The notes beneath the pieces were generated by a model. The model saw only the letters and a program-made list of their open reading frames with translations, was not told the origin of the DNA and did no database searches. Below are positions 1-64,000 of a stretch of DNA of 64,000 bases, one piece after another; within the stretch, counting starts at the first letter, position 1, and each line of letters begins with the position of its first letter. The translations under genes were made by a program, and so were the position numbers. Where the stretch lies: positions 151,657-215,656 of the IMG/VR virus record IMGVR_UViG_3300046694_000296. One strand, 5' to 3'.

Positions 1-895
1 GCCGGTGCCCGCAGCGCTCAATTCGCGCAAGGGTCCGATCGAAATCACCGTGTTCGCCTCGCCGCGTGACGCCGATATGGTGCCGGCGATCGACCCCGGC
101 TTCATCTTCGATATCGAAAACCTGCGCAACGCGATCATGGCGCTCGAACTCCGCAAGAACCTCTACGTGTGGGGTCACGCCGGAACGGGCAAGACGACGC
201 TCATCGAACAGATCATGGCGCGCACCGGGCGGCCGGTGATTCGCGTGCAGCACTCGATCGGCACCGAAGAGTCGCACGTCCTCGGTCAGTGGGTGGTGCG
301 CGGCGGTCAGACCGAGTTTCAACCGGGCCTGCTCCCGCTCGCGATGCGCAACGGCTGGACCTACCTCGCCGACGAATACGACTTCGGTAACCCCGCGGTC
401 CTCGCCGTGTATCAACCGATCCTCGAACCGGGCAAGAGCCTCGTCATCAAGGACGCACCCGACGAGTGGCGTGTGGTGAAACCGCACGAGAACTTCCGCT
501 TCGTCGCAACGGGCAACACGAACGGTTCCGGTGACGACACGGGCCTCTATCAAGGCACGCAGATTCAGAACGCCGCGAACTATGACCGTTTCGGCATGGT
601 GCTCGAGGCGACCTACATGCAGCCGGAGCTCGAGTCGGCGATTCTGGTGCAGCGCAGCCGGATTCAGAAGAAGAACGCCGATCAGCTGGTGGACTTCGCG
701 AACCGCGTGCGCGAAGCCTATAAGAACAAGGAGATCGCGAGCACCATCTCGCCGCGATGCCTGATCGACGCGGCCGACATCGGTCTGCGACGCGCGAACT
801 GGCGCTTGGGCGTGACGCTCTCCTTCATCAACAAGCTCTCTGCGGTGGACCGCGCTGTCGTTGACGGCGTTGCATCGCGAATTCTCGACAAGTAA
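1..895 (+). CDS. MoxR/CobS-like AAA+ ATPase (probably 5'-truncated by the window edge)
   Basis: Walker A GHAGTGKT, Walker B YLADEYD, 'HENFRFVATGNTNG' and 'ISPR' sensor motifs typical of MoxR/CobS/NorQ AAA+ proteins. Confidence 0.85.
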   Translation, partial: PVPAALNSRKGPIEITVFASPRDADMVPAIDPGFIFDIENLRNAIMALELRKNLYVWGHAGTGKTTLIEQIMARTGRPVIRVQHSIGTEESHVLGQWVVRGGQTEFQPGLLPLAMRNGWTYLADEYDFGNPAVLAVYQPILEPGKSLVIKDAPDEWRVVKPHENFRFVATGNTNGSGDDTGLYQGTQIQNAANYDRFGMVLEATYMQPELESAILVQRSRIQKKNADQLVDFANRVREAYKNKEIASTISPRCLIDAADIGLRRANWRLGVTLSFINKLSAVDRAVVDGVASRILDK

Positions 896-920
896 CCTAG
901 TAAGTAACGGATTACCAATC

Positions 921-1559
921 ATGCTGCAATCGGCCCAATCGACTATCAATACCCGCACCTCGACCCGCTACGAGGACCACACCGGCATGCTGCACAAACT
1001 CGCAAAGCGCGGCTGGGGCCGATTGCAGGAGGCAGGGCTCGACGTGACCTACGAGGACGTCTACCAGCATATGTGCGAGAGCTTCGTGAAGTGCCAGTCC
1101 ACCTACAAGGTCGACACCGGCTTCTCGTTCTCGGCGTATTACGGTCGCTCGATCTGGAACAACTTCAACCACTGGGCCGAGCGCCAGATCGAGGAGAAGC
1201 ATACGCTTGGCCTCGTCTCGGTCGAGAGCCTGTGCGGCAGCGACGACGAAGGCGAAACCGACGTGTTCGAATTCATCGAGCAAGAGGACGACGAAGAGAC
1301 GCCTGAAGACCGGCTCGCCGCGCGTCAGGAGTCGCACCGGCTTGCCCGCATGCTCTCGGACGATGCCAAGCGCATGGTCGCGCTGCTCGCGCACCAGACC
1401 CCGGCGCTCGAACAGTGGATGGACGAGCGCAACGCGCGCATGTTGAAAAAGACCTACCAAATCAACCTGTGGCTCATTGGCGAGTTCCTGGGTTTCGAGC
1501 GCAAGAAGGTGAGTCGCCTGCGCCTGGAGCTGGAGCGCGTCTACGGCGTGGAGCTGTGA
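921..1559 (+). CDS. sigma70-like transcription factor
   Basis: Region-2-like segment (YEDVYQHMCESFVKC...FSFSAYYGRSIWN) and C-terminal HTH-like segment (LWLIGEFLGFERKKVSRLR); ATG at 921. Confidence 0.55.
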   Translation: MLQSAQSTINTRTSTRYEDHTGMLHKLAKRGWGRLQEAGLDVTYEDVYQHMCESFVKCQSTYKVDTGFSFSAYYGRSIWNNFNHWAERQIEEKHTLGLVSVESLCGSDDEGETDVFEFIEQEDDEETPEDRLAARQESHRLARMLSDDAKRMVALLAHQTPALEQWMDERNARMLKKTYQINLWLIGEFLGFERKKVSRLRLELERVYGVEL

Positions 1560-2173
1560 TGAGCCACCCGAGCTGCTTCGGGCTGCCGTCGGTGTTCACC
1601 GCGAGCACGCAGACCTGCACGGCGTGCGCCTCGCGCAGCGAATGCGTGAGCGCCTGCTATTCGATGCTCGTCTCGCTCTCGGACAAGATCGACGTGACGG
1701 CCCCGCTCGCGCAGCTAGAGCGCACGGCCCGCGTCGTGACCGCGCAGTCGATACCCGCGCACGCGGTCGCAACGACGATCGCGGCGCCCGCGCCCGCCGC
1801 AGTGCAGGTGAACCTGGCGCACGGTGAGCGCGAGCATGACCTTCTTACGAGCCTGCCTGTGCGGGTGCAAAAGGTGATGCGCCCGCTTCTCAAGCGCGGC
1901 GGGGATGCCCGCGCACGCCTTGCGCTCGCGAAAGGGCAGAACCCCTTCGACGGGCGCGGCCCGCAGTGGTTGCGCCTTGCCGGTGAAAAGCTCCTCGCCG
2001 GCAGCTTCACCAAGGGCGAGCTGCGGCACGCCTACATCAACGAATACGGCTGGTCGGAGTCGACCGCCTTCTCGCGCGTGTCCATCGTCGTGTCGGTGAT
2101 TCCGGCGTTGCGTCTGGGCCGCGTCAGGGGCGACACGGTGCTTCGTGCGCCGACGCTCGCCCGGGATCATTGA
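1559..2173 (+). CDS. hypothetical protein: Cys-rich N-terminus, possible C-terminal winged helix
   Basis: Start overlaps upstream stop (TGATG); SCFG...CTAC...EC; 'KGELRHAYINEYGWSESTAFSRVS' is HTH-like. Confidence 0.55.
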   Translation: MSHPSCFGLPSVFTASTQTCTACASRSECVSACYSMLVSLSDKIDVTAPLAQLERTARVVTAQSIPAHAVATTIAAPAPAAVQVNLAHGEREHDLLTSLPVRVQKVMRPLLKRGGDARARLALAKGQNPFDGRGPQWLRLAGEKLLAGSFTKGELRHAYINEYGWSESTAFSRVSIVVSVIPALRLGRVRGDTVLRAPTLARDH

Positions 2174-2204
2174 AGCATCAACCCATTCACCGCAGGAGCT
2201 CAAG

Positions 2205-5200
2205 TTGAATATCAAGCACCTCCTGTCCGCGCGCAGCGATTTCTCGCTCGGGGAGTCCACCTTGCAGGTCGGCACCCTGATCGACACCGCGAAGGCGCAG
2301 GGCTATGAGACGGTCGCCCTCGTGGACAACATGACCATCTCCAACATGGTCGCGTTCACCGACAAGGCGAAGAAAGCGGGGATCAAGCCGATCGTGGGCT
2401 GCACGATTCGCATGGTCGACGATCCGACCTACCGCAAGCCGCCGAAGGCGTCGGGTGAGGTCGAGCGTCCGAACCCGCTCGTCATGCTCAAGGTCTACGC
2501 CAAGACCGACGCGGGCCTGCGCAGCCTCATGAAGCTGCTCTCCAAGGGAAACAGCCCGGAATACTTCTACTACCACTCGCGCGTGGGCCTCGAGGACGTG
2601 CTGCAGCTGGAGGAGTGCGCGGTGAGCACGGGCGACTTCTATGGCCTGTTCCATCACAAGCGCTGGGAGGAGATCGCATACCGGCTAAGCGAAAAGTTCG
2701 GCCGCGACTTCTGCGTCGAATTCGTGCCCGGCGGCACGCCGCTGCACAAGACGCTCAACAAGCTCGCGCTCCTTTGCCACGACCGCTTCATTTCGACGCC
2801 GATCGGCACCTGGCCCGCGCTCTATGCGACCGACGATCAAGCCGACAGCCTCGACGTGCTGCGCGCGATTCTCGGCAACAACAAGATGACCGACAGGTGG
2901 CTCAACAAGCCCTACCTGCGCAACTTCTCGATCCGCGCGCCGGGCGATCTGGTGCGCGCGCTCGTCGCGGAAGGCTTGCCCGCGAAGGAGATCATCAACG
3001 GCAACCAGGCGCTTGTCGATTCGTGCACGTTCGAATTCAAGAAGCTCGAGCCGTGTCTGCCGAAGATGGCCGACGACGAGTTTCTGGCGCTGGTCGAGCA
3101 GGTCAAGAAAGGCTGGGCGCAGCGCTTCGCCGCGCCCGTGCTCGGGCATCAGCCCGCGCCCGAAGAGCTGCCGCAATACAAAGCGCGCCTCGCTTACGAA
3201 CTGGACGTGCTGCGCAAGATGGGCTTCTCGGGCTACTTCCTGCTGGTGCAGCACATCGTGCAGTGGAGCAAGCAAAACGGCATTCTGGTCGGCCCCGGCC
3301 GCGGTTCGGTAGGTGGGAGCCTCGTCGCCTATCTGATGGGAATCACTGACGTCGATCCGATCCGCTTCAACCTGCTGTTCGAGCGTTTCATCAATCCTGA
3401 GCGTCTTGACTTGCCCGACGCCGACCTCGACTTTATGTCCAAGCGCCGGCATGAGGTGATCGACTACATCGCCGAGCACTTCGGGCGCGAGAACGTCGCG
3501 GGCGTGTCCAACTACAACACGATGGGCGCCGCGGGCGTGATGCGCGATACCTCGCGCGTGCACGAACTCAACCCGTTCGACTACGCCTGCTCGAAGCAGA
3601 TGGAAAAGCAGCACGGGGTTTCCCTCTCGCTGGAAGAGTCCGCTGCGATCGTGCCGGAGATCGACAAGTTCAAGGGCCAGTTTGCCGGCATCTGGAAGCA
3701 TATGGTCAACCTCGAAGGCGCGGCGCGCGGGCTCGGGCAGCACGCCGCCGGTGTGATCGTCGCGGGTGAGCCGATCATCAACCGCGCCGTGGTCGAGACA
3801 CGCACCGGCGGGCCGGTGTGCAATTGGGACAAGCGCACGGTCGAGGACTTCGGGCTCATCAAGATGGACATCTTGGGCCTGACCAACCTCGACGTGATGA
3901 AGCTCGCGGCCGACTACATCAAGGAGCGACACGGCAAGTCGATCGACTTCCTGCGTCTGCCGCTCGATGACAAGAAGGTGATGGAGGCATTCGGGCGGGG
4001 CGACACCACGGGCGTGTTCCAGTTCGAGTCGCCCGGCATGCGTCGGTTGCTGCGCGAGATGGCGCTCGCGGGTCCGGTGACCTTCGACGACCTCGTGGCG
4101 GTGGTCGCGCTCTATCGTCCGGGTCCGCTCGACGCGGGTCTGTGCGACGACTACGTGGCGATCAAGCAAGGGTCCAAGCAACCCTACTACGAGCACCCGA
4201 ACATGGCGCCCGCGCTGAAGGACACCTACGGGGTGATCGTGTATCAGGAGCAGGTGATGCAGATCGCGCGGGACTTGGCGGGCTTCACGATGGCCGGCGC
4301 CGACCACCTGCGTAAAGCGATGGGCAAGAAGGACAAGGAGAAGATGGCCGAGATGCGCCAGAAGTGGGTCGATGGCTGTATGACGCACTCAGGCATGTCC
4401 GAAGGCACGGCGCACGCGCTCTTTGACAAGATCGAAGTGTTCGCCGGCTACGCCTTCAACAAGTCGCACTCGGTGGAATATGCGGTGATTTCATTCTGGA
4501 CGATGTGGCTCAAGTGCTACTACCCGGCCGAATACTTCGCCGCCTCGCTCACCGAAATCGACAAAGAAGAGAAGCGCGAACCGCTCGTGCAGGACGCGCG
4601 GCGCATGGGCATGCAGGTCTTGCCACCCGACATCAACCATTCGAGCGCACGGGTAGAGATCGTGGGCGAGGACAAGCTCTACGCCCCGTTCCAGGCGCTC
4701 AAGGGTCTGTCCGAGAAGGCTGCGGGCTACATCGTCGATGCGCGCAACAAGTGGGGCAAGCCCTTTGCCAACCGCACCGACCTCGACGCGGCACTGAAGG
4801 CGGCGGAATACTCGGGCCGGCACATCAACCAGAGCGTGAAGGACAAGCTGGTGCTCATTGGTGCCTTCGCCGAGTGCGAGGGCGACAAGGTGCCCGCCAT
4901 GCACCCCGATCGGCTGAAAAACCGCATCGAGCTTCTGCCAGGTTTCACGGTCGATACTGTGAAAGCTGATCGAACGCTCAACGCTGAGCACCTTGCCTTG
5001 CTGCAACTGGTGCGCATCGGTGAGGAGACGCGCTCATGCGAGAAGTGTTCGCTCAAGGGCGGCTGTCACCCGATGCCGCGCATCGGTAAGACGCCGAAGT
5101 TCATGGTGGTGTCCGACAACCCGAACTGGCAGGAGGAGAAGGCGGGCAAGCTGCTCGAAGGCGACAACGCGAAGCTCGTCATCAACGCACTGAAGGAAGC

Positions 5201-5549
5201 GGGGCTCTCGGCGCAGGACGGCTATTTCACCACGCTGGTGAAGTCGGGCAAGCCGAAGGAGCAGAAGACGCTCACCAACGAGCAGATAAATGCGTGTAGC
5301 CAATATCTGCAGCGTGAGCTTGAAGTCCTCAAGCCACCAGTCATCGTAACGCTCGGCTCAAATGCCGCCCGTTTCTTCGCGCCGACTGTAAAGGGTGGAT
5401 CAATGGAGTTGGCTGGGAAAGTTATCTTCGATCCAAAGCGCGATGCGTCGATTGTGTTCGGGATCAATCCGGGTCAAATCTTCCACGATCCGGGCAAGTA
5501 TGCGGTCCTTCAGACGGTGGCAGCAAAAGTAGCTGATTTGGTCAGTTGA
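2205..5549 (+). CDS. dnaE: DNA polymerase III alpha (family C) with C-terminal uracil-DNA-glycosylase family-4-like domain
   Basis: PHP N-terminus, GPGRGS, ERF.NPER..PDADLDF, KMDILGL, GVFQFES, YAFNKSHS; probable TTG start at 2205 after AGGAG. Confidence 0.95.
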   Translation: MNIKHLLSARSDFSLGESTLQVGTLIDTAKAQGYETVALVDNMTISNMVAFTDKAKKAGIKPIVGCTIRMVDDPTYRKPPKASGEVERPNPLVMLKVYAKTDAGLRSLMKLLSKGNSPEYFYYHSRVGLEDVLQLEECAVSTGDFYGLFHHKRWEEIAYRLSEKFGRDFCVEFVPGGTPLHKTLNKLALLCHDRFISTPIGTWPALYATDDQADSLDVLRAILGNNKMTDRWLNKPYLRNFSIRAPGDLVRALVAEGLPAKEIINGNQALVDSCTFEFKKLEPCLPKMADDEFLALVEQVKKGWAQRFAAPVLGHQPAPEELPQYKARLAYELDVLRKMGFSGYFLLVQHIVQWSKQNGILVGPGRGSVGGSLVAYLMGITDVDPIRFNLLFERFINPERLDLPDADLDFMSKRRHEVIDYIAEHFGRENVAGVSNYNTMGAAGVMRDTSRVHELNPFDYACSKQMEKQHGVSLSLEESAAIVPEIDKFKGQFAGIWKHMVNLEGAARGLGQHAAGVIVAGEPIINRAVVETRTGGPVCNWDKRTVEDFGLIKMDILGLTNLDVMKLAADYIKERHGKSIDFLRLPLDDKKVMEAFGRGDTTGVFQFESPGMRRLLREMALAGPVTFDDLVAVVALYRPGPLDAGLCDDYVAIKQGSKQPYYEHPNMAPALKDTYGVIVYQEQVMQIARDLAGFTMAGADHLRKAMGKKDKEKMAEMRQKWVDGCMTHSGMSEGTAHALFDKIEVFAGYAFNKSHSVEYAVISFWTMWLKCYYPAEYFAASLTEIDKEEKREPLVQDARRMGMQVLPPDINHSSARVEIVGEDKLYAPFQALKGLSEKAAGYIVDARNKWGKPFANRTDLDAALKAAEYSGRHINQSVKDKLVLIGAFAECEGDKVPAMHPDRLKNRIELLPGFTVDTVKADRTLNAEHLALLQLVRIGEETRSCEKCSLKGGCHPMPRIGKTPKFMVVSDNPNWQEEKAGKLLEGDNAKLVINALKEAGLSAQDGYFTTLVKSGKPKEQKTLTNEQINACSQYLQRELEVLKPPVIVTLGSNAARFFAPTVKGGSMELAGKVIFDPKRDASIVFGINPGQIFHDPGKYAVLQTVAAKVADLVS

Positions 5550-5592
5550 GCCTCACTATACTCGGTAGCGTCTAGTAAGTAACAGGTGACAT

Positions 5593-6090
5593 ATGGAACA
5601 GTGGAAAGACGTCGTTGGCTACGAAGGGCGCTATCAGGTATCGGATCTCGGCAATGTGCGCAGCTTGCCGAATGCAACACGCTCGGGGGTCCGGCTTTTG
5701 GCGCTCAACACATTTCGCAACGGCTACAAATACGTGAACCTCTATCGAGGCACGTCAAAGAAGGAGAAGTGGCTCGTGCACATGCTGGTCGCGCAGGCAT
5801 TTATTGGCTCTGCACCGGTCGGGCAAGAAGTTCGGCACCGCGACGGCGTGCGCGGGAACTGCGCGCTTACCAACCTATGTTACGGAACGCGAGTAGAGAA
5901 CCAAGCAGATCGGATCGAGCATGGGACGTCTAATCAAGGCGTTAGGCATCCCCGCGCCAGGCTCGTAGAGACGCAAGTATTGGAGATTAGAAACTCCAAT
6001 GAGATCGCTTCAACATTAGCAGCAAAGTATTCAGTTTCAGAGTCGCTGATCCACCAGATCAAGCGATGCCAAGTATGGCGACACATTTAA
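5593..6090 (+). CDS. NUMOD4/HNH homing endonuclease
   Basis: EQWKDVVGYEGRYQVSDLGNVRS (NUMOD4), VHMLVAQAF...RHRDGVRGNCALTNL (HNH); lower GC than neighbours. Confidence 0.9.
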   Translation: MEQWKDVVGYEGRYQVSDLGNVRSLPNATRSGVRLLALNTFRNGYKYVNLYRGTSKKEKWLVHMLVAQAFIGSAPVGQEVRHRDGVRGNCALTNLCYGTRVENQADRIEHGTSNQGVRHPRARLVETQVLEIRNSNEIASTLAAKYSVSESLIHQIKRCQVWRHI

Positions 6091-6106
6091 CACTCAAGGA
6101 ACGAAC

Positions 6107-6763
6107 ATGACAACTGACACCTTCTCCGTCGAGGAAATCGGCGCAATCGTCGGCGATATCGAGAACCCGCCCGTCGGCGGCACGAACGCAGCTGCCACCG
6201 CGCCCACTGTCGCCGCCTCCGCCAACGCACCGGCCGCGCAGCCTGCGGCAACCGTCTCGGGCCTGAAGGTCTTCGTGGATGCCGACCAGCTGAAGAAGGA
6301 TCTGGCGGTCAACCCGAACGATCTGGACGACGCGGTGACCAGCCAAGCGCCGATGTTCGTGCACTACGCGCAGCAAGCCGCGTATGCGCGCCGCCAGTAT
6401 GAGAAGAGCAAGCTCGCCGCTGAGATCATGGAAAGCCAGCTCGATAGCGCCTGGCGCAAGAAGCTCGCGGAAGACGGCGGCAAGGTGACCGAGAAGATGG
6501 TCGAGAACGCCGTGAAGGCCGATCCGCGCTATGCGAAGGCACACAATCAGGTGATCGAGGCCCGGGCGCTCTTTGACATCGCGAACGACGCGCGTGAAGC
6601 CTATATGCAGCGCAAGGACATGATCGTGCAGGTGTCGGTCGATCGCCGTCGCGAGCGCGAAGGGCAGATGCGCATTCTCGCGGCGAAGGAAGGCGAGAAC
6701 GCAACGCAGTCGGGCCGTGAAGCCGCGCTCGCCGCAGAAGCCGCGCGCCGCCAAGCCGCCTGA
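6107..6763 (+). CDS. UvsY-like recombination mediator (putative)
   Basis: Helical protein with 'KVTEKMVENAVKADPRY'; next to SSB and RecA. Confidence 0.5.
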   Translation: MTTDTFSVEEIGAIVGDIENPPVGGTNAAATAPTVAASANAPAAQPAATVSGLKVFVDADQLKKDLAVNPNDLDDAVTSQAPMFVHYAQQAAYARRQYEKSKLAAEIMESQLDSAWRKKLAEDGGKVTEKMVENAVKADPRYAKAHNQVIEARALFDIANDAREAYMQRKDMIVQVSVDRRREREGQMRILAAKEGENATQSGREAALAAEAARRQAA

Positions 6764-6912
6764 CAGGATCTTTTAACTTTTGCGTGGTCCGGTGAGTCAC
6801 CCGTTACTATACTTAAGAGGGCAGGGTGAGACGGTGAAGCGAGAGCACACCGGATCGTCCGCAAAACCTGTGACTTACGACCTAAAAACTTCTGACTAAG
6901 GAAAACGAAACT

Positions 6913-7920
6913 ATGTCTACTGCTCAACTGATGGAACTGCTTGCGAAGCGCAAGGCTGCAACGGGCGGCGCAAAAACGATCAAGCCGAAGGCTGGTCGCA
7001 ACCGCTACCGCATCCTCCCGGGCTGGCGCACCAACGGCGACCCGACGTTCTTCCACGACTTCGGTCAGCACTTCATCAAGGACGCAGCGGGTCAGGTGAA
7101 GGCAGTCTACATCTGTGCGGACAAGACCTTCGGTCGTCCGTGCGAGGTGTGCGACGCGGTGGCACAAGGCATCGCCGCATCGACCGATGACGTGACGAAA
7201 AAGCGCATCGAGGAAGCGAAGTCGAGCGGCCGCGTGTTGCTCAACGTCCTCGAGCTCGACGGCACGCAGCCGACGGTGCCGCAGATCCTCGAAGTCGCGC
7301 CCTCGGTGTTCAACGGCAAGAAGGGCGTCGGCGGCATCATCGCGCTGTTCGACGAATGGCCCAACATGCTCGATCCGAACACCGGCCACGACATCATCGT
7401 CGAGAAGTCGGGCTCGGGCCTCGACACCGCCTACAGCGTGCAGATCGCGGGCTCCTCGAAGCCGGTCCCAGCCGAAGCGCTCACGAAGCTGGTTGACCTC
7501 GACGCCTACGTGATGCAGGAAAACGCGCAAGCGCAGCAGCGTGCACTCGCCTCGGTTCGCGCCGTCGCAGGTCTGCCTGCTCCGACGCAGACCTACGCAC
7601 CGGCAGCCCTGCCGCCGGGCGCAGCGAACGCCTACACCGCGCAAGAGCCGGCACCGTGGGAAGCCGACGACACGCTCGACATCGGCTCGTTGTCGAACCC
7701 GGTAGCGGCCGCAGCAGTGGCCCAGCCGGTCGCAGCACCGGCACCGGCACCGGCGGCGCCCGCAGCAACCGTGGAAGTCGCAGCAGCGGTCGCAGCGGTT
7801 GCTACGCAGCCGGTCGCAGCAGCCGCTCCCGCAGCGGTGGCCCAGCCCGTAGCCGCAGCCGCCCCGGCAGCAGCAGGCACGGGTGACCCGGAGCTCGACG
7901 CTCTGCTCGCGGGCCTGTAA
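6913..7920 (+). CDS. single-stranded DNA-binding protein, gp32-like
   Basis: RYRILPGW, HDFGQHF, C..TFGRPCEVC zinc site, DPNTGHDIIVEK, Ala/Pro-rich tail ending in acidic-hydrophobic residues. Confidence 0.7.
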   Translation: MSTAQLMELLAKRKAATGGAKTIKPKAGRNRYRILPGWRTNGDPTFFHDFGQHFIKDAAGQVKAVYICADKTFGRPCEVCDAVAQGIAASTDDVTKKRIEEAKSSGRVLLNVLELDGTQPTVPQILEVAPSVFNGKKGVGGIIALFDEWPNMLDPNTGHDIIVEKSGSGLDTAYSVQIAGSSKPVPAEALTKLVDLDAYVMQENAQAQQRALASVRAVAGLPAPTQTYAPAALPPGAANAYTAQEPAPWEADDTLDIGSLSNPVAAAAVAQPVAAPAPAPAAPAATVEVAAAVAAVATQPVAAAAPAAVAQPVAAAAPAAAGTGDPELDALLAGL

Positions 7921-7941
7921 TCGAAGCCTGATGTAACGACC

Positions 7942-7970
7942 AGCGGCGAGGCTCACCCCTCGCCGCTTTT
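7942..7970 (+). terminator. intrinsic terminator after SSB
   Basis: AGCGGCGAGG-CTCACC-CCTCGCCGCT followed by TTT. Confidence 0.65.
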
Positions 7971-7988
7971 CAATGAGAGGTTTCGATA

Positions 7989-8930
7989 GTGGCAAAGAAC
8001 ACCATCCTCGTCGACGGCAACAGCATCGGGCGAGCCTCGCACAAGGGCACCGTGCTGACCGTGGGTAGCTTCCAGACGCAAGCCATCTTCGGCTTCGTGC
8101 GCTCAATGGGCGCGCTCTACCGCGACTACCCCGCCTTCAACGCGTCGTTTGTCCTGTGGGACGGCAGGGCCGATCATCGCTATGCGATCTACCCCGACTA
8201 CAAGTTGAAGCGCGCAGAGGCGATGAGCGACCCGGAAGTGAAAGCCGACAAAGAGGCATACAACGCGCAGCTGCCGTTCATCAAGAAGGCGCTCGACATG
8301 CTCGGCGTGCCGCAGATGGTCAATTCGGCGCTCGAAGCTGACGACCTCGCGGGCTACTTCGTGCCGCGTCTGACGAAGACGGGCAAGGTGCTACTCGTCA
8401 CGGGCGACTCAGACTGGTGGCAGCTCGTCGGCCCTGACTGCGATTGGTTTGATCCTCGCAAAGCGGGAATGTATGTGTCGATCGCCGACTTCTTCCAGAA
8501 GACGGGCTACTTCACCCCGGACGAATACATCGAGGGCAAGGCGCTGATCGGGGATTCGACCGACGACATTCCGCCGGCCGGTGGCATCGGCAAGAAGGGC
8601 GCACCCGAATTCATGGCGCAGTTCCGCTCGATGGAGAAGTTCCGCGCGCTCTGTGACTCGGGCGAGTTCCAGCCAAAGCTCAAGAAGCACGTCGAGCTGT
8701 GGAAGGGCGAGAGCCGCCGCAACTGGGACAGGAACATGCAGCTGATGGACCTGCGCAACGCGCCCGCACCGGACCCGGCCAAGACGACGATCATCCCGGG
8801 CACGCTCAACGAGGATGGGTTTCGCGCGCTGTGTGAGCGCCTTGCATTTCGGTCGATTCTTGCGCAATGGGATCACTTCATGAACCCATTTCGCCAACGC
8901 TACGAGGCGCGTCTCGCACGCGCCGCCTGA
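7989..8930 (+). CDS. 5'-3' exonuclease / flap endonuclease (PolI-N, T4 RNase H-like)
   Basis: ILVDGNS, YPDYK..R, EADDLAG, TGDSDWWQL, LIGDSTDDIP..GIGKK. Confidence 0.9.
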   Translation: MAKNTILVDGNSIGRASHKGTVLTVGSFQTQAIFGFVRSMGALYRDYPAFNASFVLWDGRADHRYAIYPDYKLKRAEAMSDPEVKADKEAYNAQLPFIKKALDMLGVPQMVNSALEADDLAGYFVPRLTKTGKVLLVTGDSDWWQLVGPDCDWFDPRKAGMYVSIADFFQKTGYFTPDEYIEGKALIGDSTDDIPPAGGIGKKGAPEFMAQFRSMEKFRALCDSGEFQPKLKKHVELWKGESRRNWDRNMQLMDLRNAPAPDPAKTTIIPGTLNEDGFRALCERLAFRSILAQWDHFMNPFRQRYEARLARAA

Positions 8931-8942
8931 AGGACACAGAAC

Positions 8943-9197
8943 ATGGACGACATTGTGATTGAAAAGAACGTCCCGCCGCCGAAGGCAGGACACGGTTCAT
9001 GGGGCAGCGTGCTTGCCCGCATGGAGATCAACGACTCGTTCGTCGCCGACGACGAGAAGGCAGCACGCGGGGCGATTCGCGTCGCGGCCGCGCGCCAGAA
9101 CATTCACCTGACGATCCGCAAAGAAGTGGACGCAGCCGGCAAACCCGTTGAAGGAAAGATGCGCGTGTGGCGCATCGCAAAGGAGCAAGCAGAATGA
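8943..9197 (+). CDS. small putative DNA-binding protein
   Basis: IEKNVPPP...MEINDSF...MRVWR pattern of small phage proteins; coupled to recA. Confidence 0.6.
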   Translation: MDDIVIEKNVPPPKAGHGSWGSVLARMEINDSFVADDEKAARGAIRVAAARQNIHLTIRKEVDAAGKPVEGKMRVWRIAKEQAE

Positions 9198-10243
9198 GCG
9201 CAGCAGACGATCTGGCAAAAGCAATCCTGGGCGCGGTGGGCGCCAACGACGACGAGCTGGAGGTGCCCGGCTACATCGACACTGGCTATGAGCCGCTGAA
9301 CGAGATCTTGACCGGCGACCCGAAGAACGGCGGCATCCCGATTGGGCGCATCGTCGAAATCTTCGGCCCGTCGAGCTCCGGTAAGACGTGGCTCGCGACG
9401 CAGATCATGGTCGCCGCACAGAAGGCGGGCGGGGTGTCGATGTTCATGGACCACGAACTGACGTTCCAGCAGCCGTTTGCGGAGCGCAGCGGCCTGAACC
9501 CGCAGTTCCCGTTCTTCATTTACAAGCGCCCGCCGACGTGGGAAGAGTCCAACACGCTCGCGCTGCAAGCCGCTGAAGCGATCCGCAAGAGCAAGAAGCT
9601 CGACCCGCTGGCGCCCATCGTGTGCGTGTTCGATTCGGTCGCCGCGATGATCCCGAAGTCCGTCTGGGAGAAGGGCATCGGCGAATACTCGATGAACGAC
9701 ACGACGGCGCTCGCGCGGGTGTCCTCGACGACGATCAAGGCGGTCAACCAGAAGGCGGCAGAGTTCAACCTGACCATCGTCTACCTGAACCAGATCCGCA
9801 CGAAACCCGGCGTGGTCTACGGTGACCCGACCACGACGCCGGGCGGCTCGTCCTTCGAGTTCTACGCGACGATGCGCCTCGCGCTCGGCAAGAAGTTCAT
9901 CCGTGCGAAGGTCAACGGCAAGGACGAGATCGTCGGACAGCTGATGGGCATCGAGACGAAGAAGAACAAGCTCTCGCGGCCGCGTCAGGAAGTCGACCTG
10001 CGCCTGCAGTTCGAGGACGACGGCATGACGAAGGTGAACCTCACGCTCTCGCTGCTGGACTACGCGGTCGCCACGGGCAAGCTGAAGAAGCTCTCCACGG
10101 GCCGCATCGAGTGGGTCAATGGTTCGAGCTACCCGCCGGGCCAGCTCGCCGACATGATCGACAAGGGCGGCCTGAAGCCGGTCTTGCTGAACATTCTCTA
10201 CCCGGCGCACTACCCGGCAGTCACGCCCGCTGCCGCAGCCTAA
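9194..10243 (+). CDS. recA: RecA/UvsX-family recombinase
   Basis: GRIVEIFGPSSSGKT, VFDSVAAM, YLNQIR, TTPGG..FEFYA, KKNK. Confidence 0.92.
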   Translation: MSAADDLAKAILGAVGANDDELEVPGYIDTGYEPLNEILTGDPKNGGIPIGRIVEIFGPSSSGKTWLATQIMVAAQKAGGVSMFMDHELTFQQPFAERSGLNPQFPFFIYKRPPTWEESNTLALQAAEAIRKSKKLDPLAPIVCVFDSVAAMIPKSVWEKGIGEYSMNDTTALARVSSTTIKAVNQKAAEFNLTIVYLNQIRTKPGVVYGDPTTTPGGSSFEFYATMRLALGKKFIRAKVNGKDEIVGQLMGIETKKNKLSRPRQEVDLRLQFEDDGMTKVNLTLSLLDYAVATGKLKKLSTGRIEWVNGSSYPPGQLADMIDKGGLKPVLLNILYPAHYPAVTPAAAA

Positions 10244-10296
10244 GAAATCGCCGTCCCTATACTCGAAAGCAAGTCAAACGAGTATGGGGACAAGCG

Positions 10297-10653
10297 ATGG
10301 AACAACACGTGATCGAATTTGCGCCGCCGGCCGAAGGGCTCGACGGCGTTTTGCCATTCAACACCTTTCGCCTCGGGCGCGTGTGGCATGAGCGTCTGAA
10401 AACGGGCGACGAGGTGTTCCTCATGTGGGCGAAGAAGATGCAGGTGTTCGCCCGCGCCCGCGTCGGTGCCGTCTACAAGGGGAAGCTACGCGAGCTCGCC
10501 AATGAGCATGCGCGCTTCAACCACAACCAGCTTGCGCTGGACGTCTCAGGTGCCCCGGATCGTCTGATGGTGAACATGACGAAGCGCTACGGGCCGCACC
10601 TCATTCACGACAATAAGCTCGCAACGTGCATTTATTTACAGAGGATCGAATGA
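10297..10653 (+). CDS. hypothetical protein (ASCH/PUA-like possible)
   Basis: ORF with phage codon usage, FNTFRLG motif; TATACT upstream at ~10258. Confidence 0.5.
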   Translation: MEQHVIEFAPPAEGLDGVLPFNTFRLGRVWHERLKTGDEVFLMWAKKMQVFARARVGAVYKGKLRELANEHARFNHNQLALDVSGAPDRLMVNMTKRYGPHLIHDNKLATCIYLQRIE

Positions 10654-11096
10654 TCGACATTCCAATCGAACTACCCCCACTTTGGAAAGCCTCGCGCTAT
10701 GACAACGACTGTGTGCTGATCGAAGCGCCGCACGGCGCAGTCACCATCAACGTGAAGGAACGCTCCTACGTGTATGGGACCATGCGCCCGCGCCGCACGG
10801 TGCTCGGCGTGGACGTCTATCGTGGGCGCGACTGGCGCAAATACCTGTTCGAAGATGCTGTCGAATGTCTCTGGCGATATTCGGAGCTGTCGCATGGCTA
10901 AGAACGCATCGCCGGAAGAAGTTGCGCGCCACAACGACGTCACGCGCCAGGTCATCATCGGCACGCTCTGCGAGGCGGGGCTCACCTCCACCGTGTCCGT
11001 CAGACTCGCGCGGGAAATCATGGACGTTATCGCGCGTCGCGGCTACGAGCCGCAGATTCTCGGGCTGAACCAACTCAAGAACGGGAAGAGGATCTG

Positions 11097-11540
11097 ATGG
11101 CTGAGCTGAAGGTCAAGGAGTGGAAACCGTCACCCTGCGGCAAGTATCAGTCGGCGCAGGTCAAGAAGGGCCACAACCTCTACGGCGAGATCCGCAAATA
11201 CACGAACGGCATGAGCATCTACTGGGCCTTCAGGAAGCCCGACGAGGTGTTCGTGGAGCTTGACGCCTGGGCGATCGACACCGAGACGATCTCCGTGATG
11301 AAGAGCCGGCGCGTCACCCACATCGGCATCCTCGTCTCGAACGGCGACCAATACCTGACGCGCATCGAGACGATGACCGACAAGGACAAAGGTGCGGTCG
11401 TCCTCAACTACACCACCCATCGCGGCGCACGCGGCAAGTTCGGCGCCCGGCAGTGGTATCTGCCGCGCAGCCAGTTCGTGCAGCAACTCGCGCCGCCCGA
11501 GTCCACCATCGAGCAGATGAAGATCAAAGGACGAAGATAA
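11097..11540 (+). CDS. hypothetical protein
   Basis: Translationally coupled ORF with typical codon usage. Confidence 0.6.
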   Translation: MAELKVKEWKPSPCGKYQSAQVKKGHNLYGEIRKYTNGMSIYWAFRKPDEVFVELDAWAIDTETISVMKSRRVTHIGILVSNGDQYLTRIETMTDKDKGAVVLNYTTHRGARGKFGARQWYLPRSQFVQQLAPPESTIEQMKIKGRR

Positions 11541-11596
11541 GTAAGCCGTTACGTGTTTGCTACAATCGGTCATTCTGAAATGAGGGAACCAACACG

Positions 11597-12004
11597 ATGA
11601 TTCTAGCCACAGCGCTTTTATGCCTGACCATGAATGTTTACTTCGAGGCCCGCGACCAACCGATTGCCGGGCAATACGCAGTCGCCGCCGTCACCATGAA
11701 CCGCGCGGCCGACGATCCGAAACAGGTCTGCGATGTGGTGATGCAGCCGCATCAATTCAGCTGGACCGATAAGCTCCTCCAGCGCGACGAAGTGGGCTGG
11801 AAGCTGCGCAAGGCCGGCGTGCCCAAGGACGACTTCGCATGGGCTATGGCAAGCCGAGTCGCCTTCAACACGCTCAATGGCCACAAGATCGACGCCACGC
11901 ACGGCGCGACCTACTATCACACGAAGGAAGTGCGCCCCGCGTGGCGCAAGCAATTCATCCACGCAGTGACGATCGGCGACCACGTTTTTTATCGCGTAAC
12001 GTAA
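11597..12004 (+). CDS. SleB/Hydrolase_2-family cell wall hydrolase
   Basis: CLTMNVYFEARDQ...AVAAVTMNR...VCDVV.QPHQFSW...GATYYH...IGDHVFY. Confidence 0.9.
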   Translation: MILATALLCLTMNVYFEARDQPIAGQYAVAAVTMNRAADDPKQVCDVVMQPHQFSWTDKLLQRDEVGWKLRKAGVPKDDFAWAMASRVAFNTLNGHKIDATHGATYYHTKEVRPAWRKQFIHAVTIGDHVFYRVT

Positions 12005-12075
12005 GCAACGCGTTACTATACTATCACCTGTAGCGAACAAGTTTCACCCTATCAACCACTCAGGAGTCACCTCGC

Positions 12076-12621
12076 ATGTCCATCTCGTCGTTCTTCTCCA
12101 AGCTGTTCACACACGTATTCACGTGGGGCTTCCTGCTCTACGGTCTGCTCGCCCCGGCGCATGGCTACGAAAACCTCGCTGTGTTCTCGGTCGGCATGAT
12201 CTCGCTGATGTCGCTCATCGGCACGCTCGTGAGTGGCGGCATCGCCTCGGTCGACGTTCCGGGCAGTCGCTTCGGGAAGATCGCCTTCAAGCTGTTCCAG
12301 TGGTCATCCATGTTCCTGGTCATTGCGCTGGCTGAGCATGGGCACTTCATATCGGCAGCGCTGCTGACGCTCAACTTCTTCGTCCATGACGCCGCATACC
12401 GCGCCTTCCGTGCACGAGAGAAAGCCATCAAGCAGATGCTCAGGGAGTTCGCCGACGAGATGAAAGCCTACGACCAGCAGGTTGCGGCCGACGTCCAGCG
12501 TGCCAACGACGAGTATCGCGACGAGAAGCCGACAACGGTGAAGGCAGATCCGAAAGCCCCGCGTGACCCCGCCTTCGGTTACCCGTTCACCCCGCACGAC
12601 ATCGCCGCGACCAGCGCGTAA
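12076..12621 (+). CDS. membrane protein
   Basis: About 4 hydrophobic segments then a coiled C-terminus; AGGAG RBS. Confidence 0.65.
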   Translation: MSISSFFSKLFTHVFTWGFLLYGLLAPAHGYENLAVFSVGMISLMSLIGTLVSGGIASVDVPGSRFGKIAFKLFQWSSMFLVIALAEHGHFISAALLTLNFFVHDAAYRAFRAREKAIKQMLREFADEMKAYDQQVAADVQRANDEYRDEKPTTVKADPKAPRDPAFGYPFTPHDIAATSA

Positions 12622-12719
12622 CGCATCACCAGCAGTAGAAACAGGGGCCGCGTGCCCCTGTTCAGCTTCCAGACATCGGTCAGCACAATGACCGTATCAA
12701 ATTGAAAACGAGGGAAACC

Positions 12720-13787
12720 ATGCAGCCATATGGGCTTCTGAGCGACACACACCTGCACGAATGGAGCGCGTTTGCGCAGACCGGCGACGATCTGGTCAAC
12801 ACCCGCCTCAAGACCATCCAAGACGAGTTCTACCGCTGCGCCGACGAGACGAAGAAGGCGGGCGGCGACACCGTGTATCACGGCGGTGATCTGTTTCATG
12901 TGCGCGGGTCGGTTACGCCGCCCGTGCTGAATACGACGCTCGCAATGTTCGCGCGTATCTACCGCGAGCTTGGCGTGAAGTTTCGCCTGCTCCCGGGCAA
13001 TCACGACCTGACACACAAGCACAGCAACGCAGTTGGCAATGCGGTCGAAGCGATGCGCAGCGATTGGGTGGAGGTCGGCCACGACGTGCAGATCCACGAG
13101 GACCACAACGTTGTGATGGTGCCCTGGATCGAGCGTGTCGAAGACCTGAAGGCAAAGCTCGTCGAAATCCGCGACGACATCGGCAGCATCTCCCCTGGCT
13201 CGCTCAGCAACTCCGACCTCATCATCCATGCGCCGATCGACGGCGTGATCGCAGGTCTGCCCGACCACGGCCTGACCGGGGCGTGGCTCGCGGAGCTCGG
13301 CTTCAAGCGTGTCTTCTCGGGCCACTACCACGCGCACAAGGAAATCGTGCCCGGCAAGGTGTGGTCGATCGGTGCCTCGACACATCAAACATGGGGCGAT
13401 ACGGGCACGAAGGCGGGCTTCCTCATCGTCGGCGAGAACGATGTCAAGTGGCACTGCTCGCGGGCGCCGCACTTTGTGGACATCGAAGCGGGCATGGACC
13501 CGAGCGAGGTGGCGCTGCGCTGCGACGGAAATTACGTCCGCGTCAAAGTCAGCAACGCCAAGCCGAGCGAGGTCACTGCGATCCGTGACGCGCTCACGAA
13601 GCACGGCGCGCTCGGGGTGAGCGTCAATGTCGTGAAGACGCCGACCACGGGCCGCGCATCGACGAGCACAGTGAAAGCGGGCGCATCGCTTGAGGTGCAG
13701 GTGACGGATTACGTGAAGGCCGGCAGCTTCGAGCATGCCGATTTGGTTGCGCAGGGCGCAATCGCAGTTCTCGCGGAGGCAGTGTAA
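12720..13787 (+). CDS. sbcD: SbcD/Mre11-like nuclease
   Basis: SDTHLH, GGDLFH, PGNHD, SGHYH metallophosphoesterase motifs; directly upstream of SbcC. Confidence 0.85.
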   Translation: MQPYGLLSDTHLHEWSAFAQTGDDLVNTRLKTIQDEFYRCADETKKAGGDTVYHGGDLFHVRGSVTPPVLNTTLAMFARIYRELGVKFRLLPGNHDLTHKHSNAVGNAVEAMRSDWVEVGHDVQIHEDHNVVMVPWIERVEDLKAKLVEIRDDIGSISPGSLSNSDLIIHAPIDGVIAGLPDHGLTGAWLAELGFKRVFSGHYHAHKEIVPGKVWSIGASTHQTWGDTGTKAGFLIVGENDVKWHCSRAPHFVDIEAGMDPSEVALRCDGNYVRVKVSNAKPSEVTAIRDALTKHGALGVSVNVVKTPTTGRASTSTVKAGASLEVQVTDYVKAGSFEHADLVAQGAIAVLAEAV

Positions 13788-15749
13788 ATGGAGATTCTTA
13801 AACTACGAGCGGTCAACTTCCTGACGCTCGGTGACTCGGGCGACCTGCTGCTCAAGGACCGCGGTTTGGTCCTGATTCAAGGCGTCAACAACGACGACCC
13901 GTCCGCGATCTCGAACGGTGCGGGCAAGAGCTCCATCGCCGACGCGCTGTGCTGGGCGCTTTACGGCACCACCGCACGCGAAGAGTCGGGCGATTCCGTC
14001 ATCAACAAGAAGGCGAAGAAGGGCACCTACGTGTCGGTGATCCTGCAAGACGGCGAGACGGTTTACGACATTCGCCGCCACCGCAAGGACAAGCAGTTCA
14101 AGAACGCGACCACGATCACGCGCTGGAACCCGGCCGCCGAGTATGAGAACGGTGCGCAGGGCGAGCGCATCGAGAAGGGCACCGAGAAGGAGATCCAGCT
14201 GCAGATCAATGAGATCGTCGGCTGCAACTACGACGTGTTCAAGTCGGCCATCTACGCCGGCCAGGAGGATATGCCCGACCTGCCGAAGATGACCGACAAG
14301 CCGCTCAAGATGCTCATCGAGAAGGCGTCGGGCATCGAACGACTGGAGTCGGCCTACACGATTGCGAACCGTAAGCACGACGAGGCAAAGGCGGCGGTCG
14401 AATCGGTCAACACGAAGATCGCGCTGCTGGAGAACCAGATCGTCAACTGGAAAGTGTCGCTCGCGAACGCCGAGGTCAAGCACAAGGAGTTCGAGGACAA
14501 CCGCCCGGTCACGCAGCAATACTTCCTGAAGGAAGCTGAGACGATCGCCGCGTGTCTGAAAGACAACTTCGCGAAGTTCCAGGCGGTCGGCGAGGCTGCA
14601 CTGATCGAGGAGCGCGACAAGCTGCAAGCGATCCTCGCAGATCACAGCAAGTTCACGACCGAAGCACGCGCGCTGCATGGCGTCGCGGTGCAGGCCGAAT
14701 CAAGCCTCGCTGCGTGGAACCGCAGCTATGAAATGCAGCGGGCCGACATGTTGCGCGCGGTGGAAGCCGTGAAGAATGCCCCCGCAGCGATGGCGAAGCC
14801 CTGCACCGAATGTGGCAAGCCGCATACCGCCGAAGAGCTGGACGAGTTCGTCGCACACCAGACCAAGCGCGCGAAGGAGTTGGCAGCGCAGGTAGCGACG
14901 GTTCAGGCGACGGTGACCGAGCATCAGAACGACCACGCCGCGAAGCTGCGCGCGTATGAGGATTTCCTGAAGACGATTCCCGACGTGTCGGCTACGAGCA
15001 CGCGGCTCGCCGAGGTCAACAAGAGCCTCGCCTACGCGGCCGCCCTGCGCAGCGCCGTGCAGCGCGACAAGCAGAACTACGACCGCATGAAGGAAGAGGC
15101 GGCGAAGGCGCTCACGACCGTCAACCCGCACCAGTCCGCGATCGACTTGGGCCGGGAGAACGTGGGCAAGTGCGAGCAGGCGATCGACAAGCTCAAGGCT
15201 GACGCGGCCGAGCTCATCAAGGCGGTCGAAGTCGCGGCGAGCGTCGCGAAGGTGTTCAGCCCCGGTGGCGTGCGTGCGCAGATCCTCGATACGGTCACGC
15301 CGTTCCTGAACGATCGCACCAGCGACTACCTGTCGGCGCTCTCCGACGGGAACATCAGCGCCGTGTGGTCGACACTGAGCACGACCGCGAAGGGCGAGCT
15401 CCGCGAGAAATTCAACATCGAGGTCGAGAACGCCACCGGTGCTGAGTCGTTCGGTGGTCTGTCGGGCGGGGAAAAGCGCAAGGTCAGGCTCGCGACGATG
15501 CTCGCGCTGCAAGACTTGGTGGCCTCCCGCGCGACCAAGCCGATCAACCTGTGGCTCGGCGACGAGATTGACGATGCGCTCGACGCAGCGGGCCTCGAAC
15601 GGCTCATGACCGTGCTGGAGCAGAAGGCGCGCGAGAAGGGAACCGTGCTGATTATCAGCCACGAAAGCCTCGCCGATTGGGTGGATCAGGTCTGCACCGT
15701 CACGAAGGAAGGCGGGCAATCGACCGTGACCGGAGCGCTCTGCGCATGA
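13788..15749 (+). CDS. sbcC: SbcC/Rad50-like ATPase
   Basis: NGAGKSS Walker A, coiled coil with CTEC zinc hook, LSGGE signature, DEIDDALD, IISH. Confidence 0.9.
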   Translation: MEILKLRAVNFLTLGDSGDLLLKDRGLVLIQGVNNDDPSAISNGAGKSSIADALCWALYGTTAREESGDSVINKKAKKGTYVSVILQDGETVYDIRRHRKDKQFKNATTITRWNPAAEYENGAQGERIEKGTEKEIQLQINEIVGCNYDVFKSAIYAGQEDMPDLPKMTDKPLKMLIEKASGIERLESAYTIANRKHDEAKAAVESVNTKIALLENQIVNWKVSLANAEVKHKEFEDNRPVTQQYFLKEAETIAACLKDNFAKFQAVGEAALIEERDKLQAILADHSKFTTEARALHGVAVQAESSLAAWNRSYEMQRADMLRAVEAVKNAPAAMAKPCTECGKPHTAEELDEFVAHQTKRAKELAAQVATVQATVTEHQNDHAAKLRAYEDFLKTIPDVSATSTRLAEVNKSLAYAAALRSAVQRDKQNYDRMKEEAAKALTTVNPHQSAIDLGRENVGKCEQAIDKLKADAAELIKAVEVAASVAKVFSPGGVRAQILDTVTPFLNDRTSDYLSALSDGNISAVWSTLSTTAKGELREKFNIEVENATGAESFGGLSGGEKRKVRLATMLALQDLVASRATKPINLWLGDEIDDALDAAGLERLMTVLEQKAREKGTVLIISHESLADWVDQVCTVTKEGGQSTVTGALCA

Positions 15750-16264
15750 GCGCGCGAAACAAGAAGTCCAGCGTGCTCGACGACCTTGTGGCGAGCGCCA
15801 CCCAGTTCACACGATATGAGGAGAATCGAAGCATGACACTCGATGCCAAGCAGAAGGCAGCAGACGAGATAGCCGCACGCATTAACAGCGGGCTGCGCGG
15901 ACACGGACGCACGTCGTTCAAGCTCACCGGCCCGGCGCAACTGACCATCAAGACGCGCCAGTCGCAATACAAGAAGAAGGCATTCTTGGGCGACGAGGAG
16001 ATGGCGCTCACCAGCGCATACGCGGGCAAGCGCGGCGACGTGATCGCGGTGTTCAAGAACAACGTGCCGACCGAATACGCCTACATCGAAATTCCGCTGA
16101 TGGAAGCGCGCGAGCGACTGAGTGGCTTTTCAGATTTCATTGCGGCGCTCAACATCGAGGACTTCGACAAGATCGTCGATGGCATCGAGCAGGGTATCGC
16201 GCAGGCAGCCGCCGTCGAGCGCGAAGAGGCAATGGCAGAATCCCCCGAGTTTGGTAGCTGGTAA
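15746..16264 (+). CDS. hypothetical protein ending ...SPEFGSW
   Basis: ORF between sbcC and ruvC; alternative start at 15833 after GAGGAG. Confidence 0.65.
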   Translation: MSARNKKSSVLDDLVASATQFTRYEENRSMTLDAKQKAADEIAARINSGLRGHGRTSFKLTGPAQLTIKTRQSQYKKKAFLGDEEMALTSAYAGKRGDVIAVFKNNVPTEYAYIEIPLMEARERLSGFSDFIAALNIEDFDKIVDGIEQGIAQAAAVEREEAMAESPEFGSW

Positions 16265-16276
16265 AAGGAAAGGAAC

Positions 16277-16843
16277 ATGAAACTCAAGTTGGTCGGCTTG
16301 GACCCGAGCCTCACAAATACGGGCATCGCGATCATGGAATACGACACCGACACGTGCGCGCTGTCGGTTGCGAAGCTCCATCTGGTCGAGACGGAAAACC
16401 AGAAGGGCAAGCAGGTGCGCCAGAACTCTGACGACCTGCGTCGCTGTCGCGAGATCGTCGCGGGCATGCGCGCCGCGTGCGACGGCGCGCTCTTCGCCAT
16501 CTCTGAAGTGCCCACGGGCGCGCAGAGCGCCCGGGCAGCGCTCGCATTCGGTATGGTCATCGGCATGCTCGCGACGCTGCCTGTGCCGCTCATTCAGGTC
16601 ACGCCGACCGAGGTGAAGCTCGCCGCAGTCGGGCACCGCCAGGCCGCGAAGGAGGAAATGATCGAGTGGGCGATGGGCCGGCACCCGAACGCGGGCTGGC
16701 TCACGAAGAAGGTCAAGGGCGTGGTTTCCCCGGTCGCCAAGAACGAACACTTGGCCGATGCGGTCGCGGTCGTCGAGGCTGGAATTCTGACCGACCAGTT
16801 CAAGCAAGCCGTCGCCATGCTGTCGTTCGCGAAGGCAGCTTGA
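16277..16843 (+). CDS. RuvC-like Holliday junction resolvase
   Basis: VGLDPSLTNTG, ISEVP, PTEVK...A.KEEMIEW, EHLADAVA. Confidence 0.85.
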   Translation: MKLKLVGLDPSLTNTGIAIMEYDTDTCALSVAKLHLVETENQKGKQVRQNSDDLRRCREIVAGMRAACDGALFAISEVPTGAQSARAALAFGMVIGMLATLPVPLIQVTPTEVKLAAVGHRQAAKEEMIEWAMGRHPNAGWLTKKVKGVVSPVAKNEHLADAVAVVEAGILTDQFKQAVAMLSFAKAA

Positions 16844-16976
16844 GCGCGCAAGCGCTCTGCCTACCTATACTGAAAAGGGAAGAGGTCGCAAGGGCGACTT
16901 ATTTTTTGGCTTTGCTGTAGAGTAACCGCTGACTTACAATCTCTTCCCCCTCTCCGAACGAACCCGAGAAACACTG

Positions 16977-19253
16977 ATGAACGTGATTAAGCGTGACGGC
17001 TCAAGCGAGCCGCTGGACATTGCCAAGATTCAAAAATGCGTCGAATGGGCCTGTGCGGGCCTGAACGTGTCGCAGTCCGAGCTCGAGACGAGCGTCGGCG
17101 ACATGCTCTTCGACGGCATGAGCACCCAAGACATTCACCGCGCGACGATTCTCGCCGCCGCGGGCCTGATCTCCCTCGCTGCACCGGACTACACGTTCGT
17201 CGCTGCGCGCCTCTTGAAGCAGCAGATCTTCAAGGAATCGGTCGGCTCGATCAACTACCCGCACCTGTCTGAATACGTGGGCGCAGCGGTCGCTGCCGAG
17301 AAGCTGACGCCTGAGCTGACGGATGGCCGCTTCGACCTGGAAAAGCTCAACGACGCCATCGTGCCGGACCGCGACTACCAGTTCGACTATCTGGGCCTGC
17401 AAACGCTCGCCGATCGCTACTTCATCCGTGAGACGCCCGACGGCCGCATCATGGAGATGCCGCAGCACTTCTTCATGCGCTGCGCGATGGGCCTGGCCCT
17501 GCGCGAAGACAACCCGACCGCCCGGGCCATCGAGTTCTACACGGTCCTGTCGAGCTTCGAATTCATCAACTCTACCCCGACGCTGTTCAACTCGGCGACG
17601 CTGCACCAGCAAATGTCGTCCTGCTACGGCAACCGCGTGGGCGACTCCATCGTGTCGGACCCGGGCGCGCACCCCTACGACTCGATCTACGGCGCGATCA
17701 CCGAATGCGCGCTGCTGTCGAAGTATGCCGGTGGCATCGGCACCGACTGGACGCCTGTGCGCGGCAAGAACAGCCACATCAAGGGCACCAACGGGAAGTC
17801 CTCGGGCGTCGTGCCTTACCTGAAGGTCTACAACGACACCGCGGTCGCCGTGAACCAAGGCGGCAAGCGCAAGGGCTCGTTCGCGCCGTATCTGGAGACG
17901 TGGCACCCGGACCTGCCGGCCTTCCTGCAACTGCGTAAGAACACGGGCGACGAGCACGCCCGCGCGCACGACATTTTCCCGGCGAACTGGATTCCCGACC
18001 TCTTCATGGAGCGCGTCGAGCAGAAGGGCAAGTGGCACTTCTTCGATCCGCACCAGCACCCGGACCTGCACGAGCTGCACGGCGACGCCTTCAAGGCCCG
18101 CTACGAGGAGCTGGAAGCACAGGGCGCATACGTGGGCGAGGTCGAAGCGCTCTCGCTCTGGAAGGATATGCTGACCGCCTTGTTCGAGACGGGCAACCCG
18201 TGGATGACGTGGAAGGACGAGATGAATCGTCGCAACCCGCAAAGCCACGTCGGGGTGATCCACAACTCGAACCTGTGCACGGAGATCGCACTGAACAACT
18301 CGGACACCGAGACGTTCGTGTGCAACCTCGGCAGCGTGAACGTCGCCAAGGTCAACCCGTTCGACCATCCCGAGCGCTTCGCCGAAGTCGTCGCGACCGC
18401 GATGCGGATGCTCGACAACGTGATCGACATCAACTTCTACCCGAGCGACCGCGCCGCCGAGTCGAACCTGAAGCACCGTCCGGTGGGCCTGGGCCTCATG
18501 GGCATGACCGACCTCATGGCGCAAAAGGGCATCGACTGGGAGTCGGAAGCGTGTCTCCAGTTCAACGACGAGCTGCTGGAAGGGCTCTCGTATTGGGCGA
18601 TTCACGCCTCGGTGGGCCTCGCGATTCAGCGCGGCGCATACAGCACGTTCGCCGGCTCGAAGTGGTCGCAGGGCATCCTGCCGATCGACACGGCACGTGA
18701 CCAGACGACCAGCGGCAAATACAACTGGGACTACCTGCGCTTCGCCGTGAAGGCTTACGGCATGCGCAACTGCAACACGATGGCGATTGCGCCGACCGCG
18801 ACCATCAGCAACATCATCGGCGTGACGCCGTGCATCGAGCCGAACTTCGAACTGTTCTTCTCCAAGAAGAACATGGGCGGCAAGTTCCTCGTGCTGGCAC
18901 CGTCGCTGCGCTACGCGGCACCGGGCTACACGGTCAAGACCTGCTTCGATATCGACCCGGACTGGATCGTCAAGGCCGCCGCGCGACGCCAGAAGTGGAT
19001 CGACCAAGCCCAGAGCACGAACATCTGGATCAAGGCGGGCACGAAGGGCAAGCGCCTGTCGGAGATCTACATCATGGCGTGGAAGCTTGGCCTGAAGACG
19101 ACCTACTACCTGCGCAGCCAGTCGGCAGAGGAAGCACAGAAGCCGGCCGATCACGCCGTCGATGCGCTCGCGCCCGCAGTCGATGTGATGGAGCAAGACG
19201 TCTCGGCGGGCCTGTGCTCGATCGAGAACCCCGATTGCACGTCCTGCCAATAA
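16977..19253 (+). CDS. nrdA: ribonucleotide reductase class Ia alpha subunit with ATP cone
   Basis: VIKRDG ATP cone, STPTLFN, SSC, SNLCTEI, CNLGS, IAPTATIS, KTTYY, C-terminal CTSC. Confidence 0.95.
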   Translation: MNVIKRDGSSEPLDIAKIQKCVEWACAGLNVSQSELETSVGDMLFDGMSTQDIHRATILAAAGLISLAAPDYTFVAARLLKQQIFKESVGSINYPHLSEYVGAAVAAEKLTPELTDGRFDLEKLNDAIVPDRDYQFDYLGLQTLADRYFIRETPDGRIMEMPQHFFMRCAMGLALREDNPTARAIEFYTVLSSFEFINSTPTLFNSATLHQQMSSCYGNRVGDSIVSDPGAHPYDSIYGAITECALLSKYAGGIGTDWTPVRGKNSHIKGTNGKSSGVVPYLKVYNDTAVAVNQGGKRKGSFAPYLETWHPDLPAFLQLRKNTGDEHARAHDIFPANWIPDLFMERVEQKGKWHFFDPHQHPDLHELHGDAFKARYEELEAQGAYVGEVEALSLWKDMLTALFETGNPWMTWKDEMNRRNPQSHVGVIHNSNLCTEIALNNSDTETFVCNLGSVNVAKVNPFDHPERFAEVVATAMRMLDNVIDINFYPSDRAAESNLKHRPVGLGLMGMTDLMAQKGIDWESEACLQFNDELLEGLSYWAIHASVGLAIQRGAYSTFAGSKWSQGILPIDTARDQTTSGKYNWDYLRFAVKAYGMRNCNTMAIAPTATISNIIGVTPCIEPNFELFFSKKNMGGKFLVLAPSLRYAAPGYTVKTCFDIDPDWIVKAAARRQKWIDQAQSTNIWIKAGTKGKRLSEIYIMAWKLGLKTTYYLRSQSAEEAQKPADHAVDALAPAVDVMEQDVSAGLCSIENPDCTSCQ

Positions 19254-19290
19254 CCTGAAGGAAGGGCCGGGCAACCGGCCCTTGTCACCT

Positions 19291-19551
19291 ATGAGCAATG
19301 TCATCGACCTCGGCGCCCGACGCGCCGCCAAGCAAGCGCCCGCACCTGTTGTCGAAGAAGCGCCGCTGCCGGCCGCCATGCAACAGGCGATCGAGCAGAA
19401 CTTCGCGCAGATCGGATTTGCGCACTCGCTCGTCGGCCAGGCGCTTCACTTCTACGCCAATCAGGGCTTCGATCATGGTCAGCACGCACGCGTTGCGCTC
19501 GCGGCGATGAACGGCGCTCTCGAACTCGTTCCCGGAGAAACACAAGCATGA
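19291..19551 (+). CDS. hypothetical protein between nrdA and nrdB
   Basis: MSNVIDLGARR ORF coupled to nrdB by ATGA overlap. Confidence 0.55.
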   Translation: MSNVIDLGARRAAKQAPAPVVEEAPLPAAMQQAIEQNFAQIGFAHSLVGQALHFYANQGFDHGQHARVALAAMNGALELVPGETQA

Positions 19552-20540
19552 AAACCGCCGCACAGATTATCAACGAACGCCGGCTGGCCTTCGGCCCGAA
19601 GTCGGAGCTGATGGCGATCTCGCCCGCCAAGCACAAGTGGGCGCGCGACATCTGGCGTCAGATGAAAGCGAACAACTGGGACTTGCACGAGACGGATCTG
19701 ACCGAGGACGGCCCGTGCTGGCGCAGCGGCCGCATGACCGAAGGGGAGAAGTTCGCCTACGAGAGCGCGCTCGCATTCGCCTCGAACCTCGATGGGTTCC
19801 AGCTGCACTCGCTCGCCAACGTCGAGGCGTGCATCACCTCGCCCGAGGTGGAGATGTGCATCAAGCGCCAGATGTATGAAGAGGCGCTGCACGTCGACGC
19901 CTACAGCGAGATGGTCGAGACGATCAGCTCCGATCCGATGAGCGTCTACATGCGTTTCGAGCGCGACGGCATGCTCGCAGCGAAGAACGAGCACATCCTC
20001 GAGCAAAACCATATTCTGAAAGCAGAGCAGACGCCCGCACAGTTCGCCCGCGCCATCGTCGCGAACATTGCGCTGGAGGGCATCTACTTCTATAGCGCGT
20101 TCCTGGTGTTCTACGCGCTCGCACGCAACGGGAAGATGACCGGCTCGGCCGACAGCGTGAAGCTGATCCACCGCGACGAGCGCACGCACCTCGGCCTCTT
20201 CAAGAAGATGCACGAGACGTTCATGGCCGAGAACCCGGAGGTCTACGACGCGCAGTTCTGGGCCGACGCAGAGGCGATCCTGAAGGGCGCGGTGGATCTC
20301 GAAGCAGCATGGGGCGGCTACATCGTCAGCAAGGGCATGCTGGGCCTCACGCCGAAGATCATCACCGAGTTCCTGCAGACGACGGCGAACGAACACGCGG
20401 TCGATATCGGCCTGGCGCCCCTGTTTCCCGGCGTCAAAGACCCGGTGCCGTGGTTCGGCCCGTTCTCGCGCGGCGAAGAGTCCAACTTCTTCGAGGCCAA
20501 GGTCGGGGACTATGCCGTGGGCACGCTCGACTGGGATTAA
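19548..20540 (+). CDS. nrdB: ribonucleotide reductase beta subunit
   Basis: EEALHVDAY, LEGIYFYSAF, IHRDERTH, NFFE..V.DY. Confidence 0.95.
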   Translation: MKTAAQIINERRLAFGPKSELMAISPAKHKWARDIWRQMKANNWDLHETDLTEDGPCWRSGRMTEGEKFAYESALAFASNLDGFQLHSLANVEACITSPEVEMCIKRQMYEEALHVDAYSEMVETISSDPMSVYMRFERDGMLAAKNEHILEQNHILKAEQTPAQFARAIVANIALEGIYFYSAFLVFYALARNGKMTGSADSVKLIHRDERTHLGLFKKMHETFMAENPEVYDAQFWADAEAILKGAVDLEAAWGGYIVSKGMLGLTPKIITEFLQTTANEHAVDIGLAPLFPGVKDPVPWFGPFSRGEESNFFEAKVGDYAVGTLDWD

Positions 20541-20619
20541 TTCGCCGTAACGTATAAGTCACGCGTTACTATACTGTCACCTAACGCCCGGGCAACCGGG
20601 CATTACCTGAAGGAAGAGC

Positions 20620-21048
20620 ATGAGAAAGAAACTGATGTGCCTGTTGAGTGTCGCCGCGCTGTTCGTTGTCACCGCGCTTGCGTTGACCAGCTGCGGCCAC
20701 CGCGACGACTACGCCTATCCGCAAGCACCGGCGGTCGCCCAAGCGCCTGTCATCCAGCAAGCGCCCGCGTATGTCGCGCCGCCGGTCACGGTCGTGCAAG
20801 CCGCGCCTGCCCATGACGGTTTCCTCACCGGGATGCTGATGGGCCACCTGATGTCGGGCGGCGGCACACAGAACCACTATTACCACCCGCCTGCGCCCGC
20901 GTATCACCCGGCGCCCGTGGTGCGCAACACAACGATCGTCCAGCGCAACACGACTATCGTGCGACCGGCGGTTGCGGCACCACGCGCCGGGGCATACGTG
21001 TATCGCCCATCCCGCCCGAGCAGCTTCGGCTCGTTCAAACGTCGATAG
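20620..21048 (+). CDS. putative lipoprotein
   Basis: Basic N-terminus, hydrophobic stretch and lipobox LTSC; Pro/Ala-rich body. Confidence 0.6.
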   Translation: MRKKLMCLLSVAALFVVTALALTSCGHRDDYAYPQAPAVAQAPVIQQAPAYVAPPVTVVQAAPAHDGFLTGMLMGHLMSGGGTQNHYYHPPAPAYHPAPVVRNTTIVQRNTTIVRPAVAAPRAGAYVYRPSRPSSFGSFKRR

Positions 21049-21177
21049 TCGCGCCAGAAGTCTGATTTGAGAATGTCGGTCGGGCGCAATGCCCGACCCA
21101 ATCGAGAGGTTCCATTGACGTCGCACACCGGACCGGTGGCGAGCTCAATGCAGTCTTTCAACGAGGAGTAACCACAC

Positions 21178-22050
21178 ATGATCGAAGTCAATGGCAAGAA
21201 CTGCCGCGTGCGCGTCATTGCGCACAGCGTCCCGGATTTTCGCGACAACGCGAAGGAAATCTTTACGCTGGAGTTGCGTTACTGGCGGGCGGTGCATTCC
21301 GAGCTTATGACGCACCGCGACTTCAGCCGCAACGCCGGCTCGTCGCGAGCGATCCCGGTCGCCAAGATGATCGAGCAGGTCCGCAACGACCCGGCCGGCC
21401 CGCTGCATTGGGGCAAGAACCAGCCCGGCATGAAAGCGCAAGAAGAACTCACGCTTGACCAGCAGGAGCACGCGAAGATCATTTGGCGCGACGCGGCGAA
21501 CGCAGCGGCCGACTACGCTCAGCAGATGATGGATCTCGGGCTGCACAAGCAAGTCGCCAACCGGGCTCTTGAGCCGTATCAGTGGATCAACGTGCTCGTC
21601 ACCTCGACGGAATGGGACAACTGGTTCAATCTGCGCGCGCACGCCGACGCCCAGCCCGAGATTCAAGACCTCGCCTACACCATGCGCGACGCGATGGAGC
21701 AGAGCACGCCGGTCAAGCGCGGCATCAAGCGCGACAGCGAAAACGGGTGGCACCTGCCGTATGTGCTTGACAGCGAGCGCGAATTCATTCGCCTCGACGT
21801 GCTCAAGAAGCTCTCGACGGCCCGCTGCGCGCGCCTGTCCTATGAGCCCTTTGACGGCAACGCGGCGATCGAGAAGGAGATCGAGCGCTACAACCTACTG
21901 GTCGGCAGCGAGCCGCTGCACGCATCGCCCACTGAGCACCAAGCCTGCCCGCTGCCGGCCGGCTCGGATCAAAGCCGCAACTTCCGGGGTTGGCACCAGT
22001 ATCGCGTGAACGTCGAGGCAGACGCTTATCTGGCGAAGCGCGCAGCGTAA
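21178..22050 (+). CDS. thyX: flavin-dependent thymidylate synthase (ThyX/Thy1-like, phage type)
   Basis: ELMTHRDFSRNAGSSRAIP, HKQVANR.LEP, HASPTEHQA. Confidence 0.8.
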   Translation: MIEVNGKNCRVRVIAHSVPDFRDNAKEIFTLELRYWRAVHSELMTHRDFSRNAGSSRAIPVAKMIEQVRNDPAGPLHWGKNQPGMKAQEELTLDQQEHAKIIWRDAANAAADYAQQMMDLGLHKQVANRALEPYQWINVLVTSTEWDNWFNLRAHADAQPEIQDLAYTMRDAMEQSTPVKRGIKRDSENGWHLPYVLDSEREFIRLDVLKKLSTARCARLSYEPFDGNAAIEKEIERYNLLVGSEPLHASPTEHQACPLPAGSDQSRNFRGWHQYRVNVEADAYLAKRAA

Positions 22051-22135
22051 TGCAACGGTAACGGGTTGCCTCACTATACTGATAAGTAACCCGTTACACA
22101 CGGTTAAAACGAAACCTCTACAGGAGCAACACCTC

Positions 22136-22816
22136 ATGACCGAAGCCGCAAACATGAACACGATGGACAACACGACCTACCACGCTGAAGTCCTGTCGAC
22201 CGAATCGAAGCCCGACGCGATCAACTTCGGCCCGGCGACGCTGATGATGGCGCTGAACCTCGCCGTGCAAGCGGGCAACCTGCTCGACCAGATCAAGCGC
22301 GCCGTGTTCTACGGCAAGGACATCGACCCGCAGATCGCCGGCCAGGCGCTGCAAGCGATTCCTGCGATGGCGAACGACATCAAGTTCCCGCTCGCGACGG
22401 ATCGCTACCGCGACCCGCGCGACGCCGATTTCTACAACAGCATCGACCCGAAGGCGAAGGAAATCCTGTCGCTGCATGGCGTGGACGTGCGCCTGCTGCA
22501 CGCGGCCCTCGGTCGCTTTACCGAGTCCACCGAGTTCATCGAGGCGCTGGTCCCGACGTTCTTCGGTCAGGTGTTCGACAAGGTGAACGGTCTGGAAGAA
22601 ATCGGCGACGGCCGCTGGTATGACGAGATTGCGCTCGACGCACTCGGCTACACCGCGGAGCAGTGCAACTTCACGAACATCAAGAAGCTGAAGGACAAGA
22701 AGGCGGGCCGCTACCAGAAGGGCGCGTTCGATCCGAACGCTGCAGTGGATCGTGACACGACCGCCGAGCGCGCACTGCTCGAAGCGGGCGCGGCCACCGA
22801 AGCACAGGCGGCGTAA
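22136..22816 (+). CDS. MazG-like NTP pyrophosphohydrolase
   Basis: LLHAALG..TE..E, DKVNGLEEIGD..WY, NIKKL...RY. Confidence 0.75.
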   Translation: MTEAANMNTMDNTTYHAEVLSTESKPDAINFGPATLMMALNLAVQAGNLLDQIKRAVFYGKDIDPQIAGQALQAIPAMANDIKFPLATDRYRDPRDADFYNSIDPKAKEILSLHGVDVRLLHAALGRFTESTEFIEALVPTFFGQVFDKVNGLEEIGDGRWYDEIALDALGYTAEQCNFTNIKKLKDKKAGRYQKGAFDPNAAVDRDTTAERALLEAGAATEAQAA

Positions 22817-23443
22817 GTGATTGGGCTTGCAGGTTCGCAAAGAACGGGCAAGTCCACGCTCGCGAAGGCGTATGCGGAGGAGTCGGGGGTGAAGTTCATC
22901 GCCACCGGCGCTTCGGCCACCTTCGCGCGTCTTGGACTGGATCCAAAGAAGGACTACGACTTCGCGACGCGCCTGCGCACACAGCGTGAAATTCTCGCCG
23001 ACTGCGACCGGCTCTATGACAGCGCAGGGGTGCGCTTCATCACCGACCGCACGCCGATCGACTTTCTCGGTTACACGCTCGCCGATGTCACACGCGAGAA
23101 CGTGCGCGGGAAGCTCGAAGTGGAGCTGCAGCGCTACGTTGACGATTGCTACGCCTGTGCGAATAAGCACTTCACCGTGCTCATCCTCGTGCAGCCGGGC
23201 ATCGCGCTCGTCGAGGCAGAAGGCAAGGCGCCGGCAAGTCCGTCGTATATGGCGCACGTGAACGCGCTGATGCTGGGCCTGATGGCTGACGAAGCACTGC
23301 AAGCCGACCACTACAAGATTCCGCGCCGGGCCATCGAGCTCGAGATTCGGATCAGCGCGGTCGAGGAAGCAGTGCGGAAGTCAGCGCAGCGCCACGTCGC
23401 GAAGATGGAGCGATTGCACGAAGACGGGCTGGTGCTGCACTAG
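22817..23443 (+). CDS. P-loop nucleotide kinase (dNMP kinase/AAA_28-like)
   Basis: IGLAGSQRTGKST, FITDRTPID. Confidence 0.75.
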   Translation: MIGLAGSQRTGKSTLAKAYAEESGVKFIATGASATFARLGLDPKKDYDFATRLRTQREILADCDRLYDSAGVRFITDRTPIDFLGYTLADVTRENVRGKLEVELQRYVDDCYACANKHFTVLILVQPGIALVEAEGKAPASPSYMAHVNALMLGLMADEALQADHYKIPRRAIELEIRISAVEEAVRKSAQRHVAKMERLHEDGLVLH

Positions 23444-23511
23444 CCAAAAGAGGGAACCGACAATATCAATCAGTCGGTTCCCTTTCAAAACAACGAATTA
23501 GAGGACATTCC

Positions 23512-24138
23512 ATGACCACTCAGAACGTCAAGCTGACGAATCACGCCCGCGACCAGATCATCCAGAACGCCCTGCACGGCGCGTTTGAAAAGGAGCGCAA
23601 GGCGAACAAGGCTCGTCTGACCAAGCTCGCCGACAAGTGCTATCGCTCGACGGTCAGCGTTGCGACCGAGAAGGCTGCCCGCCAGGCGCCCGACGACTTC
23701 CTGTATCTGTGCAACGTGATCTCGCGCATCTACTTCCGCGATGCGGAGCTGCGTCGGAACATGGACACGGCCTACGATGTGGAGCTCTCGCGTGCCGTCC
23801 CGTTCCCGGGCCGTCATACCACGCTGACCATCGAGTCCAAAGAGCTGCATGCCGAGTATGTGGAGATCATGCGAGTGGAGCGCGAGCTGGACCAGAAGCA
23901 CAACGACCTCGCGGAAAGCCTCAAGCGCACGGTCTACAGCACGTCCTCGCTCAAGAAGCTGATAGAGATGTGGCCGGAGGTCGAGAACTTCCTGCCCGCC
24001 TCCGTCACCGCACCGAAGCCCATGCTTCCGGCGCTGCCCGTCGGCGATCTGAACAATGCGCTGCGCGCCGCCGGGGTCAAGGTCGGTGTCATCGTCACGC
24101 CGAAAGCAACCGGCGGCCTTGTAGCGGTGGCAGCATGA
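23512..24138 (+). CDS. Nmad5-like (nucleotide-modification-associated) protein
   Basis: KLTNHARDQII N-terminus and SLKKLIEMWPE..FLP C-terminal signature, recalled from that family. Confidence 0.55.
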   Translation: MTTQNVKLTNHARDQIIQNALHGAFEKERKANKARLTKLADKCYRSTVSVATEKAARQAPDDFLYLCNVISRIYFRDAELRRNMDTAYDVELSRAVPFPGRHTTLTIESKELHAEYVEIMRVERELDQKHNDLAESLKRTVYSTSSLKKLIEMWPEVENFLPASVTAPKPMLPALPVGDLNNALRAAGVKVGVIVTPKATGGLVAVAA

Positions 24139-24563
24139 GCGACCACCCGACGATCCGCGAGGAACTGGAGCGCAAGGTCACGGAAGAGGTCGAGCGCGTG
24201 TTCCTCGCCGTGCGCAGCGGCAAGATGAGCACCTACGGCTACCACCAGGCGCTCGAAGGGCTCTGGGGCGGTGTGGCGGGGCTCGTCTCGAAGGAGTCGA
24301 TGGAACTCATCACGCAGGCCCGCCGCGAGCATACGGCCGCGCCGAACATGACGCTGCGCACGGTCATCGTGATCGGTGAGGCGGTCGCCAGCGTGAAGTG
24401 GATGGTCGGCAGCGACACGGTTGCGACCATGATTAAGAAGCCCGGCGCGCAGCCGCAGGTGGTCACGCGCACGGTCGAGGACAACAGCCCGTTGTCGGCG
24501 TTGAAATACTACGCGGCAGCGGCCAAGAAGTTCCGGGACATGCCCGGAGCGGTGGAGTTTTGA
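24135..24563 (+). CDS. hypothetical protein
   Basis: ATGA-coupled ORF. Confidence 0.55.
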   Translation: MSDHPTIREELERKVTEEVERVFLAVRSGKMSTYGYHQALEGLWGGVAGLVSKESMELITQARREHTAAPNMTLRTVIVIGEAVASVKWMVGSDTVATMIKKPGAQPQVVTRTVEDNSPLSALKYYAAAAKKFRDMPGAVEF

Positions 24564-24941
24564 CCATGACGAACGAACGGAAGAAAGAGATCGAGGCGAT
24601 CGGCGACCAGGAATGGCGACAGATGATGAACGAGGTGGACGTCGCCGATGGGTTGAGGCCCGAGCGGCGGATTTTCACCATCATGCCGAGCGTGAAGCAG
24701 AACATTTCGTTCTTCGGCGCAGCGCACGAGACGATCCTCTACGTCACGGAGGAGGGCGAGTTCAACTGGTGCGCGAACCCGGAGGAGGCGATCCTCGCGA
24801 TGGAGGCGGCCGGCACGAACAAGCCGATTGCCGCGCTGCTGCGTCGTTTGCGCGATTACGAGAATCAAGTTTGAGCTCCAATCGCTCACGCTTACTATAC
24901 TGGTAAGTAACACGTTACCAACCAACTATTACAGAGGGAAC

Positions 24942-25409
24942 ATGACCACCACGATTTCGGCGATGCGACTCGACGTCGCCAACCTCGTCAAGCGCGCAGA
25001 CGAACTGCCGTTCAAGCGCGACGAGGACTTGCTCTTCACGATCCTGGGCGAGCTCCAGAACCGCAGCGACGCGCAGAAGCAGGAAGTCTTCGCGCAGTCG
25101 CGCAAAGGCGGCGGGGTGTTTCTCTTCGAGAGCAAGAACTTCCCGGGCCACATCGCCGAATACATTCCCGGCATCGTCGAGACGGACAGCATTTCATGCC
25201 TGTTCACGCCGCACCCGATGCTCGCCGAAGCGCGTCTGGTGCTCAAGTTCCGCGAGGAGCTGATCGAAGCCATCGAGCGCGTGCAGCAAGCCGCGCCGGG
25301 CTCGCTCAAGAAGGCCGACCCGGGCCGCAGCCGCGCGGTGTTCCTCAACGAGATGTCCACGCTGCAGCTCGCCGACACCCTGCGCGAACTGGGCCGCGTG
25401 AAGCTGTAA
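24942..25409 (+). CDS. hypothetical protein
   Basis: RBS GAGGG, preceded by TATACT and palindrome. Confidence 0.55.
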   Translation: MTTTISAMRLDVANLVKRADELPFKRDEDLLFTILGELQNRSDAQKQEVFAQSRKGGGVFLFESKNFPGHIAEYIPGIVETDSISCLFTPHPMLAEARLVLKFREELIEAIERVQQAAPGSLKKADPGRSRAVFLNEMSTLQLADTLRELGRVKL

Positions 25410-25477
25410 AGCCAAGAACCCGAAAATCCCCGCCGAGCGGGGAGCGATTTTCCACCACCTATAAGGATCACCCGATC

Positions 25478-25900
25478 ATGGCAAACCTCATCAAGCGCGT
25501 CGTCAAGGCTCAATACGAAACCACGGACGGCCAAGTGTTCGAAGACAAAGCGGAAGCGGTCAAGCATCAGGCCGATCTGGACCGTGTGCGCAAGGTCGCC
25601 GAGCTCGTCGACACGAAGGCGGGGCTCTACGCGGCGACCGTCACCCGCAACGGCGATTCGGTCATCGAGCACTGGGGCACCTTCGACTTCGGCAGCATCG
25701 CCCGCTTCATCATCGACAACGCCGACGCGCTGCGCGAGATCCTGCCGAAGCGCGCCAAGAGCATCCAAGTCGTGCCGGCCGAGCCTATTCCCGCGAGCGA
25801 ACTGATCGACCCCGCCACGCCGCAGACCGCGGAAGAGGCGCTGCTGCCCTACAACCCGGTCCTGAACGCCGCGCCGCCGGTCGCGATGCTGAACGTCTAA
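25478..25900 (+). CDS. hypothetical protein
   Basis: YETTDGQVFEDKAEA motif common in small phage proteins; AAGGA RBS. Confidence 0.6.
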   Translation: MANLIKRVVKAQYETTDGQVFEDKAEAVKHQADLDRVRKVAELVDTKAGLYAATVTRNGDSVIEHWGTFDFGSIARFIIDNADALREILPKRAKSIQVVPAEPIPASELIDPATPQTAEEALLPYNPVLNAAPPVAMLNV

Positions 25901-25997
25901 GCGACCCACCGCAGCAGCACCAATCCGAACGGGCGCCATCGAGCGCCCGTTATCTTGATAGGTATCTTGATACCAAAATACCAGTGACGAGGACACT

Positions 25998-26441
25998 ATG
26001 AGCAACGAGCCGAACTTCGAACTGTTGAAGGACGCATACGAGATTGTCGACGGCATTCCGGCCGAGAATTTCAACCTGAACCAGTGGCGCAAGAAAGACC
26101 GCGGTATGAGCTGCGGCACGATCGCCTGCGCGGCCGGCTGGCTCTCGCTGCACCCGAAGTTTCAGGCACTCGGGCTTGGCTACCGGGACTTCGGCATTGA
26201 GGGCTATCAAGTCACGTTTGGCGACGAATATCACTTCGCAGCGCTCGCCGAGCTCTTCAACATCGGCAACACACAAGCACACGTTCTGTTCGGATCGGCG
26301 CATGAGTTCGAACCCGAGGAACACAAAGCTGAGTTCCTCAAGCGCGTGCGTGTCTTCCTGCAGAGGCACGGGCAACTGAAGGAGCAGATCGTGCGGCGCG
26401 AGCGCCATCGGACTGTCGTGCAGCGGAGTCTCACGCGATGA
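25998..26441 (+). CDS. hypothetical protein (CGTIACAAGW family)
   Basis: GAGGA RBS; similar to 40589..41116. Confidence 0.6.
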   Translation: MSNEPNFELLKDAYEIVDGIPAENFNLNQWRKKDRGMSCGTIACAAGWLSLHPKFQALGLGYRDFGIEGYQVTFGDEYHFAALAELFNIGNTQAHVLFGSAHEFEPEEHKAEFLKRVRVFLQRHGQLKEQIVRRERHRTVVQRSLTR

Positions 26442-27016
26442 GCCGTATCTTCTTCACCGCCGACACCCACTTCGGGCATCGCAAGGCGATCGGCTTCGAG
26501 AACCGCGCGTTCGAATCCGTCGAGGAGATGGACGAAAAGCTGATCGAGAACTGGAACGAGGCGGTCGGGCGGGGCGACACCATCTACCACCTCGGCGACC
26601 TGTCGTTCTCCAATGCCGAGCGCACCATCGAGATCGTGCGCCGGCTCAACGGGCAAAAGCACTGGATCGTGGGCAACCACGACAAGGCGCTCGCCAAGAA
26701 GCCCGACCTCGCGCGGCTGTTCAACACGGTCGGCCCGCTCAAGGAGATCAAAGTCGATGACCCGGATGCCCGCGCCGGCGGCAAGCAACGCATCATCATG
26801 TGCCACTTCCCGCTCCTGACGTGGAACTGCGCGCATTACGGCGCGTGGATGCTGCACGGGCACTCACACGGCCACATGCGCTACCCGGTTTCGATGCGCA
26901 TCATGGACGTGGGCGTCGATCCCAACTGGCTTGCGCCGGTCAGCTACGAGAACGTCAAGCGCTTCATGGCAGACAAGGAATACGTCGCGCTCGACCAGCA
27001 TCAAGAGCGCTCCTAG
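26438..27016 (+). CDS. calcineurin-like metallophosphoesterase
   Basis: ADTHFGH, HLGD, GNHD, CHFP, LHGHSHG, DVGVD. Confidence 0.9.
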   Translation: MSRIFFTADTHFGHRKAIGFENRAFESVEEMDEKLIENWNEAVGRGDTIYHLGDLSFSNAERTIEIVRRLNGQKHWIVGNHDKALAKKPDLARLFNTVGPLKEIKVDDPDARAGGKQRIIMCHFPLLTWNCAHYGAWMLHGHSHGHMRYPVSMRIMDVGVDPNWLAPVSYENVKRFMADKEYVALDQHQERS

Positions 27017-27020
27017 TCGG

Positions 27021-27491
27021 TCACGTCCGAAGCTTGTCGAGCACGGTCGCAGCGTTGCAGGACGCCTCATCAACGTCGACGGTGAAGCGTTCAAGCTCAT
27101 CCTCGGGCCATCTCATATCGCTGATTGCCTTCTTCGACGAACCCTGATAGTTGAGGATCTGATCACCGTTCGTGTCCGTAATAGGGTGTGCGTGAATAAG
27201 CGCATTCCGTTGGTGTATCAACGCCCCGAATTCCACACATACGGCATTCAGTTCGTCTTTCGAAACGCGCGTGAAATCTGTCCGACTGTCGATGACCGAT
27301 TGCAGCTTCTTGGCGACATCGCCGGACATGATCGGCTTTCCGCGAGAGTAGGTCGAAACGAAGCCGGGGTTCAAATACTCGATGATGTAAATAATGGTCC
27401 ACTCGTAGTAAGCGAACAAGTAGACGGCGGTCCCCAAGCGAGCGGTGTAGCTCGGATCGAACGGTGTGCGCAATTCAAGGTTTGATGCCAT
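27021..27491 (-). CDS. counter-oriented accessory gene, HEPN-like helical protein possible
   Basis: Lower-GC ORF opposite to all neighbours; 'QRNALIH' resembles the Rx4-6H motif. Confidence 0.55.
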   Translation of the reverse strand: MASNLELRTPFDPSYTARLGTAVYLFAYYEWTIIYIIEYLNPGFVSTYSRGKPIMSGDVAKKLQSVIDSRTDFTRVSKDELNAVCVEFGALIHQRNALIHAHPITDTNGDQILNYQGSSKKAISDMRWPEDELERFTVDVDEASCNAATVLDKLRT

Positions 27492-27625
27492 TGCTGCCTC
27501 ATAGCAGTTGAAAGCAGCGATGCTAGCGAGTTCCTGCGTCGAACACAAACTCCAAAATGTATACGCAGCGGGCCGACCAGCGCTCACTATACTGAGTAAC
27601 AGGTAACTTATTTATTGAGGTGTGT

Positions 27626-28207
27626 ATGACCCGAATCGCGGGCCTTGACCTAGAAACCACGGGCCTTGACCAGTCGGCCGGACATCGGATCATCGAAGTC
27701 GCGGTGACGCTCCACGAGCTCGAAACCGAGCGCTTCCTGGGCAAATACGTCCAGCGTATCAACCCGCAGCGTGCCATCGACCCCGATGCGCAGCGCGTGC
27801 ACGGGATCACCTTCGAGCAGCTGGCGCACGAGCCGACGTGGGAACAGGTCGCGCCGAACGTCCACCGCGTGCTCTCTGCGGTGCGCTACATGGCCGGGCA
27901 CAACATCATCGGCTTCGACTGGCCGTTCCTCTCAGGCGAGTTCAAGCGCATCGGCATGGCGGTCCCCGAGCTGGAGCTCATCGACACGATGGTGGACGCC
28001 CGCTGGGCGACGCCGCTGGGCAAGCTCCCGAATCTCTCGGAGCTCTGTTTTGCCACCGGTATCGAGTATGACCCGAGCCAAGCACACGGCGCCCTATACG
28101 ACATCGACGTAAACATGAATGCGTATTTCGCCGCGCGTCGCATGGGCTTCTTCGGCCCGCAAATCGTTCAACCCGTTCCCGCAATCGTGGAGGAAGCAAC
28201 AGCATGA
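27626..28207 (+). CDS. DEDDh 3'-5' exonuclease (DnaQ/epsilon-like)
   Basis: GLDLETTG, HGIT, GHN..GFD, IDTM, AHGALYD. Confidence 0.9.
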   Translation: MTRIAGLDLETTGLDQSAGHRIIEVAVTLHELETERFLGKYVQRINPQRAIDPDAQRVHGITFEQLAHEPTWEQVAPNVHRVLSAVRYMAGHNIIGFDWPFLSGEFKRIGMAVPELELIDTMVDARWATPLGKLPNLSELCFATGIEYDPSQAHGALYDIDVNMNAYFAARRMGFFGPQIVQPVPAIVEEATA

Positions 28208-28415
28208 ATGAAACCCGAAAGATGATTCCAGTCATGGTGACTCGGAACTTCGAAGTTCGCCCATGCGTGGACGCGCCGCCGACTTTGACTCTTTCAAAGG
28301 GCGACGTCATTCACGTTGATGCCGATATGCACGCCAGCGATTCGAAGCTGGTGTTCGCGGTCGGGCCGACAGGTCGCCAGTTCCCGATGGCGAAGATTGC
28401 ATATCAGGTGGCGTC

Positions 28416-28994
28416 ATGAGCCGCATCAAAGTCATCGTGAAGGGCCAGTCCGGCAGCGGTCACCACCGCACCGCAGAGGCGATCTTCGCCATGCTCGACA
28501 GCAAGGGCGCAAACATTCGCGTGGACAGCGGCGACGCCGTGCTGCGCACCGGTTACGCCACTATGTTCAATGCCAGGGGCCTGCGCGTGAAGTTGAAGGT
28601 CGTGCAAGAGCCGCGCGAGGAGGTGCCTGTGCGCGCGGCCGACGAGCCATGCAGGTGCAAGACGCTGGGCGACTGGAATGGCAATCATCACCCCTTGTGC
28701 GACGGCGAGGTGATGATGGCGGTGAACGAGGAAGAGGCTCGCTACATTCTGACCCGCCGCGGGCAGAAGATGACCCACTACAGCGTGCATCAGGACAAGG
28801 AAGGCCGGTTCTACTACTGGTCGTGGGGCCGACAGCCGGCGGGCGAACTGCTCAACCAGATCGCCGACATCAACCCGGTGATCGCGGCGAAGAAGTTCCT
28901 CACGATCTACCTGCCGTGCGATCCGGCGAGTTGGGGCAGCTGCATCCAGCCCAAGCGCAAGGATGGACAGCCGATCGTGGGCGAGACATGCTAG
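28416..28994 (+). CDS. hypothetical protein
   Basis: Coupled ORF; N-terminal degenerate P-loop-like GQSGSGHH. Confidence 0.5.
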   Translation: MSRIKVIVKGQSGSGHHRTAEAIFAMLDSKGANIRVDSGDAVLRTGYATMFNARGLRVKLKVVQEPREEVPVRAADEPCRCKTLGDWNGNHHPLCDGEVMMAVNEEEARYILTRRGQKMTHYSVHQDKEGRFYYWSWGRQPAGELLNQIADINPVIAAKKFLTIYLPCDPASWGSCIQPKRKDGQPIVGETC

Positions 28995-29698
28995 TCAGCG
29001 TGTTCGCCGACGCATCATTCGACCCTAACACGCGTGCCGGCGGCTTCGGCTGCTGGATGAAGTCTCAGCGCGGCGGCCACTCAGCGGGCGGGCCGTTCAA
29101 GTCCCGGGCGCGCAATAGCGGCATCGCCGAAATGATGGCGTGCCTGAATGCGGCGCACCTTGCGTTCGTGCATCAGGTTGCCTTCCCGGGCGACGAGCTC
29201 CTCATCCAGACCGATTGCCAGGCCGCGATCCTTGCATTCGAGGGCAAGCGGGCTCTGCAAGAGGACGAGAAGATCATCGCGGATGGCATGGCGACCATCG
29301 CGCAGATCAAGCAAGCGCGCATTCGTTTCCGCCACGTCAAGGGGCACACGAAGGGCGATCAGCCTCGCTTGTGGGTGAATAATCATTGCGACGCACTCGC
29401 AAAGCAGGGCAGACGCGAAGCGCTTGCCCTGCACAAAACGCAGTCCTTGCCGAACCTGATCGAGGTGCCAGCGCGCCGCGTCAAGAGCGAGGACGAGCGT
29501 TCGCAAAAGCGCGCTGCGCGAAAGCACGCTAGGATGGCGGATCAAAATAACCGCCGTGCATTCGCTTTCGGCTTTAATAACAAGGAGAATCATTCGCATG
29601 TGGGCACCGGCGTTTCACCAATACCGCTTCGGCAAGAACAAGAGCTGGCTCAACAGCCTGTGGCTGGGCACGATCTGGGCGTTTCTCACGCTGCCTGA
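28988..29698 (+). CDS. RNase HI-like protein
   Basis: VFADAS, AEMMA, IQTDC, RHVKGH, N..CD.LAK. Confidence 0.85.
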   Translation: MLVSVFADASFDPNTRAGGFGCWMKSQRGGHSAGGPFKSRARNSGIAEMMACLNAAHLAFVHQVAFPGDELLIQTDCQAAILAFEGKRALQEDEKIIADGMATIAQIKQARIRFRHVKGHTKGDQPRLWVNNHCDALAKQGRREALALHKTQSLPNLIEVPARRVKSEDERSQKRAARKHARMADQNNRRAFAFGFNNKENHSHVGTGVSPIPLRQEQELAQQPVAGHDLGVSHAA

Positions 29699-30216
29699 GA
29701 TCCTGCTGTTCAACCTGCTGGTCCCCGCAATTGCTCACCCGAAGGTGGCGCATTTACGGCTGCTCTCGACGCTTGCGCTCCTCATCAAGCTGCCCGTCTT
29801 AGGTATGCTGGGTCGGGTGACCTCGGAAGACGTGAGCATTGAGGAATTAACCAAGCGTCTGAAATCGGTCCAATGACCAGTCTGTAGAGTCTGAATTTGC
29901 AATTGGTTGCACAGGGAAAGCGCAGAGGCGCTTTTATTTTCCCTGTGTGTGTAAGTAATGCCTTACTCATACTATACTGAGTGGAGAGGCTAATGAGAAC
30001 GCCGCGAAAGAGCTACCGCATCTATGGCCGCGCCCCGCGCCACGGTAGTTTCAAGGCAATGGATATGCATAATATGATTCAAGCGTCTCGGATAAGTAAA
30101 GCAACAACTTACTGGGACCGCACCGAAGCTGAGGCAAAGAAGCTGAAGGCTTGGGTGGATGAGTTGAATGCTGAGAAAACTGGCTGGTTGTATGAATTGA
30201 GGGAGGTAAAGGACAA

Positions 30217-31035
30217 ATGAAGTGTCCTCACTGTGGTTCCGAGGGTCGAATTCACGTCCAAGTGTCTTTGAGTGCACCCGGAAGCATGTATCGACAGTTC
30301 TCCAAGCAGAATTTGCGGAGCAAAGAGGTCCACCTCCAAGGTGTTCTTTGGGAAACGACGGACTTTATCTGCGAGAGCAAGGACTGCGGTCGCGTCACCA
30401 ACGGATACGGCAACTACGTCTCGAAGCTCAAGGAGCGGGTCGACGAGCTGGAAGCGCAGCTGGCCGCGCTCGCCGCCTACGCCACCGCCGCCAACCCGAT
30501 GACCGAGGAGGGCGACCGGGTGGCAAACGGCCGCTCACGACTGCGCGAAGCGTATTGCAAGCAGCAGCCGCTTCCGGTGCCCGACCAGATGGCGCTGGTG
30601 TTCCGCGCGGACCTTATGCGCGTCGAGAACCAGAACATGCAATACGCCACGCATCGTCGATTCCTGATGGAGCGCGAGGATGCGATCAAGCACGCGATCG
30701 GCGACTACTACATGGCGCTCGACCTGCGCGCGCACGGCAGCGTCGCGGCCGGCGACGCCCTCGCCAAGATCCAGAACGTGCTCGGCATGCGCTGGAAGCA
30801 GAACGAAGAACTCACGCGCCGCCTCGGTGAAGCCGCGCAGACTGCCGCAGTGCCGCCCATGCTCGAAGGCACGTGGCTCATCACGCAGGGCAACGGCCGC
30901 CAATACACGGTGCACAGCAGCGCCAAAGCGAACATCGCGCGTGACTGCGGTTACACGGTCGAAGAGATCCGTCGCGACGCCGAGAGCGCACCGGGACAAT
31001 CGAATCAATGCATCACCACGGGGAACCAAGCATGA
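30217..31035 (+). CDS. hypothetical mosaic protein with N-terminal zinc ribbon
   Basis: CPHC...CESKDC; 5' part lower GC than 3' part. Confidence 0.55.
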   Translation: MKCPHCGSEGRIHVQVSLSAPGSMYRQFSKQNLRSKEVHLQGVLWETTDFICESKDCGRVTNGYGNYVSKLKERVDELEAQLAALAAYATAANPMTEEGDRVANGRSRLREAYCKQQPLPVPDQMALVFRADLMRVENQNMQYATHRRFLMEREDAIKHAIGDYYMALDLRAHGSVAAGDALAKIQNVLGMRWKQNEELTRRLGEAAQTAAVPPMLEGTWLITQGNGRQYTVHSSAKANIARDCGYTVEEIRRDAESAPGQSNQCITTGNQA

Positions 31036-31577
31036 AAACGCAGCAGCAAAGCGCCTTCGACGCGCTCAAGAAGCAGCTCCACGACGACGAGGATATGGCG
31101 TGGGCCTGGCACTGCAACATCGCGATGGCCGTCTACGACACTACGCAGCCGGCGGTCGATCACCACAACAAGCACCGCTTCGCCAACGAGGGGGCCGCGC
31201 GCACGCTGAGCCGTCTGTTCGACGTGGATATGACGAAGCATCCGCATTGGGAGGATATGAAGGCGGGCTGGGCGATCCTCGACCAGCAGCGCGCCGCCCT
31301 TCGCGCGCCGGAAGAGGGCGAGGTGTGGCTGCACCGCAAGGGTGACCGCTACACGGTGATCGGCACGACCGACGCGCCCGATGCCGGGAAGGCCGACAAG
31401 TTCCCGCGCGTGGTGTTCTACCGCGGCCCGGACGGTCGGAAGTGGTCGCGCCCGCTCTTGAGCTTCCTCGAGTCCTTCACGCTGGTGCCGGTGGAAACGC
31501 AACCCGGCTCGCCCAACTTCGACGGCGCAGAAGCCTACGAAGCGCATCTGCGCGCCACCGCGGGAGCGCAGGCATGA
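31032..31577 (+). CDS. hypothetical protein with DUF1653-like C-terminal domain
   Basis: WLHRKGDRYTVIG...VVFYRGPDGRKWSRPL..F. Confidence 0.6.
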   Translation: MKTQQQSAFDALKKQLHDDEDMAWAWHCNIAMAVYDTTQPAVDHHNKHRFANEGAARTLSRLFDVDMTKHPHWEDMKAGWAILDQQRAALRAPEEGEVWLHRKGDRYTVIGTTDAPDAGKADKFPRVVFYRGPDGRKWSRPLLSFLESFTLVPVETQPGSPNFDGAEAYEAHLRATAGAQA

Positions 31578-32613
31578 AGCTCACCCCGTGGTTCCCGCCG
31601 GACACGAAGCCTGTCCGTCCCGGCATTTACATGGTGGAGGCGACTAACCTCTGGTGGCGCTATTGGGACGGCGAACGCTGGCACTTTGGGGTGAGTGTTT
31701 CGGAAGAAGTGCCCGCTCCGACACGCGCCTCGAAATGGAATATCGCGCCGAATCAGAACGTCGCGTGGCGCGGCTGCGCAGAGGAGCAACCATGCCTGAG
31801 CTCCTGACCGACGAAGAGATCGAGGCGATCACCCGCGCCGCCTACACGGGCGGTAAGGGCGATCCCGAGCGCGACGTGCGCCGCCTGCTCATGCACACGG
31901 AAGTGCAGGGCGGGGCGCTCAAGGCTGTGGACGAGTTCTTCGCCATGCGTGAGAAGGAACTCGGCAGCCTGTCCAAAGAAGCCGCAAGCGTGCACAAGCT
32001 GGTGCGCGCAGCACGGGGGATCAAGGAATGACCGACGAGCAGAAAACGCAGCTGGAAGCGATCGTCGCGTGCCGGCCCGACTTCCTGCTGCATCACATCG
32101 AGCACGACACCAACTACGACGCCAAGCTGCTGAAGAAGGTGTTCGAGCTGGCGAAGGAGCGCGCGAACGCGCTGCTGGAGAGGGACGCGCTCTACACGAT
32201 GGGTCAGATGCGCGACTACGCGCTTGGGTTCCACGAGTTGCGGGTCGGGGAACTGCGAGTCGATGCCGAGCGGTATCGACTCGTGCGGCAGGGCAAGGCG
32301 TTGACTGTGCGCGTGCCCGTGAAAGACAAGCAGATCATCTACTACCTCGCGGACAAGCCTGAGCCGGGCTTTCCCGAAGCCTATGACGCCGCGGTGGACG
32401 CGGCGCGAGGGGTATCGCGATGAGGATCACGATCACCACCGCGCCGGCCCGCCGTAAGCCGCAGGTGGGCGACCGCAAGCTCATCAACGGCGTGGTCCAC
32501 GTTCGCAAGCTGAAGCATTGCCGGGACGCGTATGGGCGCGTCATCGGCGTCGACAAAACAGGCGGGCGCTATCACTACGAGTGGGCGCCGGTCGTCACGC
32601 AGGAGAAGGCAGC

Positions 32614-33159
32614 ATGATGACGTTGCAGCAGTTCTATCTGACGAAGATCGCGGAAGAGGCGGCGGAAGTCGCCAAGATCGCGTTGAAGGCGCAGCAATTC
32701 GGGTTGACCGAGGTTCAACCCGGGCGCGAAGCGAGCAATGCCGAGCGCATGTATGCGGAGCTCAATGACCTGAACGCGATGGTGCTGGAACTCAACCGCG
32801 TCGGCTTCGGGCAGTTCTACTACCAAGCCAATCACGCGGCGATGTCCGTGAAGATGCAGAAATGCGAGAAGTATCTCGGCTACTCACGCTCGCTGGGCCT
32901 GGTCGAGCAGCCGCAGCCGGTATCGCTCGAATACGTCGAAGGCATGATGGAGTCGATGAACATGGAGCTCGCGGTCGAGACGTCCCTGCGCGAAGAAGTG
33001 ACGTTCAACGGCCACACCGCCGTCGTCGAGCAACGCTATGACAGCCAGGAGCGCCGCTACGGCCAGTGGATCATCGACGGGCTGGAGATGGACTACTACA
33101 AGGCGGTCGTCGCGCTGATGAAGCCGAAGGTGGTGCACACCGAGCAGGTGGCGGCGTGA
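32614..33159 (+). CDS. small MazG-like domain protein
   Basis: LTKIAEEAAEVAK.ALK..FG...AELNDL. Confidence 0.55.
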   Translation: MMTLQQFYLTKIAEEAAEVAKIALKAQQFGLTEVQPGREASNAERMYAELNDLNAMVLELNRVGFGQFYYQANHAAMSVKMQKCEKYLGYSRSLGLVEQPQPVSLEYVEGMMESMNMELAVETSLREEVTFNGHTAVVEQRYDSQERRYGQWIIDGLEMDYYKAVVALMKPKVVHTEQVAA

Positions 33160-33565
33160 GCGACGGCGAGGCATTGCGGCGCGAATTGAAGGCGGGCGAT
33201 CAAATCATCGCGACGGATATCGCCTTTTTCAGACACGCGCCGGATAAGCAATCGCAGCACATTGGCGATCTGCTGATGGTCAACAACCCGCGTATCGGCG
33301 ACGCTGTTGGCGGTGTGTCGCTGAACAACCGGCCGGGCGAGTCGAGCCGAATCGGGCTAGGCAGCTCGCTGGTGGTCGGCAAGTTTCGTCGAGCAACACC
33401 CGACGACCCCGGCTACTTGGCAACCCGCGAGCAGTGGTTCGCCATCAAGAACTTGGAGATCGAGAAGCTGCAAGCTCGGCTATGGGCGAAGGGAGTGGAT
33501 TTTTGGGCCGTTCTCTCAGTCGCAGTTTTGCTGGCTGTTTGTCTGGTCACGAAAGGCAGTGTCCA

Positions 33566-33916
33566 ATGAGACTCCTAATCTGCGGCGGCCGAGACTTTGA
33601 GAACCTGCCGTGGGCATTCGAGAAGCTCGATGCGTTCCGGCGGGCCAATGCGGTCACGGTGGTGATCCACGGTGATGCGCGAGGTGCCGACACCATCGGG
33701 GGAAAATGGGCTGACACGCGCGGGATACCGGTCGAAAAGTATCCCGCCGACTGGGCCCGCCTCCGCAACGCAGCGGGGCCGGCTCGCAACGCGCAGATGC
33801 TCCGCGAGGGCAAGCCCGATCACGTGTTCGTGCTGCCGGGAGGACGGGGCACTGCGAACATGGTCATTCAGGCAAAGGAGGCGGGCGTGCCGATTACGTT
33901 CGCGAAGGGATTATGA
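33566..33916 (+). CDS. SLOG-family (YspA/DUF2493-like) protein
   Basis: LLICGGRDF, VIHGDARGAD, AGPARN.QM, PGGRGTANM. Confidence 0.85.
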   Translation: MRLLICGGRDFENLPWAFEKLDAFRRANAVTVVIHGDARGADTIGGKWADTRGIPVEKYPADWARLRNAAGPARNAQMLREGKPDHVFVLPGGRGTANMVIQAKEAGVPITFAKGL

Positions 33917-34089
33917 GCCTCAAGCACGAGAACGATCCAGTGATGAACATCATCGCGCCGGAGGACATTCCGACCGAGTGCGTGCACAACGGATGCGGCG
34001 CGCGCACGACGCTCATCGAAACACACGCCAACTACACGCACGAGGAATGCGTCATGTGCGGGCAGCAGTATCACGTCTATCAGGACTGA
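33913..34089 (+). CDS. small zinc-ribbon protein (below ORF-track cutoff)
   Basis: MSLKHENDP...CVHNGC...CVMC; ATGA-coupled. Confidence 0.5.
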   Translation: MSLKHENDPVMNIIAPEDIPTECVHNGCGARTTLIETHANYTHEECVMCGQQYHVYQD

Positions 34090-34092
34090 ACC

Positions 34093-34578
34093 ATGAGCAA
34101 GGACAAGACCGCCTACGTGAGCCGCGAAGGGCATCGACTCCAGAGGGTCGAGTGGCAACGCCTGCGTGCCGACAACGCCTACCGCACGGTTCGGGCGTTC
34201 GAGAACGACACGATTGGCGTGACCGCCGAGTGGGTGGGTATCGGCCAGAATCCGCAGACCGTGCCGCCCCAGCACTGGAAGCTCTACCGCCTGACGGTCG
34301 AGAACATCGTGCGCGCCGACGCAGAAGGGAATCCGCTGCCGGTGCCGCGCCGCACGGTCGATCCAAGCCTCACGCGCGACTTTCGCACCGAGCAGGAAGC
34401 GATCGACGCCTACGAAGACGCACTGGTGCGTTTCGGTGGTTGTGAGTGGTTGCCCGCGCCCGACGGCGCGACTGGCCCGCTCTTTGTCGAGCACGGCAAC
34501 AAGTTGCAGGTGGGCGAAAGCAAGATCGACGTGCGCGAGCTGGCCGATGACGTCGCGGACCTCGCCGGGAGCTGGTGA
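34093..34578 (+). CDS. hypothetical protein ending ...DLAGSW
   Basis: First gene of a four-gene coupled run. Confidence 0.65.
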   Translation: MSKDKTAYVSREGHRLQRVEWQRLRADNAYRTVRAFENDTIGVTAEWVGIGQNPQTVPPQHWKLYRLTVENIVRADAEGNPLPVPRRTVDPSLTRDFRTEQEAIDAYEDALVRFGGCEWLPAPDGATGPLFVEHGNKLQVGESKIDVRELADDVADLAGSW

Positions 34579-34826
34579 TGACGGAATGCGATGAAGTCGC
34601 CGAAGGGATGCGCGACGATTTTCTCGGCTGGATTCGCGCCGAAGAGCGCGAGTTGTCGCACTACGCGGCGCGCAGATTCGTGACCGCGCAGATGCCCGAC
34701 GAGACACCGACGATCCGCGATGACGTGTCCTTGAGCCTCTTCGCCATCGCGCGGGTGCATGTGCACGACCACACGATGCGCCAGAAGATCGCTGAGATGG
34801 ACAGTCCGATGGCCGGGAGTTGGTGA
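34578..34826 (+). CDS. small paralog 1 ending ...SPMAGSW
   Basis: TGATG coupling; F..W / AAR.FV similarity to the next two genes. Confidence 0.65.
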   Translation: MTECDEVAEGMRDDFLGWIRAEERELSHYAARRFVTAQMPDETPTIRDDVSLSLFAIARVHVHDHTMRQKIAEMDSPMAGSW

Positions 34827-35086
34827 TGGCACGGGATCGCAGCGGGGAAGCCCGGCGGTGGGTGCCGTCGTTCGCACAGTGGCTCGTCGAGAACAAGATG
34901 GAGCTCGATGGGTATGCCGCCTACATCTATGCGCGCAAGGTCGTCGTGCCGGATAGCGGCCGTCAATACCAGAAAGAGATCGGCGTGGCACTGCTCAAGC
35001 TGGCGCAGCAGGAATACGAAGTCGAGGCTCAGAAGCGAGAGCGCGACGAGGAGATGGCGAGCAACCCATTGGCCGGGAGTTGGTGA
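34826..35086 (+). CDS. small paralog 2 ending ...NPLAGSW
   Basis: TGATG coupling. Confidence 0.65.
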   Translation: MARDRSGEARRWVPSFAQWLVENKMELDGYAAYIYARKVVVPDSGRQYQKEIGVALLKLAQQEYEVEAQKRERDEEMASNPLAGSW

Positions 35087-35355
35087 TGGCAGAAGCCTCA
35101 AGAATCACTGCCGCGAACATGCTTCATGATTTCATGCGCTGGCTCGCGAAGGAAGGCTATGTGGTGGACGCCCTCGCGGCGCGCGAGTTCGTTGCCAAGC
35201 GACTACCGCACCAGTCCATCGACTATCGCATGAGCGTCGTCCACAAGCTGCTCGAACTGGCGGAACGGGAAGCGAAGAAGGCGCGCGAGCAGCACGAGGC
35301 ATCGCCGCCTCAAGATGAAGATTCAGCCGGCAGCCCATTGGCGGGTAGCTGGTAA
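35086..35355 (+). CDS. small paralog 3 ending ...SPLAGSW
   Basis: TGATG coupling; followed by terminator. Confidence 0.65.
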   Translation: MAEASRITAANMLHDFMRWLAKEGYVVDALAAREFVAKRLPHQSIDYRMSVVHKLLELAEREAKKAREQHEASPPQDEDSAGSPLAGSW

Positions 35356-35381
35356 CGGTTTGTCCATGAGTGGTTGGTTTT

Positions 35382-35410
35382 CAGGGGCGCCTTTGGGCGC
35401 CTCTTTTTTT
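35382..35410 (+). terminator. intrinsic terminator
   Basis: AGGGGCGCC-TTTG-GGCGCCTCT then T7. Confidence 0.8.
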
Positions 35411-35668
35411 GCCTCCAGCGCGCAGCCAAGCCTCGCGTGCTATTCGCGCGCCCGCACGCATTCCCTGTTAGCAAAAACGCATCCGAGATGCGAGTGCCGG
35501 GGCCAAAGACCCGTCTTTAAAGTCTCTCTTGTCGCGACGCACTAAGCGACGCGAGACAGGGAAGGGCAAAACGGTCCAGCACCATGCGATACGCGCCTTC
35601 TCCCGGTCGTGAAAATTGAAACCAGCGCGAACACAGCGCAAACCAATCTCACTCAGGAGAAATACGCC

Positions 35669-36721
35669 ATGTCCAAGAAAGCCAACGCCTCGAAGAAGTC
35701 CCTCGTCGTCAACATGATCGGTGCCGCCGAAGCCGCACCGATGGACGCTGATCTCGCAGCGCTCCTGAACGTGCTCGAAGTGCCGGGCGCTGCCGACGCA
35801 AGCGCGCCGACCATCGAGGTGATCGAGCAAGCCAATGCGCCGGTCATCGAAGCCGGGGGCGACATCATCGAGTCCGCTGATGTCGAAACGCTCGACCTGT
35901 CCGAGTCGCTTGCTGCGCTCGAAGACAGCGCGCCGATCATTGCGCTGCCTGAGCTGCTGCCCGAGACGCCTGCGGTGATCGAAATCCCCGCCGAAGTCCT
36001 CGCGGGTGGTGAATCCGCTGAGCTCGACGCGGTGCTCGCCAGCATCGAGGTGCAAAACAGCTACGCCGCAGCGCCCACGGGTGACGTCGATCCGACGATC
36101 GAAGCCGCGACCGAACAAGAAGTCGCAGCCGCCACCGAAGAGCTGCCCGCGGTCGCCGCAGAGCCGGACGAAGAAGCGGGTGCCGCAGCGGGCGCTGCGC
36201 CTGCGAAGACCCGCACGCCGCGCGTGCACTACGCCAACAAGACCGATCGCATCAAAGCGCGCCTCGGTGCGAAGTTGGGCGACTACCTCGTCCTCGAACT
36301 CGCAGACGCCGAGCTCGACGGTGACGCCTTGAAAGCGAAGCAGGACGAGACGCTTGCGGTTATCGACGCGATGTCCGTGAAGGTGAAGAACCGCGCGAGC
36401 CTGCTGCTCGACTGGTTGTCGGGCAAGACCGCGCAGCCGAACGAGATCCTCAAGCGCGCGCTTACCGTTCTGCACGCCGACGGGAAGATCACGACCGGCG
36501 ACAACGGGAACCTCCACAAGAACCTGATCGCGAAGCCGTATTCGACGAGCGCTGCCCGCGCGATGGGCCGCAACACAATCACGGTCATGGAGAAGTGCAA
36601 GATGATCGTCGCCAGCGGGACCAAGGGCGAATACGTGCCGAACGAGAACTCGCTCTTCCTCGGTTTCGCAAACGAGATGATGGGCTTCGCCGCAGCGCCC
36701 GAAGAAGCGTCGGCAGCGTAA
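35669..36721 (+). CDS. protein with very acidic N-terminal half and possible winged-helix C-terminus
   Basis: CAGGAG RBS; E/D/A-rich N-terminal ~170 aa; C-terminus resembles 48597..49268. Confidence 0.7.
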   Translation: MSKKANASKKSLVVNMIGAAEAAPMDADLAALLNVLEVPGAADASAPTIEVIEQANAPVIEAGGDIIESADVETLDLSESLAALEDSAPIIALPELLPETPAVIEIPAEVLAGGESAELDAVLASIEVQNSYAAAPTGDVDPTIEAATEQEVAAATEELPAVAAEPDEEAGAAAGAAPAKTRTPRVHYANKTDRIKARLGAKLGDYLVLELADAELDGDALKAKQDETLAVIDAMSVKVKNRASLLLDWLSGKTAQPNEILKRALTVLHADGKITTGDNGNLHKNLIAKPYSTSAARAMGRNTITVMEKCKMIVASGTKGEYVPNENSLFLGFANEMMGFAAAPEEASAA

Positions 36722-37009
36722 GCGCGAGGGAAGCGGGCTTCGGCCCGCTTCGTCGGCCGGGCACCGCGCCTTGGAGATTGCGGGCCGGGCCCGGGATTTC
36801 GACCCATGCGCAGGTATTCCCGCGTCTATCGACGGGCAGGCAGACGCGCGGCACACGCGCAACATTTTGCGCACATACCGCAACAAATTTCTTACGAAGA
36901 TGCAACGCATCCGTGGCGGGTGGCTATACTGGACAGTAACCGCTAACTTACTAAACGCCAATGATCGGTGCGCAGAATAAGCACATCGCAACCACAACGA
37001 GAAACGACC

Positions 37010-37555
37010 ATGTTTCCGAGCAGCACGAACGACGTCCCGTATGCCTACGCCTTCGCACGCGAGTCCACGCCGGGCTACGCCTTCGTCGAGATCCAGCTGC
37101 GCCGCCTGGTGAAGAACTCCAGCGGCTACCAGCAAAACATCGACCTGATCGTCCGCACGTCCGTCAATCGCGAGTGGGACTACACCTACGCCACGAAGTT
37201 CGCGATGGCCGAGCAGCACGGCCCGGTGGAGATGCAGGAATTGAGCGACACGATGAAGGTGATGACGGCGATCGCCAAGAAGCTCAAGAAGATGGAGCTC
37301 GAGCTCGGCTACGTGAACGACTCCAACTTCCCCGAGTTCGCGCGCCGCGTGCTGGTCGCATCCGGCATCCGCACGGTGTTCGCCGAGCGCTCGTTCAATC
37401 AGGGCGCGCGGAACCGCGACGGTGATCTGCTCGCGGACGGGATTTTCGGCCTGCCGCAGCTCGATCCGAAGCAGGGCGCACGCTTCCTCGACGTGATCGG
37501 TGGTCTGGTGAAGGACACGCTTGAGAAGCGCGGCAAGCAGAAGGAGGTCGCATGA
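37010..37555 (+). CDS. hypothetical protein, first gene of small-gene array
   Basis: Downstream of TATACT and palindrome at 36925-36948. Confidence 0.6.
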   Translation: MFPSSTNDVPYAYAFARESTPGYAFVEIQLRRLVKNSSGYQQNIDLIVRTSVNREWDYTYATKFAMAEQHGPVEMQELSDTMKVMTAIAKKLKKMELELGYVNDSNFPEFARRVLVASGIRTVFAERSFNQGARNRDGDLLADGIFGLPQLDPKQGARFLDVIGGLVKDTLEKRGKQKEVA

Positions 37556-40500
37556 CCACTGCCGCGACGCAGGTCCAAATGTATTACGCCGCAGAGCGCC
37601 GCTCTGCTGAAGTCAACCTGACCTTCCTCGATCTGGTGAAGGACGGGATGACGTGCGAGGAGCTCGCCCGCAACATCGAACGCCGCCCGAGCCTCTGGCA
37701 GCGCTTCGAGCACTGGGTTCCGCACCTGCCGTCGAAGGTGACGGCATGACCGTCAACGAGTGCATCCGAGTGATGCAAGCGCTCAAGGATCAGGGGCACG
37801 GCCGCAAGCAGATCGTGCTGACCGACTGGCAAGTCAATTCGTCCATCGACACGATCCAGCTGAGCGAAGGCAAGCGCCAGCGCGTGCTGGTGTCGTTCGA
37901 CTACGGCGACCTCGATGGGGAGGACGCATGAAGCTCACCTGCAATCAGATGATCCTCCTGCTCGCGCTCTATCGCGGCTCGGTCATCGCGCACGTCGCCA
38001 CGGGCACGAAGGAGGCCGACTTCAATCGCCTTCGTGAGCTCGGCTATGTCGATGGGCTGGACTGCATCACGCGCGCCGGTGATGAGCGCGTGGTCAAGGC
38101 GCTCGCAGGTGTCGGGGTGGCCGCATGAGCACCCTCACTGTTCGCCTCTATCAATCTGGCGCTGACCGCGAAGAGGCGGTGCGCGCCGGTGTCGCGGGTG
38201 AGTTCGACGCGCTCGTGCGGCGTTACAAAGACGCCTCGATTCCGGTCCACGTGCTCGTCGGGTTCAAGCCGACCGCGCCGTATTCGAGCGACTACCACAC
38301 GGGCGGCCGACAGGGCGCGCTCCTGCGGGAAATGTGCCGTCACGCGAACGGGGTGGCCGCATGAGCATCGCTTTCTGCGACAAGCCGCTCGCCGCCGAAG
38401 GCTACACGAGCTATCGCTACAAGGGCCGCTTCGGCTGGATCATGATCGGCGCGCACGACACGGACGACGCGCTGCGTGAAGCTCGCCGCAGCACCGACGA
38501 TCCGGTGACGGTCGCCGGGCTTCAAATCTGGAATGGCAACGAATACACGGAGGTAACAGCATGACCCGCCCCTACAACGTCATCAACATCAACGGCTACA
38601 TCGTGCCCGCCACGTTTCACGACGCGCTCAAGAAGATCCTCGTCGCCATCAAGGAAGGGCGCGTCAAGGCCAAAGCAGCGCGCCGCTATGTCAAGCAGGT
38701 CAACCTCGCAGGCGACACCTGCATGTGCGCCATCGGCGCGCTGCTGACGCGGGAACAGTTGGCTGAAATCCTCGATGAGGGAATGAACGGCAAGGGGCTT
38801 TCCCGCCTTGCGACTTGGTTCGGCGCGCGCAACATCGAGGCGATGACGGCCATGACGTCGTGGGATTCCGGCTGGTTGCAGGCAAATTTTGACAGCTACG
38901 CCGAAGACGACGCGATGCCTGCCTTCGAGGTGCGCCTACTCCGCTACATGGATGAGAAGCCCAACTACCCGAACCCCGCCATCGAACACACCGGCGCGTG
39001 GCACTTCCCGGTGAGCCTGACGGCATAAGCACGCCCGACGAAATGTGGAAGTGTCAGGACGGTCGCCTCATCGCAGTCGGCGACATGACCGAGGCCCACG
39101 CCAAGAACGTGCTGCGCATGATCCTGCGCAATAACCGCCAGCGCCGCGCGTTGCAAGCCGATCTCGATCGCCTCGAAGTCTCGCTACGCGAGATGGTGGA
39201 AGAGCATCGCAAGTGGGGCAGCGATTGAATCCAGCCGGGCGCCACAGCCCGGTCGGGAGAATTCACACATCGACAACGCGCACAGGGAGCGCACAGCATG
39301 AAATGGTTGATCCTCAAAGAGCCCATCGCTGCCGAGCTGGGCACGCCGCCTGACTCCATCGGGCACGGGCGCGTGAAGCCTGCCCATCGTCCGGTGATCG
39401 ACGCGATCAACGCCGAAGCGCGCGAGCAGTTCCTCGCCGAATACACGGTCCTGTGGCCGTATGAGTTCCAGCTCCTCGATGACGACGGTGCCGTCTACTT
39501 CGAGGGCAAGTGCGGCGACATCGCGCTCGCGCCGGCCGACGAAGCATTCGCGCCGCTCGACTGGGCCAAGAACGACTCGGGCTGCACGGAGCTGCGCTAC
39601 CGCAAGGTGGGCGCCGACAAATGGGAGACGCTATGACCGTCCTCTACGAAGCGGTGCGCGAATTCCTCGAACGGGCCAAGGGCGACGATCTAGTCGATGC
39701 GCTCACAGACCTGCGCGACGCCTACGTGAACACGACCGTCGCCGACGGTGGGCTGATCGAAGCCGCACGCGACCGTTACGCGCTCGGGAGCAGCGACAAC
39801 ATCGAAATCGACGACGGCGCGCTGACGTCCATCGGCGACGAGGGCACATGGGTGCAGGCGTGGGTCTGGATGGAACACGAGGACGACGAAGACGACTGCG
39901 GCTGCCCGCTCGGTTTGCTGAAAGGTGAGACGTGTGGCGTTTGCGGGAAGACCACCTGATGCGCCTCATCTTCTTCCCGAAGTCGTTGCCTAATCCGTTC
40001 ACCATCGCGCTGTCAGGCATGACCGTCGATGATTTCGGCAATCAGATCCACCTGGAGGGCAACGCGCAGTGGTTCGCCGCCGCGAACTTCAGCGACGAAA
40101 ACTACTTCGACGCATCGACCGGCTTCGGCCCGCTCGGTTGGCGCGAAGCCATGAATAAGTAAGGGGTTACTCATGCACCTGACAGCAAGAGAGCGTCGCC
40201 TCATGAAAGCGGCACCCACCCTGAGCACGACGCAGCGCGTGTCCATCGCCCGTCATTGGCCCAAGTCGCGCGGGCAAGCGGCGACGGTCCTGTCTGCTGA
40301 GCATGTGGCGCGCGATGCGAACTACCCGGACATCGACCAGACCGGCAAGGGCCAGTTCAAGGGCAAGTGCAATCGCACGGCGTGCGAAGAGCGGGGCGAG
40401 GACATCGCATGGTGGAACCGCCCGATGCGGGCCTTCTACTGCTCGGACTGCCGCCGCGAGATCAGCCGCTTCGACGACTACCGCGGCACGCCGCAGCAGA

Positions 40501-43500
40501 TCTTCGAAAACGCTCCGCGCGTCGATGCTGATACGCCAGCACCGCATCCCGAAAATGAATCTGTCGCAACCAACCACGCAACCGCACCATGAGCCTGAAC
40601 ATAGAACGCCTCGAACTGCTCGCCGCCGCGCTTGAGCAGCAGAAATTCGCCGCGCCCGCCGAATTCGATCTGTCCTACTGGATCAGGAACAACGGCGATC
40701 ACCTCGCTCTCCGCAACCGCGAGAACGCCACTGTCGTCGCCGACAAAGAGTTCGGCAGCGCCGAGTGCGTGGTCGTCGATCCAGCCCGCGTCGATTGCAG
40801 CGCTGCCGCATGTGCGTGCGGGCATGCCGCACTCATGCCTGAATTCCACGCGCTCGGGTTCAAGCTGGTCGTGCCTGTCTCGGGTGTTTTCGCCGGCTCT
40901 GCGCAGCCATTCTTCGACGGGCATCTCGGATGGGACGCCGTGCGCCTGTTCTTCGGGCTCCAGAGTGAGTGGGCCGACTACTTGTTCGATATCGACTCCT
41001 ACGTCGACGAAGACGACGATGAGCCGCCGACGGCCGCAGACGTTGCCTTGCGCATTCGCAATCTGGCCCACGACGAGCGCCTGTCGCACCAGATGGGCCT
41101 GTCGGGCGCGCAGTAATCCGATCGTCATCCGTCATGCGACCGGGAAACTGGTCGTATCGCAACCACACACGGGGAAGCCCCATGCCGAAGCACCAAATGA
41201 CCGAGAGCGTCATCATCCGTCCCGCCAGCACGCGCTACGGTGGGCAAGACGCCGACTTCTCGATGTTCGACTATATCCAGAACGAATTCGAGAGCGACAA
41301 GATCCACGCGGTTCTCACGCACGTTCCGTATGACATCAGCGCGAAGATGCAGCGCCTCGAAAACGACCGCGCCGCGCTGCTCGACACTGCCGCGCTGGTG
41401 ATCGCCTCGTGGGAGGAGGGCGACTTGGCCGGCGCCGTTCGCGCGCTCGAACGTGCCGTCAAAGAGGTCCAGTCATGAGCGGCCGCCACCTTGTCGCCGC
41501 CGCGCTCGACGACGCCAACGACGAGAAGCACCACGGGGAAGCCTACACAGTGCACCTGTGGCTGCGCTCGGGTCGCGAGGTGCGCGGAGCGGTCGAGCGC
41601 GGAATGATGCGCCCGTTCAACGGCGGGCTGCTGCTGGAGCTGGAGGTGTGGAGGCAGCCGCTCCACAACGGCTACCCGCGCGGCGGTGAGCCGCCCATCC
41701 CGACAGGTCATCGCGTCCTCATCGACCCCGACGAGGTGGAGCAGATCGAGATCGTCTGGTGATCCGCGACCCGTTCAAGGGCTGCTCGCCGCGCTACGCC
41801 GCCTACTGCATCGCGCATGGGCTCACGCCGGCGGGCACGCAGCCCACGTCGCGGCATATCCGCCCGTTCGTCTACTGGATCGGGCATCACCTGGACATCT
41901 GGTGCAAGGCGCACGGCAAGCGCCGCCATACCCTCGGGTTCGTCGAGCACAGAGCGTTTGACGAATGGATCGCGCAGAAATACCCGCGACCCATCCGCAA
42001 GGGCTCCACACCCTGACCGGGAAACTAACACCTGTCGCAACCAACCACACACGACAACGCATCATGCCCATCCGATACGAAGAAATCATCGCCACCGTCG
42101 ACACGTCCGAACACAAGCTCGATCCGGGCAGCCTCGCAGTCGAAGCGCCTGCGACCCTCGACAACCTGTATCTCGACGCCTATGGGCTCGTGATCGACGC
42201 TTTCCACCAGCACGTCGTCTGCGCTGAGTCCGTCTCGATGGTCTACGCCGCCGCGAAGGTCATGTTCGCGCGCCACGGTGACACCAACCCGGTCCTGACG
42301 TTCGACCTTGCGACCGCCGCTGCAATGGGCTCGCCGTGGGAACACCAGTGCAAGAGCGCCGAAGAGTGGGCCGTGTGCTTCGCGCGTCGTCACGTCGAAA
42401 CCGACGAGGGCACGGTCGATGACGATGCCGTCGATGCCGATTGTGTCAGCCGTGCTTTCTACGCGCTGAGCGTGCTCATCGGTGCCGGTGTGCCCCGCAC
42501 CGATGCGGCGCTCGCGCAGCTGTGCCACGACAACGAGACACTGATCGCCTCGCTCAACGCGACGCCCGCCTAACACATGCCCGGGCCGCGCGCCCGGGCG
42601 CAACTTGGAGAAGAACATGACCAGCAACGTTCGAACCTTCCAGGTGGATCTCGTGCCCGTGATTTCGACCTGCCACGTCAGCAAAGATACCGCCGCGCGC
42701 CTCGATCTGGGCGACCGCGAAAACGACTGGACGATCACCGCCGCGTATGAGCACGGCTGGCTCCTCTACGTGCAGCCGGAAGAATTGATCGCCGACCTCG
42801 GGATGCCTGAAGACCTCGCGACGGTGATGGCATGGGGCCGCCGGCACAAGGTTCAGTGGATTCGCATGGACTGCGACGCGGGTGCCGTGCACGACCTGCC
42901 GCAATACGACTGGTGACGCATCCTCGGGCGGGCCACAACCCGCTCGGGAGAATAGAACCATCGAAACCAACGCGAGACACGCGATGAAGACCCCGACCAC
43001 CCTGCCGATCAAGAACCTGTCCGACTTCTACGCCAACACGCGCAACAAGCCGTGCGTGTTTGACGATCAGTGCTTCCTGTTTCTCGCGTCCGGTTTCGCG
43101 AACTACGCCGTCGTGCACGACGCCAAGACCGAGCAGTTCGTCGCGCTTGAACAGCGCACGTTCGGTTCCGCAGACGTCGAGACGGTCTGGGAGATTGCCC
43201 GTTCTGAGCCGCGCGGGAACATCGACCCGTGCAACGCCGCGTGCATGCGCGGTCTGTATTTCGACTGCAACAACCACCTCGACGCCGAGACGCACGTCGC
43301 GCCGAAGTTCATCGCCGATTAAGAGATCCACCATGAATATCGCCAACATCGCCCATGCGCGCCACACGCTCGAAGTGATCCGCGTCAAAGCGCTTGCCAA
43401 CGAGTTCTCGGGCGCGGGCCGCTACCACGACAAGAACACGGGCTGCCTGTGCGTGATCGGGTCCATCATGCCGCCGAGCATGCTCGAAGTCGCCGCACGC

Positions 43501-46500
43501 GAGCACAACGGTTGTCCGATCGACGGGTTCTACGTCCGCAGACACGGTGCTGAGGGGCTGGAGCTCGCCTCCGACGCGCTCGCACGCGAAACCGGGATTC
43601 CTTCGGGCATGCTCGCGTCGCTCCAGATCGAGCACGACGAGGTATCGCACCAGTTCGGCCCGGGTCCGGGCACCCGCGCGGTCGCCAACAAACGTATCGC
43701 CAAATGGGCGACGACGACACTCTCCACGCTCTTCTGAACGCCATGAACATCGAACAACTCCGACTCGCCCGCCGCACGCTCGAACAGATCCGGGTGCGGG
43801 CACTCCACAACGAATTCTCGGGCAAGCCGCGCTACCGAGACTTGAACGGCTGCCTGTGTGCGGTCGGCGCACTGATGCCCGACTTCGTGCTCGACAAGAT
43901 CGCGGACAGCAAGAACAACGAGTCGAGCATCGGCGGGCTCGTATTCACGCCGCCGGGCGATTCGCCGTATCGCCGGGTCCGTGTGATCCAGGTGATCGTG
44001 GAAGAGACGGGGCTGGGCCGCTGGGACATCAAGGATCTCCAGCAGACGCACGATAACGTGCCGCACTCTCAGTTCCGCGAGAGCGAAACATGGACCGCAG
44101 ACGAACGTCGCGCACGGGCCAACGAGCGTGTCCGTAAGTGGGCCGAGAGCCGGCTGGAACAACTGTTTTAACGGGGGCAGTGCGAAGGACCAAAACGGGT
44201 GCCGATAGCGGGCAAAAGACCCGCGTCGAATCCGTTTTAACAGCCCGAATCCTGGCGGGCCAAACACCGGGCAACGCACCATAGGAGGCGCGCCATGAAG
44301 GGACGCTAATCCACCACGAAACCACACATCTACACGCCAATAAGGCCCGGGTTACGCACTGTAATACCGGGCCTTATTTCATGGTCCGACAGCCTGTTAC
44401 GCCGAGGAACACTAAGTCATTGATAGTAAACAAGAATGTTGTATTTCCGTAACTTGCTCGTTTACGCAGTCAATTCGCTGCCAATGCAGACCGCCCTGAA
44501 GAGGCTCGACCCGCAATTGAGACACGGCAGAAGCGTGCCGAACCACCAGCAATACCGAGACAACCTGCAACGCAAACGAAGCGAATGCCGAGCGATCTGA
44601 CACGCCCGAGACGATCATCCAGACCAGCAGCGATCCCGCAATCGCCCGACCGGTAAGCGAATAGGATAAGAATCGTGCTTTTGACCGCAACGACGAATCC
44701 GAGGAGATCAACACTCACACACCGGATCGCGGAGACTCAATCACCCGTATGGACCCATTCATATAGCACTCATCCATACATAGAGAGAACACACTCCACA
44801 CGCCTTTACGTATAAGAACTCCTGGTGGCTGGGCCTGATCGTTCTCTTTCAATCGTCGCCCTCCAGCAATTTCTTATACCGCGCCGCCAACCCATAGCCG
44901 CACTCACACATGCCAATTACCGCCAATGCCAAGCTGGGTAAGGGATTGCGGGCTTTCGAATCCGTGGACTCGGTGCCGTGGAATGGGGATGGCGAGAGGC
45001 CCGTATAGGCGCGTTCCTATAAGATCCGAGGCCCGCCGTATAAGTTCTTCCTATAAGAGTCTCCTATAAGGTTCGCCACGGCCCTATAAGTTTGGCCCCG
45101 CCTACCTATAAGTTTGGCATGCCGTGGCACGTGCGTGTGTGGAAAGACGATCTCTTCCTATAAGGTTCCAAGCCTTCGTCTCGATACTGGTGTCTCTCCC
45201 ACCACGAAGCGAGCAACGCAATGCAGATCAATCATCCGAACGTCGTCCCGTGCCAGGGCTACGGTTATGGTGCCGTGCAGAAGCCGACCGATGTGTATTC
45301 CTCGATGAGCGACAACTTCGTCTATCTCGGCGAGCGGGTCTTCAACTGCCATCCCTTCCGTGATGATGTGCAGGGTTGGCCGATTCGCTGGGAGATGAAC
45401 GAGCACGACCGCGCTGACCTGGCGTCGCACCGCGAGTTTCTTGCATCGCTCGGGTGATCCAATGACGGGCCAAGCGCCCGTCTCTCTTCATGGTGTGAAC
45501 GCCAAGGCACGCCGTGGAACGCCTTGGATTGCCGTGGCACCGGGAGAGTGAGAGGTCCGAGCCTCATCCGTGACCCGGGCGTCACAATGAAAGCTCACCA
45601 ACAACGAGGTTCACCATGAGCACGACCAACATCACCCCGGAACGCAAAGCAGAACTCTCGGCAAAGGGCTTCTACATCGAGGACATGAAAGCGGTGTGGG
45701 GCGAGGGCTGGTGGGACGGTTCGTTTCGCTGGATGAAGAAGGGCTCGGATGAGTTTCAGGACGGCGACGTGAGCAGCTTGGAAGAGAACGCATGGAAGGT
45801 GTGCGACGCATACGATCGCGAGACGAGCGTTGCCAAGCCCGGGCACTATCTCGTCTCGCGCGAGGTGGTCGGTTCGGAAGCCCGGGACAAGATGGTCGCT
45901 GGTCTGCGCGATGAGGAGTTCGACTTCACGATCACGGAGACGCAACCGGGGCACTTCACGGTCACGGTGCAGTCGCCCGAGGGCGTGTGTTGGGGCTGAT
46001 AGTGGTTGACGGGCCGAGCGCCCGTTGTTCGAACACACCGCCGTGGATCGCCAGGGCAGGGCGCATCAGATCCGCACACACCGGTTCGGGCGCCGCATGT
46101 CGATCGTCAAAATAGAGTCTCACCCACTCAGAGATTCACCGAAAACATGGTCACAGCCACCATCACGAAGTTCACCCCCGAAACCAACGTCGCCGTCGAG
46201 GGCAACCCGGGCGGGTATGCCGCGTTCGAATACAGCCTGTTCAACGACGACGACGTGAGCATCGTCGCCTCGATCACGGTCCCGATGTGCTACTTCCTCG
46301 ATGAGCACACCAACCTCGCGACGACCGCCTTCGCGTCGATGGTGACCGAGATCGTCAACACCGAGCCTGAAGACTACGCGAAGCTCGTGGGCCGCACCTT
46401 CGAGTAACCACCCGACGGGCCAGTGTGCCCGTTGTGCAGCTGCAGCGCCGTGGCAGCACTCTCACGCATCCTCATCGCCCTATGCGGGCGCCAATGCCTC

Positions 46501-47929
46501 GTCGGGAGACTGAAGTCTCTTACACAACGAGGTGCATCATGGTTGAACAGCTCCAGTGGTTTCTCGCCGTCTTGCTCGTGATCGCTGCCGCGGTCGGTAT
46601 CGGTGCGGTGTTCTGGTTCGCTATCGACGTCGCAACGGGCGGCATTCGTCGCGCACGGGAGCGCCGACGCTGTGCGATGCCCAATCGCATCGCAACCCTT
46701 ATGCGCGGGCGTTGAGCGACCTACCGGGACACTCCGTGTCCCGAGTTGCAAAAACGACACTCATGTAAGAGGGTGCCTACAAATAATTCGGTTGATATAG
46801 GCATACCAATGGCCGAGGAGCCGCACCGGACAAGGAATCGGAATTTGTTACTCGAAGTTACACCCTATTACACCTCTTTCATCCGCCAATCGTTTGGCGC
46901 ACAATTTCTACATGCACTGACCGGTGAACAAAACCTCTGTGCAGCCAAAAACCAGTAAATAATTCCTTCCCGAAGAGCACTACGGCAATGAGCAAGATCG
47001 CATTCGAATGCATGGACGCATCCAACAACACGTTCACGGTCAAGATGGAGTCGGACTCCGCGGAGATTGAGCAGGTGGTCGCCGCCACCGTGCAAGCCTA
47101 CAAGCGCGAGGGCATCGAAGTGTTCTCGGCAACCCGCATCGAGGAGATGGTGGTCGACGTCGATATGTATGCGCCGGCCGAGCGCCGGGCCGCAGTGCCG
47201 ACGGCTACGCTTGAGCGCCTGGCGGGCCGTAGCGGCTCATGGCTGCAGCGCGGGGCGGCGCTCGGTGCGCTAGTCCTCGCGATCCTTGGCTTCGATGCTG
47301 ATCTGTCGATGGTGGCGCGCGTCGCCCATATGGGCGGGGCCGTTATGACCGTCGTCCACGCGGCTGTCTGAATCCGCGGAAGCGAAATCCGTAGAGGGCG
47401 CTCTAAAGTGATGAGTCTCGTTGCTCGCACAGGTGCCCTCTCCAATGTTGTCATGGTTCAGTGAAGGAATGTGGATGATCCCCCTCTATGGGGTGGTGTT
47501 CATCCTGTTTGTGCTGGTGTTGTGCGTAGTGTCCGCGTTCTGCGATATGCGCGCACGGCACCGGTATGAAGCGAGCGTGCGCCGCTACTACGCACGCCGC
47601 CGTCTGTTCTAGTCGTGCCTCACCTGCGGTGCCCATGCGCACCGTCTTGGCCGGGCCGTGGCGGGGCAGGTGACGCGTCCAAGCGCGTGCCGTGAGGTAG
47701 TCGAGAGAATGACGTCTCTTGCAGCGAATGAGTCGCTGCACCACCTCTCAAGGAGACTGTCATGCTCGCCCGCCTCATCCACGTCGAAACGCTGCTTGCC
47801 GATAACGATCTCGATCGCGAGCTGGATGAGCTGGAACGAATGCAGGAGCAGGAAGAGCAGCGCGCCGCCCGGGCCACCCGCAGTGTGCGTCGCCGCTCGC
47901 ATGCGCAAGACTGGGCGCGGATCGACTAG
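37552..47929 (+). other. array of about 30 small co-oriented hypothetical genes (accessory/early region)
   Basis: Chains of ATGA-coupled ORFs of 55-175 aa (e.g. 38561..39028, 39298..39636, 40173..40592, 40589..41116, 42064..42573, 42617..42916, 43333..43737, 43743..44171, 45221..45457, 45616..45999, 46147..46407, 46988..47371, 47762..47929). Confidence 0.7.
45016..45164 (+). repeat. cluster of CCTATAAG direct repeats
   Basis: Perfect copies at 45016, 45050, 45063, 45083, 45105, 45157; variant CCGTATAAG at 45036. Confidence 0.9.
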
Positions 47930-47985
47930 AATTGCCGTAACAACGATTTACCTGAGTGGTCTTCGCCTAACACGCAAGATCTTTG

Positions 47986-48014
47986 ACGGCACCCGTTTGG
48001 GTGCCGTTTTTTTT
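47986..48014 (+). terminator. intrinsic terminator ending the small-gene array
   Basis: ACGGCACCC-GTTT-GGGTGCCGT then T-run. Confidence 0.85.
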
Positions 48015-48489
48015 CGTGTGGCCGATTTTGCCACGGCTCAAGGCCCGTATAGGCGACTAGGCTGAAAAGCGCTCACCGGCGTGCAGCGGGTTTGGTGCCG
48101 AGCCGCCCGGTGCCGCGGAATGGGGATGGCGACGGACCCGTATAGGCGGCTTGGACGAAAAGAGGGCGACGCCGGGCAGGGCGCCGGGCCAAGGGCCAGG
48201 GCCAAAACCGGGTGCCAAGACCCTTCGGGCCGCAGAAGATCAGGGCCACAGAGCATCGGGCCATGACGATGTTAGAGATGCGTAACAATATCGTTAGAGA
48301 TGCGATACATCGCACCGCGTAACACATTCGTTAGAACTACCAGATATCCCAGGGTGACGCATCGCGCGCCCGCCCCTCACATAAGAACAGAACGCGCACG
48401 CACGCGACTACCAGACGCGCCCGGGCGTCGTCAAGCGGTCCTCGTAAAAACAACGTCAACAAATCTCTAACTTTTTTTGCACAAACCTA

Positions 48490-48517
48490 TTGCGTAAGTA
48501 ACGCGTTACTCTATAAT
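48490..48517 (+). promoter_or_regulatory. strong sigma70-type promoter with a perfect palindrome in the spacer
   Basis: TTGCGT-16 nt-TATAAT; spacer contains AGTAACGCGTTACT (48497-48510); A/T-rich upstream. Confidence 0.8.
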
Positions 48518-48596
48518 TCATCCCTGTAGCACGCAGTAACGAACGGGACGCACAAAGCGCCCGACGAAAAAATCAATCACTCAATAAGGTAAGAAA

Positions 48597-49268
48597 ATGT
48601 CGAACGCAAAAGAGCAAGTTATCACCCTCGAAAACGTCAAGCTCGCTATCTCGCGCGCAAATGACCGTCACTCGAAAAAGACCGGTGAAACGGGTTTTCA
48701 AGCTGACTTGCTGAAAGCAGTCAAATACTGGGACGATGGTTTGTGTGTCTTCGTCGCGGGCATGCTGAACCGGGCGCGCATCGACCAACTGACGTTCTTG
48801 TCTACCATCGCAGATAACATGCCCGTTAAAGCGGTGATGCGCGCTTCTGAGTTTTTCGCTTGTTTGCATGCAAAGAACTACAAACAGCTTGACGGTGTAA
48901 CCGCGCTTTCGATTCTGAGCGCGATTCATGCGGGCGCTGTCTCCCGTAGCGCGATTTTCTTCGCATCGACCGGGCGCGGGAATGAATCGACGTCTGACGT
49001 CGTTAGCGATGTTTCGCTTGTTCGCAAGCTGCAAAAAGCACTTGGTAAGACGGTCGGTGCTACCACTGAAAGCACGCAGAATTCCCGGTCGTTTGGTGTA
49101 AACGGGTTCTGTCGCTTTCTCAATATGGGCGAAATGGTAAAGGTGAAGGGCAAAGAAGCAGTGTTAGAAGTTAATGCTAAATCGCCCTTTGTTGCTGCTA
49201 TCGCTAAGATGGTAGAGGTAGCAAGCGAAGATACCCTGTCGCTTGTTAAGGGCGCGAAGAAAGACTAA
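48597..49268 (+). CDS. hypothetical protein, candidate first-expressed gene/regulator
   Basis: 223 aa ORF, TAAGGT RBS, atypical codon choice, flanked by perfect palindromes. Confidence 0.75.
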   Translation: MSNAKEQVITLENVKLAISRANDRHSKKTGETGFQADLLKAVKYWDDGLCVFVAGMLNRARIDQLTFLSTIADNMPVKAVMRASEFFACLHAKNYKQLDGVTALSILSAIHAGAVSRSAIFFASTGRGNESTSDVVSDVSLVRKLQKALGKTVGATTESTQNSRSFGVNGFCRFLNMGEMVKVKGKEAVLEVNAKSPFVAAIAKMVEVASEDTLSLVKGAKKD

Positions 49269-49331
49269 GTAACGCGTTACTTGCCCGGGCGCTAATCGCG
49301 CCCGGTTCTCTACTCTGCTAGGTATCCCGCT

Positions 49332-49550
49332 ATGTCTTCGCAAGTCTTCGCCCTTGTCGTGCTCTGGTCTGTTCTCATGGTCGTCGCATCGTTCGCCCTT
49401 GTGCATATCGCTTTCCCTGCTCGCACTAGCACGCAGATTGACATCGAACGCGCCCGCGCCCGCATCGACGCTAACCGCAAGCGTCGCGCGATGAAAGCAA
49501 ACGCGCCCGCTAAACGTCGCATTGCCCGCGCTATTCGCGCCCGCGTCTAA
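49332..49550 (+). CDS. small membrane-anchored Arg-rich protein
   Basis: Hydrophobic N-terminal helix and ARAR-rich tail. Confidence 0.55.
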   Translation: MSSQVFALVVLWSVLMVVASFALVHIAFPARTSTQIDIERARARIDANRKRRAMKANAPAKRRIARAIRARV

Positions 49551-49614
49551 CCGCACCATACGGGCGCTACGCGCGCCCGCTACACCTTGCCCACTGCTTA
49601 CCCTTACCCGCATC

Positions 49615-49827
49615 ATGAAAACCGCTCAGACAGTCTCTAATCGCTTCGTCGCATCGCACGCATACCATGCCCGCACGTGTCATGGGTTCAATGCAGAGAA
49701 TGACGCATGCGACGCCCAGCGTTACACCACTGCGCACGGTGCGTGCTGGGTCGATTCGTTCGATACCATGCACGATGCACTAGACCATTTCAGTCTATCA
49801 CTTGGTTGGGATCACGAACCATTCTAA
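49615..49827 (+). CDS. small hypothetical protein
   Basis: MKTAQTVSNRF... ORF inside the motif-free island. Confidence 0.4.
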   Translation: MKTAQTVSNRFVASHAYHARTCHGFNAENDACDAQRYTTAHGACWVDSFDTMHDALDHFSLSLGWDHEPF

Positions 49828-50150
49828 TACATAGCAAACCGAACTATTACGCGCCCGGGCACCTCGCACCGGGCGATGAATCGAAACGGTTGGGGCACCT
49901 TGGTGGTCTTAGAAGGAATCGCGTTACTGGTGGGGCCTCGTTGGAAATTTTTTCCAGATCCAGACCCGATCCTTATACAGCCAGGAGCCGCGAAATCCGA
50001 GATCCTTATAGGGCCAAGGCAGAGTGGGGAAGGGGGAAGTGGGGCTTTGGGAAGATGGAAAGCCGAGAGCCGAAAGGGTGGACGTGAGCAATCCACCCTG
50101 GCCGGCGGCGCTAGGGGCGCTGGCGCGCCCCGCAGCTGCCCGCCTGGGCC

Positions 50151-50483
50151 TTACTGGGGGAGTGCCCCGTCGCGCTGCGCCTGATGCACCATCGCGAGCC
50201 AGTTGTCCATGCAGTAGGAAAACGCCCAGCGCGCCGCCGAGTCCCGATCGTATGCCGTCGGATTCGCGTAGATCACGTCTTCGATGTGCTGCCGCATGGG
50301 CTCCGACCACGCTGGATCATGGCCCGTGGGCTTCTTGCCCTGCAGCGCCATGCGGTAGTAGAGGTCGCCCGTCTTGCCGTAGAGCTCGCACGAGCTTGCC
50401 CTTGCCTCGTAGTTCTCCCACCCACCCGCGTGGCACACCCCTGCGGCCGTCGCAAGTAGCGCGGCGATCATTGTCTTCTTCAT
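50151..50483 (-). CDS. secreted/periplasmic hypothetical protein
   Basis: Signal peptide MKKTMIAALLATAAGVCHA; GAGG RBS. Confidence 0.65.
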   Translation of the reverse strand: MKKTMIAALLATAAGVCHAGGWENYEARASSCELYGKTGDLYYRMALQGKKPTGHDPAWSEPMRQHIEDVIYANPTAYDRDSAARWAFSYCMDNWLAMVHQAQRDGALPQ

Positions 50484-50531
50484 TGTGACCCTCGTATTGG
50501 CCTGATTTTCATTTTTGAAACCGCGCCGATT

Positions 50532-51086
50532 CTACCAGCCGCCCCATCGGTCATCGAGCAGCGGCGCCGTCTCGAGTAGCCGGCCGACGATCGCGGTCAT
50601 GGGTTCGTCCGACGATGCGAGCTCGTCCGCGGCCTGGCGGGACCGAATGGCGTCGCGCTCTTCTTCCCGCGCCCGCAGAATCCCCGCTTCACGTCCTTCC
50701 CGGGCCTCCCGCGCATCGGTGGTGACCCACTCGCCGCCGTCATACCCGTCGGACACCCACTTGAACTCCTTGCGCCAGTCGATCTGCGGCAGCCCCGCGG
50801 CCCGGCGCTCGAGTGCGGCCATCAGCGCGTCGATCATCGGCTCGTTCATATCGGCGGCCATCGCCCGGTATTGCCGCGCTGCCTCCTTCGGGTCGGTGAT
50901 CGGGAACCGTCCGCTCCACTTCGCCATCGCATCCATCAGGTTGCGGGGATCGGGCACGTAGCTCATGCGGCGCATGATCTCGCCCAGTGCCGCGACCTCG
51001 GTGCCGCGAGCGCCGAGTTTGATGTCGGCGAACGCATCGGGCATCTCGTTGCGCGCGTAGTTGATGACGTTCAGTAGCATGGACAC
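50532..51086 (-). CDS. hypothetical protein ending ...DDRWGGW
   Basis: GAGG RBS; TATACT on the minus strand at ~51121-51126. Confidence 0.65.
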   Translation of the reverse strand: MSMLLNVINYARNEMPDAFADIKLGARGTEVAALGEIMRRMSYVPDPRNLMDAMAKWSGRFPITDPKEAARQYRAMAADMNEPMIDALMAALERRAAGLPQIDWRKEFKWVSDGYDGGEWVTTDAREAREGREAGILRAREEERDAIRSRQAADELASSDEPMTAIVGRLLETAPLLDDRWGGW

Positions 51087-51157
51087 AGTGCAGACCTCGG
51101 AATTTGGCTTCTTACCATCGAGTATAGGGTTGCCCGGCGCTCCTGCCGCGGCAAAGA

Positions 51158-51180
51158 AAAACGGCGCCCGAAGGCGCCGT
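51158..51180 (-). terminator. minus-strand intrinsic terminator
   Basis: Minus strand reads ACGGCGCC-TTCG-GGCGCCGT then T-run. Confidence 0.75.
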
Positions 51181-51651
51181 CGATGATGGGTTACTAGACC
51201 GGCCAGAGATCAGCCGAAGCAGCAGTCATATGAAGCCCATCGGGTTCCCGGAACCACCATCGGCATCCTCGAGCTCGCGCTCGATGTGTTGGATGCGCGC
51301 AACCTGCTCGGGGTCTTGCATCACGGGCGGCTCGGGCATGAAGAACAGACCCATGAGCGCCAGTGCGTTGCCGGTGAGCGCCAGCGTGAGTGCGACGATC
51401 GCAATCACCCCGACGATGTGCAACACGAACAGCAGCGGAACACGTGAAGGGAACACAGCTTTCTCCTTGAAAAGTAAGCTGGCGCTTACTCTACGCGCTT
51501 CGGCGCCCGAACACAAACCCTGCGGCGAACACGCACCACAGGATTTGCCCTGCCACGGCGCCGGCCGTCCAGTGCCCACCGTGTTCGAACGCGAACAGCA
51601 GGCCCGCGATGGTCGCGCCGATGAAGCTGCCCATCAGGACGAGAAAAGGTT

Positions 51652-53370
51652 TCATGCTGCCTTCCTGAAAACGGAGTAGTCGAAGTCCTGCACGATGTTC
51701 TCGGCAAAGCCCGGGGTGTTCGCGATGATCGACATACGCTCCTTCTGGTGGTCGCGCAGGGTCGAGTTGACCGCTTCCTGATAGTCCACCACGAACGCGA
51801 TGTTCGGCCCGTTCTTCTTCTTGCGCAGCCCGCGCCCGATGCGCTGGCGGGTCTGCACCTCGGCCTTGCCCGCGCCAGCGAGCACGATCAGGCCCACGGC
51901 CGGCACATCGACCCCGACGTCCATGATCGAGGTGCCGATCACCGCATCGACCTTGCGGTCGCGCAGCGCGTTAAGCGCCGCCTTGCGCTCGTTCTGGTCG
52001 TTGGCGCCCTTGATGAACGCCACGCGCACGCCCGCTTGCGTGAGCATGTCCGAGAGGATGCGCCCGTGCTCGGTGCGCGACACCAGAATCATGCCCGGCA
52101 GGCCGTGCTGCTTCGCGCGGCTCACCTCGTAGACGATCGAGCGGTTGCGCTCCTCGTTGTGCACGACGCCGATCTCGTAGCACTTGGGCCACGGGGTCGA
52201 GCGAAAGAGCCGGTGCGTGACCATCTTGCCCCGGACCTCTTCCTGATAGAACGGGGCGGCTGTGCGCAGCTGCACGAACTTGAAGTAGGGCTTGGCGAGC
52301 ACGCCGAGGTCGATCAGTTGCTTCTCGGTGACGGTGATGGCCACAGGCCCGGAGCATGCCTCGAGGCGCAGGTTGTCCTCGGGCGAGTCCTTCATGAAGG
52401 GAGTGGCGGTCAGCGCGAGGCGGTAATGGGCGTTCACGCAGTGCCGCATGATCTCGTAGAAGCCGCTGCCCGACGCCTCGTGCGCTTCTTCGAGGATCAC
52501 GAACTCGACGGAGGCCAGGAACTTGATCATTTCCTCGCGCTTCCTGTTGTGTTCCGTGACCTTCGCCTGGATCTCGGCCACCACGTGTGCGTCGGGCGTG
52601 CGCTTCGCCTCGAGCTGCTGGCGCAGCGCGGTTGTCGCATCGGCGACCTGTGTCACTGGTAGCTTCTGCTTTTTCAGCTTCGCCTGCAGCTTCTCGACCT
52701 CGCGGTCTTCGGCGGCGTTGCGGTTCTTGATGAAGGCGAGCAATTCGCCCTCGTCGGTCCAGAGTTCAATCGCGGCGCTGATGGTCTGCACCATCCCGAG
52801 CGTGAACTGACGCGAAAAGTCCCGCTGGCTGTCGCCCACGACGCCCACGCGCTCGCCAAGGTTCTCGGTGACCGCATCGCCCATCTGATACATGAGGATG
52901 CCCCGCGTGGTTAGAAAAAGCGTCTTGCGGCCGATGCGCTTGTAGCAGATCCGGGCAATGCGCGACTTGCCGCCGCCGGTTGCCACGCGCGCGATGATGG
53001 CGCGGTGCTTGACCAGCTTGTCGGCCACCTCGGGCTGATAGTTGTAGGCCGGGTCGTAGCCGAACTCGTCGACCACCGGGCGCTCCGGGCCGAGTGGGGC
53101 GGGTGCGGGCTTCCTCACGAGATGGACCTTGTAGCCGGCCTTCAGGAGCGCCGCGTAGACCTTGTAGGTGAAGCCCGCCGGGAAGGTGTCATTGGCGAAG
53201 TCGTAGAAGCTCGATGAGCCGTCCCACGACGTTCCCTTGAATGCCTGCGTGTAGCTCGCGCCATCGACGAGGTAGGAGAGCTTCTCGCGCACGAGCAGCT
53301 TCGCCTCGCGCGACGCGCCGAGCAATTTTGCGTTCACCGCACCGGCGGCGAGAGTCAGTCCAGGTGTCAT
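51652..53370 (-). CDS. superfamily 2 helicase (UvsW/XPB-like)
   Basis: ATGGGKS, LEEAH (DEAH variant), LTATP, DVGVDVP, QRIGRGLR. Confidence 0.9.
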   Translation of the reverse strand: MTPGLTLAAGAVNAKLLGASREAKLLVREKLSYLVDGASYTQAFKGTSWDGSSSFYDFANDTFPAGFTYKVYAALLKAGYKVHLVRKPAPAPLGPERPVVDEFGYDPAYNYQPEVADKLVKHRAIIARVATGGGKSRIARICYKRIGRKTLFLTTRGILMYQMGDAVTENLGERVGVVGDSQRDFSRQFTLGMVQTISAAIELWTDEGELLAFIKNRNAAEDREVEKLQAKLKKQKLPVTQVADATTALRQQLEAKRTPDAHVVAEIQAKVTEHNRKREEMIKFLASVEFVILEEAHEASGSGFYEIMRHCVNAHYRLALTATPFMKDSPEDNLRLEACSGPVAITVTEKQLIDLGVLAKPYFKFVQLRTAAPFYQEEVRGKMVTHRLFRSTPWPKCYEIGVVHNEERNRSIVYEVSRAKQHGLPGMILVSRTEHGRILSDMLTQAGVRVAFIKGANDQNERKAALNALRDRKVDAVIGTSIMDVGVDVPAVGLIVLAGAGKAEVQTRQRIGRGLRKKKNGPNIAFVVDYQEAVNSTLRDHQKERMSIIANTPGFAENIVQDFDYSVFRKAA

Positions 53371-53371
53371 T

Positions 53372-54019
53372 TCAATAAACCGTGTGTTTGCGGATCGGGG
53401 TGTTGATCGCTTTTTCGTGGGACCAGCCTTTCTTGAGCCGGTAGCGAAGGGCCTGTGTCGAGCATCCGATCTCCCGCGCCCATGCTTCCATAGGCTGCGT
53501 GCGCCCGTTCGCGGTCAGCAGAACCGTTGTGCTCATGTTCGCGCCCTGTTCTTGGCGCGTCGCCCATCGACAGTTGGAGGGTTCGTAGTTGCCATCGACC
53601 TCGTTTCGTTCGAGTGTGGTGCCGCGCGAACGCGGCCCCATGTCGGCATAGAAGTTCTCGAACGTCTTCCACCGCTCGCAGACTGTGATGCCGCGGCCGC
53701 CGTATCGCTCGTAGCCATTGCAGCGGGGATCACCGGTGCGATAGAGCATCGCCTGCCACGTCCGGTATTCAGGCGTGTCGGCCATACCGTGCGTGCGCCG
53801 ACAGTCGCCGCTCTTTGCAACCTCAAGCTGCAGGCAGCCGCACGACCGCACCTTGCCGCGCTTCAAATCCGCGCTCGCGGCGGTGTGCTCCTTCCCGCAA
53901 TCGCACACGCACATCCATTTTTCGCTGCCCGCATACGACAGCGCGCGCAGGCGCCCGAACTGTTTATTCGTCAGGTCTTGGGGCTTAGGCCCGCTTTTCT
54001 TCTTGCCGGTCGATTCCAT
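53372..54019 (-). CDS. free-standing HNH-like endonuclease
   Basis: DLTNKQFGRL, W.C.CDCG, SCGC, YGGRGITVCERW..FENFYADMG, LER..VDGNYEPSNCRWAT..EQ.AN. Confidence 0.85.
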   Translation of the reverse strand: MESTGKKKSGPKPQDLTNKQFGRLRALSYAGSEKWMCVCDCGKEHTAASADLKRGKVRSCGCLQLEVAKSGDCRRTHGMADTPEYRTWQAMLYRTGDPRCNGYERYGGRGITVCERWKTFENFYADMGPRSRGTTLERNEVDGNYEPSNCRWATRQEQGANMSTTVLLTANGRTQPMEAWAREIGCSTQALRYRLKKGWSHEKAINTPIRKHTVY

Positions 54020-54059
54020 GTGTGGAAAAATGAGTAACGCGTGACTTACCTTATACCAG

Positions 54060-54707
54060 ATGACAACTACTCCGACAGCTCTCCGTGTTTCCGTTGACGC
54101 GCTTCGTGCAAATCCGTGGAACACCAACAGCCTCACACCCGAGAACGAAGCGAAGCTCGATGCTTCCATCGTGCGCTTCGGCGTCTACAAGCCGATCGTC
54201 GTGCGCCCGCACCCGGACGGCGAGGGCTACGAAATTCTGGGCGGTCAGCATCGGTGGGAGGCAGCGCGCCGCGCGGGCCACGCTGATGTGCTGATCGTCA
54301 ACGTCGGCCCCGTGTCTGATCTGACGGCCAAAGAGATTGGCCTCGTCGACAACGGCCGCTACGGCGAAGACGACACGCTGGCGCTCTCGCGCTTGCTCAA
54401 GGAGATGGGCGTCGAGGACATCGGCACCTTCCTTCCCTACACCGACGGCGAGCTGGAAAACATTCTCGCTGCTTCAAGTATAGATCTCGACGACCTAGAC
54501 AAGCTGGATGAGGCCGAAATGCCTGATCTGTCGGGTCCGGGCGTGGGCGCCACGCATCAGGTGATGCGCTTCAAGGTGCCTGTCGAGGATGTCGCGTGGG
54601 TCACGAGCGCCATCGAGCGCCGCCAGCGCGAGGCCGGTTTCACCACCGAAGACTCCATGACGAACGCCGGCATGGCCTTCGTCGATCTGATGAAGGCATA
54701 CAAATGA
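54060..54707 (+). CDS. ParB/Srx N-terminal-domain protein
   Basis: LRANPWNTN, GVYKPIVVRP, EILGGQHRWEAA; no obvious HTH. Confidence 0.8.
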   Translation: MTTTPTALRVSVDALRANPWNTNSLTPENEAKLDASIVRFGVYKPIVVRPHPDGEGYEILGGQHRWEAARRAGHADVLIVNVGPVSDLTAKEIGLVDNGRYGEDDTLALSRLLKEMGVEDIGTFLPYTDGELENILAASSIDLDDLDKLDEAEMPDLSGPGVGATHQVMRFKVPVEDVAWVTSAIERRQREAGFTTEDSMTNAGMAFVDLMKAYK

Positions 54708-55168
54708 TCCGCTACATCGGCACCAAGGTCATTCTCGCGCGCCCCATGACGCGCGGCGCATACAACGACTATCGAGGCTGGACGATTCCCGCCAACGAAG
54801 ACCCGCTTGAAGAAGGCTATCTCGTCGAATACACGGACGGCGGTGCGTCGAACCACGTCAACCACGCGGGCTATGTCTCCTGGAGCCCCAAGGACGTGTT
54901 CGAGGCAGCCTACCGACCCACCGTCGGCATGAGCTTCGGTATGGCTATCGAGGCGATGAAGATAGGCATGCGCGTCGCACGCGTGGGCTGGAACGGCAAG
55001 GGCATGTTCCTTGAGCTTTTCAGCCCATCCGGTGCCGGCCTCATTCTCCAATCGGGCGAGAGCATCTCCGAGCTTCCGTGGATCGGTATGAAGACCGTCG
55101 AGGGCAAGTTCGTGCCTTGGTTCGCATCGCAGGCTGACATGCTCTCGGACGACTGGATCACGGTATGA
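54704..55168 (+). CDS. DUF2829/Tad2-like domain with an extra N-terminal domain
   Basis: C-half MSFGMAIEAMKIGMRVARVGWNGKGMFL...VPWFASQADMLSDDW; N-half YIGTK...GYLVEY...YVSWSPKDVFEAAY. Confidence 0.75.
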   Translation: MIRYIGTKVILARPMTRGAYNDYRGWTIPANEDPLEEGYLVEYTDGGASNHVNHAGYVSWSPKDVFEAAYRPTVGMSFGMAIEAMKIGMRVARVGWNGKGMFLELFSPSGAGLILQSGESISELPWIGMKTVEGKFVPWFASQADMLSDDWITV

Positions 55169-55434
55169 GCAAGCCATACGGTTTCGCCGCTATCCCGCGC
55201 GCCGAGTTTCTCTACCCGGAGTGCGAGTCCTGCTACTTCCACAACCTCGAGCCTGCCATCTGCGAGAACTGCGACAACGGCGATCAATACGAGCCGGATG
55301 ACGACCTCGAAGACAAGCTCTCCGAGCGCAAGGCCGCCATCGTGCGGTTCTTCCGCAAGATCAGAACACCCCTGCCGGCCGAGTTCCTGCAAGACGAACT
55401 GCCGGTGCCCGAAAAGGAGCTCGAAGCAGCATGA
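55165..55434 (+). CDS. small Cys-rich protein
   Basis: CESC...CENC; coupled on both sides. Confidence 0.6.
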   Translation: MSKPYGFAAIPRAEFLYPECESCYFHNLEPAICENCDNGDQYEPDDDLEDKLSERKAAIVRFFRKIRTPLPAEFLQDELPVPEKELEAA

Positions 55435-56075
55435 GCCAAGTCACCCGAACCAATGAAGTGCGTGCGGTCGCCGACCTCGTGCCGTATGCGAAGAACGTCA
55501 AGAAGCACGACGACGCGCAGGTCGCCAAGATCATCGAGTCGGTCCAGCAATTCGGCTGGACGCAGCCCATCGTGATCGACGAAGCCAACGTCATCATCGC
55601 CGGCCACGGCCGGCGCCTGGCGGCCACCAAGCTCGGCATGAAGCAGGTGCCGGTGCTCGTGCTGCGCGGCCTGACCGATGAGCAGAAGCGCGCGCTGCGC
55701 CTGGCCGACAACCGCACGAACGAGGGCGGCATCGACACGCTCATGTTCCGCGAGGAGATGCTTGGCATCGAGGATCTGCTCACCGGCATCTTCGACACGA
55801 AGGAGCTCGAGTTCTCGGCGGCCGATCTGGGCACGCTCAACGAGGCTGCCTTCGTGCCCGACGTCGCGGAAGCGGTCGAGATGCAGGAGATGGAAGCGCA
55901 CGCGAAGGCCGATGAAGTCGTTGCGCGCCGCGTGCCGCTCTCCAAGGCATTCGGCTTCAAGGACGTGGCCGGCGCGCACGAGATCCACATCTCGCGCTTC
56001 ATGGCGCGTGCGCAGGCCGAAACCGGGTTGACGGGCGCCGACGCGCTCGCGGCTTTCCTCGAAACCCTCGCGTAA
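55431..56075 (+). CDS. ParB/Srx N-terminal-domain protein (type often fused to phage DNA-modifying enzymes)
   Basis: LVPYAKNVKKH...QFGWTQPIVID..IIAGHGR..AA..LG...LRLADN. Confidence 0.85.
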   Translation: MSQVTRTNEVRAVADLVPYAKNVKKHDDAQVAKIIESVQQFGWTQPIVIDEANVIIAGHGRRLAATKLGMKQVPVLVLRGLTDEQKRALRLADNRTNEGGIDTLMFREEMLGIEDLLTGIFDTKELEFSAADLGTLNEAAFVPDVAEAVEMQEMEAHAKADEVVARRVPLSKAFGFKDVAGAHEIHISRFMARAQAETGLTGADALAAFLETLA

Positions 56076-56089
56076 GTAACCCGTAACTC

Positions 56090-56806
56090 ATGACCACATA
56101 CACCATCGACAAGCGCTTCCACACGCGCGTCGCGCGCAGCCAGCGCGTCGTGGAAGTCGCTGAAGCGTTCGGCCTTGGGCTGGACGACAAGGAATTCGTG
56201 ATCTTCGACCAGCTGAAGCTGGACGTCGCGCAAGGCGACGTGATCTACATCACCGGCCAGTCCGGCAGCGGCAAGTCGCTGCTCCTGCGCGAGCTGTCCG
56301 CGCAGATGGCCGCCGAAGGCCAGAAGGTCGCGAACCTCGATGAGGTGGCGATCGACCCGGATGCGCCGCTCATCGACCAGATCGGCACCAGCACGAACGA
56401 TGCGATCCGGCTGCTCTCGATTGCCGGCCTGAACGACGCGTATCTCTTCATCCGCAAGCCCGGCGAGCTCTCCGACGGCCAGCGCTACCGCTTCAAGCTC
56501 GCCAAAGCCATCGAGTCGCAGGCCGACGTCTGGGTCGCTGACGAGTTCATGGCGGTGCTCGACCGGACCGCGGCCAAGGTGATCGCGTATGCCGTGCAGA
56601 AGACCGCGCGCAAGGTCAACGCGACCGTGATCGTTGCGACTACCCACCTCGACCTCGTGGAAGACCTGCAGCCGTCGCTCTACATCGAAAAAAGGTATCG
56701 AGAAAAGCTGCGCATCGAAGCATTCACCGACCTCAACGCGGCGGCCGAAGGCTCGAAGACCCTCACGCGCGATGAAGCCTACGACCTCATGAAAAGGATG
56801 GCCTGA
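56090..56806 (+). CDS. stand-alone ABC ATPase
   Basis: GQSGSGKS, LSDGQRYR, VADEF, ATTH; no permease nearby. Confidence 0.85.
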   Translation: MTTYTIDKRFHTRVARSQRVVEVAEAFGLGLDDKEFVIFDQLKLDVAQGDVIYITGQSGSGKSLLLRELSAQMAAEGQKVANLDEVAIDPDAPLIDQIGTSTNDAIRLLSIAGLNDAYLFIRKPGELSDGQRYRFKLAKAIESQADVWVADEFMAVLDRTAAKVIAYAVQKTARKVNATVIVATTHLDLVEDLQPSLYIEKRYREKLRIEAFTDLNAAAEGSKTLTRDEAYDLMKRMA

Positions 56807-57135
56807 TGAACCCGAAGTATGAAGCGGCGCTCGAAGCGTCGAAGACCCGCCCGCAAGTCGTGATTTTCACGGCAGCCTGGTGCGGCCCGTGCAAGCTGCT
56901 CAAGCCCGCGCTGCAGGCGCTCAAGGCCGACTACGGCTTTGACTATCACGAGTTCGACGCAGCGGAGTTCGAGCAGGCGGAGTTGCTGACGCTCGGCGTG
57001 CGCAACGTGCCGAACGTGCGCGTGCTCCTGAACACCGTCGTGAAGGCACAGTTCGTCGGCGCGCGCACGAAGGCGCAGGTCGAGGACTGGCTCACGGAGC
57101 TGGGCGTCATCTCGCGCGGACTGAGCTTCGAATGA
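56806..57135 (+). CDS. thioredoxin
   Basis: FTAAWCGPCK, GVRNVP. Confidence 0.9.
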   Translation: MNPKYEAALEASKTRPQVVIFTAAWCGPCKLLKPALQALKADYGFDYHEFDAAEFEQAELLTLGVRNVPNVRVLLNTVVKAQFVGARTKAQVEDWLTELGVISRGLSFE

Positions 57136-58109
57136 GCGCGCCGGCGACCGCGGTGCCGATCGAGTTCGACACCGACATCGACAACCTCACACTCGGCTGG
57201 CGCGATCCGGCGGCCGGCACGCGGCCGCTCTCGCTCATGAAGCACATGTATGTCGAGCGCGGCACGCTGGAAGACTGGCAACTGCTGCACGAGCTCCACT
57301 ACAAGGCGAGCAACAACGGCATCGGCCCGCGCTACGTGCGTCTGGTGATCGACGACGGCGTGGAGCCGGCGCTCACCATCGGCGTGATGGTGTTCACGGT
57401 GCCCAAGCCCCTGGACTCGGGCCGCAATCAGGTGTTTCCGCACCTGCGGCCGAACCAGAACGGGCGCGACAACCGGCTCATCAACGTGCAGCGCATGGCG
57501 TGGATCAACAAGAACCTGATCCTGTCCTCGCGCACGGTGCTCGACACGATGTATCGCGGCGGCGGCATCGCCTACCGCTTCAAGAACATCGGCTACCGGC
57601 TGATGGGCTTCCGCTATGTCGAGAGCCGCAGCTCGATGAGCCGCTACAACCCGTTCTCCATCAAGGCGGGCATGCGCTTCGTGAAGCCGAAGTCGGCGCC
57701 GGCGTTCGAGACGGGCCTCGCGTTTTTCGCGCGGCACTTCAAGAGCCCGGCCTACGACTACGTGGCGATCAAGGCCGAGATCGAGGCGATGCCCGACTAC
57801 CTGCGCGAGCACACGCTCAAGGAGCTGCGCGCCTTCTACTACCGCAACAGCTCGATGGAAAAGTCGGGCGACAACCGGTTGAACGGCACCTCCCGCGTCG
57901 AGCAGATGGAGCTCGGCTACCTGCTCAAGCAGACCCAGCAGCTCGTGTTCGGCGCGACCGTCTATGCCGCGTGGGCGAACCCTGACTGGGATCCAACGAC
58001 GCAGGCCATGCGCGCGCTGCCCGCGCGTATCCCGCTTTCCGCATTCGACAACCAAGCGGTCGATGAACCGCTGCGACTGGACCTTCTGGAGACACACCAT
58101 GACGCTTAA
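57132..58109 (+). CDS. GNAT-fold acyltransferase (ABC-ATPase-associated, possibly DNA-modifying)
   Basis: LHY, SRTVLDTMYRGGGIA (acyl-CoA motif A), SMSRYNPF..KAGM. Confidence 0.65.
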   Translation: MSAPATAVPIEFDTDIDNLTLGWRDPAAGTRPLSLMKHMYVERGTLEDWQLLHELHYKASNNGIGPRYVRLVIDDGVEPALTIGVMVFTVPKPLDSGRNQVFPHLRPNQNGRDNRLINVQRMAWINKNLILSSRTVLDTMYRGGGIAYRFKNIGYRLMGFRYVESRSSMSRYNPFSIKAGMRFVKPKSAPAFETGLAFFARHFKSPAYDYVAIKAEIEAMPDYLREHTLKELRAFYYRNSSMEKSGDNRLNGTSRVEQMELGYLLKQTQQLVFGATVYAAWANPDWDPTTQAMRALPARIPLSAFDNQAVDEPLRLDLLETHHDA

Positions 58110-58322
58110 AACGACTGCCAAGACGCTGTGCGTAGTGGGCACCAAGGGCGCGCTCTCGCCCTGGACGATGGAAACGGTCGACGACGTGGCCGACGTGCGC
58201 GGCAAGGCGTATGACTTCGTGATCTGGGCGCGCACCCCCTCGAAAGAGGAATACGAGGCCGTGGCCGCGACGCTGAAGGGCTCGGAGTATGGCGACCACT
58301 TCTGGACCTGCCGGCGGCCGCG

Positions 58323-58760
58323 ATGAACCTCACGATCAAGCAGATCGAGATCATGAAAGTGGTGGCCGCAGCCACCGCTGCCGAGCCGGTCGATCTGGAT
58401 CAGCTGCTCGAACGCCTGCCCTACGCGACCACCAAGGAGAGCCTGCAGTTCTCCTTGCGTGCGATCGAGCGGCACGGGCTGATCGACCGCAGCCACGCCG
58501 AGCACCGCCGCGGGCGTCTGCGGCGGCTCGTCAAGCCTACGGATATGGGGCGCGCGGTGATTGGCGGAACCGGCAGGCCGGCGCCCGGGCCGGGCTCTTC
58601 GATCGGAACGAAGTCGGACGAACCGCAGTTTGTGGCGAGCTCCGATCCGCGACTCATGGAAGAAGTAACGCAGGACTTACCGGAGCCGGAGCTTCTTTCT
58701 CTCCCGGAGCTGTCTCTTCCCGAGCCGGTGCCTTTCCTCGAAGAAGAGTTTATTGATTAA
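58323..58760 (+). CDS. winged-helix DNA-binding protein with acidic tail
   Basis: LTIKQIEIM...LDQLLERL..TKESLQFSLRAIERHGLI...R.LVKPT..G. Confidence 0.7.
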   Translation: MNLTIKQIEIMKVVAAATAAEPVDLDQLLERLPYATTKESLQFSLRAIERHGLIDRSHAEHRRGRLRRLVKPTDMGRAVIGGTGRPAPGPGSSIGTKSDEPQFVASSDPRLMEEVTQDLPEPELLSLPELSLPEPVPFLEEEFID

Positions 58761-58900
58761 AAAGTAAGCATTTTTTGTAGTTTTTACCACTTGTCACTTT
58801 TTCGGTTTCCCTCTTATATATAACCTTCTTTTTTATACATAGTAAAAAACTACATTCTAAAAACTATGGGAAACCCCAAAAAGTGACAAGTAAGTAAGGA
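58761..58900. repeat. AT-rich region with two interleaved inverted repeats
   Basis: 58789-58811 pairs with 58868-58891; 58776-58787 pairs with 58842-58854. Confidence 0.8.
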
Positions 58901-59077
58901 ACATGAAAGGATAGAGAGCACGATGAGATCAGGACCGCGGGCGGGAAATGCTGCCCAAAGAAGTAAGTCACGGGTTATTTACTTTCGGCCCGCGGCCCGG
59001 TATAGTCTGCCCTTAGAGAAACACCTCCAAGGGGCAGACCGAGCAACGGCTGCCCCATTTTTTTTGCTTGAGAGCCA

Positions 59078-59764
59078 GTGATGACGGATACGACGACCGA
59101 GCCGAAAAAGACCGGTGGCCGCAAGCCCGGCAGCCGCTCGCTTTCAGAAAAGCAAAAGGCCGAGGCGTGCGCGCTCTATGCTGCGGGCGAACTGACGATT
59201 GAGCAGCTTGCCACGCGCTACCAGCGCACCCCGCGTGCGATGAGCGCGATGTTCTCGAAGGCGGGCGTGAAGAAGGGCGAGAAGCGCGCCGAAGTGCAAG
59301 CCGCTGTCACCCAGCAGGTCAACCAGCAGATCGCGGGCGACGCGGCGGTGATGGCCGGCAAGATTCGCGAGACGAAGGACTCGCACTACGCGGCAGCGAA
59401 GGTCATCGCGGGCCTGATCCAGAAGCAGCTCGTCAATGCGCAGTCGCAGGGCAAGCCGTTCGCCACCGTCCAGAACGAGATCAAGACGCTCAAGCTCGCG
59501 GCCGAGGCGCTCGCCACGCTGCGCGAGGAGCGCTTTGTGATCCTCGGCATTGCCGACGGTGAGAAAGACGAGAACAACGAGCTGCCGGAGCTGGGCATTC
59601 ACGAAATGACCGCCGAGCAAATCCTCGAGATGCAGTCGCGGCAGGACGACGGCGGCCTGGACCTGAGCCCGGACGAAGACGCAATGCCGGTGCTGCCGTC
59701 GCCGGCCGAAGAAGAGGGCGTGGCCGACGCAATCGACATCGAGGACGACGATGCGGGTGCGTGA
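59078..59764 (+). CDS. terminase small subunit (putative)
   Basis: N-terminal HTH, coiled coil, acidic tail; directly upstream of terL. Confidence 0.65.
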   Translation: MMTDTTTEPKKTGGRKPGSRSLSEKQKAEACALYAAGELTIEQLATRYQRTPRAMSAMFSKAGVKKGEKRAEVQAAVTQQVNQQIAGDAAVMAGKIRETKDSHYAAAKVIAGLIQKQLVNAQSQGKPFATVQNEIKTLKLAAEALATLREERFVILGIADGEKDENNELPELGIHEMTAEQILEMQSRQDDGGLDLSPDEDAMPVLPSPAEEEGVADAIDIEDDDAGA

Positions 59765-61037
59765 GCCGGGGCTGCCCGGGGTCACACAGCTGGCCGCGGA
59801 GATGCAGACGTTGTTCCTCCATCCGAAGCAGATGGAGGTCTTCCGATCGCCGCATCGTTTTCGCGTTGTGACGGCGGGGCGACGCTGGGGCAAAACTCAG
59901 CTCGCCAAAGTCTCGCTCATCAAATACGCCAAGGTGCCCGCGCGCCTCGTGTGGTATGTCGCGCCGTCCTACCGGATGGCCAAGCAGATCATGTGGCCGG
60001 ACCTGATCGCCGCGATCCCGCGCAAGTGGGTCAAGAAGATCAACGAGACGACGCTCACGATCACGCTGAAGAACGACACGCGGATCGAGCTGAAGGGCGC
60101 CGACAACCCCGACTCGCTGCGCGGCGTGGGCGTGCACTTTCTCGTCATGGACGAGGTGCAGGACATCAACCCCGAAGCGTGGAAAAAGGTGCTGCGCCCG
60201 ACGCTGGCCTCGACCGGCGGCCACGCGCTCTTCATCGGCACGCCCAAGTCATACAACTTCCTGTATGACCTGCACATGCTCGGCCAGGATCCAAAGAACC
60301 AGATTCTCGGCCGCTGGAAGAGCTGGCAGTTCCCGACGATCACCTCGCCCTTCATTCCGAAGTCGGAAATCGAAGCGGCGCGCGCCGACATGGACGAGAA
60401 ATCGTTCAAGCAAGAATTCGAAGCCTCGTTCGAAACGATGTCGGGCCGCGTGTATCACCCCTTCGATCGCAAGGTCCACACGGGCAACTATCCGTTCAAC
60501 CCGAGCCTGCCGATCTGGGTGGGGCAGGATTTCAACATCGACCCGATGAGCTCCTGCATCTTGCAGCCGCAGGAGAACGGCGAGGTGTGGGTGATTCACG
60601 AGCTCTCGCTCAAGTCCTCGAACACCGAGGAGGTGTGCGACGAGCTCGAACGCCTCTACTGGAAGCTCATCAAGCGGGTGTCGATCTTCCCCGATCCGGC
60701 CGGCGGCTACCGGCAGCACGCGCGCGGCGAGTCGGACGTGGACATCTTCAAGCAGAAAGGCTTCAAGAGCGTCGTCTACCGCAAGAAGCACCCGCCTGTG
60801 GCCGACCGGATCAACGCGGTGAACCGGATGCTGCGCTCGGCCGACGGGCGCATTCGCCTGCGAGTCGACAAGCGCTGCAAGGAAGTGATCCGGGCGCTGG
60901 AGCAGACGATCTACAAAGAGGGTGGGCGCGAGGTCGACAAGGACATGGGCGTCGATCACATGGGCGACGCTCTGGGCTATCCGATCGAGTATATGTTCCC
61001 CGTGCGTGAGATCAGCATTGCAGGCGTGTCGCTGTAG
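59751..61037 (+). CDS. terL: terminase large subunit
   Basis: TAGRRWGKT, LKGADNPDSLRG, LVMDE, IGTP, GQDFN, DHMGDALGY. Confidence 0.95.
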   Translation: MRVREPGLPGVTQLAAEMQTLFLHPKQMEVFRSPHRFRVVTAGRRWGKTQLAKVSLIKYAKVPARLVWYVAPSYRMAKQIMWPDLIAAIPRKWVKKINETTLTITLKNDTRIELKGADNPDSLRGVGVHFLVMDEVQDINPEAWKKVLRPTLASTGGHALFIGTPKSYNFLYDLHMLGQDPKNQILGRWKSWQFPTITSPFIPKSEIEAARADMDEKSFKQEFEASFETMSGRVYHPFDRKVHTGNYPFNPSLPIWVGQDFNIDPMSSCILQPQENGEVWVIHELSLKSSNTEEVCDELERLYWKLIKRVSIFPDPAGGYRQHARGESDVDIFKQKGFKSVVYRKKHPPVADRINAVNRMLRSADGRIRLRVDKRCKEVIRALEQTIYKEGGREVDKDMGVDHMGDALGYPIEYMFPVREISIAGVSL

Positions 61038-61084
61038 TGCTAGGATAAGTAACCCGTTACTCTACGATAGGCCGACCCTGAACC

Positions 61085-62656
61085 ATGTCGCTTAGCCAGA
61101 AACAGCTCCAGACGTTCATCAAGCGCCGTCATCCGCTCTATGAGCAGATGCAGGCGCATTGGGACTTCCTCGAGCAGACCTATGAAGGCGGCCGGCAGTG
61201 GTTCGTCGACAACCTGCACAAATACCGCAAGGAGGGCGATCAGGAGTATCAGGATCGCCTCAAGCGCGCCTATCGCTTCAACCACACGCGCGAGGTGGTC
61301 GATCTCCTGGACAAATACGTCTTCAAGATCGACATCAAGCGCAACGAGGACGCGCCCGACTACATCAAGGAGTTCTGGAAGCGCTCGACGCTCAATGGCA
61401 GCCCGATCGCCGACTACATGAAGCGTGTGTCCAACCGCTCATCGACGTTCGGCCGGATCTGGATCGTGGTCGATTCGACGAAGACCGCCGATGTGAAGAG
61501 CGTGGCTGACCAGAAGGCGGCCGATGCGCGCTGCTACAGCTACATCGTCAAGCCCCGCCACGTGCTCGACCTCTCGACCGACGAACTCGGCAAGCTCAAC
61601 TGGATTCTGATCTACGAGACGGCGCGCGATGACGCAGATCCGCTCACTTCGAGTGGCGAGATCATCGAGCGCTACCGCCTGTGGACGCGCGATGCCTCGC
61701 AGCTCTTCACGGTGGTGTATCAGCGCGGCAAGCCGATCATCCTGGTCGATGAGCCTGTCGCGCACGGTCTGGGCGTGGTCCCGGTGTTCGCCGCCGACAA
61801 CGTGATTTCGGACGAGCCCTACACGTCGCCCGCGCTGATCGCCGACGTCGCGTATCTCGACCGGGCGGTGGCGAACTACCTCTCGAACCTCGACGCGATC
61901 ATCCAGGACCAGACGTTCAGCCAGCTCGTGATTCCGAGCCAGGCGATCCCGGCGGGCGACGAGGGCTACGACAAGCTGGTGGAGATGGGCACGAAGCGCA
62001 TTTTCACGTATGACGCGACCGGTGGCGGCAAGCCCGAGTTCATCAGTCCGGACGTGAAGCAGGCGCAGCTCATCGTCGCGACGATCTCCAAGATCATCAA
62101 CGAGATTTATCACTCGACGGGCCTCGCCGGCGAGCGCACCAAACAGGACAACTCACAGGGCATCGACAACAGCTCCGGCGTTGCCAAGGCGTATGACTTC
62201 GAGCGCGTCAATTCGCTGCTCACCGCCAAGGCTGATTCGCTGGAACAGGTCGAGCGCCAGCTGTGCTACTTCGTCTCGCTCTGGAACGGCAAGAGCGACG
62301 TGGACTTCGCGCCCGACGCGACGGCCACCGATAAGGTCGGCCAGATGGTTGAGTATCCGAAGGACTTCGATGTCCGCGGCCTCTACGACGAATTCGACAT
62401 CGCCGCGCGCCTCGCGCTGATTGACGCACCGGACGCGATGCGCCGTCAGCAAATGGAAGCGACGATCGACAAGCTGTTCCCGATGCTCAAGCAGGATCTC
62501 ATCGACAAGATGAAGGCCGAGCTCAAAGCATGGCCGCCGAAAGACGTTTTGGCGGCGCCGGGCGCAGGTGGTTCGCCTGTCTCCTCGCAAGAGATTCAAA
62601 AGACAGGCGGCAAGCAAGTCGCCGGGCAGATGTTGAACCCCGGCAAAGCAGCATAA
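61085..62656 (+). CDS. portal protein
   Basis: Position after terL; HPLY...W..L.QTYEGG, Y..RL.RA..FN, SGVAKAYDF. Confidence 0.85.
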   Translation: MSLSQKQLQTFIKRRHPLYEQMQAHWDFLEQTYEGGRQWFVDNLHKYRKEGDQEYQDRLKRAYRFNHTREVVDLLDKYVFKIDIKRNEDAPDYIKEFWKRSTLNGSPIADYMKRVSNRSSTFGRIWIVVDSTKTADVKSVADQKAADARCYSYIVKPRHVLDLSTDELGKLNWILIYETARDDADPLTSSGEIIERYRLWTRDASQLFTVVYQRGKPIILVDEPVAHGLGVVPVFAADNVISDEPYTSPALIADVAYLDRAVANYLSNLDAIIQDQTFSQLVIPSQAIPAGDEGYDKLVEMGTKRIFTYDATGGGKPEFISPDVKQAQLIVATISKIINEIYHSTGLAGERTKQDNSQGIDNSSGVAKAYDFERVNSLLTAKADSLEQVERQLCYFVSLWNGKSDVDFAPDATATDKVGQMVEYPKDFDVRGLYDEFDIAARLALIDAPDAMRRQQMEATIDKLFPMLKQDLIDKMKAELKAWPPKDVLAAPGAGGSPVSSQEIQKTGGKQVAGQMLNPGKAA

Positions 62657-62733
62657 GACCCCGGCGGGTCGAGTGACCGGCCCGCCACACACAACCGACG
62701 GGCAAGAGAACGCCCACTGAAAGGCAACACACG

Positions 62734-63633
62734 ATGAACGCACTTCTTCGCAAGCTCCTGATGCAACAGGGCTACATGGACTCCCAAGGCGCCGAGGGCG
62801 GCGCAGGCGGTGGCGGCAATGCTCCGGCCAATGCTCCGGCAGGCGACCCGCCCGCAGGTGGTGCAGGTGGCGCAGGTGAGAACACCGGCAAGGCCGGCGG
62901 CGCAGGCGGCCAGGGTGGTCAAGGCGACCCGGCTGGCGGCAAGCCCTCGGACGAGGAAGCTCGTCTGCTCAAGGAAGTGATGGACAAGAAGGACAAGCTG
63001 AAGAATGCCCAGACGGCGCTCGAGCAAGCGAATGCTCGGCTGAAGGACTTCGACGGCATCGACGCCGCGCAGGTGCGCGCACTGCTGAAGGAAAAGGCTG
63101 ACGCTGAACTGGCGAAGCTCGAAGCGAAGGGCGAGTGGGATCGCCTGAAGCAGCAGATGGCCGACCAGCACGCCGCCGACATCGCTGCGCGCGATCAGGC
63201 GATGACCGCTGCGCAGTCGCAAGTGTCCGAACTCCAGTCACAGATCGCGGAGCTGACCGTGGGCAATGCCTTCGGCCAGAGCAAGTTCATCGCCGACGAG
63301 CTGACGCTCTCGGTTGCCAAGGCACGTCGCATTTACGGCGCGCACTTCGAGTTCAAGGACGGCGCAGTCGTCGCCTATGACAAGCCCGCGGGCGCCAAAG
63401 AGCGCACGGTGCTGGTCGATTCGAAGGGCGAGCCGCTGAGCTTCGATGCGGCGCTCTCCAAGCTCGTCGATGGCGATCCCGACAAGGACACGCTCATCAA
63501 GAGCAAGCTGCGCGCGGGCGCGGGCTCCAGCACCAACCCGGCGGCCGCACCGAGCGCGAAGCCCGGCGTGAACGCACCGCTTACGGGGCGCGCGAAGATC
63601 GCTGCGGGCCTCGCGAGCGCGGGCCTCAAGTAA
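62734..63633 (+). CDS. capsid scaffolding protein
   Basis: Gly-rich N-terminus, coiled coil, GAGS C-terminal region; between portal and capsid. Confidence 0.75.
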   Translation: MNALLRKLLMQQGYMDSQGAEGGAGGGGNAPANAPAGDPPAGGAGGAGENTGKAGGAGGQGGQGDPAGGKPSDEEARLLKEVMDKKDKLKNAQTALEQANARLKDFDGIDAAQVRALLKEKADAELAKLEAKGEWDRLKQQMADQHAADIAARDQAMTAAQSQVSELQSQIAELTVGNAFGQSKFIADELTLSVAKARRIYGAHFEFKDGAVVAYDKPAGAKERTVLVDSKGEPLSFDAALSKLVDGDPDKDTLIKSKLRAGAGSSTNPAAAPSAKPGVNAPLTGRAKIAAGLASAGLK

Positions 63634-63724
63634 GCCGTGCACAAAATGTTGTAAACCCGTGGCGTTCCTGTTAAAGTAAGTCACGGGTTACTTTACCCAT
63701 TTTCTTTTCGAAAGGAAGATTGAT

Positions 63725-64000
63725 ATGCCATTGCTGCGAGAAGAAGCCGACAAGCTGAGTAACAACCAGCTGGTCGCAGGCGTGATCGAGGAAATCATCG
63801 ACAAGGATGAGCTCTTCGCGCTCCTGCCGTTCGTCGGCATCAACGGAAAGGCTTACGTCTACGATCGCGAGAGCACCCTGCCGGACGCAGAGTTCTACGA
63901 CGTGAACGACGAGCTGGATGAATCGGCTGGCACGTTCACCGAGGTCGTGGCGAAGCTGCGCATCCTCGCTGGTGACGTGGACGTCGACAAGTTCCTGCAG
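63725..64000 (+). CDS. major capsid protein (3'-truncated by window edge)
   Basis: MPLLREEADKLSNNQLVAGVIEEII...LLPFVGINGKAYVYDRE.TLP...GDVDVDKF, open to window end; AAGGAAG RBS. Confidence 0.85.
   Translation, partial: MPLLREEADKLSNNQLVAGVIEEIIDKDELFALLPFVGINGKAYVYDRESTLPDAEFYDVNDELDESAGTFTEVVAKLRILAGDVDVDKFLQ

What the first reader, a model, noticed from the sequence alone, without database searches (positions are those of the whole stretch)
903..63692. Genome-wide 14-bp palindrome in front of most transcription units
Seen: about 21 intergenic copies of AGT(A/C)AC-NN-GT(T/G/A)ACT, often preceded by TA. Its right half overlaps a TATACT -10 box at 6795, 12004 and 20557; it sits just downstream of TATACT at 5578, 22085, 24906, 27595 and 36935, just upstream of TATACT/TACAAT at 29954 and 16921, inside the spacer at 48497, and over the -35 at 58966. 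It occurs before replication, accessory, modification, terminase, portal and capsid genes, and before the HNH genes. Inference: one dimeric regulator silences or times the whole genome through many operators, which would suit a plasmid-prophage state, unlike a lambda-style single switch.
Basis: partly seen in the sequence, partly recalled or inferred. Interest (0 to 1): 0.75.

Follow-up and report, generated by a model that had tools for sequence, protein, structure and literature searches.

The report
Dispersed repressor operators of a phage-plasmid
A 20-base palindrome sits on or beside the promoters of about 37 gene blocks of a 108-kb phage that also lives as a plasmid; it is most likely the binding site of one small phage repressor that keeps the whole virus silent, and the same layout recurs across the large SSU5 family of phage-plasmids.

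Summary
The motif is an 18-20 bp palindrome, (G)TAAGTNAC-NN-GTNACTTA(C). There are 21 copies in the window and 74 in the 215-kb record. Simulated sequence gives 0-3. About 93% of copies are intergenic, although only 13.5% of the DNA is.

The record is two collinear, ~80% identical ~108-kb genomes joined by assembly, so there are ~37 sites per genome. Of 37 sites, 32 keep their position between the two copies. The specified bases are conserved (4% change against 19%). The arms do not covary, so this is a protein site, not a hairpin.

Sites overlap or directly follow -10-like boxes at variable offsets, or fill gene junctions. That geometry fits repression.

Just upstream of the window lies a plasmid module: RepA with iterons, ParA, and a toxin-antitoxin pair. 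Beside it is a 151-aa XRE-type helix-turn-helix gene facing three sites. It is the only detectable XRE-type protein. It is also the only protein shared with palindrome-bearing relatives (Cyrano, RHEph10) and absent from palindrome-free lytic nickie.

Cupriavidus and Acinetobacter ~105-kb plasmids carry the same protein family and 26 AGTCA-N4-TGACT sites each. Binding and repression are inferred, not shown.

The closest analogues are P1 C1 operators, L5 stoperators and RK2 KorA. I found no prior description.

The parts
900..919 (.). Palindrome site GTAAGTAACGGATTACCAAT, abutting the start codon (921) of the sigma-like gene, after the CobS-like AAA gene
   Evidence: PWM 22.8 bits. Positional ortholog in copy A at 45306.
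5575..5594 (.). Site 18 nt downstream of a CACTATACT box (5557), after dnaE
   Evidence: 24.2 bits
6792..6811 (.). Site whose right arm merges into TATACT (6808)
   Evidence: 23.0 bits, offset -16. Ortholog in A at 50667.
11537..11556 (.). Site 24 nt upstream of TACAAT. The stop codon TAA of the upstream gene lies in its left arm.
   Evidence: 20.1 bits, identical in copy A
12001..12020 (.). Site with its right arm merging into TATACT (12017)
   Evidence: 22.8 bits, offset -16
16918..16937 (.). Site filling the spacer of TTGCTG-17-TACAAT in front of the ribonucleotide reductase large subunit, just after a terminator-like hairpin (16883-16900)
   Evidence: 22.2 bits
20554..20573 (.). Site with its right arm merging into TATACT (20570)
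   Evidence: 26.2 bits
22082..22101 (.). Site 1 nt after CACTATACTG (TATACT at 22075)
   Evidence: 25.0 bits, offset +7, identical in copy A
24903..24922 (.). Site 1 nt after TACTATACTG (TATACT at 24896)
   Evidence: 23.5 bits
27592..27611 (.). Site overlapping the end of CACTATACT (27588), 14 nt before a gene start
   Evidence: 22.3 bits, offset +4
29951..29970 (.). Site 2 nt upstream of TATACT (29973), after an RNase H-like gene
   Evidence: 25.2 bits
36932..36951 (.). Site 1 nt after GGCTATACTG (TATACT at 36925)
   Evidence: 20.2 bits
40155..40174 (.). Site at a tight gene junction, with no recognisable -10
   Evidence: 27.1 bits
48494..48513 (.). Perfect palindrome GTAAGTAACGCGTTACTC inside the spacer of TTGCGT-16-TATAAT, in front of a 223-aa ORF of unknown function
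   Evidence: 27.5 bits
49265..49284 (.). Perfect palindrome at the stop codon of the same 223-aa ORF, followed by a GC-rich hairpin
   Evidence: 24.8 bits, conserved in A at 91096
54030..54049 (.). Site in the divergent region between the HNH/UvsW-like helicase operon (minus strand) and the ParB_N gene (plus strand)
   Evidence: 27.5 bits. Same position as the Cyrano site at 105112.
56072..56091 (.). Site exactly spanning a gene junction: the upstream stop TAA is in the left arm and the next ATG is in the right arm
   Evidence: 27.2 bits
58963..58982 (.). Site 18 nt upstream of TATAGT, over its -35 position, before the small-terminase-like DNA-binding gene
   Evidence: 25.6 bits
61045..61064 (.). 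Site between the putative large terminase (assigned by synteny) and the portal gene
   Evidence: 27.3 bits. A site sits at the same junction in Cyrano (2025), RHEph10 (112699), the Cupriavidus plasmid (21433) and the A. baumannii plasmid (81846).
63676..63695 (.). Site whose left arm overlaps TAAAGT of TTGTAA-17-TAAAGT, ahead of the head genes
   Evidence: 27.8 bits
58661..58680 (.). Weak copy inside a coding region, probably not functional
   Evidence: 15.7 bits, in a CDS
921..1559 (+). 212-aa sigma-factor-like gene. It may serve the CAC-TATACT-G promoters that lack a -35. It is a member of the regulated set, not the palindrome binder.
   Evidence: Sigma70_r2 E=5e-4 (below cut-off) and phrog_351 sigma factor E=3.5e-5. 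RHEph10 gp045 at the same position is annotated as a sigma factor.

Best explanation
The palindromes are operators of one phage-encoded dimeric repressor. The phage is a ~108-kb member of the SSU5 supercluster and can persist as a low-copy plasmid, with RepA plus iterons, ParA plus partner, and a toxin-antitoxin pair.

A 151-aa XRE-family helix-turn-helix protein is encoded just upstream of the window (G000:C1:147848-148303, minus strand; L001:6848-7303). Its gene is monocistronic with its own terminator and lies next to the plasmid module. I propose that this protein binds as a dimer to (G)TAAGTNAC-NN-GTNACTTA(C).

About 37 such sites per genome lie over the -10 box, in the spacer, over the start site, or at gene junctions. 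They front the replication, nucleotide-metabolism, accessory, packaging, head and tail operons. A bound dimer would shut out RNA polymerase, or block read-through at the junction sites. The whole lytic programme would then be held off in the plasmid-prophage state, while repA, parA and the toxin-antitoxin genes, which lack sites, stay on.

The repressor gene itself has two sites downstream of its own TATAAT box, which suggests autoregulation. The facing 79-aa gene has one site directly after TACAAT.

Shown here: the motif statistics, the intergenic placement, conservation of the specified bases, absence of arm covariation, the plasmid module, the HTH fold, and co-occurrence across lineages. 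Inferred: that these hexamers are promoters, that this protein is the binder, and that binding represses.
For: Motif statistics: 74 non-overlapping places against 0-3 in simulations, with about 93% intergenic (69-70 of the hits).

Conservation: 32 of 37 sites keep their position between two ~80% identical genome copies. High-information positions differ at 4.3%, low-information positions at 18.8%.

Geometry: offsets to the -10-like boxes vary (-16, -17 to -24, +4, +7, +18), and some sites span stop/start codons. This fits occlusion or roadblock, not activation from a fixed position.

No sites occur in the repA-parA-toxin-antitoxin block. Three sites lie in the 247-bp divergent region beside the HTH gene.

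The HTH gene is the only XRE-type hit in the whole record. Iterons and par repeats have other sequences, so RepA and the ParA partner already have their own sites.

The AF2 model has pLDDT 93, and its N-terminal domain superposes on 434 Cro (2.1 A over 64 residues), P22 c2, SinR and DdrO. A family profile hits the PDB entry 'immunity repressor' 8bny at E=7e-5.

Phyletic profile: of about 145 proteins, only this one has homologs in both palindrome-bearing Cyrano and RHEph10 and none in palindrome-free nickie.

Relatives with the HTH gene all carry sites:
- The 76%-identical relative, contig L014, has sites.
- The 48%-identical relative, integrated next to an integrase in prophage L012, has 4 sites in the phage DNA and none in 8.6 kb of host DNA.
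- IMG/VR relatives carry AGTCA-N4-TGACT.
- The Cupriavidus and A. baumannii ~105-kb plasmids have one family member each (E=1e-40) and 26 sites each, against about 0.6 and 3 expected. In the A. baumannii plasmid, 12 of 13 checked sites are intergenic by PGAP annotation.

The Cyrano homolog CYRAN_45 is transcribed 10-fold above background in the lysogen and is listed as the putative master repressor (PMC9928086, Table 1).
Against: No binding, footprint, transcription start or expression data exist for this phage. No RNA run holds it.

Pfam support for the HTH is below the curated cut-off (E=0.002), and all Foldseek E-values exceed 1e-3.

SSU5 lacks the HTH gene yet keeps 8 exact TAAGT-N4-ACTTA sites. 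That fits a recent virulent deletion mutant, as D29 is to L5. It would equally fit another binder that acts in lytic growth.

The TATACT promoters have no -35, so some sites at the fixed -16 offset could help rather than hinder transcription.

The half-site spacing differs between lineages (AGTNA-N0, -N4 and -N8-TNACT). That is unusual for one conserved dimer.

Small fast-evolving proteins, such as the 79-aa neighbour, could escape the phyletic-profile test.
Confidence: 0.65

Rival explanations
1. The palindromes are bound by a different, still unidentified phage or host factor that acts during lytic growth. It could be a timing switch or an activator of promoters that lack a -35. In that case the XRE protein controls only its local switch region.
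For: SSU5 has no HTH homolog but keeps 8 exact sites at conserved positions. Ten sites sit at exactly -16 from TATACT, and these promoters have no -35 information. The phage encodes a sigma-like protein.
Against: Many other sites lie 4-18 nt downstream of the -10 box or across stop/start codons, where an activator cannot work. The sigma-like gene is absent from Cyrano and SSU5, which have sites. A gene at the same cobS-dnaE position (gp102, not shown to be a sigma homolog) exists in nickie, which has none. No other protein shows the matching phyletic pattern. No other XRE-type domain was found, and of the RHH_1 and HTH_17 families only weak hits appeared, the RHH one in the ParA partner. D29 keeps L5 stoperators without a repressor (PMC5712189), so SSU5 is not decisive.
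Confidence: 0.17
2. The sites are centromere-like or silencing sites of a partition protein, in the manner of ParB, KorB or SopB. They would serve plasmid segregation and spread repression from there.
For: The element is a plasmid with a ParA and a small RHH-like partner, and it has two ParB_N-domain genes in the window. From my own knowledge, KorB of RK2 and the dispersed N15 centromeres are precedents.
Against: The region upstream of parA carries its own different repeats (TTGGTATCAAGA x3) and no palindrome. The ParB_N genes are also present in nickie, which has no palindromes. About 37 sites placed tightly on core promoters is not a centromere pattern.
Confidence: 0.05
3. The symmetry reflects a nucleic-acid structure. 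Candidates are RNA hairpins (processing or stability signals, or terminators) or DNA cruciforms or hairpin promoters.
For: Perfect copies could form 8-9-bp stems. Some lie at gene ends, and the site at 49265 is followed by another hairpin.
Against: Complementarity at the variable pairs is no higher than chance: pair 7/14 shows 26 observed against 33.6 expected, and pair 9/12 shows 41 against 45. The loop would be only 2 nt. Many sites lie upstream of the presumed start sites. There are no Rfam hits.
Confidence: 0.03
4. The repeats are not regulatory. They would be recombination or mosaic-boundary sequences, restriction-modification-related motifs, or passive remnants spread together with promoter cassettes.
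For: Three sites of copy A lie in segments unaligned with B. From PMC5712189, stoperators are known to mediate deletions. The core GTNAC is itself a short palindrome.
Against: Purifying selection acts on exactly the specified bases between A and B. Positions are conserved from Acinetobacter to Rhizobium phages while the sequence co-varies with lineage. GTNAC alone is neither enriched nor avoided (644 observed against about 738 expected).
Confidence: 0.05

Closest known systems
Phage P1 C1 repressor and its dispersed operators
   Same: A phage-plasmid whose immunity repressor acts at many operators scattered over a ~90-100-kb genome. PMC8546580 gives 22 C1 operators. This is not a single lambda-type switch.
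   Different: P1 operators are an asymmetric 17-mer (ATTGCTCTAATAAATTT) and C1 is not an XRE protein. Here the sites are symmetric 18-20-mers and the candidate is a small XRE HTH. Sites also sit directly on structural-gene operons. No Coi/Lxc/Ant-type partners were identified.
Mycobacteriophage L5 gp71 operator and stoperators (Cluster A)
   Same: One repressor with about 24-30 sites in short intergenic regions across the whole genome, blocking both initiation and elongation. The sites are conserved in a lytic deletion derivative that lost the repressor (D29; PMC5712189, PMC9283540). That parallels SSU5 against Cyrano. Several sites here sit at gene junctions without a promoter.
   Different: Stoperators are asymmetric 13-mers, oriented with transcription and bound by a monomer with two domains. 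Here the sites are palindromic and unoriented, and the host phages are unrelated (Pseudomonadota phage-plasmids).
RK2/IncP global regulators KorA and KorB
   Same: From my own knowledge: dimeric regulators with palindromic operators repeated at many promoters of a plasmid. KorA sites overlap the -10 box, giving coordinate silencing of the backbone.
   Different: That is a plasmid system, not a phage system. KorB is a ParB homolog that acts at a distance. There is no sequence relationship. Here the ParB_N proteins do not track the motif.
Lambda, 434 and P22 cI/c2-Cro switches (XRE-type repressors)
   Same: The fold of the DNA-binding domain matches (434 Cro 2.1 A, P22 c2 1.7 A). The operators are palindromic, and the divergent region between the repressor gene and a small facing gene holds three sites.
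   Different: No S24 autocleavage domain is present. The C-terminal domain is helical instead. About 34 further operators are spread over the genome, so control is not confined to two early promoters.

Membership tests
XRE / lambda-repressor-like HTH prophage repressors | Five-helix HTH DNA-binding domain | tested here: met
   The AF2 model has pLDDT 93. Residues ~20-90 superpose on 434 Cro, P22 c2, SinR, DdrO and ImmR. The family profile hits PDB 8bny 'immunity repressor' at E=7e-5. Pfam HTH_31 is only E=0.002, below its cut-off.
XRE / lambda-repressor-like HTH prophage repressors | Palindromic operators clustered between the repressor gene and a divergent lytic gene | tested here: met
   Three sites lie in 247 bp between the 151-aa gene (minus strand) and the 79-aa gene (plus strand). 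Two follow a minus-strand TATAAT and one follows TACAAT.
XRE / lambda-repressor-like HTH prophage repressors | RecA-stimulated autocleavage (Peptidase_S24 domain) | tested here: not met
   There is no PF00717 match anywhere in the record. The C-terminal half is helical. The element is therefore not a cI/LexA-type cleavable repressor, and the induction route is unknown.
XRE / lambda-repressor-like HTH prophage repressors | Demonstrated binding of the protein to the operators, and repression | not testable with these tools
   This needs EMSA, footprinting, ChIP and reporters.
Dispersed-operator immunity systems (P1 C1, L5 gp71) | Tens of repressor sites spread over the whole phage genome, mostly in short intergenic regions | tested here: met
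   About 37 sites per genome, about 93% intergenic.
Dispersed-operator immunity systems (P1 C1, L5 gp71) | Asymmetric site bound by a monomer and, for stoperators, oriented with transcription | tested here: not met
   The motif is a symmetric palindrome.
Dispersed-operator immunity systems (P1 C1, L5 gp71) | Sequence homology of the repressor to C1 or gp71 | tested here: inconclusive
   The sequence and profile searches of solved structures listed no C1 or gp71-type chain, but I did not check that such chains are in that library, and no direct comparison with C1 or gp71 was run. The analogy is functional only.
SSU5-supercluster phage-plasmids | Homologous and syntenic head, tail and replication genes in a ~100-115-kb genome | tested here: met
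   The portal is 53% identical to Cyrano/SSU5 and 58% to Cupriavidus and Acinetobacter plasmids. DnaE is 43-45% identical to RHEph10 and nickie. The order HTH - small gene - CobT - CobS - DnaE is conserved.
SSU5-supercluster phage-plasmids | Plasmid replication and partition functions | tested here: met
   RepA_C at E=3e-31 with 6+2 iterons, a ParA (CbiA/MipZ), and ParE/PaaA2.
ParB/KorB-type centromere or silencing sites | Sites at the par operon, co-occurring with the ParB-type protein | tested here: not met
   No palindrome lies upstream of parA, where different repeats are found. nickie has the ParB_N genes but no motif.
Structured RNA or DNA hairpin elements | Compensatory changes that keep the arms complementary | tested here: not met
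   Complementarity at the variable pairs is at or below the independence expectation. There are no Rfam hits.

The most novel reading that the evidence does not exclude
The palindromes and this HTH family may form an ancient, family-wide 'flat' control circuit of the SSU5, pHCM2 and pABTJ2-like phage-plasmids, which account for about 1000 plasmid records. In this reading one repressor gates every operon directly, including the head and tail genes, with no late-activator cascade. Lineages would have re-tuned immunity by changing both the half-site letters and the half-site spacing (AGTNA-N0, -N4 or -N8-TNACT). Alternatively, because the repressor-less SSU5 keeps its sites, the sites may be a new kind of core promoter element read by an unknown factor in lytic growth.
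Probability: 0.2. Interest if true: 0.65.

Novelty: new member of a known kind. Interest (0 to 1): 0.5.

Why it matters
SSU5-type phage-plasmids are common. Portal homologs occur in 966 PLSDB plasmids, mostly ~105-kb non-mobilizable plasmids of Klebsiella, Escherichia, Acinetobacter, Enterobacter, Yersinia and Salmonella. Some carry resistance genes (PMC9600943).

Their lysogeny control has not been described in the papers I could search. The pABTJ2 paper even states that no phage repressor is present (PMC4411360).

This finding gives a concrete, testable repressor-operator pair and a map of the regulon. The pair can be transferred to tractable relatives such as E. coli Cyrano or PhiR41_1. It also offers a natural series of operator variants for studying how immunity specificity evolves.

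The kind of system itself, a dispersed-operator prophage repressor, is already known from P1 and L5.

Tried and rejected
Near-identity DNA search against phages gave only short hits, so relatives had to be found at the protein level.

Candidate binders examined and set aside:
- The minus-strand cluster at 50151-54019 looked like a possible immunity region. It is a UvsW-like helicase plus HNH, with no regulator.
- The 223-aa ORF bracketed by two perfect sites has no Pfam, PHROG or convincing Atlas relatives. Its role is unresolved.
- The sigma-like protein does not track the motif across relatives.
- Host LexA is unlikely: the motif follows phage lineage rather than host, and the Cyrano motif is not the E. 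coli SOS box (my own knowledge).

- The generic sigma-70 scan found no promoters at the sites.
- RNA evidence: no transcriptome holds the phage.
- The search for related loci with the 68-sequence alignment failed for lack of a conserved stretch. The 6-sequence alignment worked.
- The built-in 'backwards' control of the pattern search is not a clean control here, because it also matches the related TCANT-N4-ANTGA core of the same palindromes. I used composition-based expectations instead.

Literature searches for the motif strings and for SSU5 operators found nothing. The Gilcrease and Casjens paper on plasmid prophages is not in the library and could not be checked.

Full report
**1. What is in the sequence**

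Aligning all hits of the core GTNACNNGTNAC showed that the conserved unit is longer: (G)TAAGTNAC-NN-GTNACTTA(C), an 18-20-bp palindrome.

A symmetric 20-position weight matrix, iterated to convergence, finds 74 non-overlapping places (75 raw hits above 14 bits) in the whole record and 21 in the window. The score distribution is bimodal, and first-order Markov simulations give 0-3 hits.

I called genes with a GC3 and codon-usage model. True genes have GC3 of about 0.85 in this 62% G+C genome. About 93% of the sites (69-70 of the hits) fall in the 13.5% of the DNA that is intergenic (P about 1e-53).

**2. The 'genome' is two genomes**

The window is the last 64 kb of a 215,656-bp IMG/VR record with a 127-bp end overlap. 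A self-comparison shows two collinear copies, A (1-108,902) and B (108,903-215,529), at 71-89% identity.

The only exact stretch of 127 bp or more shared by A and B is 156 bp long, and it lies exactly at the contig start and at the A/B junction. That is the signature of a figure-8 in a k=127 assembly graph.

Public rhizosphere runs show different A:B depth ratios: about 1:1, 1:4 and 1:7. One contig reads the B-end-to-start closure. A 105,058-bp contig from another sample carries the identical HTH gene.

So there are two related ~107-109-kb phages with about 37 sites each. They give a built-in comparative test.

**3. Selection on the sites**

Of the 37 sites in A, 32 have a site at the aligned position in B. 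Two are aligned without a scored site, and three lie in unaligned segments.

Between orthologous sites, the eight high-information positions differ at 4.3% and the twelve low-information positions at 18.8%. The latter is the level of the surrounding intergenic DNA. The sites were chosen by the matrix in both copies, so part of this contrast is expected by construction. Retention of position in 32 of the 34 aligned cases is not.

Complementarity between the two arms at variable positions is no higher than chance. The N of GTNAC is often T..T, A..A or C..T. The symmetry is therefore that of a dimeric protein site, not of a hairpin.

**4. Geometry**

TATACT occurs 27 times on the plus strand. All 27 are intergenic, 37-110 nt before genes, with consensus nAC-TATACT-G and no information at -35. 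Relative to such boxes, and to TACAAT, TATAAT, TATAGT and TAAAGT, the palindrome occupies several positions:
- It starts at -16 (ten cases, with the right arm fused to the box).
- It starts at -17 to -24 (inside the spacer or over the -35 position).
- It overlaps the box with its left arm (offsets -4 or -5, in the late region).
- It begins 4, 7 or 18 nt after the box.

Several sites span a stop codon and the next start codon with no room for a promoter (56072, 900, 40155). Several upstream genes use the TAA of the left arm as their stop.

Variable placement on or just after the core promoter, together with junction sites, is what repressor operators and roadblocks look like. An activator would need a fixed upstream position.

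About 40-50% of gaps of 30 bp or more carry a site.

**5. What the element is**

Protein searches place it in the SSU5 supercluster of ~100-115-kb siphoviral phage-plasmids. The portal is 53% identical to E. coli Cyrano and Salmonella SSU5. DnaE is 43-45% identical to Rhizobium RHEph10-like phages and Pseudomonas phage nickie.

Portal homologs occur in 966 plasmid records. The best are 106-107-kb Cupriavidus metallidurans and Acinetobacter baumannii plasmids.

Immediately upstream of the window, on the minus strand, lie:
- ParE/PaaA2.
- A RepA_C gene with six direct and two inverted 21-22-bp iterons.
- A ParA and a 124-aa partner with a weak C-terminal RHH match, preceded by their own TTGGTATCAAGA repeats.
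- A monocistronic 151-aa helix-turn-helix gene with its own terminator.

The plasmid-prophage idea is therefore directly supported.

**6. The candidate regulator**

The 151-aa gene faces a 247-bp region with three palindromes. Two lie downstream of a minus-strand TATAAT, in its own leader. One lies directly after the TACAAT of the opposite 79-aa gene. CobT, CobS, the sigma-like gene and DnaE follow.

The supporting evidence is as follows:
- It is the only XRE-type match in the record. No S24 domain exists.
- PHROGs calls it a transcriptional regulator.
- The family is large, with 1249 representatives.
- The AF2 model is confident (pLDDT 93). It shows a five-helix XRE domain like 434 Cro, P22 c2, SinR and DdrO, plus three C-terminal helices.
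- RepA and the ParA partner have their own distinct repeats, so this is the DNA-binding protein left without a site, next to the sites left without a protein.

**7. Comparative test**

- Cyrano has a homolog (CYRAN_45, 'putative repressor') in the same synteny. It also has about 36 gene-boundary palindromes of the related form TAAGTA-NN-TACTTA, against 6.6 expected. The gene is transcribed in the lysogen (PMC9928086).
- RHEph10 has a 30%-identical homolog and its own palindrome AGTCAAT-N4-ATTGACT at 14 or more intergenic places. These include both sides of the HTH gene and the terminase-portal junction.
- nickie is lytic, with no plasmid module and no homolog. It has no enriched palindrome at all.
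- Among all B proteins, only the HTH protein is shared with Cyrano and RHEph10 but not with nickie.
- A 48%-identical homolog lies next to an integrase in an integrated prophage of a Pseudomonadota MAG. There are four sites in the phage part and none in 8.6 kb of host DNA.
- IMG/VR relatives of 105-112 kb carry AGTCA-N4-TGACT.
- The Cupriavidus and A. baumannii plasmids each carry one family member (E about 1e-40) and 26 AGTNA-N4-TNACT sites, mostly AGTCAGCGCTGACT or AGTCAGTACTGACT. In the A. baumannii plasmid, 12 of 13 checked sites are intergenic by PGAP, and gene order and site positions match.

One observation cuts the other way. SSU5, described as virulent (PMC5427195), has lost the integrase-HTH-small gene segment but keeps eight exact sites. 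This parallels D29, a repressor-less deletion derivative of an L5-like phage that keeps its stoperators (PMC5712189). It leaves room for another binder.

**8. Mechanism proposed**

A dimer of the XRE protein occupies the ~37 operators in the plasmid state. It occludes the -10 or start region of most plus-strand operons and blocks read-through at junction sites. The repA, parA and toxin-antitoxin genes, which have no sites, remain expressed, and the repressor limits its own synthesis.

How the block is lifted is unknown. There is no cleavage domain, so an antirepressor is a reasonable guess. The 79-aa gene opposite the repressor is a candidate Cro-like or anti-repressor function, and that is inference only.

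The CAC-TATACT-G promoters without a -35 may depend on the phage's sigma-like protein (window 921-1559). This is unresolved.

**9. Comparison and novelty**

In function this resembles P1 C1 (22 dispersed asymmetric operators; PMC8546580), L5 gp71 stoperators (PMC5712189, PMC9283540) and, among plasmids, KorA/KorB of RK2 (my own knowledge). In protein type it is an ordinary XRE dimer with palindromic operators.

It is not homologous to C1 or gp71 as far as tested, and its sites are symmetric. I therefore file it as a new member of the known kind 'dispersed-operator prophage repressor'. It is notable for being conserved across a very widespread phage-plasmid family.

I found no description of the operators, or of this repressor's role, in the searchable literature.

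**10. Verdict**

Confidence that these are operators of a phage repressor acting as described is about 0.65. Interest is moderate (0.5).

Noticed in passing
whole record G000 (window = G000:C1:151657-215656); junction at G000 108902/108903: The 215,656-bp 'complete, DTR' virus record is two collinear ~80% identical ~108-kb genomes joined head to tail. They share a single exact stretch of 127 bp or more (156 bp), which lies at the contig start and at the junction. Their depth ratios differ between samples. It is probably a k=127 figure-8 misassembly of two co-occurring strains.
   Followed up: yes
window 44800-45170 (copy A: G000 87150-87310), inside a ~1-kb non-coding stretch 44172-45220: An array of about eight (C/G)CTATAAG or CGTATAAG repeats at irregular 13-34-bp spacing, conserved between both genome copies. 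It could be a second (lytic?) origin or a binding array. ATAAG overlaps the left half-site of the palindrome.
   Followed up: partly
window 921-1559 (+), and the 27 plus-strand TATACT boxes, e.g. 5557, 6808, 10258, 16866, 22075: The phage encodes a sigma-like protein (weak Sigma70_r2 and phrog_351 matches). Its nAC-TATACT-G promoters carry no -35 information, and four TATACT boxes have no palindrome. Which polymerase form reads them is open.
   Followed up: partly
window 48597-49268 (+): A 223-aa ORF of unknown function with lower G+C (about 55%). It is bracketed by two perfect palindromes (48494 and 49265) and followed by a GC-rich hairpin. It has no Pfam or PHROG hits, and the Atlas gives only hypothetical-protein clusters. 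It may be a specially tightly controlled gene.
   Followed up: partly
L001 (G000:141001-153000): 5126-5288 and 5466-5507; 6647-6684; 2859-3328: The plasmid replicon lies outside the window. It comprises RepA_C with six direct and two inverted iterons (CGAATAGATGGGGGCG), TTGGTATCAAGA repeats upstream of parA, and a ParE/PaaA2 toxin-antitoxin pair.
   Followed up: yes
window 54704-55168 (+): A 154-aa protein with a Tad2-like (Thoeris anti-defence 2) domain, Pfam E=1.9e-21, directly after a ParB_N-domain gene.
   Followed up: no
L003-L005 (Escherichia phage Cyrano), e.g. 29260, 32081, 58596, 70327, 93166: Cyrano has a second multi-copy intergenic palindrome, (ATAAGA)AAACAA-N-TTGTTT, in 12 copies directly before gene starts. 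This suggests a second regulon in the enteric branch. No counterpart was seen in this phage.
   Followed up: no
relatives: Cyrano/SSU5, this phage, RHEph10 (L009-L011), W03, W04: The half-site AGT(C/A)A is shared across lineages, but the spacing between half-sites differs in steps of 4 bp: AGTNA-N0-TNACT in many enteric sites, N4 here and in the Cupriavidus, Acinetobacter and IMG/VR relatives, and N8 in RHEph10. One rigid dimer does not explain this.
   Followed up: partly
NC_018843.1 (SSU5), region 41776-42761 (L017): SSU5 lacks the integrase, HTH repressor and small divergent gene that Cyrano has between the tRNA cluster and cobT, yet it keeps eight exact TAAGT-N4-ACTTA sites. It looks like a virulent deletion derivative, as D29 is to L5.
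   Followed up: partly
window 11538-11540, 12002-12004, 49266-49268, 56073-56075: Several upstream genes end with the TAA that forms part of the left arm (G/A-TAA-GT) of the palindrome. The operator and the stop codon therefore overlap and constrain each other.
   Followed up: no

What the first reader, a model, noticed from the sequence alone, without database searches (positions are those of the whole stretch)
5000..5549. DnaE ends in a degenerate family-4 UDG-like domain instead of OB-fold/clamp-binding region
Seen: after the polymerase core comes CEKC..GGCHP...FMVVSDNPNWQEEKAGKLLEG...YFTTLVKS...INACSQYLQRELEVLKPPVIVTLGSNA...INPG. Established: family-4 UDGs have CxxC, GEAPG, VKCRP and HP motifs; SPO1 carries such a domain on a family-A polymerase. 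Here the catalytic motifs are altered (SDNPN, VKSGKP, NPG). Inference: a processivity module or a reader/eraser of non-canonical bases, possibly tied to the proposed DNA modification.
Basis: partly seen in the sequence, partly recalled or inferred. Interest (0 to 1): 0.6.

Follow-up and report, generated by a model that had tools for sequence, protein, structure and literature searches.

The report
Phage DnaE polymerase with UDG-like tail
A phage replicative polymerase of the bacterial Pol III alpha type carries, where the usual OB-fold and tau-binding tail would be, a well-folded and strongly conserved copy of the uracil-DNA-glycosylase fold that has lost the uracil-recognising residues; this layout was already reported in 2013 and is common in ~110-kb phages and phage-plasmids, but its job has never been tested.

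Summary
ORF 2145-5549 (+) encodes a DnaE-type polymerase; its real start is probably TTG 2205, giving 1114 aa. It has PHP, Pol3 core, fingers and (HhH)2 domains. Its last ~175 residues are a family-4 UDG fold: Pfam PF03167 E 6e-15; AF2 pLDDT 91; Foldseek top hits 4zbx, 1l9g and UdgX, TM 0.81-0.84. No OB fold or tau-binding domain is present.

The glycosylase signatures are replaced:
- GE(A/G)PG becomes x-D-x-P-x.
- The stacking Phe becomes L/M.
- The uracil-binding Asn becomes S/T/A.
- The His of HPS becomes Asn.
- The third cluster Cys becomes S/A.

The domain is not decaying. Asp991 and Pro993 are invariant, and dN/dS is 0.037 against 0.092 for the polymerase core.

The architecture is not new. 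Timinskas et al. (2013) described DnaE with OB and CTD replaced by an archaeal-type UDG. PHROG 405 covers it full length. Hundreds of relatives sit in ~105-120 kb phages and phage-plasmids.

The virus record has no clamp, clamp loader, second UDG, ThyA homologue, dUTPase or dCMP deaminase. The proposed link to DNA modification is therefore unsupported.

The most likely role is a non-catalytic template-DNA-binding or processivity tail. An altered reader or glycosylase is not excluded.

New detail: C965, C968, H975 and C1051 are kept or lost together, which suggests a Cys3His metal site.

The parts
2205..5549 (+). DnaE-type (C-family) DNA polymerase gene with C-terminal UDG-like domain. Probable start is TTG 2205 (1114 aa); the longest ORF starts at GTG 2145 (1134 aa). 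Residue numbers in this report follow the 1134-aa numbering.
   Evidence: Start: homologues are 1114 aa and begin at residue 21; GGAG lies 7 nt upstream of the TTG; dN/dS of codons 1-20 is 2.3.
2232..2660 (+). PHP domain (residues 30-172)
   Evidence: Pfam PF02811, E 6.8e-17
3090..4382 (+). Pol III alpha catalytic core and fingers (residues 316-746)
   Evidence: PF07733 E 4.8e-75 and PF17657 E 2.1e-59
4608..4886 (+). (HhH)2 duplex-DNA / 'beta-binding' domain (residues 822-914). This is the last part alignable to cellular DnaE.
   Evidence: PF14579 E 1.5e-11. BLASTP against Salmonella DnaE ends at residue 908.
4887..5021 (+). Conserved linker (residues 915-959) with invariant R923, G933 and R943. 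It contains the motif [RQ]-x-E-L-[ML]-P-G-[FL] at residues 927-934 (nt 4923-4946).
   Evidence: Conservation in 121 and in 79 homologues. There are 0 non-synonymous against 5 synonymous differences between the two copies in the record. pLDDT is 74-78.
5022..5546 (+). Family-4-UDG-like domain (residues 960-1134)
   Evidence: dN/dS 0.037.
5037..5069 (+). C965-x2-C968 and H975: three of the four proposed metal ligands. The fourth is C1051, at nt 5295-5297.
   Evidence: All four are invariant in 121 homologues. They are lost together in L045 and in the Aeromonas, Rhizobium, Stenotrophomonas and Klebsiella versions.
5112..5126 (+). Motif-A equivalent S-D-N-P-N (residues 990-994), in place of G-E-(A/G)-P-G. 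D991 and P993 are invariant.
5232..5246 (+). T1030-L-V-K-S1034, in place of N-x-V-K-C. The uracil-contacting Asn and the third cluster Cys are both replaced.
   Evidence: Role of this Asn: PMC10359453.
5466..5486 (+). Motif-B equivalent N1108-P-G-Q-I-F-H1114, in place of H-P-S-x-x-x-R
   Evidence: Motif definition: PMC10359453.
5593..6090 (+). NUMOD4 + HNH homing-endonuclease-like gene directly downstream of dnaE
   Evidence: PF07463 E 2.4e-15 and PF13392 E 8.4e-11
27620..28207 (+). Separate DnaQ/epsilon-like 3'-5' exonuclease gene, the probable proofreader of this polymerase
   Evidence: PF00929 at G000:179300-179782, 85.6 bits; ORF list

Best explanation
The gene encodes the replicative polymerase of a ~107-kb tailed phage or phage-plasmid. 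The cellular DnaE tail (ssDNA-binding OB fold plus tau-binding CTD) has been swapped for a family-4 UDG fold. That fold no longer has the residues that recognise and excise uracil.

I propose that the domain works as a DNA-handling module. It would grip the single-stranded template (or the fork) ahead of the active site, as the OB fold does in cellular Pol III and as fused or associated UDGs do on A- and B-family viral polymerases. In that role it would give the polymerase intrinsic template hold and processivity in a replisome that has no clamp loader or tau of its own.

Shown here: the fold, the motif replacements, the loss of OB/CTD, the strong purifying selection, the wide distribution of the fusion, and the absence of phage clamp and clamp-loader genes.

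Inferred: DNA binding, position on the template, lack of glycosylase activity, and a Cys3His metal site.
For: - Fold and homology.
- Replaced residues: the water-activating Glu, stacking Phe, uracil-binding Asn, motif-B His and motif-B Arg are all replaced. Their roles are described in PMC10359453.
- Variable pocket positions: the Asn-equivalent position varies (T/S/A), as do positions 990, 992 and 994. This argues against a specific base pocket.
- Selection: dN/dS is 0.037 for the domain, 0.092 for the core, and there are no non-synonymous changes in the linker.
- Fixed fusion: the domain is fused in more than 200 proteins, 193 IMG/VR loci, 20 phage records and 258 plasmid records with near-full coverage.
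- Charge: the domain is basic like real UDGs, with median pI 8.3.
- Integrated model: the full-length AF2 model has pLDDT 88 and pTM 0.74, with the tail at pLDDT 80-90.
- No partners for the lost tail: the record has no beta clamp, gp45-type clamp or clamp-loader family. The tau-binding CTD therefore has no phage partner.
- Precedents: in phiLo and YerA41 PolA the UDG domain binds the 5' template strand ahead of the active site; N4-like PolA carries an inactive UDG that has been proposed as a processivity module; poxvirus UDG contacts the template ahead of a B-family polymerase (PMC13697223; PMC10201439; PMC3201878).
Against: - An acidic residue (D991) is kept at the position of the catalytic Glu in every member examined, even at 23% identity. 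N1108-P is nearly universal. This would also fit a retained chemical function.
- No DNA-binding or processivity measurement exists for any member.
- I could not read coordinates from the models, so where the domain sits relative to the template path is unknown.
- Clamp absence rests on Pfam HMMs over a virus record only, and the host clamp could still be used.
Confidence: 0.45

Rival explanations
1. The domain is still a base-flipping reader or glycosylase with changed specificity. It would scan the template ahead of the polymerase (read-ahead) and use Asp991 and Asn1108 in a remodelled pocket, sensing or excising uracil or another non-canonical base.
For: - D991 and P993 are invariant, N1108 is in 94% and W995 is mostly kept. 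D991 is kept in all distant versions.
- Selection is very strong.
- UDG families with Asn or Asp in motif A and without the motif-B His are active (motifs GQDPY, GINPG; PMC5449639 abstract).
- Fused active UDGs excise dU ahead of the fork in SP15-like PolA (PMC13697223).
- The record has no other UDG and no trimeric dUTPase.
Against: - The base-contacting positions (Asn equivalent 1030; positions 992 and 994) vary freely among close relatives.
- The stacking Phe and the motif-B Arg are gone.
- The Klebsiella and Stenotrophomonas versions also lose P993.
- No hmU or hypermodification genes were found.
- N4-like PolA shows that inactive UDG fusions persist.
Confidence: 0.25
2. The UDG fold has been re-used as a protein-docking platform. 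It would replace the tau-binding CTD and couple the polymerase to the phage helicase, primase, gp32-like SSB or the separate epsilon-like exonuclease.
For: - It replaces exactly the part of DnaE that binds tau.
- The phage encodes its own helicase, SSB, exonuclease and RecA but no tau or clamp loader.
- In A. baumannii phage-plasmids the (HhH)2+UDG-like part is a separate 421-aa polypeptide, so it must assemble by protein contacts.
- The poxvirus UDG is a structural subunit of the polymerase holoenzyme.
Against:
- The conserved residues map to the former active-site motifs rather than to an obviously new surface.
- This role is compatible with DNA binding and not exclusive of it.
Confidence: 0.15
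3. The domain is a decaying, functionless remnant of a once active fused glycosylase.
For: The catalytic motifs are altered, and the metal-binding residues have been lost in several lineages.
Against: - dN/dS is 0.037, lower than in the polymerase core.
- Mean column identity is 64% across 65 homologues, with many invariant residues.
- The domain is retained in every full-length relative found.
- The fold is predicted with confidence.
Confidence: 0.03

Closest known systems
DnaE variant with OB and CTD replaced by an archaeal-type UDG domain (the 'DnaEX' architecture of Timinskas, Balvociute, Timinskas and Venclovas, NAR 2013/14, PMC3919608); PHROG 405
   Same: It has the same domain order, PHP-Pol3-(HhH)2-UDG(PF03167). 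The full-length match to phrog_405 has E 3e-294. The paper reports it as an additional polymerase in some Yersinia and Salmonella strains. Relatives here sit on ~105-120 kb phages and phage-plasmids.
   Different: This copy comes from a high-GC Burkholderiales-type phage; its nearest named relatives are from Paraburkholderia and Burkholderia at 83-89%. The paper gives no analysis of motif state, selection or metal site, and no function.
Family-4 uracil-DNA glycosylases (S. tokodaii 4zbx, T. maritima 1l9g/1vk2, T. thermophilus 1ui0) and UdgX (6ail)
   Same: Same fold, with TM 0.75-0.84 and 20-25% identity. Shared features are the N-terminal CxxC, the last cluster Cys, the K of V-K-C, the L-K-P strand and overall basic charge.
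   Different: Motif A, motif B, the stacking Phe, the uracil-binding Asn and the third Cys are all replaced. It lacks the KRRIH R-loop of UdgX. It scores below the TIGR00758, NF040953 and TIGR03914 cut-offs. It is fused to a polymerase.
UDG-PolA fusions: SPO1-like and SP15-like (active UDG) and N4-like (inactive UDG)
   Same: A family-4-type UDG fold is built into a phage replicative polymerase. N4-like enzymes have also lost the catalytic residues and are proposed to use the domain for processivity. In the phiLo and YerA41 structures the UDG holds the 5' template strand. The domain model also hits phiLo PolA 9qhs and many PolA fusions.
   Different: Those polymerases are A-family and the UDG is N-terminal. 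Here the polymerase is C-family and the UDG is C-terminal, replacing OB/CTD. This is an independent fusion.
Methanobacterium virus PhiF1 DnaE-superfamily polymerase with N-terminal family-4 UDG
   Same: A C-family-type polymerase joined to a family-4 UDG.
   Different: The PhiF1 domain is N-terminal and nearly canonical. Its motif A reads G-L-N-P-G, and it keeps the Phe, the N-x-V-K-C and the H-P-S. It is probably active.
Poxvirus D4/E4 UDG as polymerase processivity subunit
   Same: A UDG fold is used as a structural part of a replicative polymerase holoenzyme and contacts the template ahead of the active site.
   Different: That one is a family-1 UDG, enzymatically active, acts in trans through A20/A22, and works with a B-family polymerase.

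Membership tests
UDG superfamily (Pfam PF03167 fold) | Sequence match above the gathering score, and the alpha/beta UDG fold | tested here: met
   56 bits against a cut-off of 24.3. Foldseek TM 0.81-0.84 to 4zbx, 1l9g and 1ui0.
Family-4 UDG as an active enzyme (TIGR00758 / NF040953) | Score above the curated NCBIfam cut-off | tested here: not met
   63.5 bits against 125.3, and 69.5 against 250
Family-4 UDG as an active enzyme (TIGR00758 / NF040953) | Motif A G-E-(A/G)-P-G with the water-activating Glu | tested here: not met
   The sequence is S-D-N-P-N; the family pattern is x-D-x-P-[NST]. Motif definition.
Family-4 UDG as an active enzyme (TIGR00758 / NF040953) | Motif B H-P-S-x-x-x-R | tested here: not met
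   The sequence is N-P-G-Q-I-F-H. Asn is present in 94% of relatives, and no Arg is present.
Family-4 UDG as an active enzyme (TIGR00758 / NF040953) | Uracil-contacting Asn before V-K-C, and the stacking Phe | tested here: not met
   T1030 (T/S/A in the family) and L1004 (L/M in the family)
Family-4 UDG as an active enzyme (TIGR00758 / NF040953) | Four Cys ligands of the 4Fe-4S cluster | tested here: not met
   Three are kept (C965, C968, C1051). The third canonical Cys is S/A. An invariant H975 co-varies with the three Cys. Metal content was not measured.
Family-4 UDG as an active enzyme (TIGR00758 / NF040953) | Uracil excision activity | not testable with these tools
   Needs an enzyme assay
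UdgX | R-loop K-R-R-I-H with the cross-linking His, and motif A G-E-Q-P-G | tested here: not met
   The loop is absent in alignment A2, where the UdgX-like P0139 and P0142 show it. TIGR03914 scores 52.8 against 189.95.
DnaE-type C-family polymerase (Pol III alpha) | PHP + Pol3 core + fingers + (HhH)2 | tested here: met
   TIGR00594 scores 716.7 bits against a cut-off of 434.
DnaE-type C-family polymerase (Pol III alpha) | C-terminal OB fold and tau-binding CTD (DnaE1 equivalog) | tested here: not met
   The models align only to residue ~913. PRK05673 scores 769.9 against 1002. There is no OB hit.
DnaE-UDG fusion family (PMC3919608 variant; PHROG 405) | PHP-Pol3-(HhH)2-UDG on one polypeptide, with a full-length profile match | tested here: met
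   phrog_405 E 3e-294, covering residues 22-1133. The 120 relatives listed all share the same Pfam families.
UDG-PolA fusions (SPO1-, SP15-, N4-like) | A-family polymerase with an N-terminal UDG | tested here: not met
   The polymerase is C-family and the UDG is C-terminal

The most novel reading that the evidence does not exclude
The tail is a neo-functionalised UDG. It would have a remodelled pocket (invariant Asp991 and Pro993, Trp995, Asn1108) and a Cys3His metal centre, and would let a C-family replicase read the template ahead of synthesis. It would sense or remove a base that canonical UDGs do not handle. This would be the C-family counterpart of archaeal uracil read-ahead and of the SP15-like PolA-UDG coupled repair.
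Probability: 0.15. Interest if true: 0.65.

Novelty: new member of a known kind. Interest (0 to 1): 0.35.

Why it matters
UDG folds have now been found attached to A-family (SPO1, SP15, N4), B-family (poxvirus) and C-family (this group) replicases. That points to a recurrent solution for handling the template strand ahead of a viral polymerase.

The DnaE-UDG group is large. It includes clinically common ~110-kb phage-plasmids of Acinetobacter baumannii and Klebsiella, and it is biochemically untouched.

Knowing whether the tail is a DNA grip, a sensor or a docking site would explain how a Pol III-type enzyme replicates >100 kb without its own clamp loader or tau. The apparent Cys4-to-Cys3His change, with repeated complete loss of the site, offers a natural experiment on what the metal cluster in family-4 UDG folds is for.

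Tried and rejected
1. Complex prediction of residues 905-960 (the conserved linker motif) with two copies of the E. coli beta clamp gave no verdict: score 0.04, with the controls not run. This is evidence neither for nor against clamp binding.
2. A search for stand-alone relatives of the domain returned almost only pieces of fused DnaE genes. P0132 (203 aa) proved to be cut by a contig end. No free-living family with this motif set was found at that sensitivity.
3. Phage hit H5 turned out to be the chromosomal Salmonella dnaE. It was used only as a cellular comparator.
4. The Xanthomonas phage JGB6 region is fragmented into short ORFs and was not used.
5. Literature searches for DnaE + UDG + phage and for SSU5 + Pol III found nothing relevant.
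6. The IMG/VR scan with the domain alignment reached only the close clade, at 49% identity or more. The survey of cluster-less lineages therefore rests on five sequences.
7. Model coordinates are not readable here. Ligand geometry of the proposed metal site and the position of the tail on the core could not be measured.
8. The large representative-protein search was not used because the word search and family scans already settled the family.
Full report
**1. What is there**

The window has a 1134-codon ORF on the + strand, 2145-5549. Pfam finds these domains:

| Domain | Residues | E-value |
|---|---|---|
| PHP | 30-172 | 6.8e-17 |
| Pol III alpha core | 316-578 | 4.8e-75 |
| Fingers | 581-746 | 2.1e-59 |
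| (HhH)2, HHH_6 | 822-914 | 1.5e-11 |
| UDG, PF03167 | 982-1094 | 1.2e-13 (5.8e-15 when residues 930-1134 are scanned alone) |

NCBIfam DnaE models align only to residue ~913, which is position 886 of 1146 in PRK05673. The tail hits Arch_udg, UDG_fam4 and UdgX models below their cut-offs. No OB-fold family is hit. After the (HhH)2 domain only 220 residues remain, and a linker plus the UDG fold use all of them.

The true start is probably TTG at 2205:
- Relatives are 1114 aa and begin at residue 21.
- A GGAG lies just upstream of the TTG.
- The 20 upstream codons show 6 non-synonymous against 1 synonymous difference between the two copies in the record.

**2. The tail is a real UDG fold**

- phmmer against PDB sequences gives family-4 UDGs first: S. 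tokodaii 4zbx at E 1.8e-15, then T. maritima 1vk2/1l9g, T. thermophilus 1ui0, then UdgX.
- An AF2 model of residues 915-1134, built on 65 homologues, has pLDDT 91 and pTM 0.88.
- Foldseek puts the same family-4 UDG and UdgX structures on top, with E about 1e-13 and TM normalised by target of 0.81-0.84. It also finds the UDG domain of phiLo PolA, 9qhs.
- In the viral structure library the neighbours are phage UDGs and PolA-UDG fusions.

**3. State of the catalytic machinery**

Alignment with canonical family-4 proteins, read against the roles given in PMC10359453, shows these replacements:

| Canonical feature | In this protein | Across the family |
|---|---|---|
| Motif A G-E-(A/G)-P-G | S-D-N-P-N | x-D-x-P-[NST] |
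| Stacking Phe of P-F-V-G | L1004 | L/M |
| Uracil-contacting Asn before V-K-C | T1030 | T/S/A |
| Third cluster Cys | S1034 | S/A |
| Motif B H-P-S-x-x-x-R | N-P-G-Q-I-F-H | Asn in 94%, no Arg |

The KRRIH loop of UdgX is absent. Uracil-specific excision is therefore unlikely.

'Degenerate' is nevertheless too strong:
- In 121 fused homologues, D991, P993, C965, C968, H975, C1051, Y1027, E1058, P1064, G1071, G1091 and G1106 are invariant. N1108 is in 114 of 121. An independent set of 79 IMG/VR sequences gives the same picture.
- Positions 990, 992, 994, 1030 and 1034 vary.
- Between the two 94%-identical copies of the gene in the virus record, dN/dS is 0.037 for the UDG-like domain and 0.092 for the polymerase core. 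The linker has no non-synonymous change. This is a single pair.

**4. A probable Cys3His metal site**

This point is new, small and inferred. The canonical four-Cys pattern is reduced to C965, C968 and C1051, and an invariant His appears seven residues after the CxxC.

These four residues are kept together in the window protein, in Pseudomonas phage nickie and in the A. baumannii plasmid version. They are lost together in five cases:
- the Aeromonas version;
- the Rhizobium phage RHph_X66 version;
- the Stenotrophomonas phage ANB28 version;
- the Klebsiella version;
- L045, one member of the close clade at 55% identity, which reads S/P/I/G at the four positions.

The rest of the domain, including D991 and the N/S-P of motif B, stays in all of them. 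Co-retention and co-loss suggest one metal site that is dispensable for the domain's main function.

**5. Distribution and prior knowledge**

The architecture is already published. Timinskas et al. [quoted passage not shown] PHROG 405 matches the protein end to end at E 3e-294.

The fusion turned up as follows:

| Source | Count |
|---|---|
| Large protein collection | at least 203 proteins; the 120 listed all carry the same Pfam families; many contigs of 105-116 kb |
| IMG/VR | 193 loci |
| Cultured phages | Pseudomonas nickie, hairong, ZY21 and phiK7B1; ten Rhizobium phage records; Stenotrophomonas ANB28 and BUCTxx99 |
| Plasmid records | 258 with near-full coverage, mostly ~110-kb non-mobilisable replicons of A. 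baumannii; also Cupriavidus, Aeromonas, Rhizobium and Klebsiella |

The nearest named relatives are from Paraburkholderia and Burkholderia, at 83-89% in the tail.

For A-family polymerases the literature distinguishes active UDG fusions (SPO1-like, SP15-like) from inactive ones (N4-like). It proposes processivity or strand handling for the inactive ones (PMC10201439; PMC13697223; PMC3201878). An archaeal virus, PhiF1, has a near-canonical UDG at the N-terminus of a DnaE-like protein. I found no paper testing the function of the C-terminal DnaE-fused domain.

**6. Genomic setting**

The window belongs to a 215,656-bp IMG/VR record. That record is in fact two collinear, related ~107-108 kb genomes joined head to tail. 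They share 77-89% nucleotide identity over the long aligned blocks, at offsets of about 106-110 kb, and there are two dnaE copies.

Genes around dnaE:
- a CobS-like AAA ATPase and a sigma-like protein;
- a NUMOD4-HNH endonuclease;
- a gp32-like SSB, a FEN-type 5'-3' exonuclease and RecA;
- Mre11/Rad50-like proteins and RuvC;
- NrdA and NrdB;
- ThyX, a MazG-like pyrophosphatase and a kinase-like protein;
- an RNase H-like protein and a DnaQ-like exonuclease;
- a helicase and a ParB-like protein;
- terminase, portal and scaffold.

This order is syntenic with Pseudomonas phage nickie.

The whole record lacks the following:

| Family searched | Result |
|---|---|
| Beta clamp, PF00712 | none |
| gp45-type clamp, PF02916 | none |
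| Clamp loader, PF13177 | none |
| Second UDG | none |
| ThyA-type synthase/hydroxymethylase | none |
| Trimeric dUTPase | none |
| dCMP deaminase | none |
| TGT/DpdA | none |

The usual gene set for hydroxymethyl-uracil-based thymidine hypermodification (PMC13697223) is therefore not seen. The proposed tie to DNA modification has no support from the genes tested. The scan of the window's ORFs was not exhaustive.

**7. How it most likely works**

Cellular DnaE uses the OB fold to hold single-stranded template and the CTD to bind tau. This phage has no tau or clamp loader, so the CTD would have no partner. A basic, DNA-binding fold (median pI 8.3) has replaced the OB fold.

Structures of phiLo and YerA41 PolA show the fused UDG holding the 5' template strand ahead of the active site. 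The poxvirus UDG does the same on a B-family enzyme. By analogy I take the tail to be a template-strand or fork grip that adds intrinsic processivity, with glycosylase chemistry lost. I give this a confidence of about 0.45. The full-length model (pLDDT 88, pTM 0.74) is compatible with an integrated rather than free-swinging tail, but this is weak evidence.

Rivals:
- A remodelled reader or glycosylase using the invariant Asp and Asn (about 0.25). This is favoured by the conservation of D991 in all lineages and disfavoured by the variable base-contacting positions.
- A protein-docking platform replacing the tau-binding role (about 0.15). This is favoured by the A. baumannii version, where the (HhH)2+UDG-like part is a separate 421-aa gene product.
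- A functionless remnant (about 0.03). This is contradicted by the selection data.

**8. Clamp binding**

The (HhH)2 'beta-binding' domain is in fact present. The linker also carries a strongly conserved [RQ]-x-E-L-[ML]-P-G-[FL] segment at residues 927-934.

Its distance from the end of the (HhH)2 domain is similar to that of the internal clamp motif of E. coli alpha. The cellular alignment ends at residue 908 here, matching position 872 of the Salmonella record. The position of the E. coli motif at 920-924 is from my own knowledge. In about half of the relatives the segment begins with Q and resembles the clamp-binding consensus (from my own knowledge). This is a lead only, and the one complex prediction gave no verdict.

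**9. Verdict**

The architecture is already described and widespread, so this is a new member of a known kind. Its function is open and experimentally accessible. The added value here is:
- the motif-by-motif state of the tail;
- evidence of strong constraint;
- the Cys3His co-variation;
- the absence of clamp, clamp-loader and modification genes in the genome.

Noticed in passing
whole virus record G000 (window = G000:151657-215656): The 215,656-bp IMG/VR record flagged as having direct terminal repeats is really two collinear, related ~107-108 kb phage genomes joined head to tail. They share 77-89% nucleotide identity over the long blocks at offsets of ~106-110 kb, and every replication gene searched is present twice. 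This is probably an assembly chimera of two strains. The genome size and completeness given for this record should not be trusted.
   Followed up: partly
window 2145-2204: The first 20 codons of the longest dnaE ORF are probably not translated. A TTG at 2205 with an upstream GGAG matches the start of the 1114-aa homologues, and dN/dS upstream of it is 2.3.
   Followed up: yes
window 5037-5069 and 5295-5297: C965, C968, H975 and C1051 are invariant in ~200 relatives and are lost all together in five lineages or sequences. This suggests a Cys3His metal site derived from the Cys4 4Fe-4S site of family-4 UDGs, and one that can be dispensed with.
   Followed up: partly
window 4923-4946: A strongly conserved linker motif [RQ]-x-E-L-[ML]-P-G-[FL] lies between the (HhH)2 domain and the UDG-like domain. 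Its position and, in half the relatives, its sequence recall a beta-clamp-binding motif. The complex prediction gave no verdict.
   Followed up: partly
window 5593-6090; L011 (A. baumannii pV_JAB144) 1545-7070: A NUMOD4+HNH homing-endonuclease-like gene sits right after dnaE. In A. baumannii ~110-kb phage-plasmids the homologous dnaE is broken into three separately framed pieces (residues 23-388, 388-744, 746-1134), with a NUMOD4 gene between the last two. The last piece is annotated 'uracil-DNA glycosylase family protein'. PHROGs 13169, 21652 and 4335 correspond to these pieces. Whether introns, inteins or true split subunits are involved was not examined.
   Followed up: partly
window 27620-28207: A stand-alone DnaQ/epsilon-like exonuclease gene (PF00929, 85.6 bits) is the likely proofreading partner of the phage DnaE.
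   Followed up: no
window 21178-23443: A nucleotide-metabolism cluster holds ThyX-type thymidylate synthase (phrog_85, E 1e-80), a MazG-like pyrophosphatase and a weak thymidylate-kinase-like protein. The record has no ThyA, trimeric dUTPase, dCMP deaminase or TGT.
   Followed up: partly
window 54060-54707 and 56090-58109: A ParB-like gene is followed by two ORFs that PHROGs labels as ABC-transporter ATP-binding proteins. Many close relatives are circular ~110-kb plasmids, so this suggests a phage-plasmid lifestyle.
   Followed up: no
window 2-1559: A CobS/CbbQ-like AAA+ ATPase and a sigma-70 region-2-like protein lie just upstream of dnaE. Pseudomonas phage nickie has CobT and CobS next to its dnaE in the same position, and the A. 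baumannii plasmid has a sigma factor there.
   Followed up: no
L004 (Methanobacterium virus PhiF1) 4016-8387: An archaeal virus carries a near-canonical family-4 UDG (G-L-N-P-G, N-x-V-K-C, H-P-S) at the N-terminus of a DnaE-superfamily polymerase. This fusion is independent of, and opposite in orientation to, the one studied here.
   Followed up: partly

What the first reader, a model, noticed from the sequence alone, without database searches (positions are those of the whole stretch)
35604..47710. Second promoter-like motif YCGGGA(G/A)A(A/C)T ahead of small accessory genes
Seen: CGGTCGTGAAAAT 35604, CGGTCGGGAGAAT 39250, CATCCCGAAAAT 40545, CGACCGGGAAACT 41137, TGACCGGGAAACT 42014, CGCTCGGGAGAAT 42941, GATCGCGGAGACT 44725, GCACCGGGAGAGT 45537, CTCGTCGGGAGACT 46498, TACCGGGACACT 46722, TAGTCGAGAGAAT 47698; most lie 30-65 nt before an ATG. 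It looks like a -10 box with G replacing the first T (GANANT). Inference: promoter class for the phage sigma-like protein (921..1559), giving each small gene its own promoter.
Basis: partly seen in the sequence, partly recalled or inferred. Interest (0 to 1): 0.6.

Follow-up and report, generated by a model that had tools for sequence, protein, structure and literature searches.

The report
Hairpin-promoter cassettes before phage accessory genes
The repeated motif is real: it is the core of a conserved, roughly 50-base promoter-like cassette that heads each small block of accessory genes in a Paraburkholderia-type phage-plasmid, but which sigma factor reads it is still untested.

Summary
Eight of the 11 listed sites (35604, 39250, 40545, 41137, 42014, 42941, 46498, 47698) belong to one family. 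Three do not (44725, 45537, 46722). Four were missed (30991, 46104, and the weaker 45179 and 45579).

The full element has fixed spacing. Taking the invariant T as -7 (my inferred numbering), it reads aTCC (-40..-37), gcGCCa (-30..-25), TCgg (-16..-13), G A n A A T (-12..-7), then C-1/A+1 and a TCGmAAC box. The ATG follows a median 33 nt after the T. The stretch -39..-12 is an imperfect inverted repeat with compensatory changes.

Six related ~105-kb genomes carry 55 such sites, all on the coding strand and concentrated in the variable accessory-gene region. More distant relatives lack the pattern, and sampled Burkholderiales genomes show only background density.

Best reading: a phage-specific promoter class with a -10 carrying G at -12 and no canonical -35, fused to a stem-loop. 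It resembles T4 PeSL cassettes, one per block of 1-14 genes.

Assignment to the phage sigma-like protein (921-1559) is plausible but unproven. A host sigma plus a phage activator is the main rival. No transcription-start data could be obtained.

The parts
30963..31014 (+). Cassette promoter (10-mer at 30991, CCGGGACAAT). It heads the 14-gene block 31032-35355.
   Evidence: Matrix score 28.8 bits. Orthologous sites occur in genomes A, C and E.
35383..35411 (+). Strong intrinsic terminator (9-bp stem plus T7) that ends the 31032-35355 block.
35579..35630 (+). Weak variant promoter (10-mer at 35607, TCGTGAAAAT) before gene 35669-36721. It has the CGCC box at the right spacing but no TCC. A second conserved promoter-like block (GGCCA-N12-TAAAGT) lies about 100 nt upstream, near 35501-35523.
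   Evidence: Score 14.2 bits. The six-genome alignment of the intergenic region shows both blocks conserved. The site lies between a terminator and the gene.
39225..39276 (+). Cassette promoter (TCGGGAGAAT at 39253) with a hairpin predicted at -18.7 kcal/mol. It heads genes 39298-40592.
   Evidence: Score 37.8 bits. Hairpin. The same 37-nt block also occurs at a non-orthologous place in genome C.
40519..40570 (+). Cassette promoter, TCCCGA variant (10-mer at 40547), embedded in the 3' end of ORF 40203-40592. It heads gene 40589-41116 (phrog_889 family).
   Evidence: Score 16.6 bits. This gene family follows such a site at its other genomic places in C, D, E and F, but one second copy in B has none.
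41112..41163 (+). Cassette promoter (CCGGGAAACT at 41140). It heads genes 41182-42016.
   Evidence: Score 24.7 bits.
41989..42040 (+). Cassette promoter (CCGGGAAACT at 42017) overlapping the stop codon of 41759-42016. It heads genes 42064-42916.
   Evidence: Score 33.8 bits. Homology between genomes A and B begins exactly at this site.
42916..42967 (+). Cassette promoter (TCGGGAGAAT at 42944) with a hairpin predicted at -19.2 kcal/mol. It heads gene 42984-43322.
   Evidence: Score 35.0 bits. Hairpin.
45151..45202 (+). Weak member (TCTCGATACT at 45179) overlapped by the last copy of the iteron array. It precedes gene 45221-45457.
   Evidence: Score 12.9 bits. Iterons.
45551..45602 (+). Degenerate member (GCGTCACAAT at 45579) before gene 45616-45999. 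Relative to the orthologous sites in A and C, part of the spacer appears to be deleted.
   Evidence: Score 18.1 bits. Comparison with A87323 and C15198.
46076..46127 (+). Cassette promoter (TCGTCAAAAT at 46104) before gene 46147-46407.
   Evidence: Score 27.7 bits.
46474..46525 (+). Cassette promoter (TCGGGAGACT at 46502) before the 58-aa gene 46539-46715, whose N-terminus looks hydrophobic (by eye; no prediction run).
   Evidence: Score 27.9 bits. Orthologues in A and E.
47673..47724 (+). Cassette promoter (TCGAGAGAAT at 47701) before the 55-aa gene 47762-47929, which is followed by a terminator.
   Evidence: Score 29.8 bits. Terminator at 47985-48008.
47985..48016 (+). Strong intrinsic terminator (10-bp stem plus T8) that closes the promoter-bearing region.
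921..1559 (+). Divergent two-domain sigma-70-family protein (212 aa), the candidate reader of the motif. It lies in an operon with CobT-like and CbbQ-like genes and the Pol III alpha gene.
   Evidence: Pfam Sigma70_r2 E 6e-4. TIGR02937 E 3e-6 over residues 37-219. All listed Foldseek matches (down to rank 50) are sigma factors. Predicted fold is two helical domains joined by a disordered acidic linker.
46725..46743 (+).
   Evidence: Score -13.2 bits. Sequence.
44725..44737 (+).
   Evidence: Score -5.7 bits.
45537..45549 (+).
   Evidence: Score -18.1 bits.

Best explanation
Each site is a compact promoter cassette placed directly after the stop codon of the preceding gene.

Anatomy, with the invariant T numbered -7 (inferred):
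- an imperfect inverted repeat spanning about -39 to -12, flanked by a conserved TCC at -39..-37 and centred near a conserved gcGCCa box at -30..-25;
- an extended -10 region, T C g g G A n A A T (-16..-7);
- a preferred C-1/A+1 start followed by TCGmAAC;
- a leader of about 26 nt and then the ATG.

Inferred mechanism:
- RNA polymerase starts about 7 nt after the T and transcribes one cassette of 1-14 small accessory genes.
- Because -12 is G and there is no TTGACA-type -35, the host primary sigma alone should read these sites poorly. A phage-specified factor is therefore needed.
- The most likely factor is the divergent sigma encoded at 921-1559. Its operon has a promoter-like site with a consensus-type -10 (TAGACT), so it could be made first.
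- The stem-loop probably insulates neighbouring cassettes, as a leaky terminator or RNA 3' stabiliser, or tunes the promoter.
- The conserved cassette also offers homology for swapping accessory genes between related phages.

Shown: the motif, its architecture, strand bias, position, conservation, base-pair covariation and cassette organisation. Inferred: promoter function, the start point, the factor, and the role of the hairpin.
For: - Enrichment: the strict 10-mer occurs 6 times against 0.9 expected. The bipartite pattern TCC-N20-YCSSGANANT occurs 5-8 times per ~105-kb genome, always on the coding strand, with 0 hits for the reversed control, in G001, G002, G004 and G005. G006 has 3 such hits plus 1 on the other strand.
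- Matrix hits: 55 hits of at least 16 bits in six genomes, all on the forward strand. That includes 26 in three genomes not used to build the matrix.
- Background: 81 Burkholderiales genomes show about 0-17 hits per strand per 1-7 Mb, of the order of the control (somewhat above it in a few genomes).
- Logo: A at -11 in 55/55, T at -7 in 55/55, A at -9 in 54/55, G at -12 in 49/55.
- Positions outside the matrix, so unbiased by selection: C-1 in 38/55, A+1 in 33/55, A+7 in 49/55.
- The distance from the T to the ATG has a median of 33 nt.
- No sigma-70-consensus promoter is found in 30-49 kb, against 3.8 in shuffles. Strong terminators at 35383 and 47985 leave gene 35669 dependent on a promoter in its 260-nt upstream gap, where the site lies. 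The 47701 site, its gene and the terminator form a complete unit.
- Inverted repeat: mean folding energy -9.9 kcal/mol against -7.15 +/- 0.35 after column shuffling.
- Sites cluster in the variable region between core gene families and head shuffled gene blocks. Starts of homology blocks are about 3-fold enriched at sites.
- Sigma candidate. Its region 2.3 keeps the aromatic Y that stacks on the flipped -11 A in sigma-28 and sigma-70 (PMC12784957).
- G-12 A-11 n A-9 A-8 is the same core as the sigma-28 -10 element GCCGATAA (-15..-8), where G at -12 is read by a group-3-specific arginine (PMC12784957). A non-primary sigma reading G at -12 therefore has precedent.
- The motif is present only in genomes whose sigma is a close orthologue.
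Against:
- The co-occurrence of motif and sigma is confounded by phylogeny, because the other promoter-like motif fades in the same distant relatives.
- The conserved upstream boxes lie 12 bp and 24 bp from the -10 hexamer. Neither matches the 16-18 bp expected for a sigma domain-4 contact, which points to a separate DNA-binding activator.
- The CGCCA box at the same 12-bp spacing also precedes -10 hexamers with T at -12 (TAGACT, TAAAGT), including the promoter of the sigma operon itself.
- A relative with no sigma gene at the syntenic place (G011) has four promoters with the same +1 box and a TGCGAnCAT-type -10.
- The sigma assignment itself rests on sub-threshold family scores.
Confidence: 0.5

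Rival explanations
1. Activator-dependent 'middle-type' promoters. A host sigma (sigma-70, or possibly sigma-S or sigma-28) reads the weak -10 (A-11, T-7, G-14). A phage-encoded DNA-binding protein bound to the TCC and gcGCCa boxes replaces the -35 contact, as MotA/AsiA do at T4 middle promoters. The phage sigma would then serve other genes.
For: - The gcGCCa box is centred near -28, 12 bp from the -10 hexamer. From my own knowledge, that is the geometry of the T4 MotA box (about 12 +/- 1 bp).
- The same box and spacing occur with consensus-like -10 hexamers that carry T at -12.
- The sigma-less relative G011 has related promoters with a TG-type extended -10.
- TCC and GCC lie about 11 bp apart, like tandem sites on one face of the helix.
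Against: - G at -12 is held in 49/55 sites and T-16/C-15 in about 50/55. That implies a specific reader of -16..-12 different from sigma-70 regions 2.4 and 3.0.
- No activator candidate was identified.
- No MotA/AsiA-like sequence motif (TGCTT) is present.
Confidence: 0.27
2. An RNA-level element rather than a promoter. The hairpin plus the A-rich tail and the TCGmAAC box act within long polycistronic transcripts, as a processing or stabilising site, a leaky terminator, or a translational operator placed a fixed distance before each start codon.
For: - There is base-pair covariation in the stem.
- The element begins right after stop codons and ends a fixed ~33 nt before the ATG.
- Many leaders are CA-rich, and some lack a clear ribosome-binding site.
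Against: - The stems show no strand asymmetry and 91% Watson-Crick pairs, so nothing marks them as RNA-specific.
- 21 of 55 sites fold weakly (weaker than -8 kcal/mol), yet all 55 keep A-11 and T-7.
- The invariant A..AAT with a C/A start 7 nt later is the signature of a -10 element.
- Gene 35669 sits behind a strong terminator and needs a promoter.
- No Rfam family matches.
Confidence: 0.1
3. Primarily a recombination site. The conserved inverted repeats would be cassette-boundary sites for a site-specific recombinase, in the manner of integron attC sites, and the promoter resemblance would be incidental.
For: - The sites bound shuffled gene blocks, and homology blocks start at them.
- The same 37-nt block occurs at non-orthologous places.
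- The sites are hairpin-forming.
Against: - All sites share one orientation and a fixed distance to the downstream ATG.
- Ends of homology blocks are not enriched at sites (14 observed, about 10 expected).
- The invariant positions match a -10 element.
- By eye, no attC-type core (GTTRRRY) is present.
- Homologous recombination at a conserved promoter explains the shuffling without any recombinase.
Confidence: 0.05

Closest known systems
PeSL and PmSL elements of T4-like phages (promoter-early or promoter-middle stem-loops; PMC2839356, PMC4122927)
   Same: Both are composite cassettes of a stem-loop immediately upstream of a promoter, followed by a short leader and the start codon. Both repeat many times in hyperplastic regions full of small ORFan genes, and both are associated with gene insertions, deletions and replacements between close relatives.
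   Different: Here the promoter is not sigma-70-like: G at -12, no -35 hexamer, and its own upstream boxes. The stem-loop occupies the space where a -35 and spacer would be and reaches -12. The host and phage lineage are unrelated (an SSU5/nickie-like siphovirus-type phage-plasmid of a high-GC betaproteobacterium). Recombination at the sites is only weakly supported here.
T4 middle (MotA/AsiA-dependent) promoters (own knowledge; mentioned in PMC4122927)
   Same: A -10 element combined with a conserved box about 12 bp upstream, in place of a -35 hexamer.
   Different: The box sequence is gcGCCa, not TGCTT. There is a second box (TCC) one helical turn further upstream. The -10 has G at -12. No MotA or AsiA homologue was sought or found.
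Sigma-28 (FliA) -10 element GCCGATAA, positions -15..-8 (PMC12784957)
   Same: The core is identical: G-12, A-11, A-9, A-8. The TCCCGA variant also shares C-14 and C-13. In sigma-28, G at -12 is read by an arginine typical of non-primary sigmas.
   Different: T at -7 is invariant here but not conserved in sigma-28 promoters. The main form has G-14 G-13 rather than CC. No TCTAAAG-type -35 is present. The phage sigma has no domain 3 and matches FliA only weakly (E 0.65).
Phage-encoded sigma factors with their own promoter classes (SPO1 gp28 and gp33/34, T4 gp55, phiEco32 gp36; own knowledge, not checked here)
   Same: The logic is the same: a phage sigma made from an early, host-type promoter redirects host core polymerase to a phage-specific promoter class.
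   Different: The link between sigma and motif is not demonstrated here. The genes served are small accessory genes in a variable region, not a defined middle or late module.

Membership tests
Canonical sigma-70 (group 1) promoter | -35 hexamer TTGACA-like, 16-18 bp upstream of the -10 | tested here: not met
   No consensus-type promoter in 30-49 kb. Logo positions -35..-31 carry almost no information.
Canonical sigma-70 (group 1) promoter | -10 hexamer TATAAT with T-12, A-11 and T-7 | tested here: inconclusive
   A-11 is 55/55 and T-7 is 55/55, but position -12 is G in 49/55 and never T.
ECF (group 4) promoter | -35 GGAAC-like and -10 CGTC-like boxes, 16-17 bp apart (own knowledge) | tested here: not met
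   No AAC-type box. The conserved boxes are 12 and 24 bp from GAnAAT, or 20 bp between TCC and TCG.
Sigma-28 / FliA promoter | -10 GCCGATAA (-15..-8) plus -35 TCTAAAG (PMC12784957) | tested here: not met
   The -10 core is shared at -12, -11, -9 and -8, but no TAAAG-type -35 exists.
T4-type PeSL cassette | Stem-loop directly upstream of the promoter, then leader and start codon | tested here: met
   Inverted repeat -39..-12 with covariation. Fixed median of 33 nt to the ATG.
T4-type PeSL cassette | The promoter is a sigma-70-like early promoter | tested here: not met
T4-type PeSL cassette | Located in hyperplastic regions before ORFans, at indel or replacement boundaries | tested here: met
   Sites cluster between core families 53 and 56-59 among gene families present in 1-5 of 6 genomes. 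Downstream proteins have no known function. The boundary association is only modest.
Intrinsic terminator | GC-rich hairpin followed by a T-run | tested here: not met
   The terminator scan finds only 35383 and 47985 as strong + strand sites. The cassette hairpins are followed by GAnAAT, not a T-run.
Sigma-70 protein family (for the 921-1559 product) | Regions 2 and 4 recognisable by curated models at their cut-offs | tested here: inconclusive
   Sigma70_r2 scores 20 bits against a cut-off of 24. TIGR02937 scores 26.9 against 42.9 but spans both domains. All listed Foldseek matches (down to rank 50) are sigma factors at E 6e-3 to 4e-2.
Known RNA families (Rfam 15) | Match at the gathering threshold | tested here: not met
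   0 matches in the whole window.

The most novel reading that the evidence does not exclude
The inverted repeat is not just an insulator next to the promoter but part of promoter recognition. In this reading, a structured or extrudable DNA hairpin ending at -12, with a conserved loop box, is read by a host-core holoenzyme carrying the phage's minimal two-domain sigma. That would be a sigma-dependent counterpart of the hairpin promoters of phage N4. The whole 50-nt unit would also act as a mobile promoter module that drives turnover of ORFan genes in phage-plasmids.
Probability: 0.12. Interest if true: 0.75.

Novelty: new variant of a known kind. Interest (0 to 1): 0.45.

Why it matters
This would be a second, independent example, in an unrelated high-GC phage-plasmid lineage, of the stem-loop-plus-promoter cassettes that organise and shuffle accessory genes in T4-like phages. 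Here the promoter specificity is not that of sigma-70.

It gives a precise map of transcription units for about 17 kb of otherwise unannotatable ORFan genes. It also gives a well-defined DNA target (55 aligned sites) for working out what a very divergent phage sigma-like protein does. Finally, it offers a testable case of an upstream promoter box at a non-canonical 12-bp spacing.

The practical value is modest: better annotation of phage-plasmid regulation, and possible orthogonal promoter/sigma parts for Burkholderiales.

Tried and rejected
- Close phage records: megablast of 38-46 kb against GenBank phages found nothing, and tblastn of the sigma protein found nothing.
- Host assignment: the sigma profile found nothing in species-representative bacterial genomes. 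The Paraburkholderia contig that carries a homologue is not held for whole-record searches.
- Phylogenetic profile of sigma against motif: the motif occurs only where the sigma is a close orthologue. The other promoter-like motif fades in the same distant relatives, so I do not count this as a test of dependence.
- Co-varying motif in relatives with a ~29%-identical sigma (G007, G008): k-mer enrichment found only iteron-like repeats and a CACTATA-type motif, so no conclusion.
- Alternative register (TCGGGA as the -10, TCC as the -35, start right after AAT): rejected. It places the most invariant bases (A, A, A, T) in the discriminator and loses the C-1/A+1 signal.
- Sigma-54 (-24/-12) and sigma-32 consensus sequences: no resemblance by inspection.
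- Dimeric-protein palindrome instead of base pairing: rejected, because the inner stem sequences differ between sites while staying complementary.
- RNA-only structure: no strand asymmetry and no Rfam match.
- Integron attC-like sites: considered only by eye; no GTTRRRY core is seen and the orientation and ATG spacing argue against it.
Full report
CONTEXT

The window is the last 64 kb of a 215,656-bp IMG/VR virus record. That record is an assembly chimera.
- One exact 127-mer occurs at its start, its middle (108,903) and its end.
- The two halves are collinear genomes of 108.9 kb (A) and 106.6 kb (B), 71-88% identical.
- Genome B, which contains the window, also exists on its own as a 105-kb contig.

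The phage belongs to the SSU5 / nickie / RHEph10-like group of ~105-115-kb genomes, with large terminase about 60% identical. A homologous 109-kb contig in Paraburkholderia sp. RCC_158 carries TrfA, ParA, CobT, CbbQ, the sigma homologue and Pol III alpha. The element is therefore probably a phage-plasmid of Paraburkholderia-like hosts.

Four further near-complete relatives were fetched whole: G001, G004, G005 and G006, called C, D, E and F here. Together with A and B they give six genomes for comparison.

THE OBSERVATION

The strict 10-mer is enriched: 6 occurrences against 0.9 expected. Aligning its occurrences in A, B and C showed that it is the 3' end of a much longer conserved element with fixed spacing.

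A 38-nt matrix finds 55 sites of at least 16 bits in the six genomes, all on the coding strand. The best reverse-strand score anywhere is 12.6 bits. Of these sites, 26 lie in genomes D, E and F, which were not used to build the matrix, and they give the same logo.

In the window there are 10 sites of at least 16 bits and 3 at 12-16 bits, against 0.15 expected.

A simple bipartite pattern, TCC-N20-YCSSGANANT, gives these counts:
- 5-8 hits per genome on one strand and none for a reversed control in the close relatives; the exception is G006, with 3 hits plus 1 on the other strand.
- 0-1 hits in 13 more distant relatives.
- Background density in 81 Burkholderiales genomes.

ANATOMY

Numbering the invariant T as -7, the logo of 55 sites reads as follows:
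- A at -44, often the last base of the preceding stop codon.
- aTCC at -40..-37.
- gcGCCa at -30..-25, with the two Cs in 55/55 sites (these positions lie inside the matrix that selected the sites).
- T-16 (49/55) and C-15 (52/55), followed by g g.
- G-12 (49/55), A-11 (55/55), any base at -10, A-9 (54/55), A or C at -8 (44 and 11), T-7 (55/55).
- Outside the matrix, so unbiased: C-1 (38/55), A+1 (33/55), G+4 (35/55), A+7 (49/55). In most sites this is an ATCGmAAC box.

The start codon follows the T by a median of 33 nt.

The stretch -39..-12 is an imperfect inverted repeat.
- Mean predicted energy is -9.9 kcal/mol, against -7.15 +/- 0.35 when columns are shuffled among sites. Complementarity is therefore maintained within sites by different sequences, which is covariation.
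- Pairs are 91% Watson-Crick, with no difference between strands.
- The stem ends at -13..-11 in most sites.
- 34 of 55 sites fold at -8 kcal/mol or better.
- TCCCGA, the reverse complement of TCGGGA, is an accepted variant of positions -16..-11.

WHY A PROMOTER

- All sites point the same way as the genes and sit in the short gaps between genes, or overlap the end of the upstream gene, at a fixed distance from the next ATG.
- The two bases that all well-studied sigma-70-family -10 elements need, A-11 and T-7, are invariant. The pyrimidine/purine start preference appears exactly 7 nt downstream.
- The region 30-49 kb contains no sigma-70-consensus promoter at all, and the other abundant promoter-like motif stops at 36,924.
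- A strong terminator at 35,383 isolates gene 35,669, whose upstream gap contains a variant site conserved in all six genomes.
- The site at 47,701, its 55-codon gene and the terminator at 47,985 form a complete unit.

Each site heads 1-4 genes, except 30,991, which heads 14. All tested products are of unknown function.

WHICH FACTOR

The product of 921-1559 is a 212-residue protein with two helical domains joined by a disordered acidic linker. The evidence that it is a sigma factor is:
- sub-threshold matches to Sigma70_r2 and to the sigma-70/ECF superfamily model, the latter across both domains;
- JGI annotation of homologues as sigma-24 family;
- sigma factors as all of the listed Foldseek matches, down to rank 50.

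It keeps the region-2.3 tyrosine that stacks on the flipped -11 A, lacks the WW pair of primary sigmas, and has an arginine one residue away from the arginine that reads G-12 in sigma-28 (PMC12784957). The core of the motif, G-12 A-11 n A-9 A-8, equals the sigma-28 -10 core (PMC12784957). A non-primary sigma reading G at -12 is thus precedented.

The sigma gene lies in an operon preceded by a site with a consensus-type -10, TAGACT. A cascade from early promoter to sigma to cassette promoters is therefore coherent.

Four points weigh against a simple sigma model:
- The upstream boxes are 12 and 24 bp from the -10 hexamer, not 16-18 bp.
- The CGCCA box at 12 bp also accompanies -10 hexamers with T at -12.
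- G011, a relative lacking the sigma gene at the syntenic position, has four related promoters with the same +1 box.
- The restriction of the motif to genomes with close sigma orthologues is confounded by relatedness.

I therefore give about 0.8 to 'promoter', about 0.5 to 'promoter read through the phage sigma', and 0.27 to 'host sigma plus a phage activator on the upstream boxes', a T4-middle-like arrangement.

CASSETTES

Gene-family maps of the six genomes show that core genes are syntenic. The sites are concentrated in the variable stretch between core families 53 and 56-59 and head blocks that come and go between genomes.

One gene family (window 40,589-41,116) directly follows such a site at its places in C, D, E and F and at 40,547 in B; a second copy in B has none. 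A whole 37-nt promoter block recurs at a non-orthologous place in genome C.

Homology between genomes often starts at a site: 30 starts observed against about 9 expected, summed over six non-independent comparisons. Ends of homology blocks are not enriched.

This is the organisation described for PeSL elements of T4-like phages (PMC2839356, PMC4122927). The differences are the non-sigma-70 promoter and a stem-loop that lies inside, rather than upstream of, the promoter's upstream half.

LIMITS

There are no experimental data. Gene calls come from my own codon-bias caller. The matrix was trained partly on window sites. Hairpin energies use RNA parameters. The numbering, with T as -7, is an inference.

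Noticed in passing
whole record; window = record 151,657-215,656: The 215-kb 'direct terminal repeat' virus record is a chimera of two related ~107-kb genomes joined through one exact 127-mer present three times (record 1, 108,903 and 215,530). It is not a jumbo phage.
   Followed up: yes
window 5556-36924, + strand (for example 6807, 12016, 20569, 24895, 36924): A different and stronger promoter-like motif, GTAAGTnACGCGTTACTATACT, occurs about 13 times per genome, always intergenic. It lies before replication and nucleotide-metabolism genes. Its partly palindromic GTAAGT..GTTAC box also occurs downstream of the cassette -10 in genomes A and C, so it looks like a separable operator.
   Followed up: partly
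window 45012-45174: An array of eight iterons, (C/G)YTATAAG, lies in a 1-kb non-coding, lower-GC region (44171-45221). The last copy overlaps the weak promoter at 45179. Relatives encode TrfA and ParA, so this may be a plasmid origin or partition site.
   Followed up: partly
window 48044-48351: Further direct repeats (CCCGTATAGGCG twice, GTTAGAGATGCG twice, GCGTAACA...CGTTAGA twice) lie in the 670-nt non-coding gap after the terminator at 47985.
   Followed up: no
window 35501-35523 and 35594-35616: Gene 35669-36721 has two tandem promoter-like blocks conserved in six genomes. The distal one has a consensus-type -10 (TAAAGT here; TAGAAT or TAGACT in D, E and F) and the same CGCCA-type box 12 bp upstream.
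   Followed up: partly
window 36969-36993: A hybrid site lies before gene 37010: the first motif (CTATACT at 36924), then a degenerate cassette -10 (TGCGCAGAAT) and a perfect ATCGCAACC box. In genomes A and E the orthologous gene has a full cassette promoter instead.
   Followed up: partly
record 140,328 (genome B 31,426; outside the window): One strong site (TCCCGAAAAT, 17-31 bits) is conserved in all six genomes inside or at the end of a core gene, far from the accessory region. It may be an internal promoter.
   Followed up: no
window 2145-5549: DNA polymerase III alpha (PHP, NTPase, finger and HhH domains) is fused to a C-terminal uracil-DNA glycosylase-superfamily domain.
   Followed up: no
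genome G011 (IMGVR provirus, 109 kb), loci L144-L149: This relative lacks the sigma gene between the CbbQ-like gene and the next gene. Its dominant intergenic motif is a palindromic GTCAGTCR-N4-TGAC box, and it has four TGCGAnCAT-N6-ATCGACAAC promoters.
   Followed up: partly
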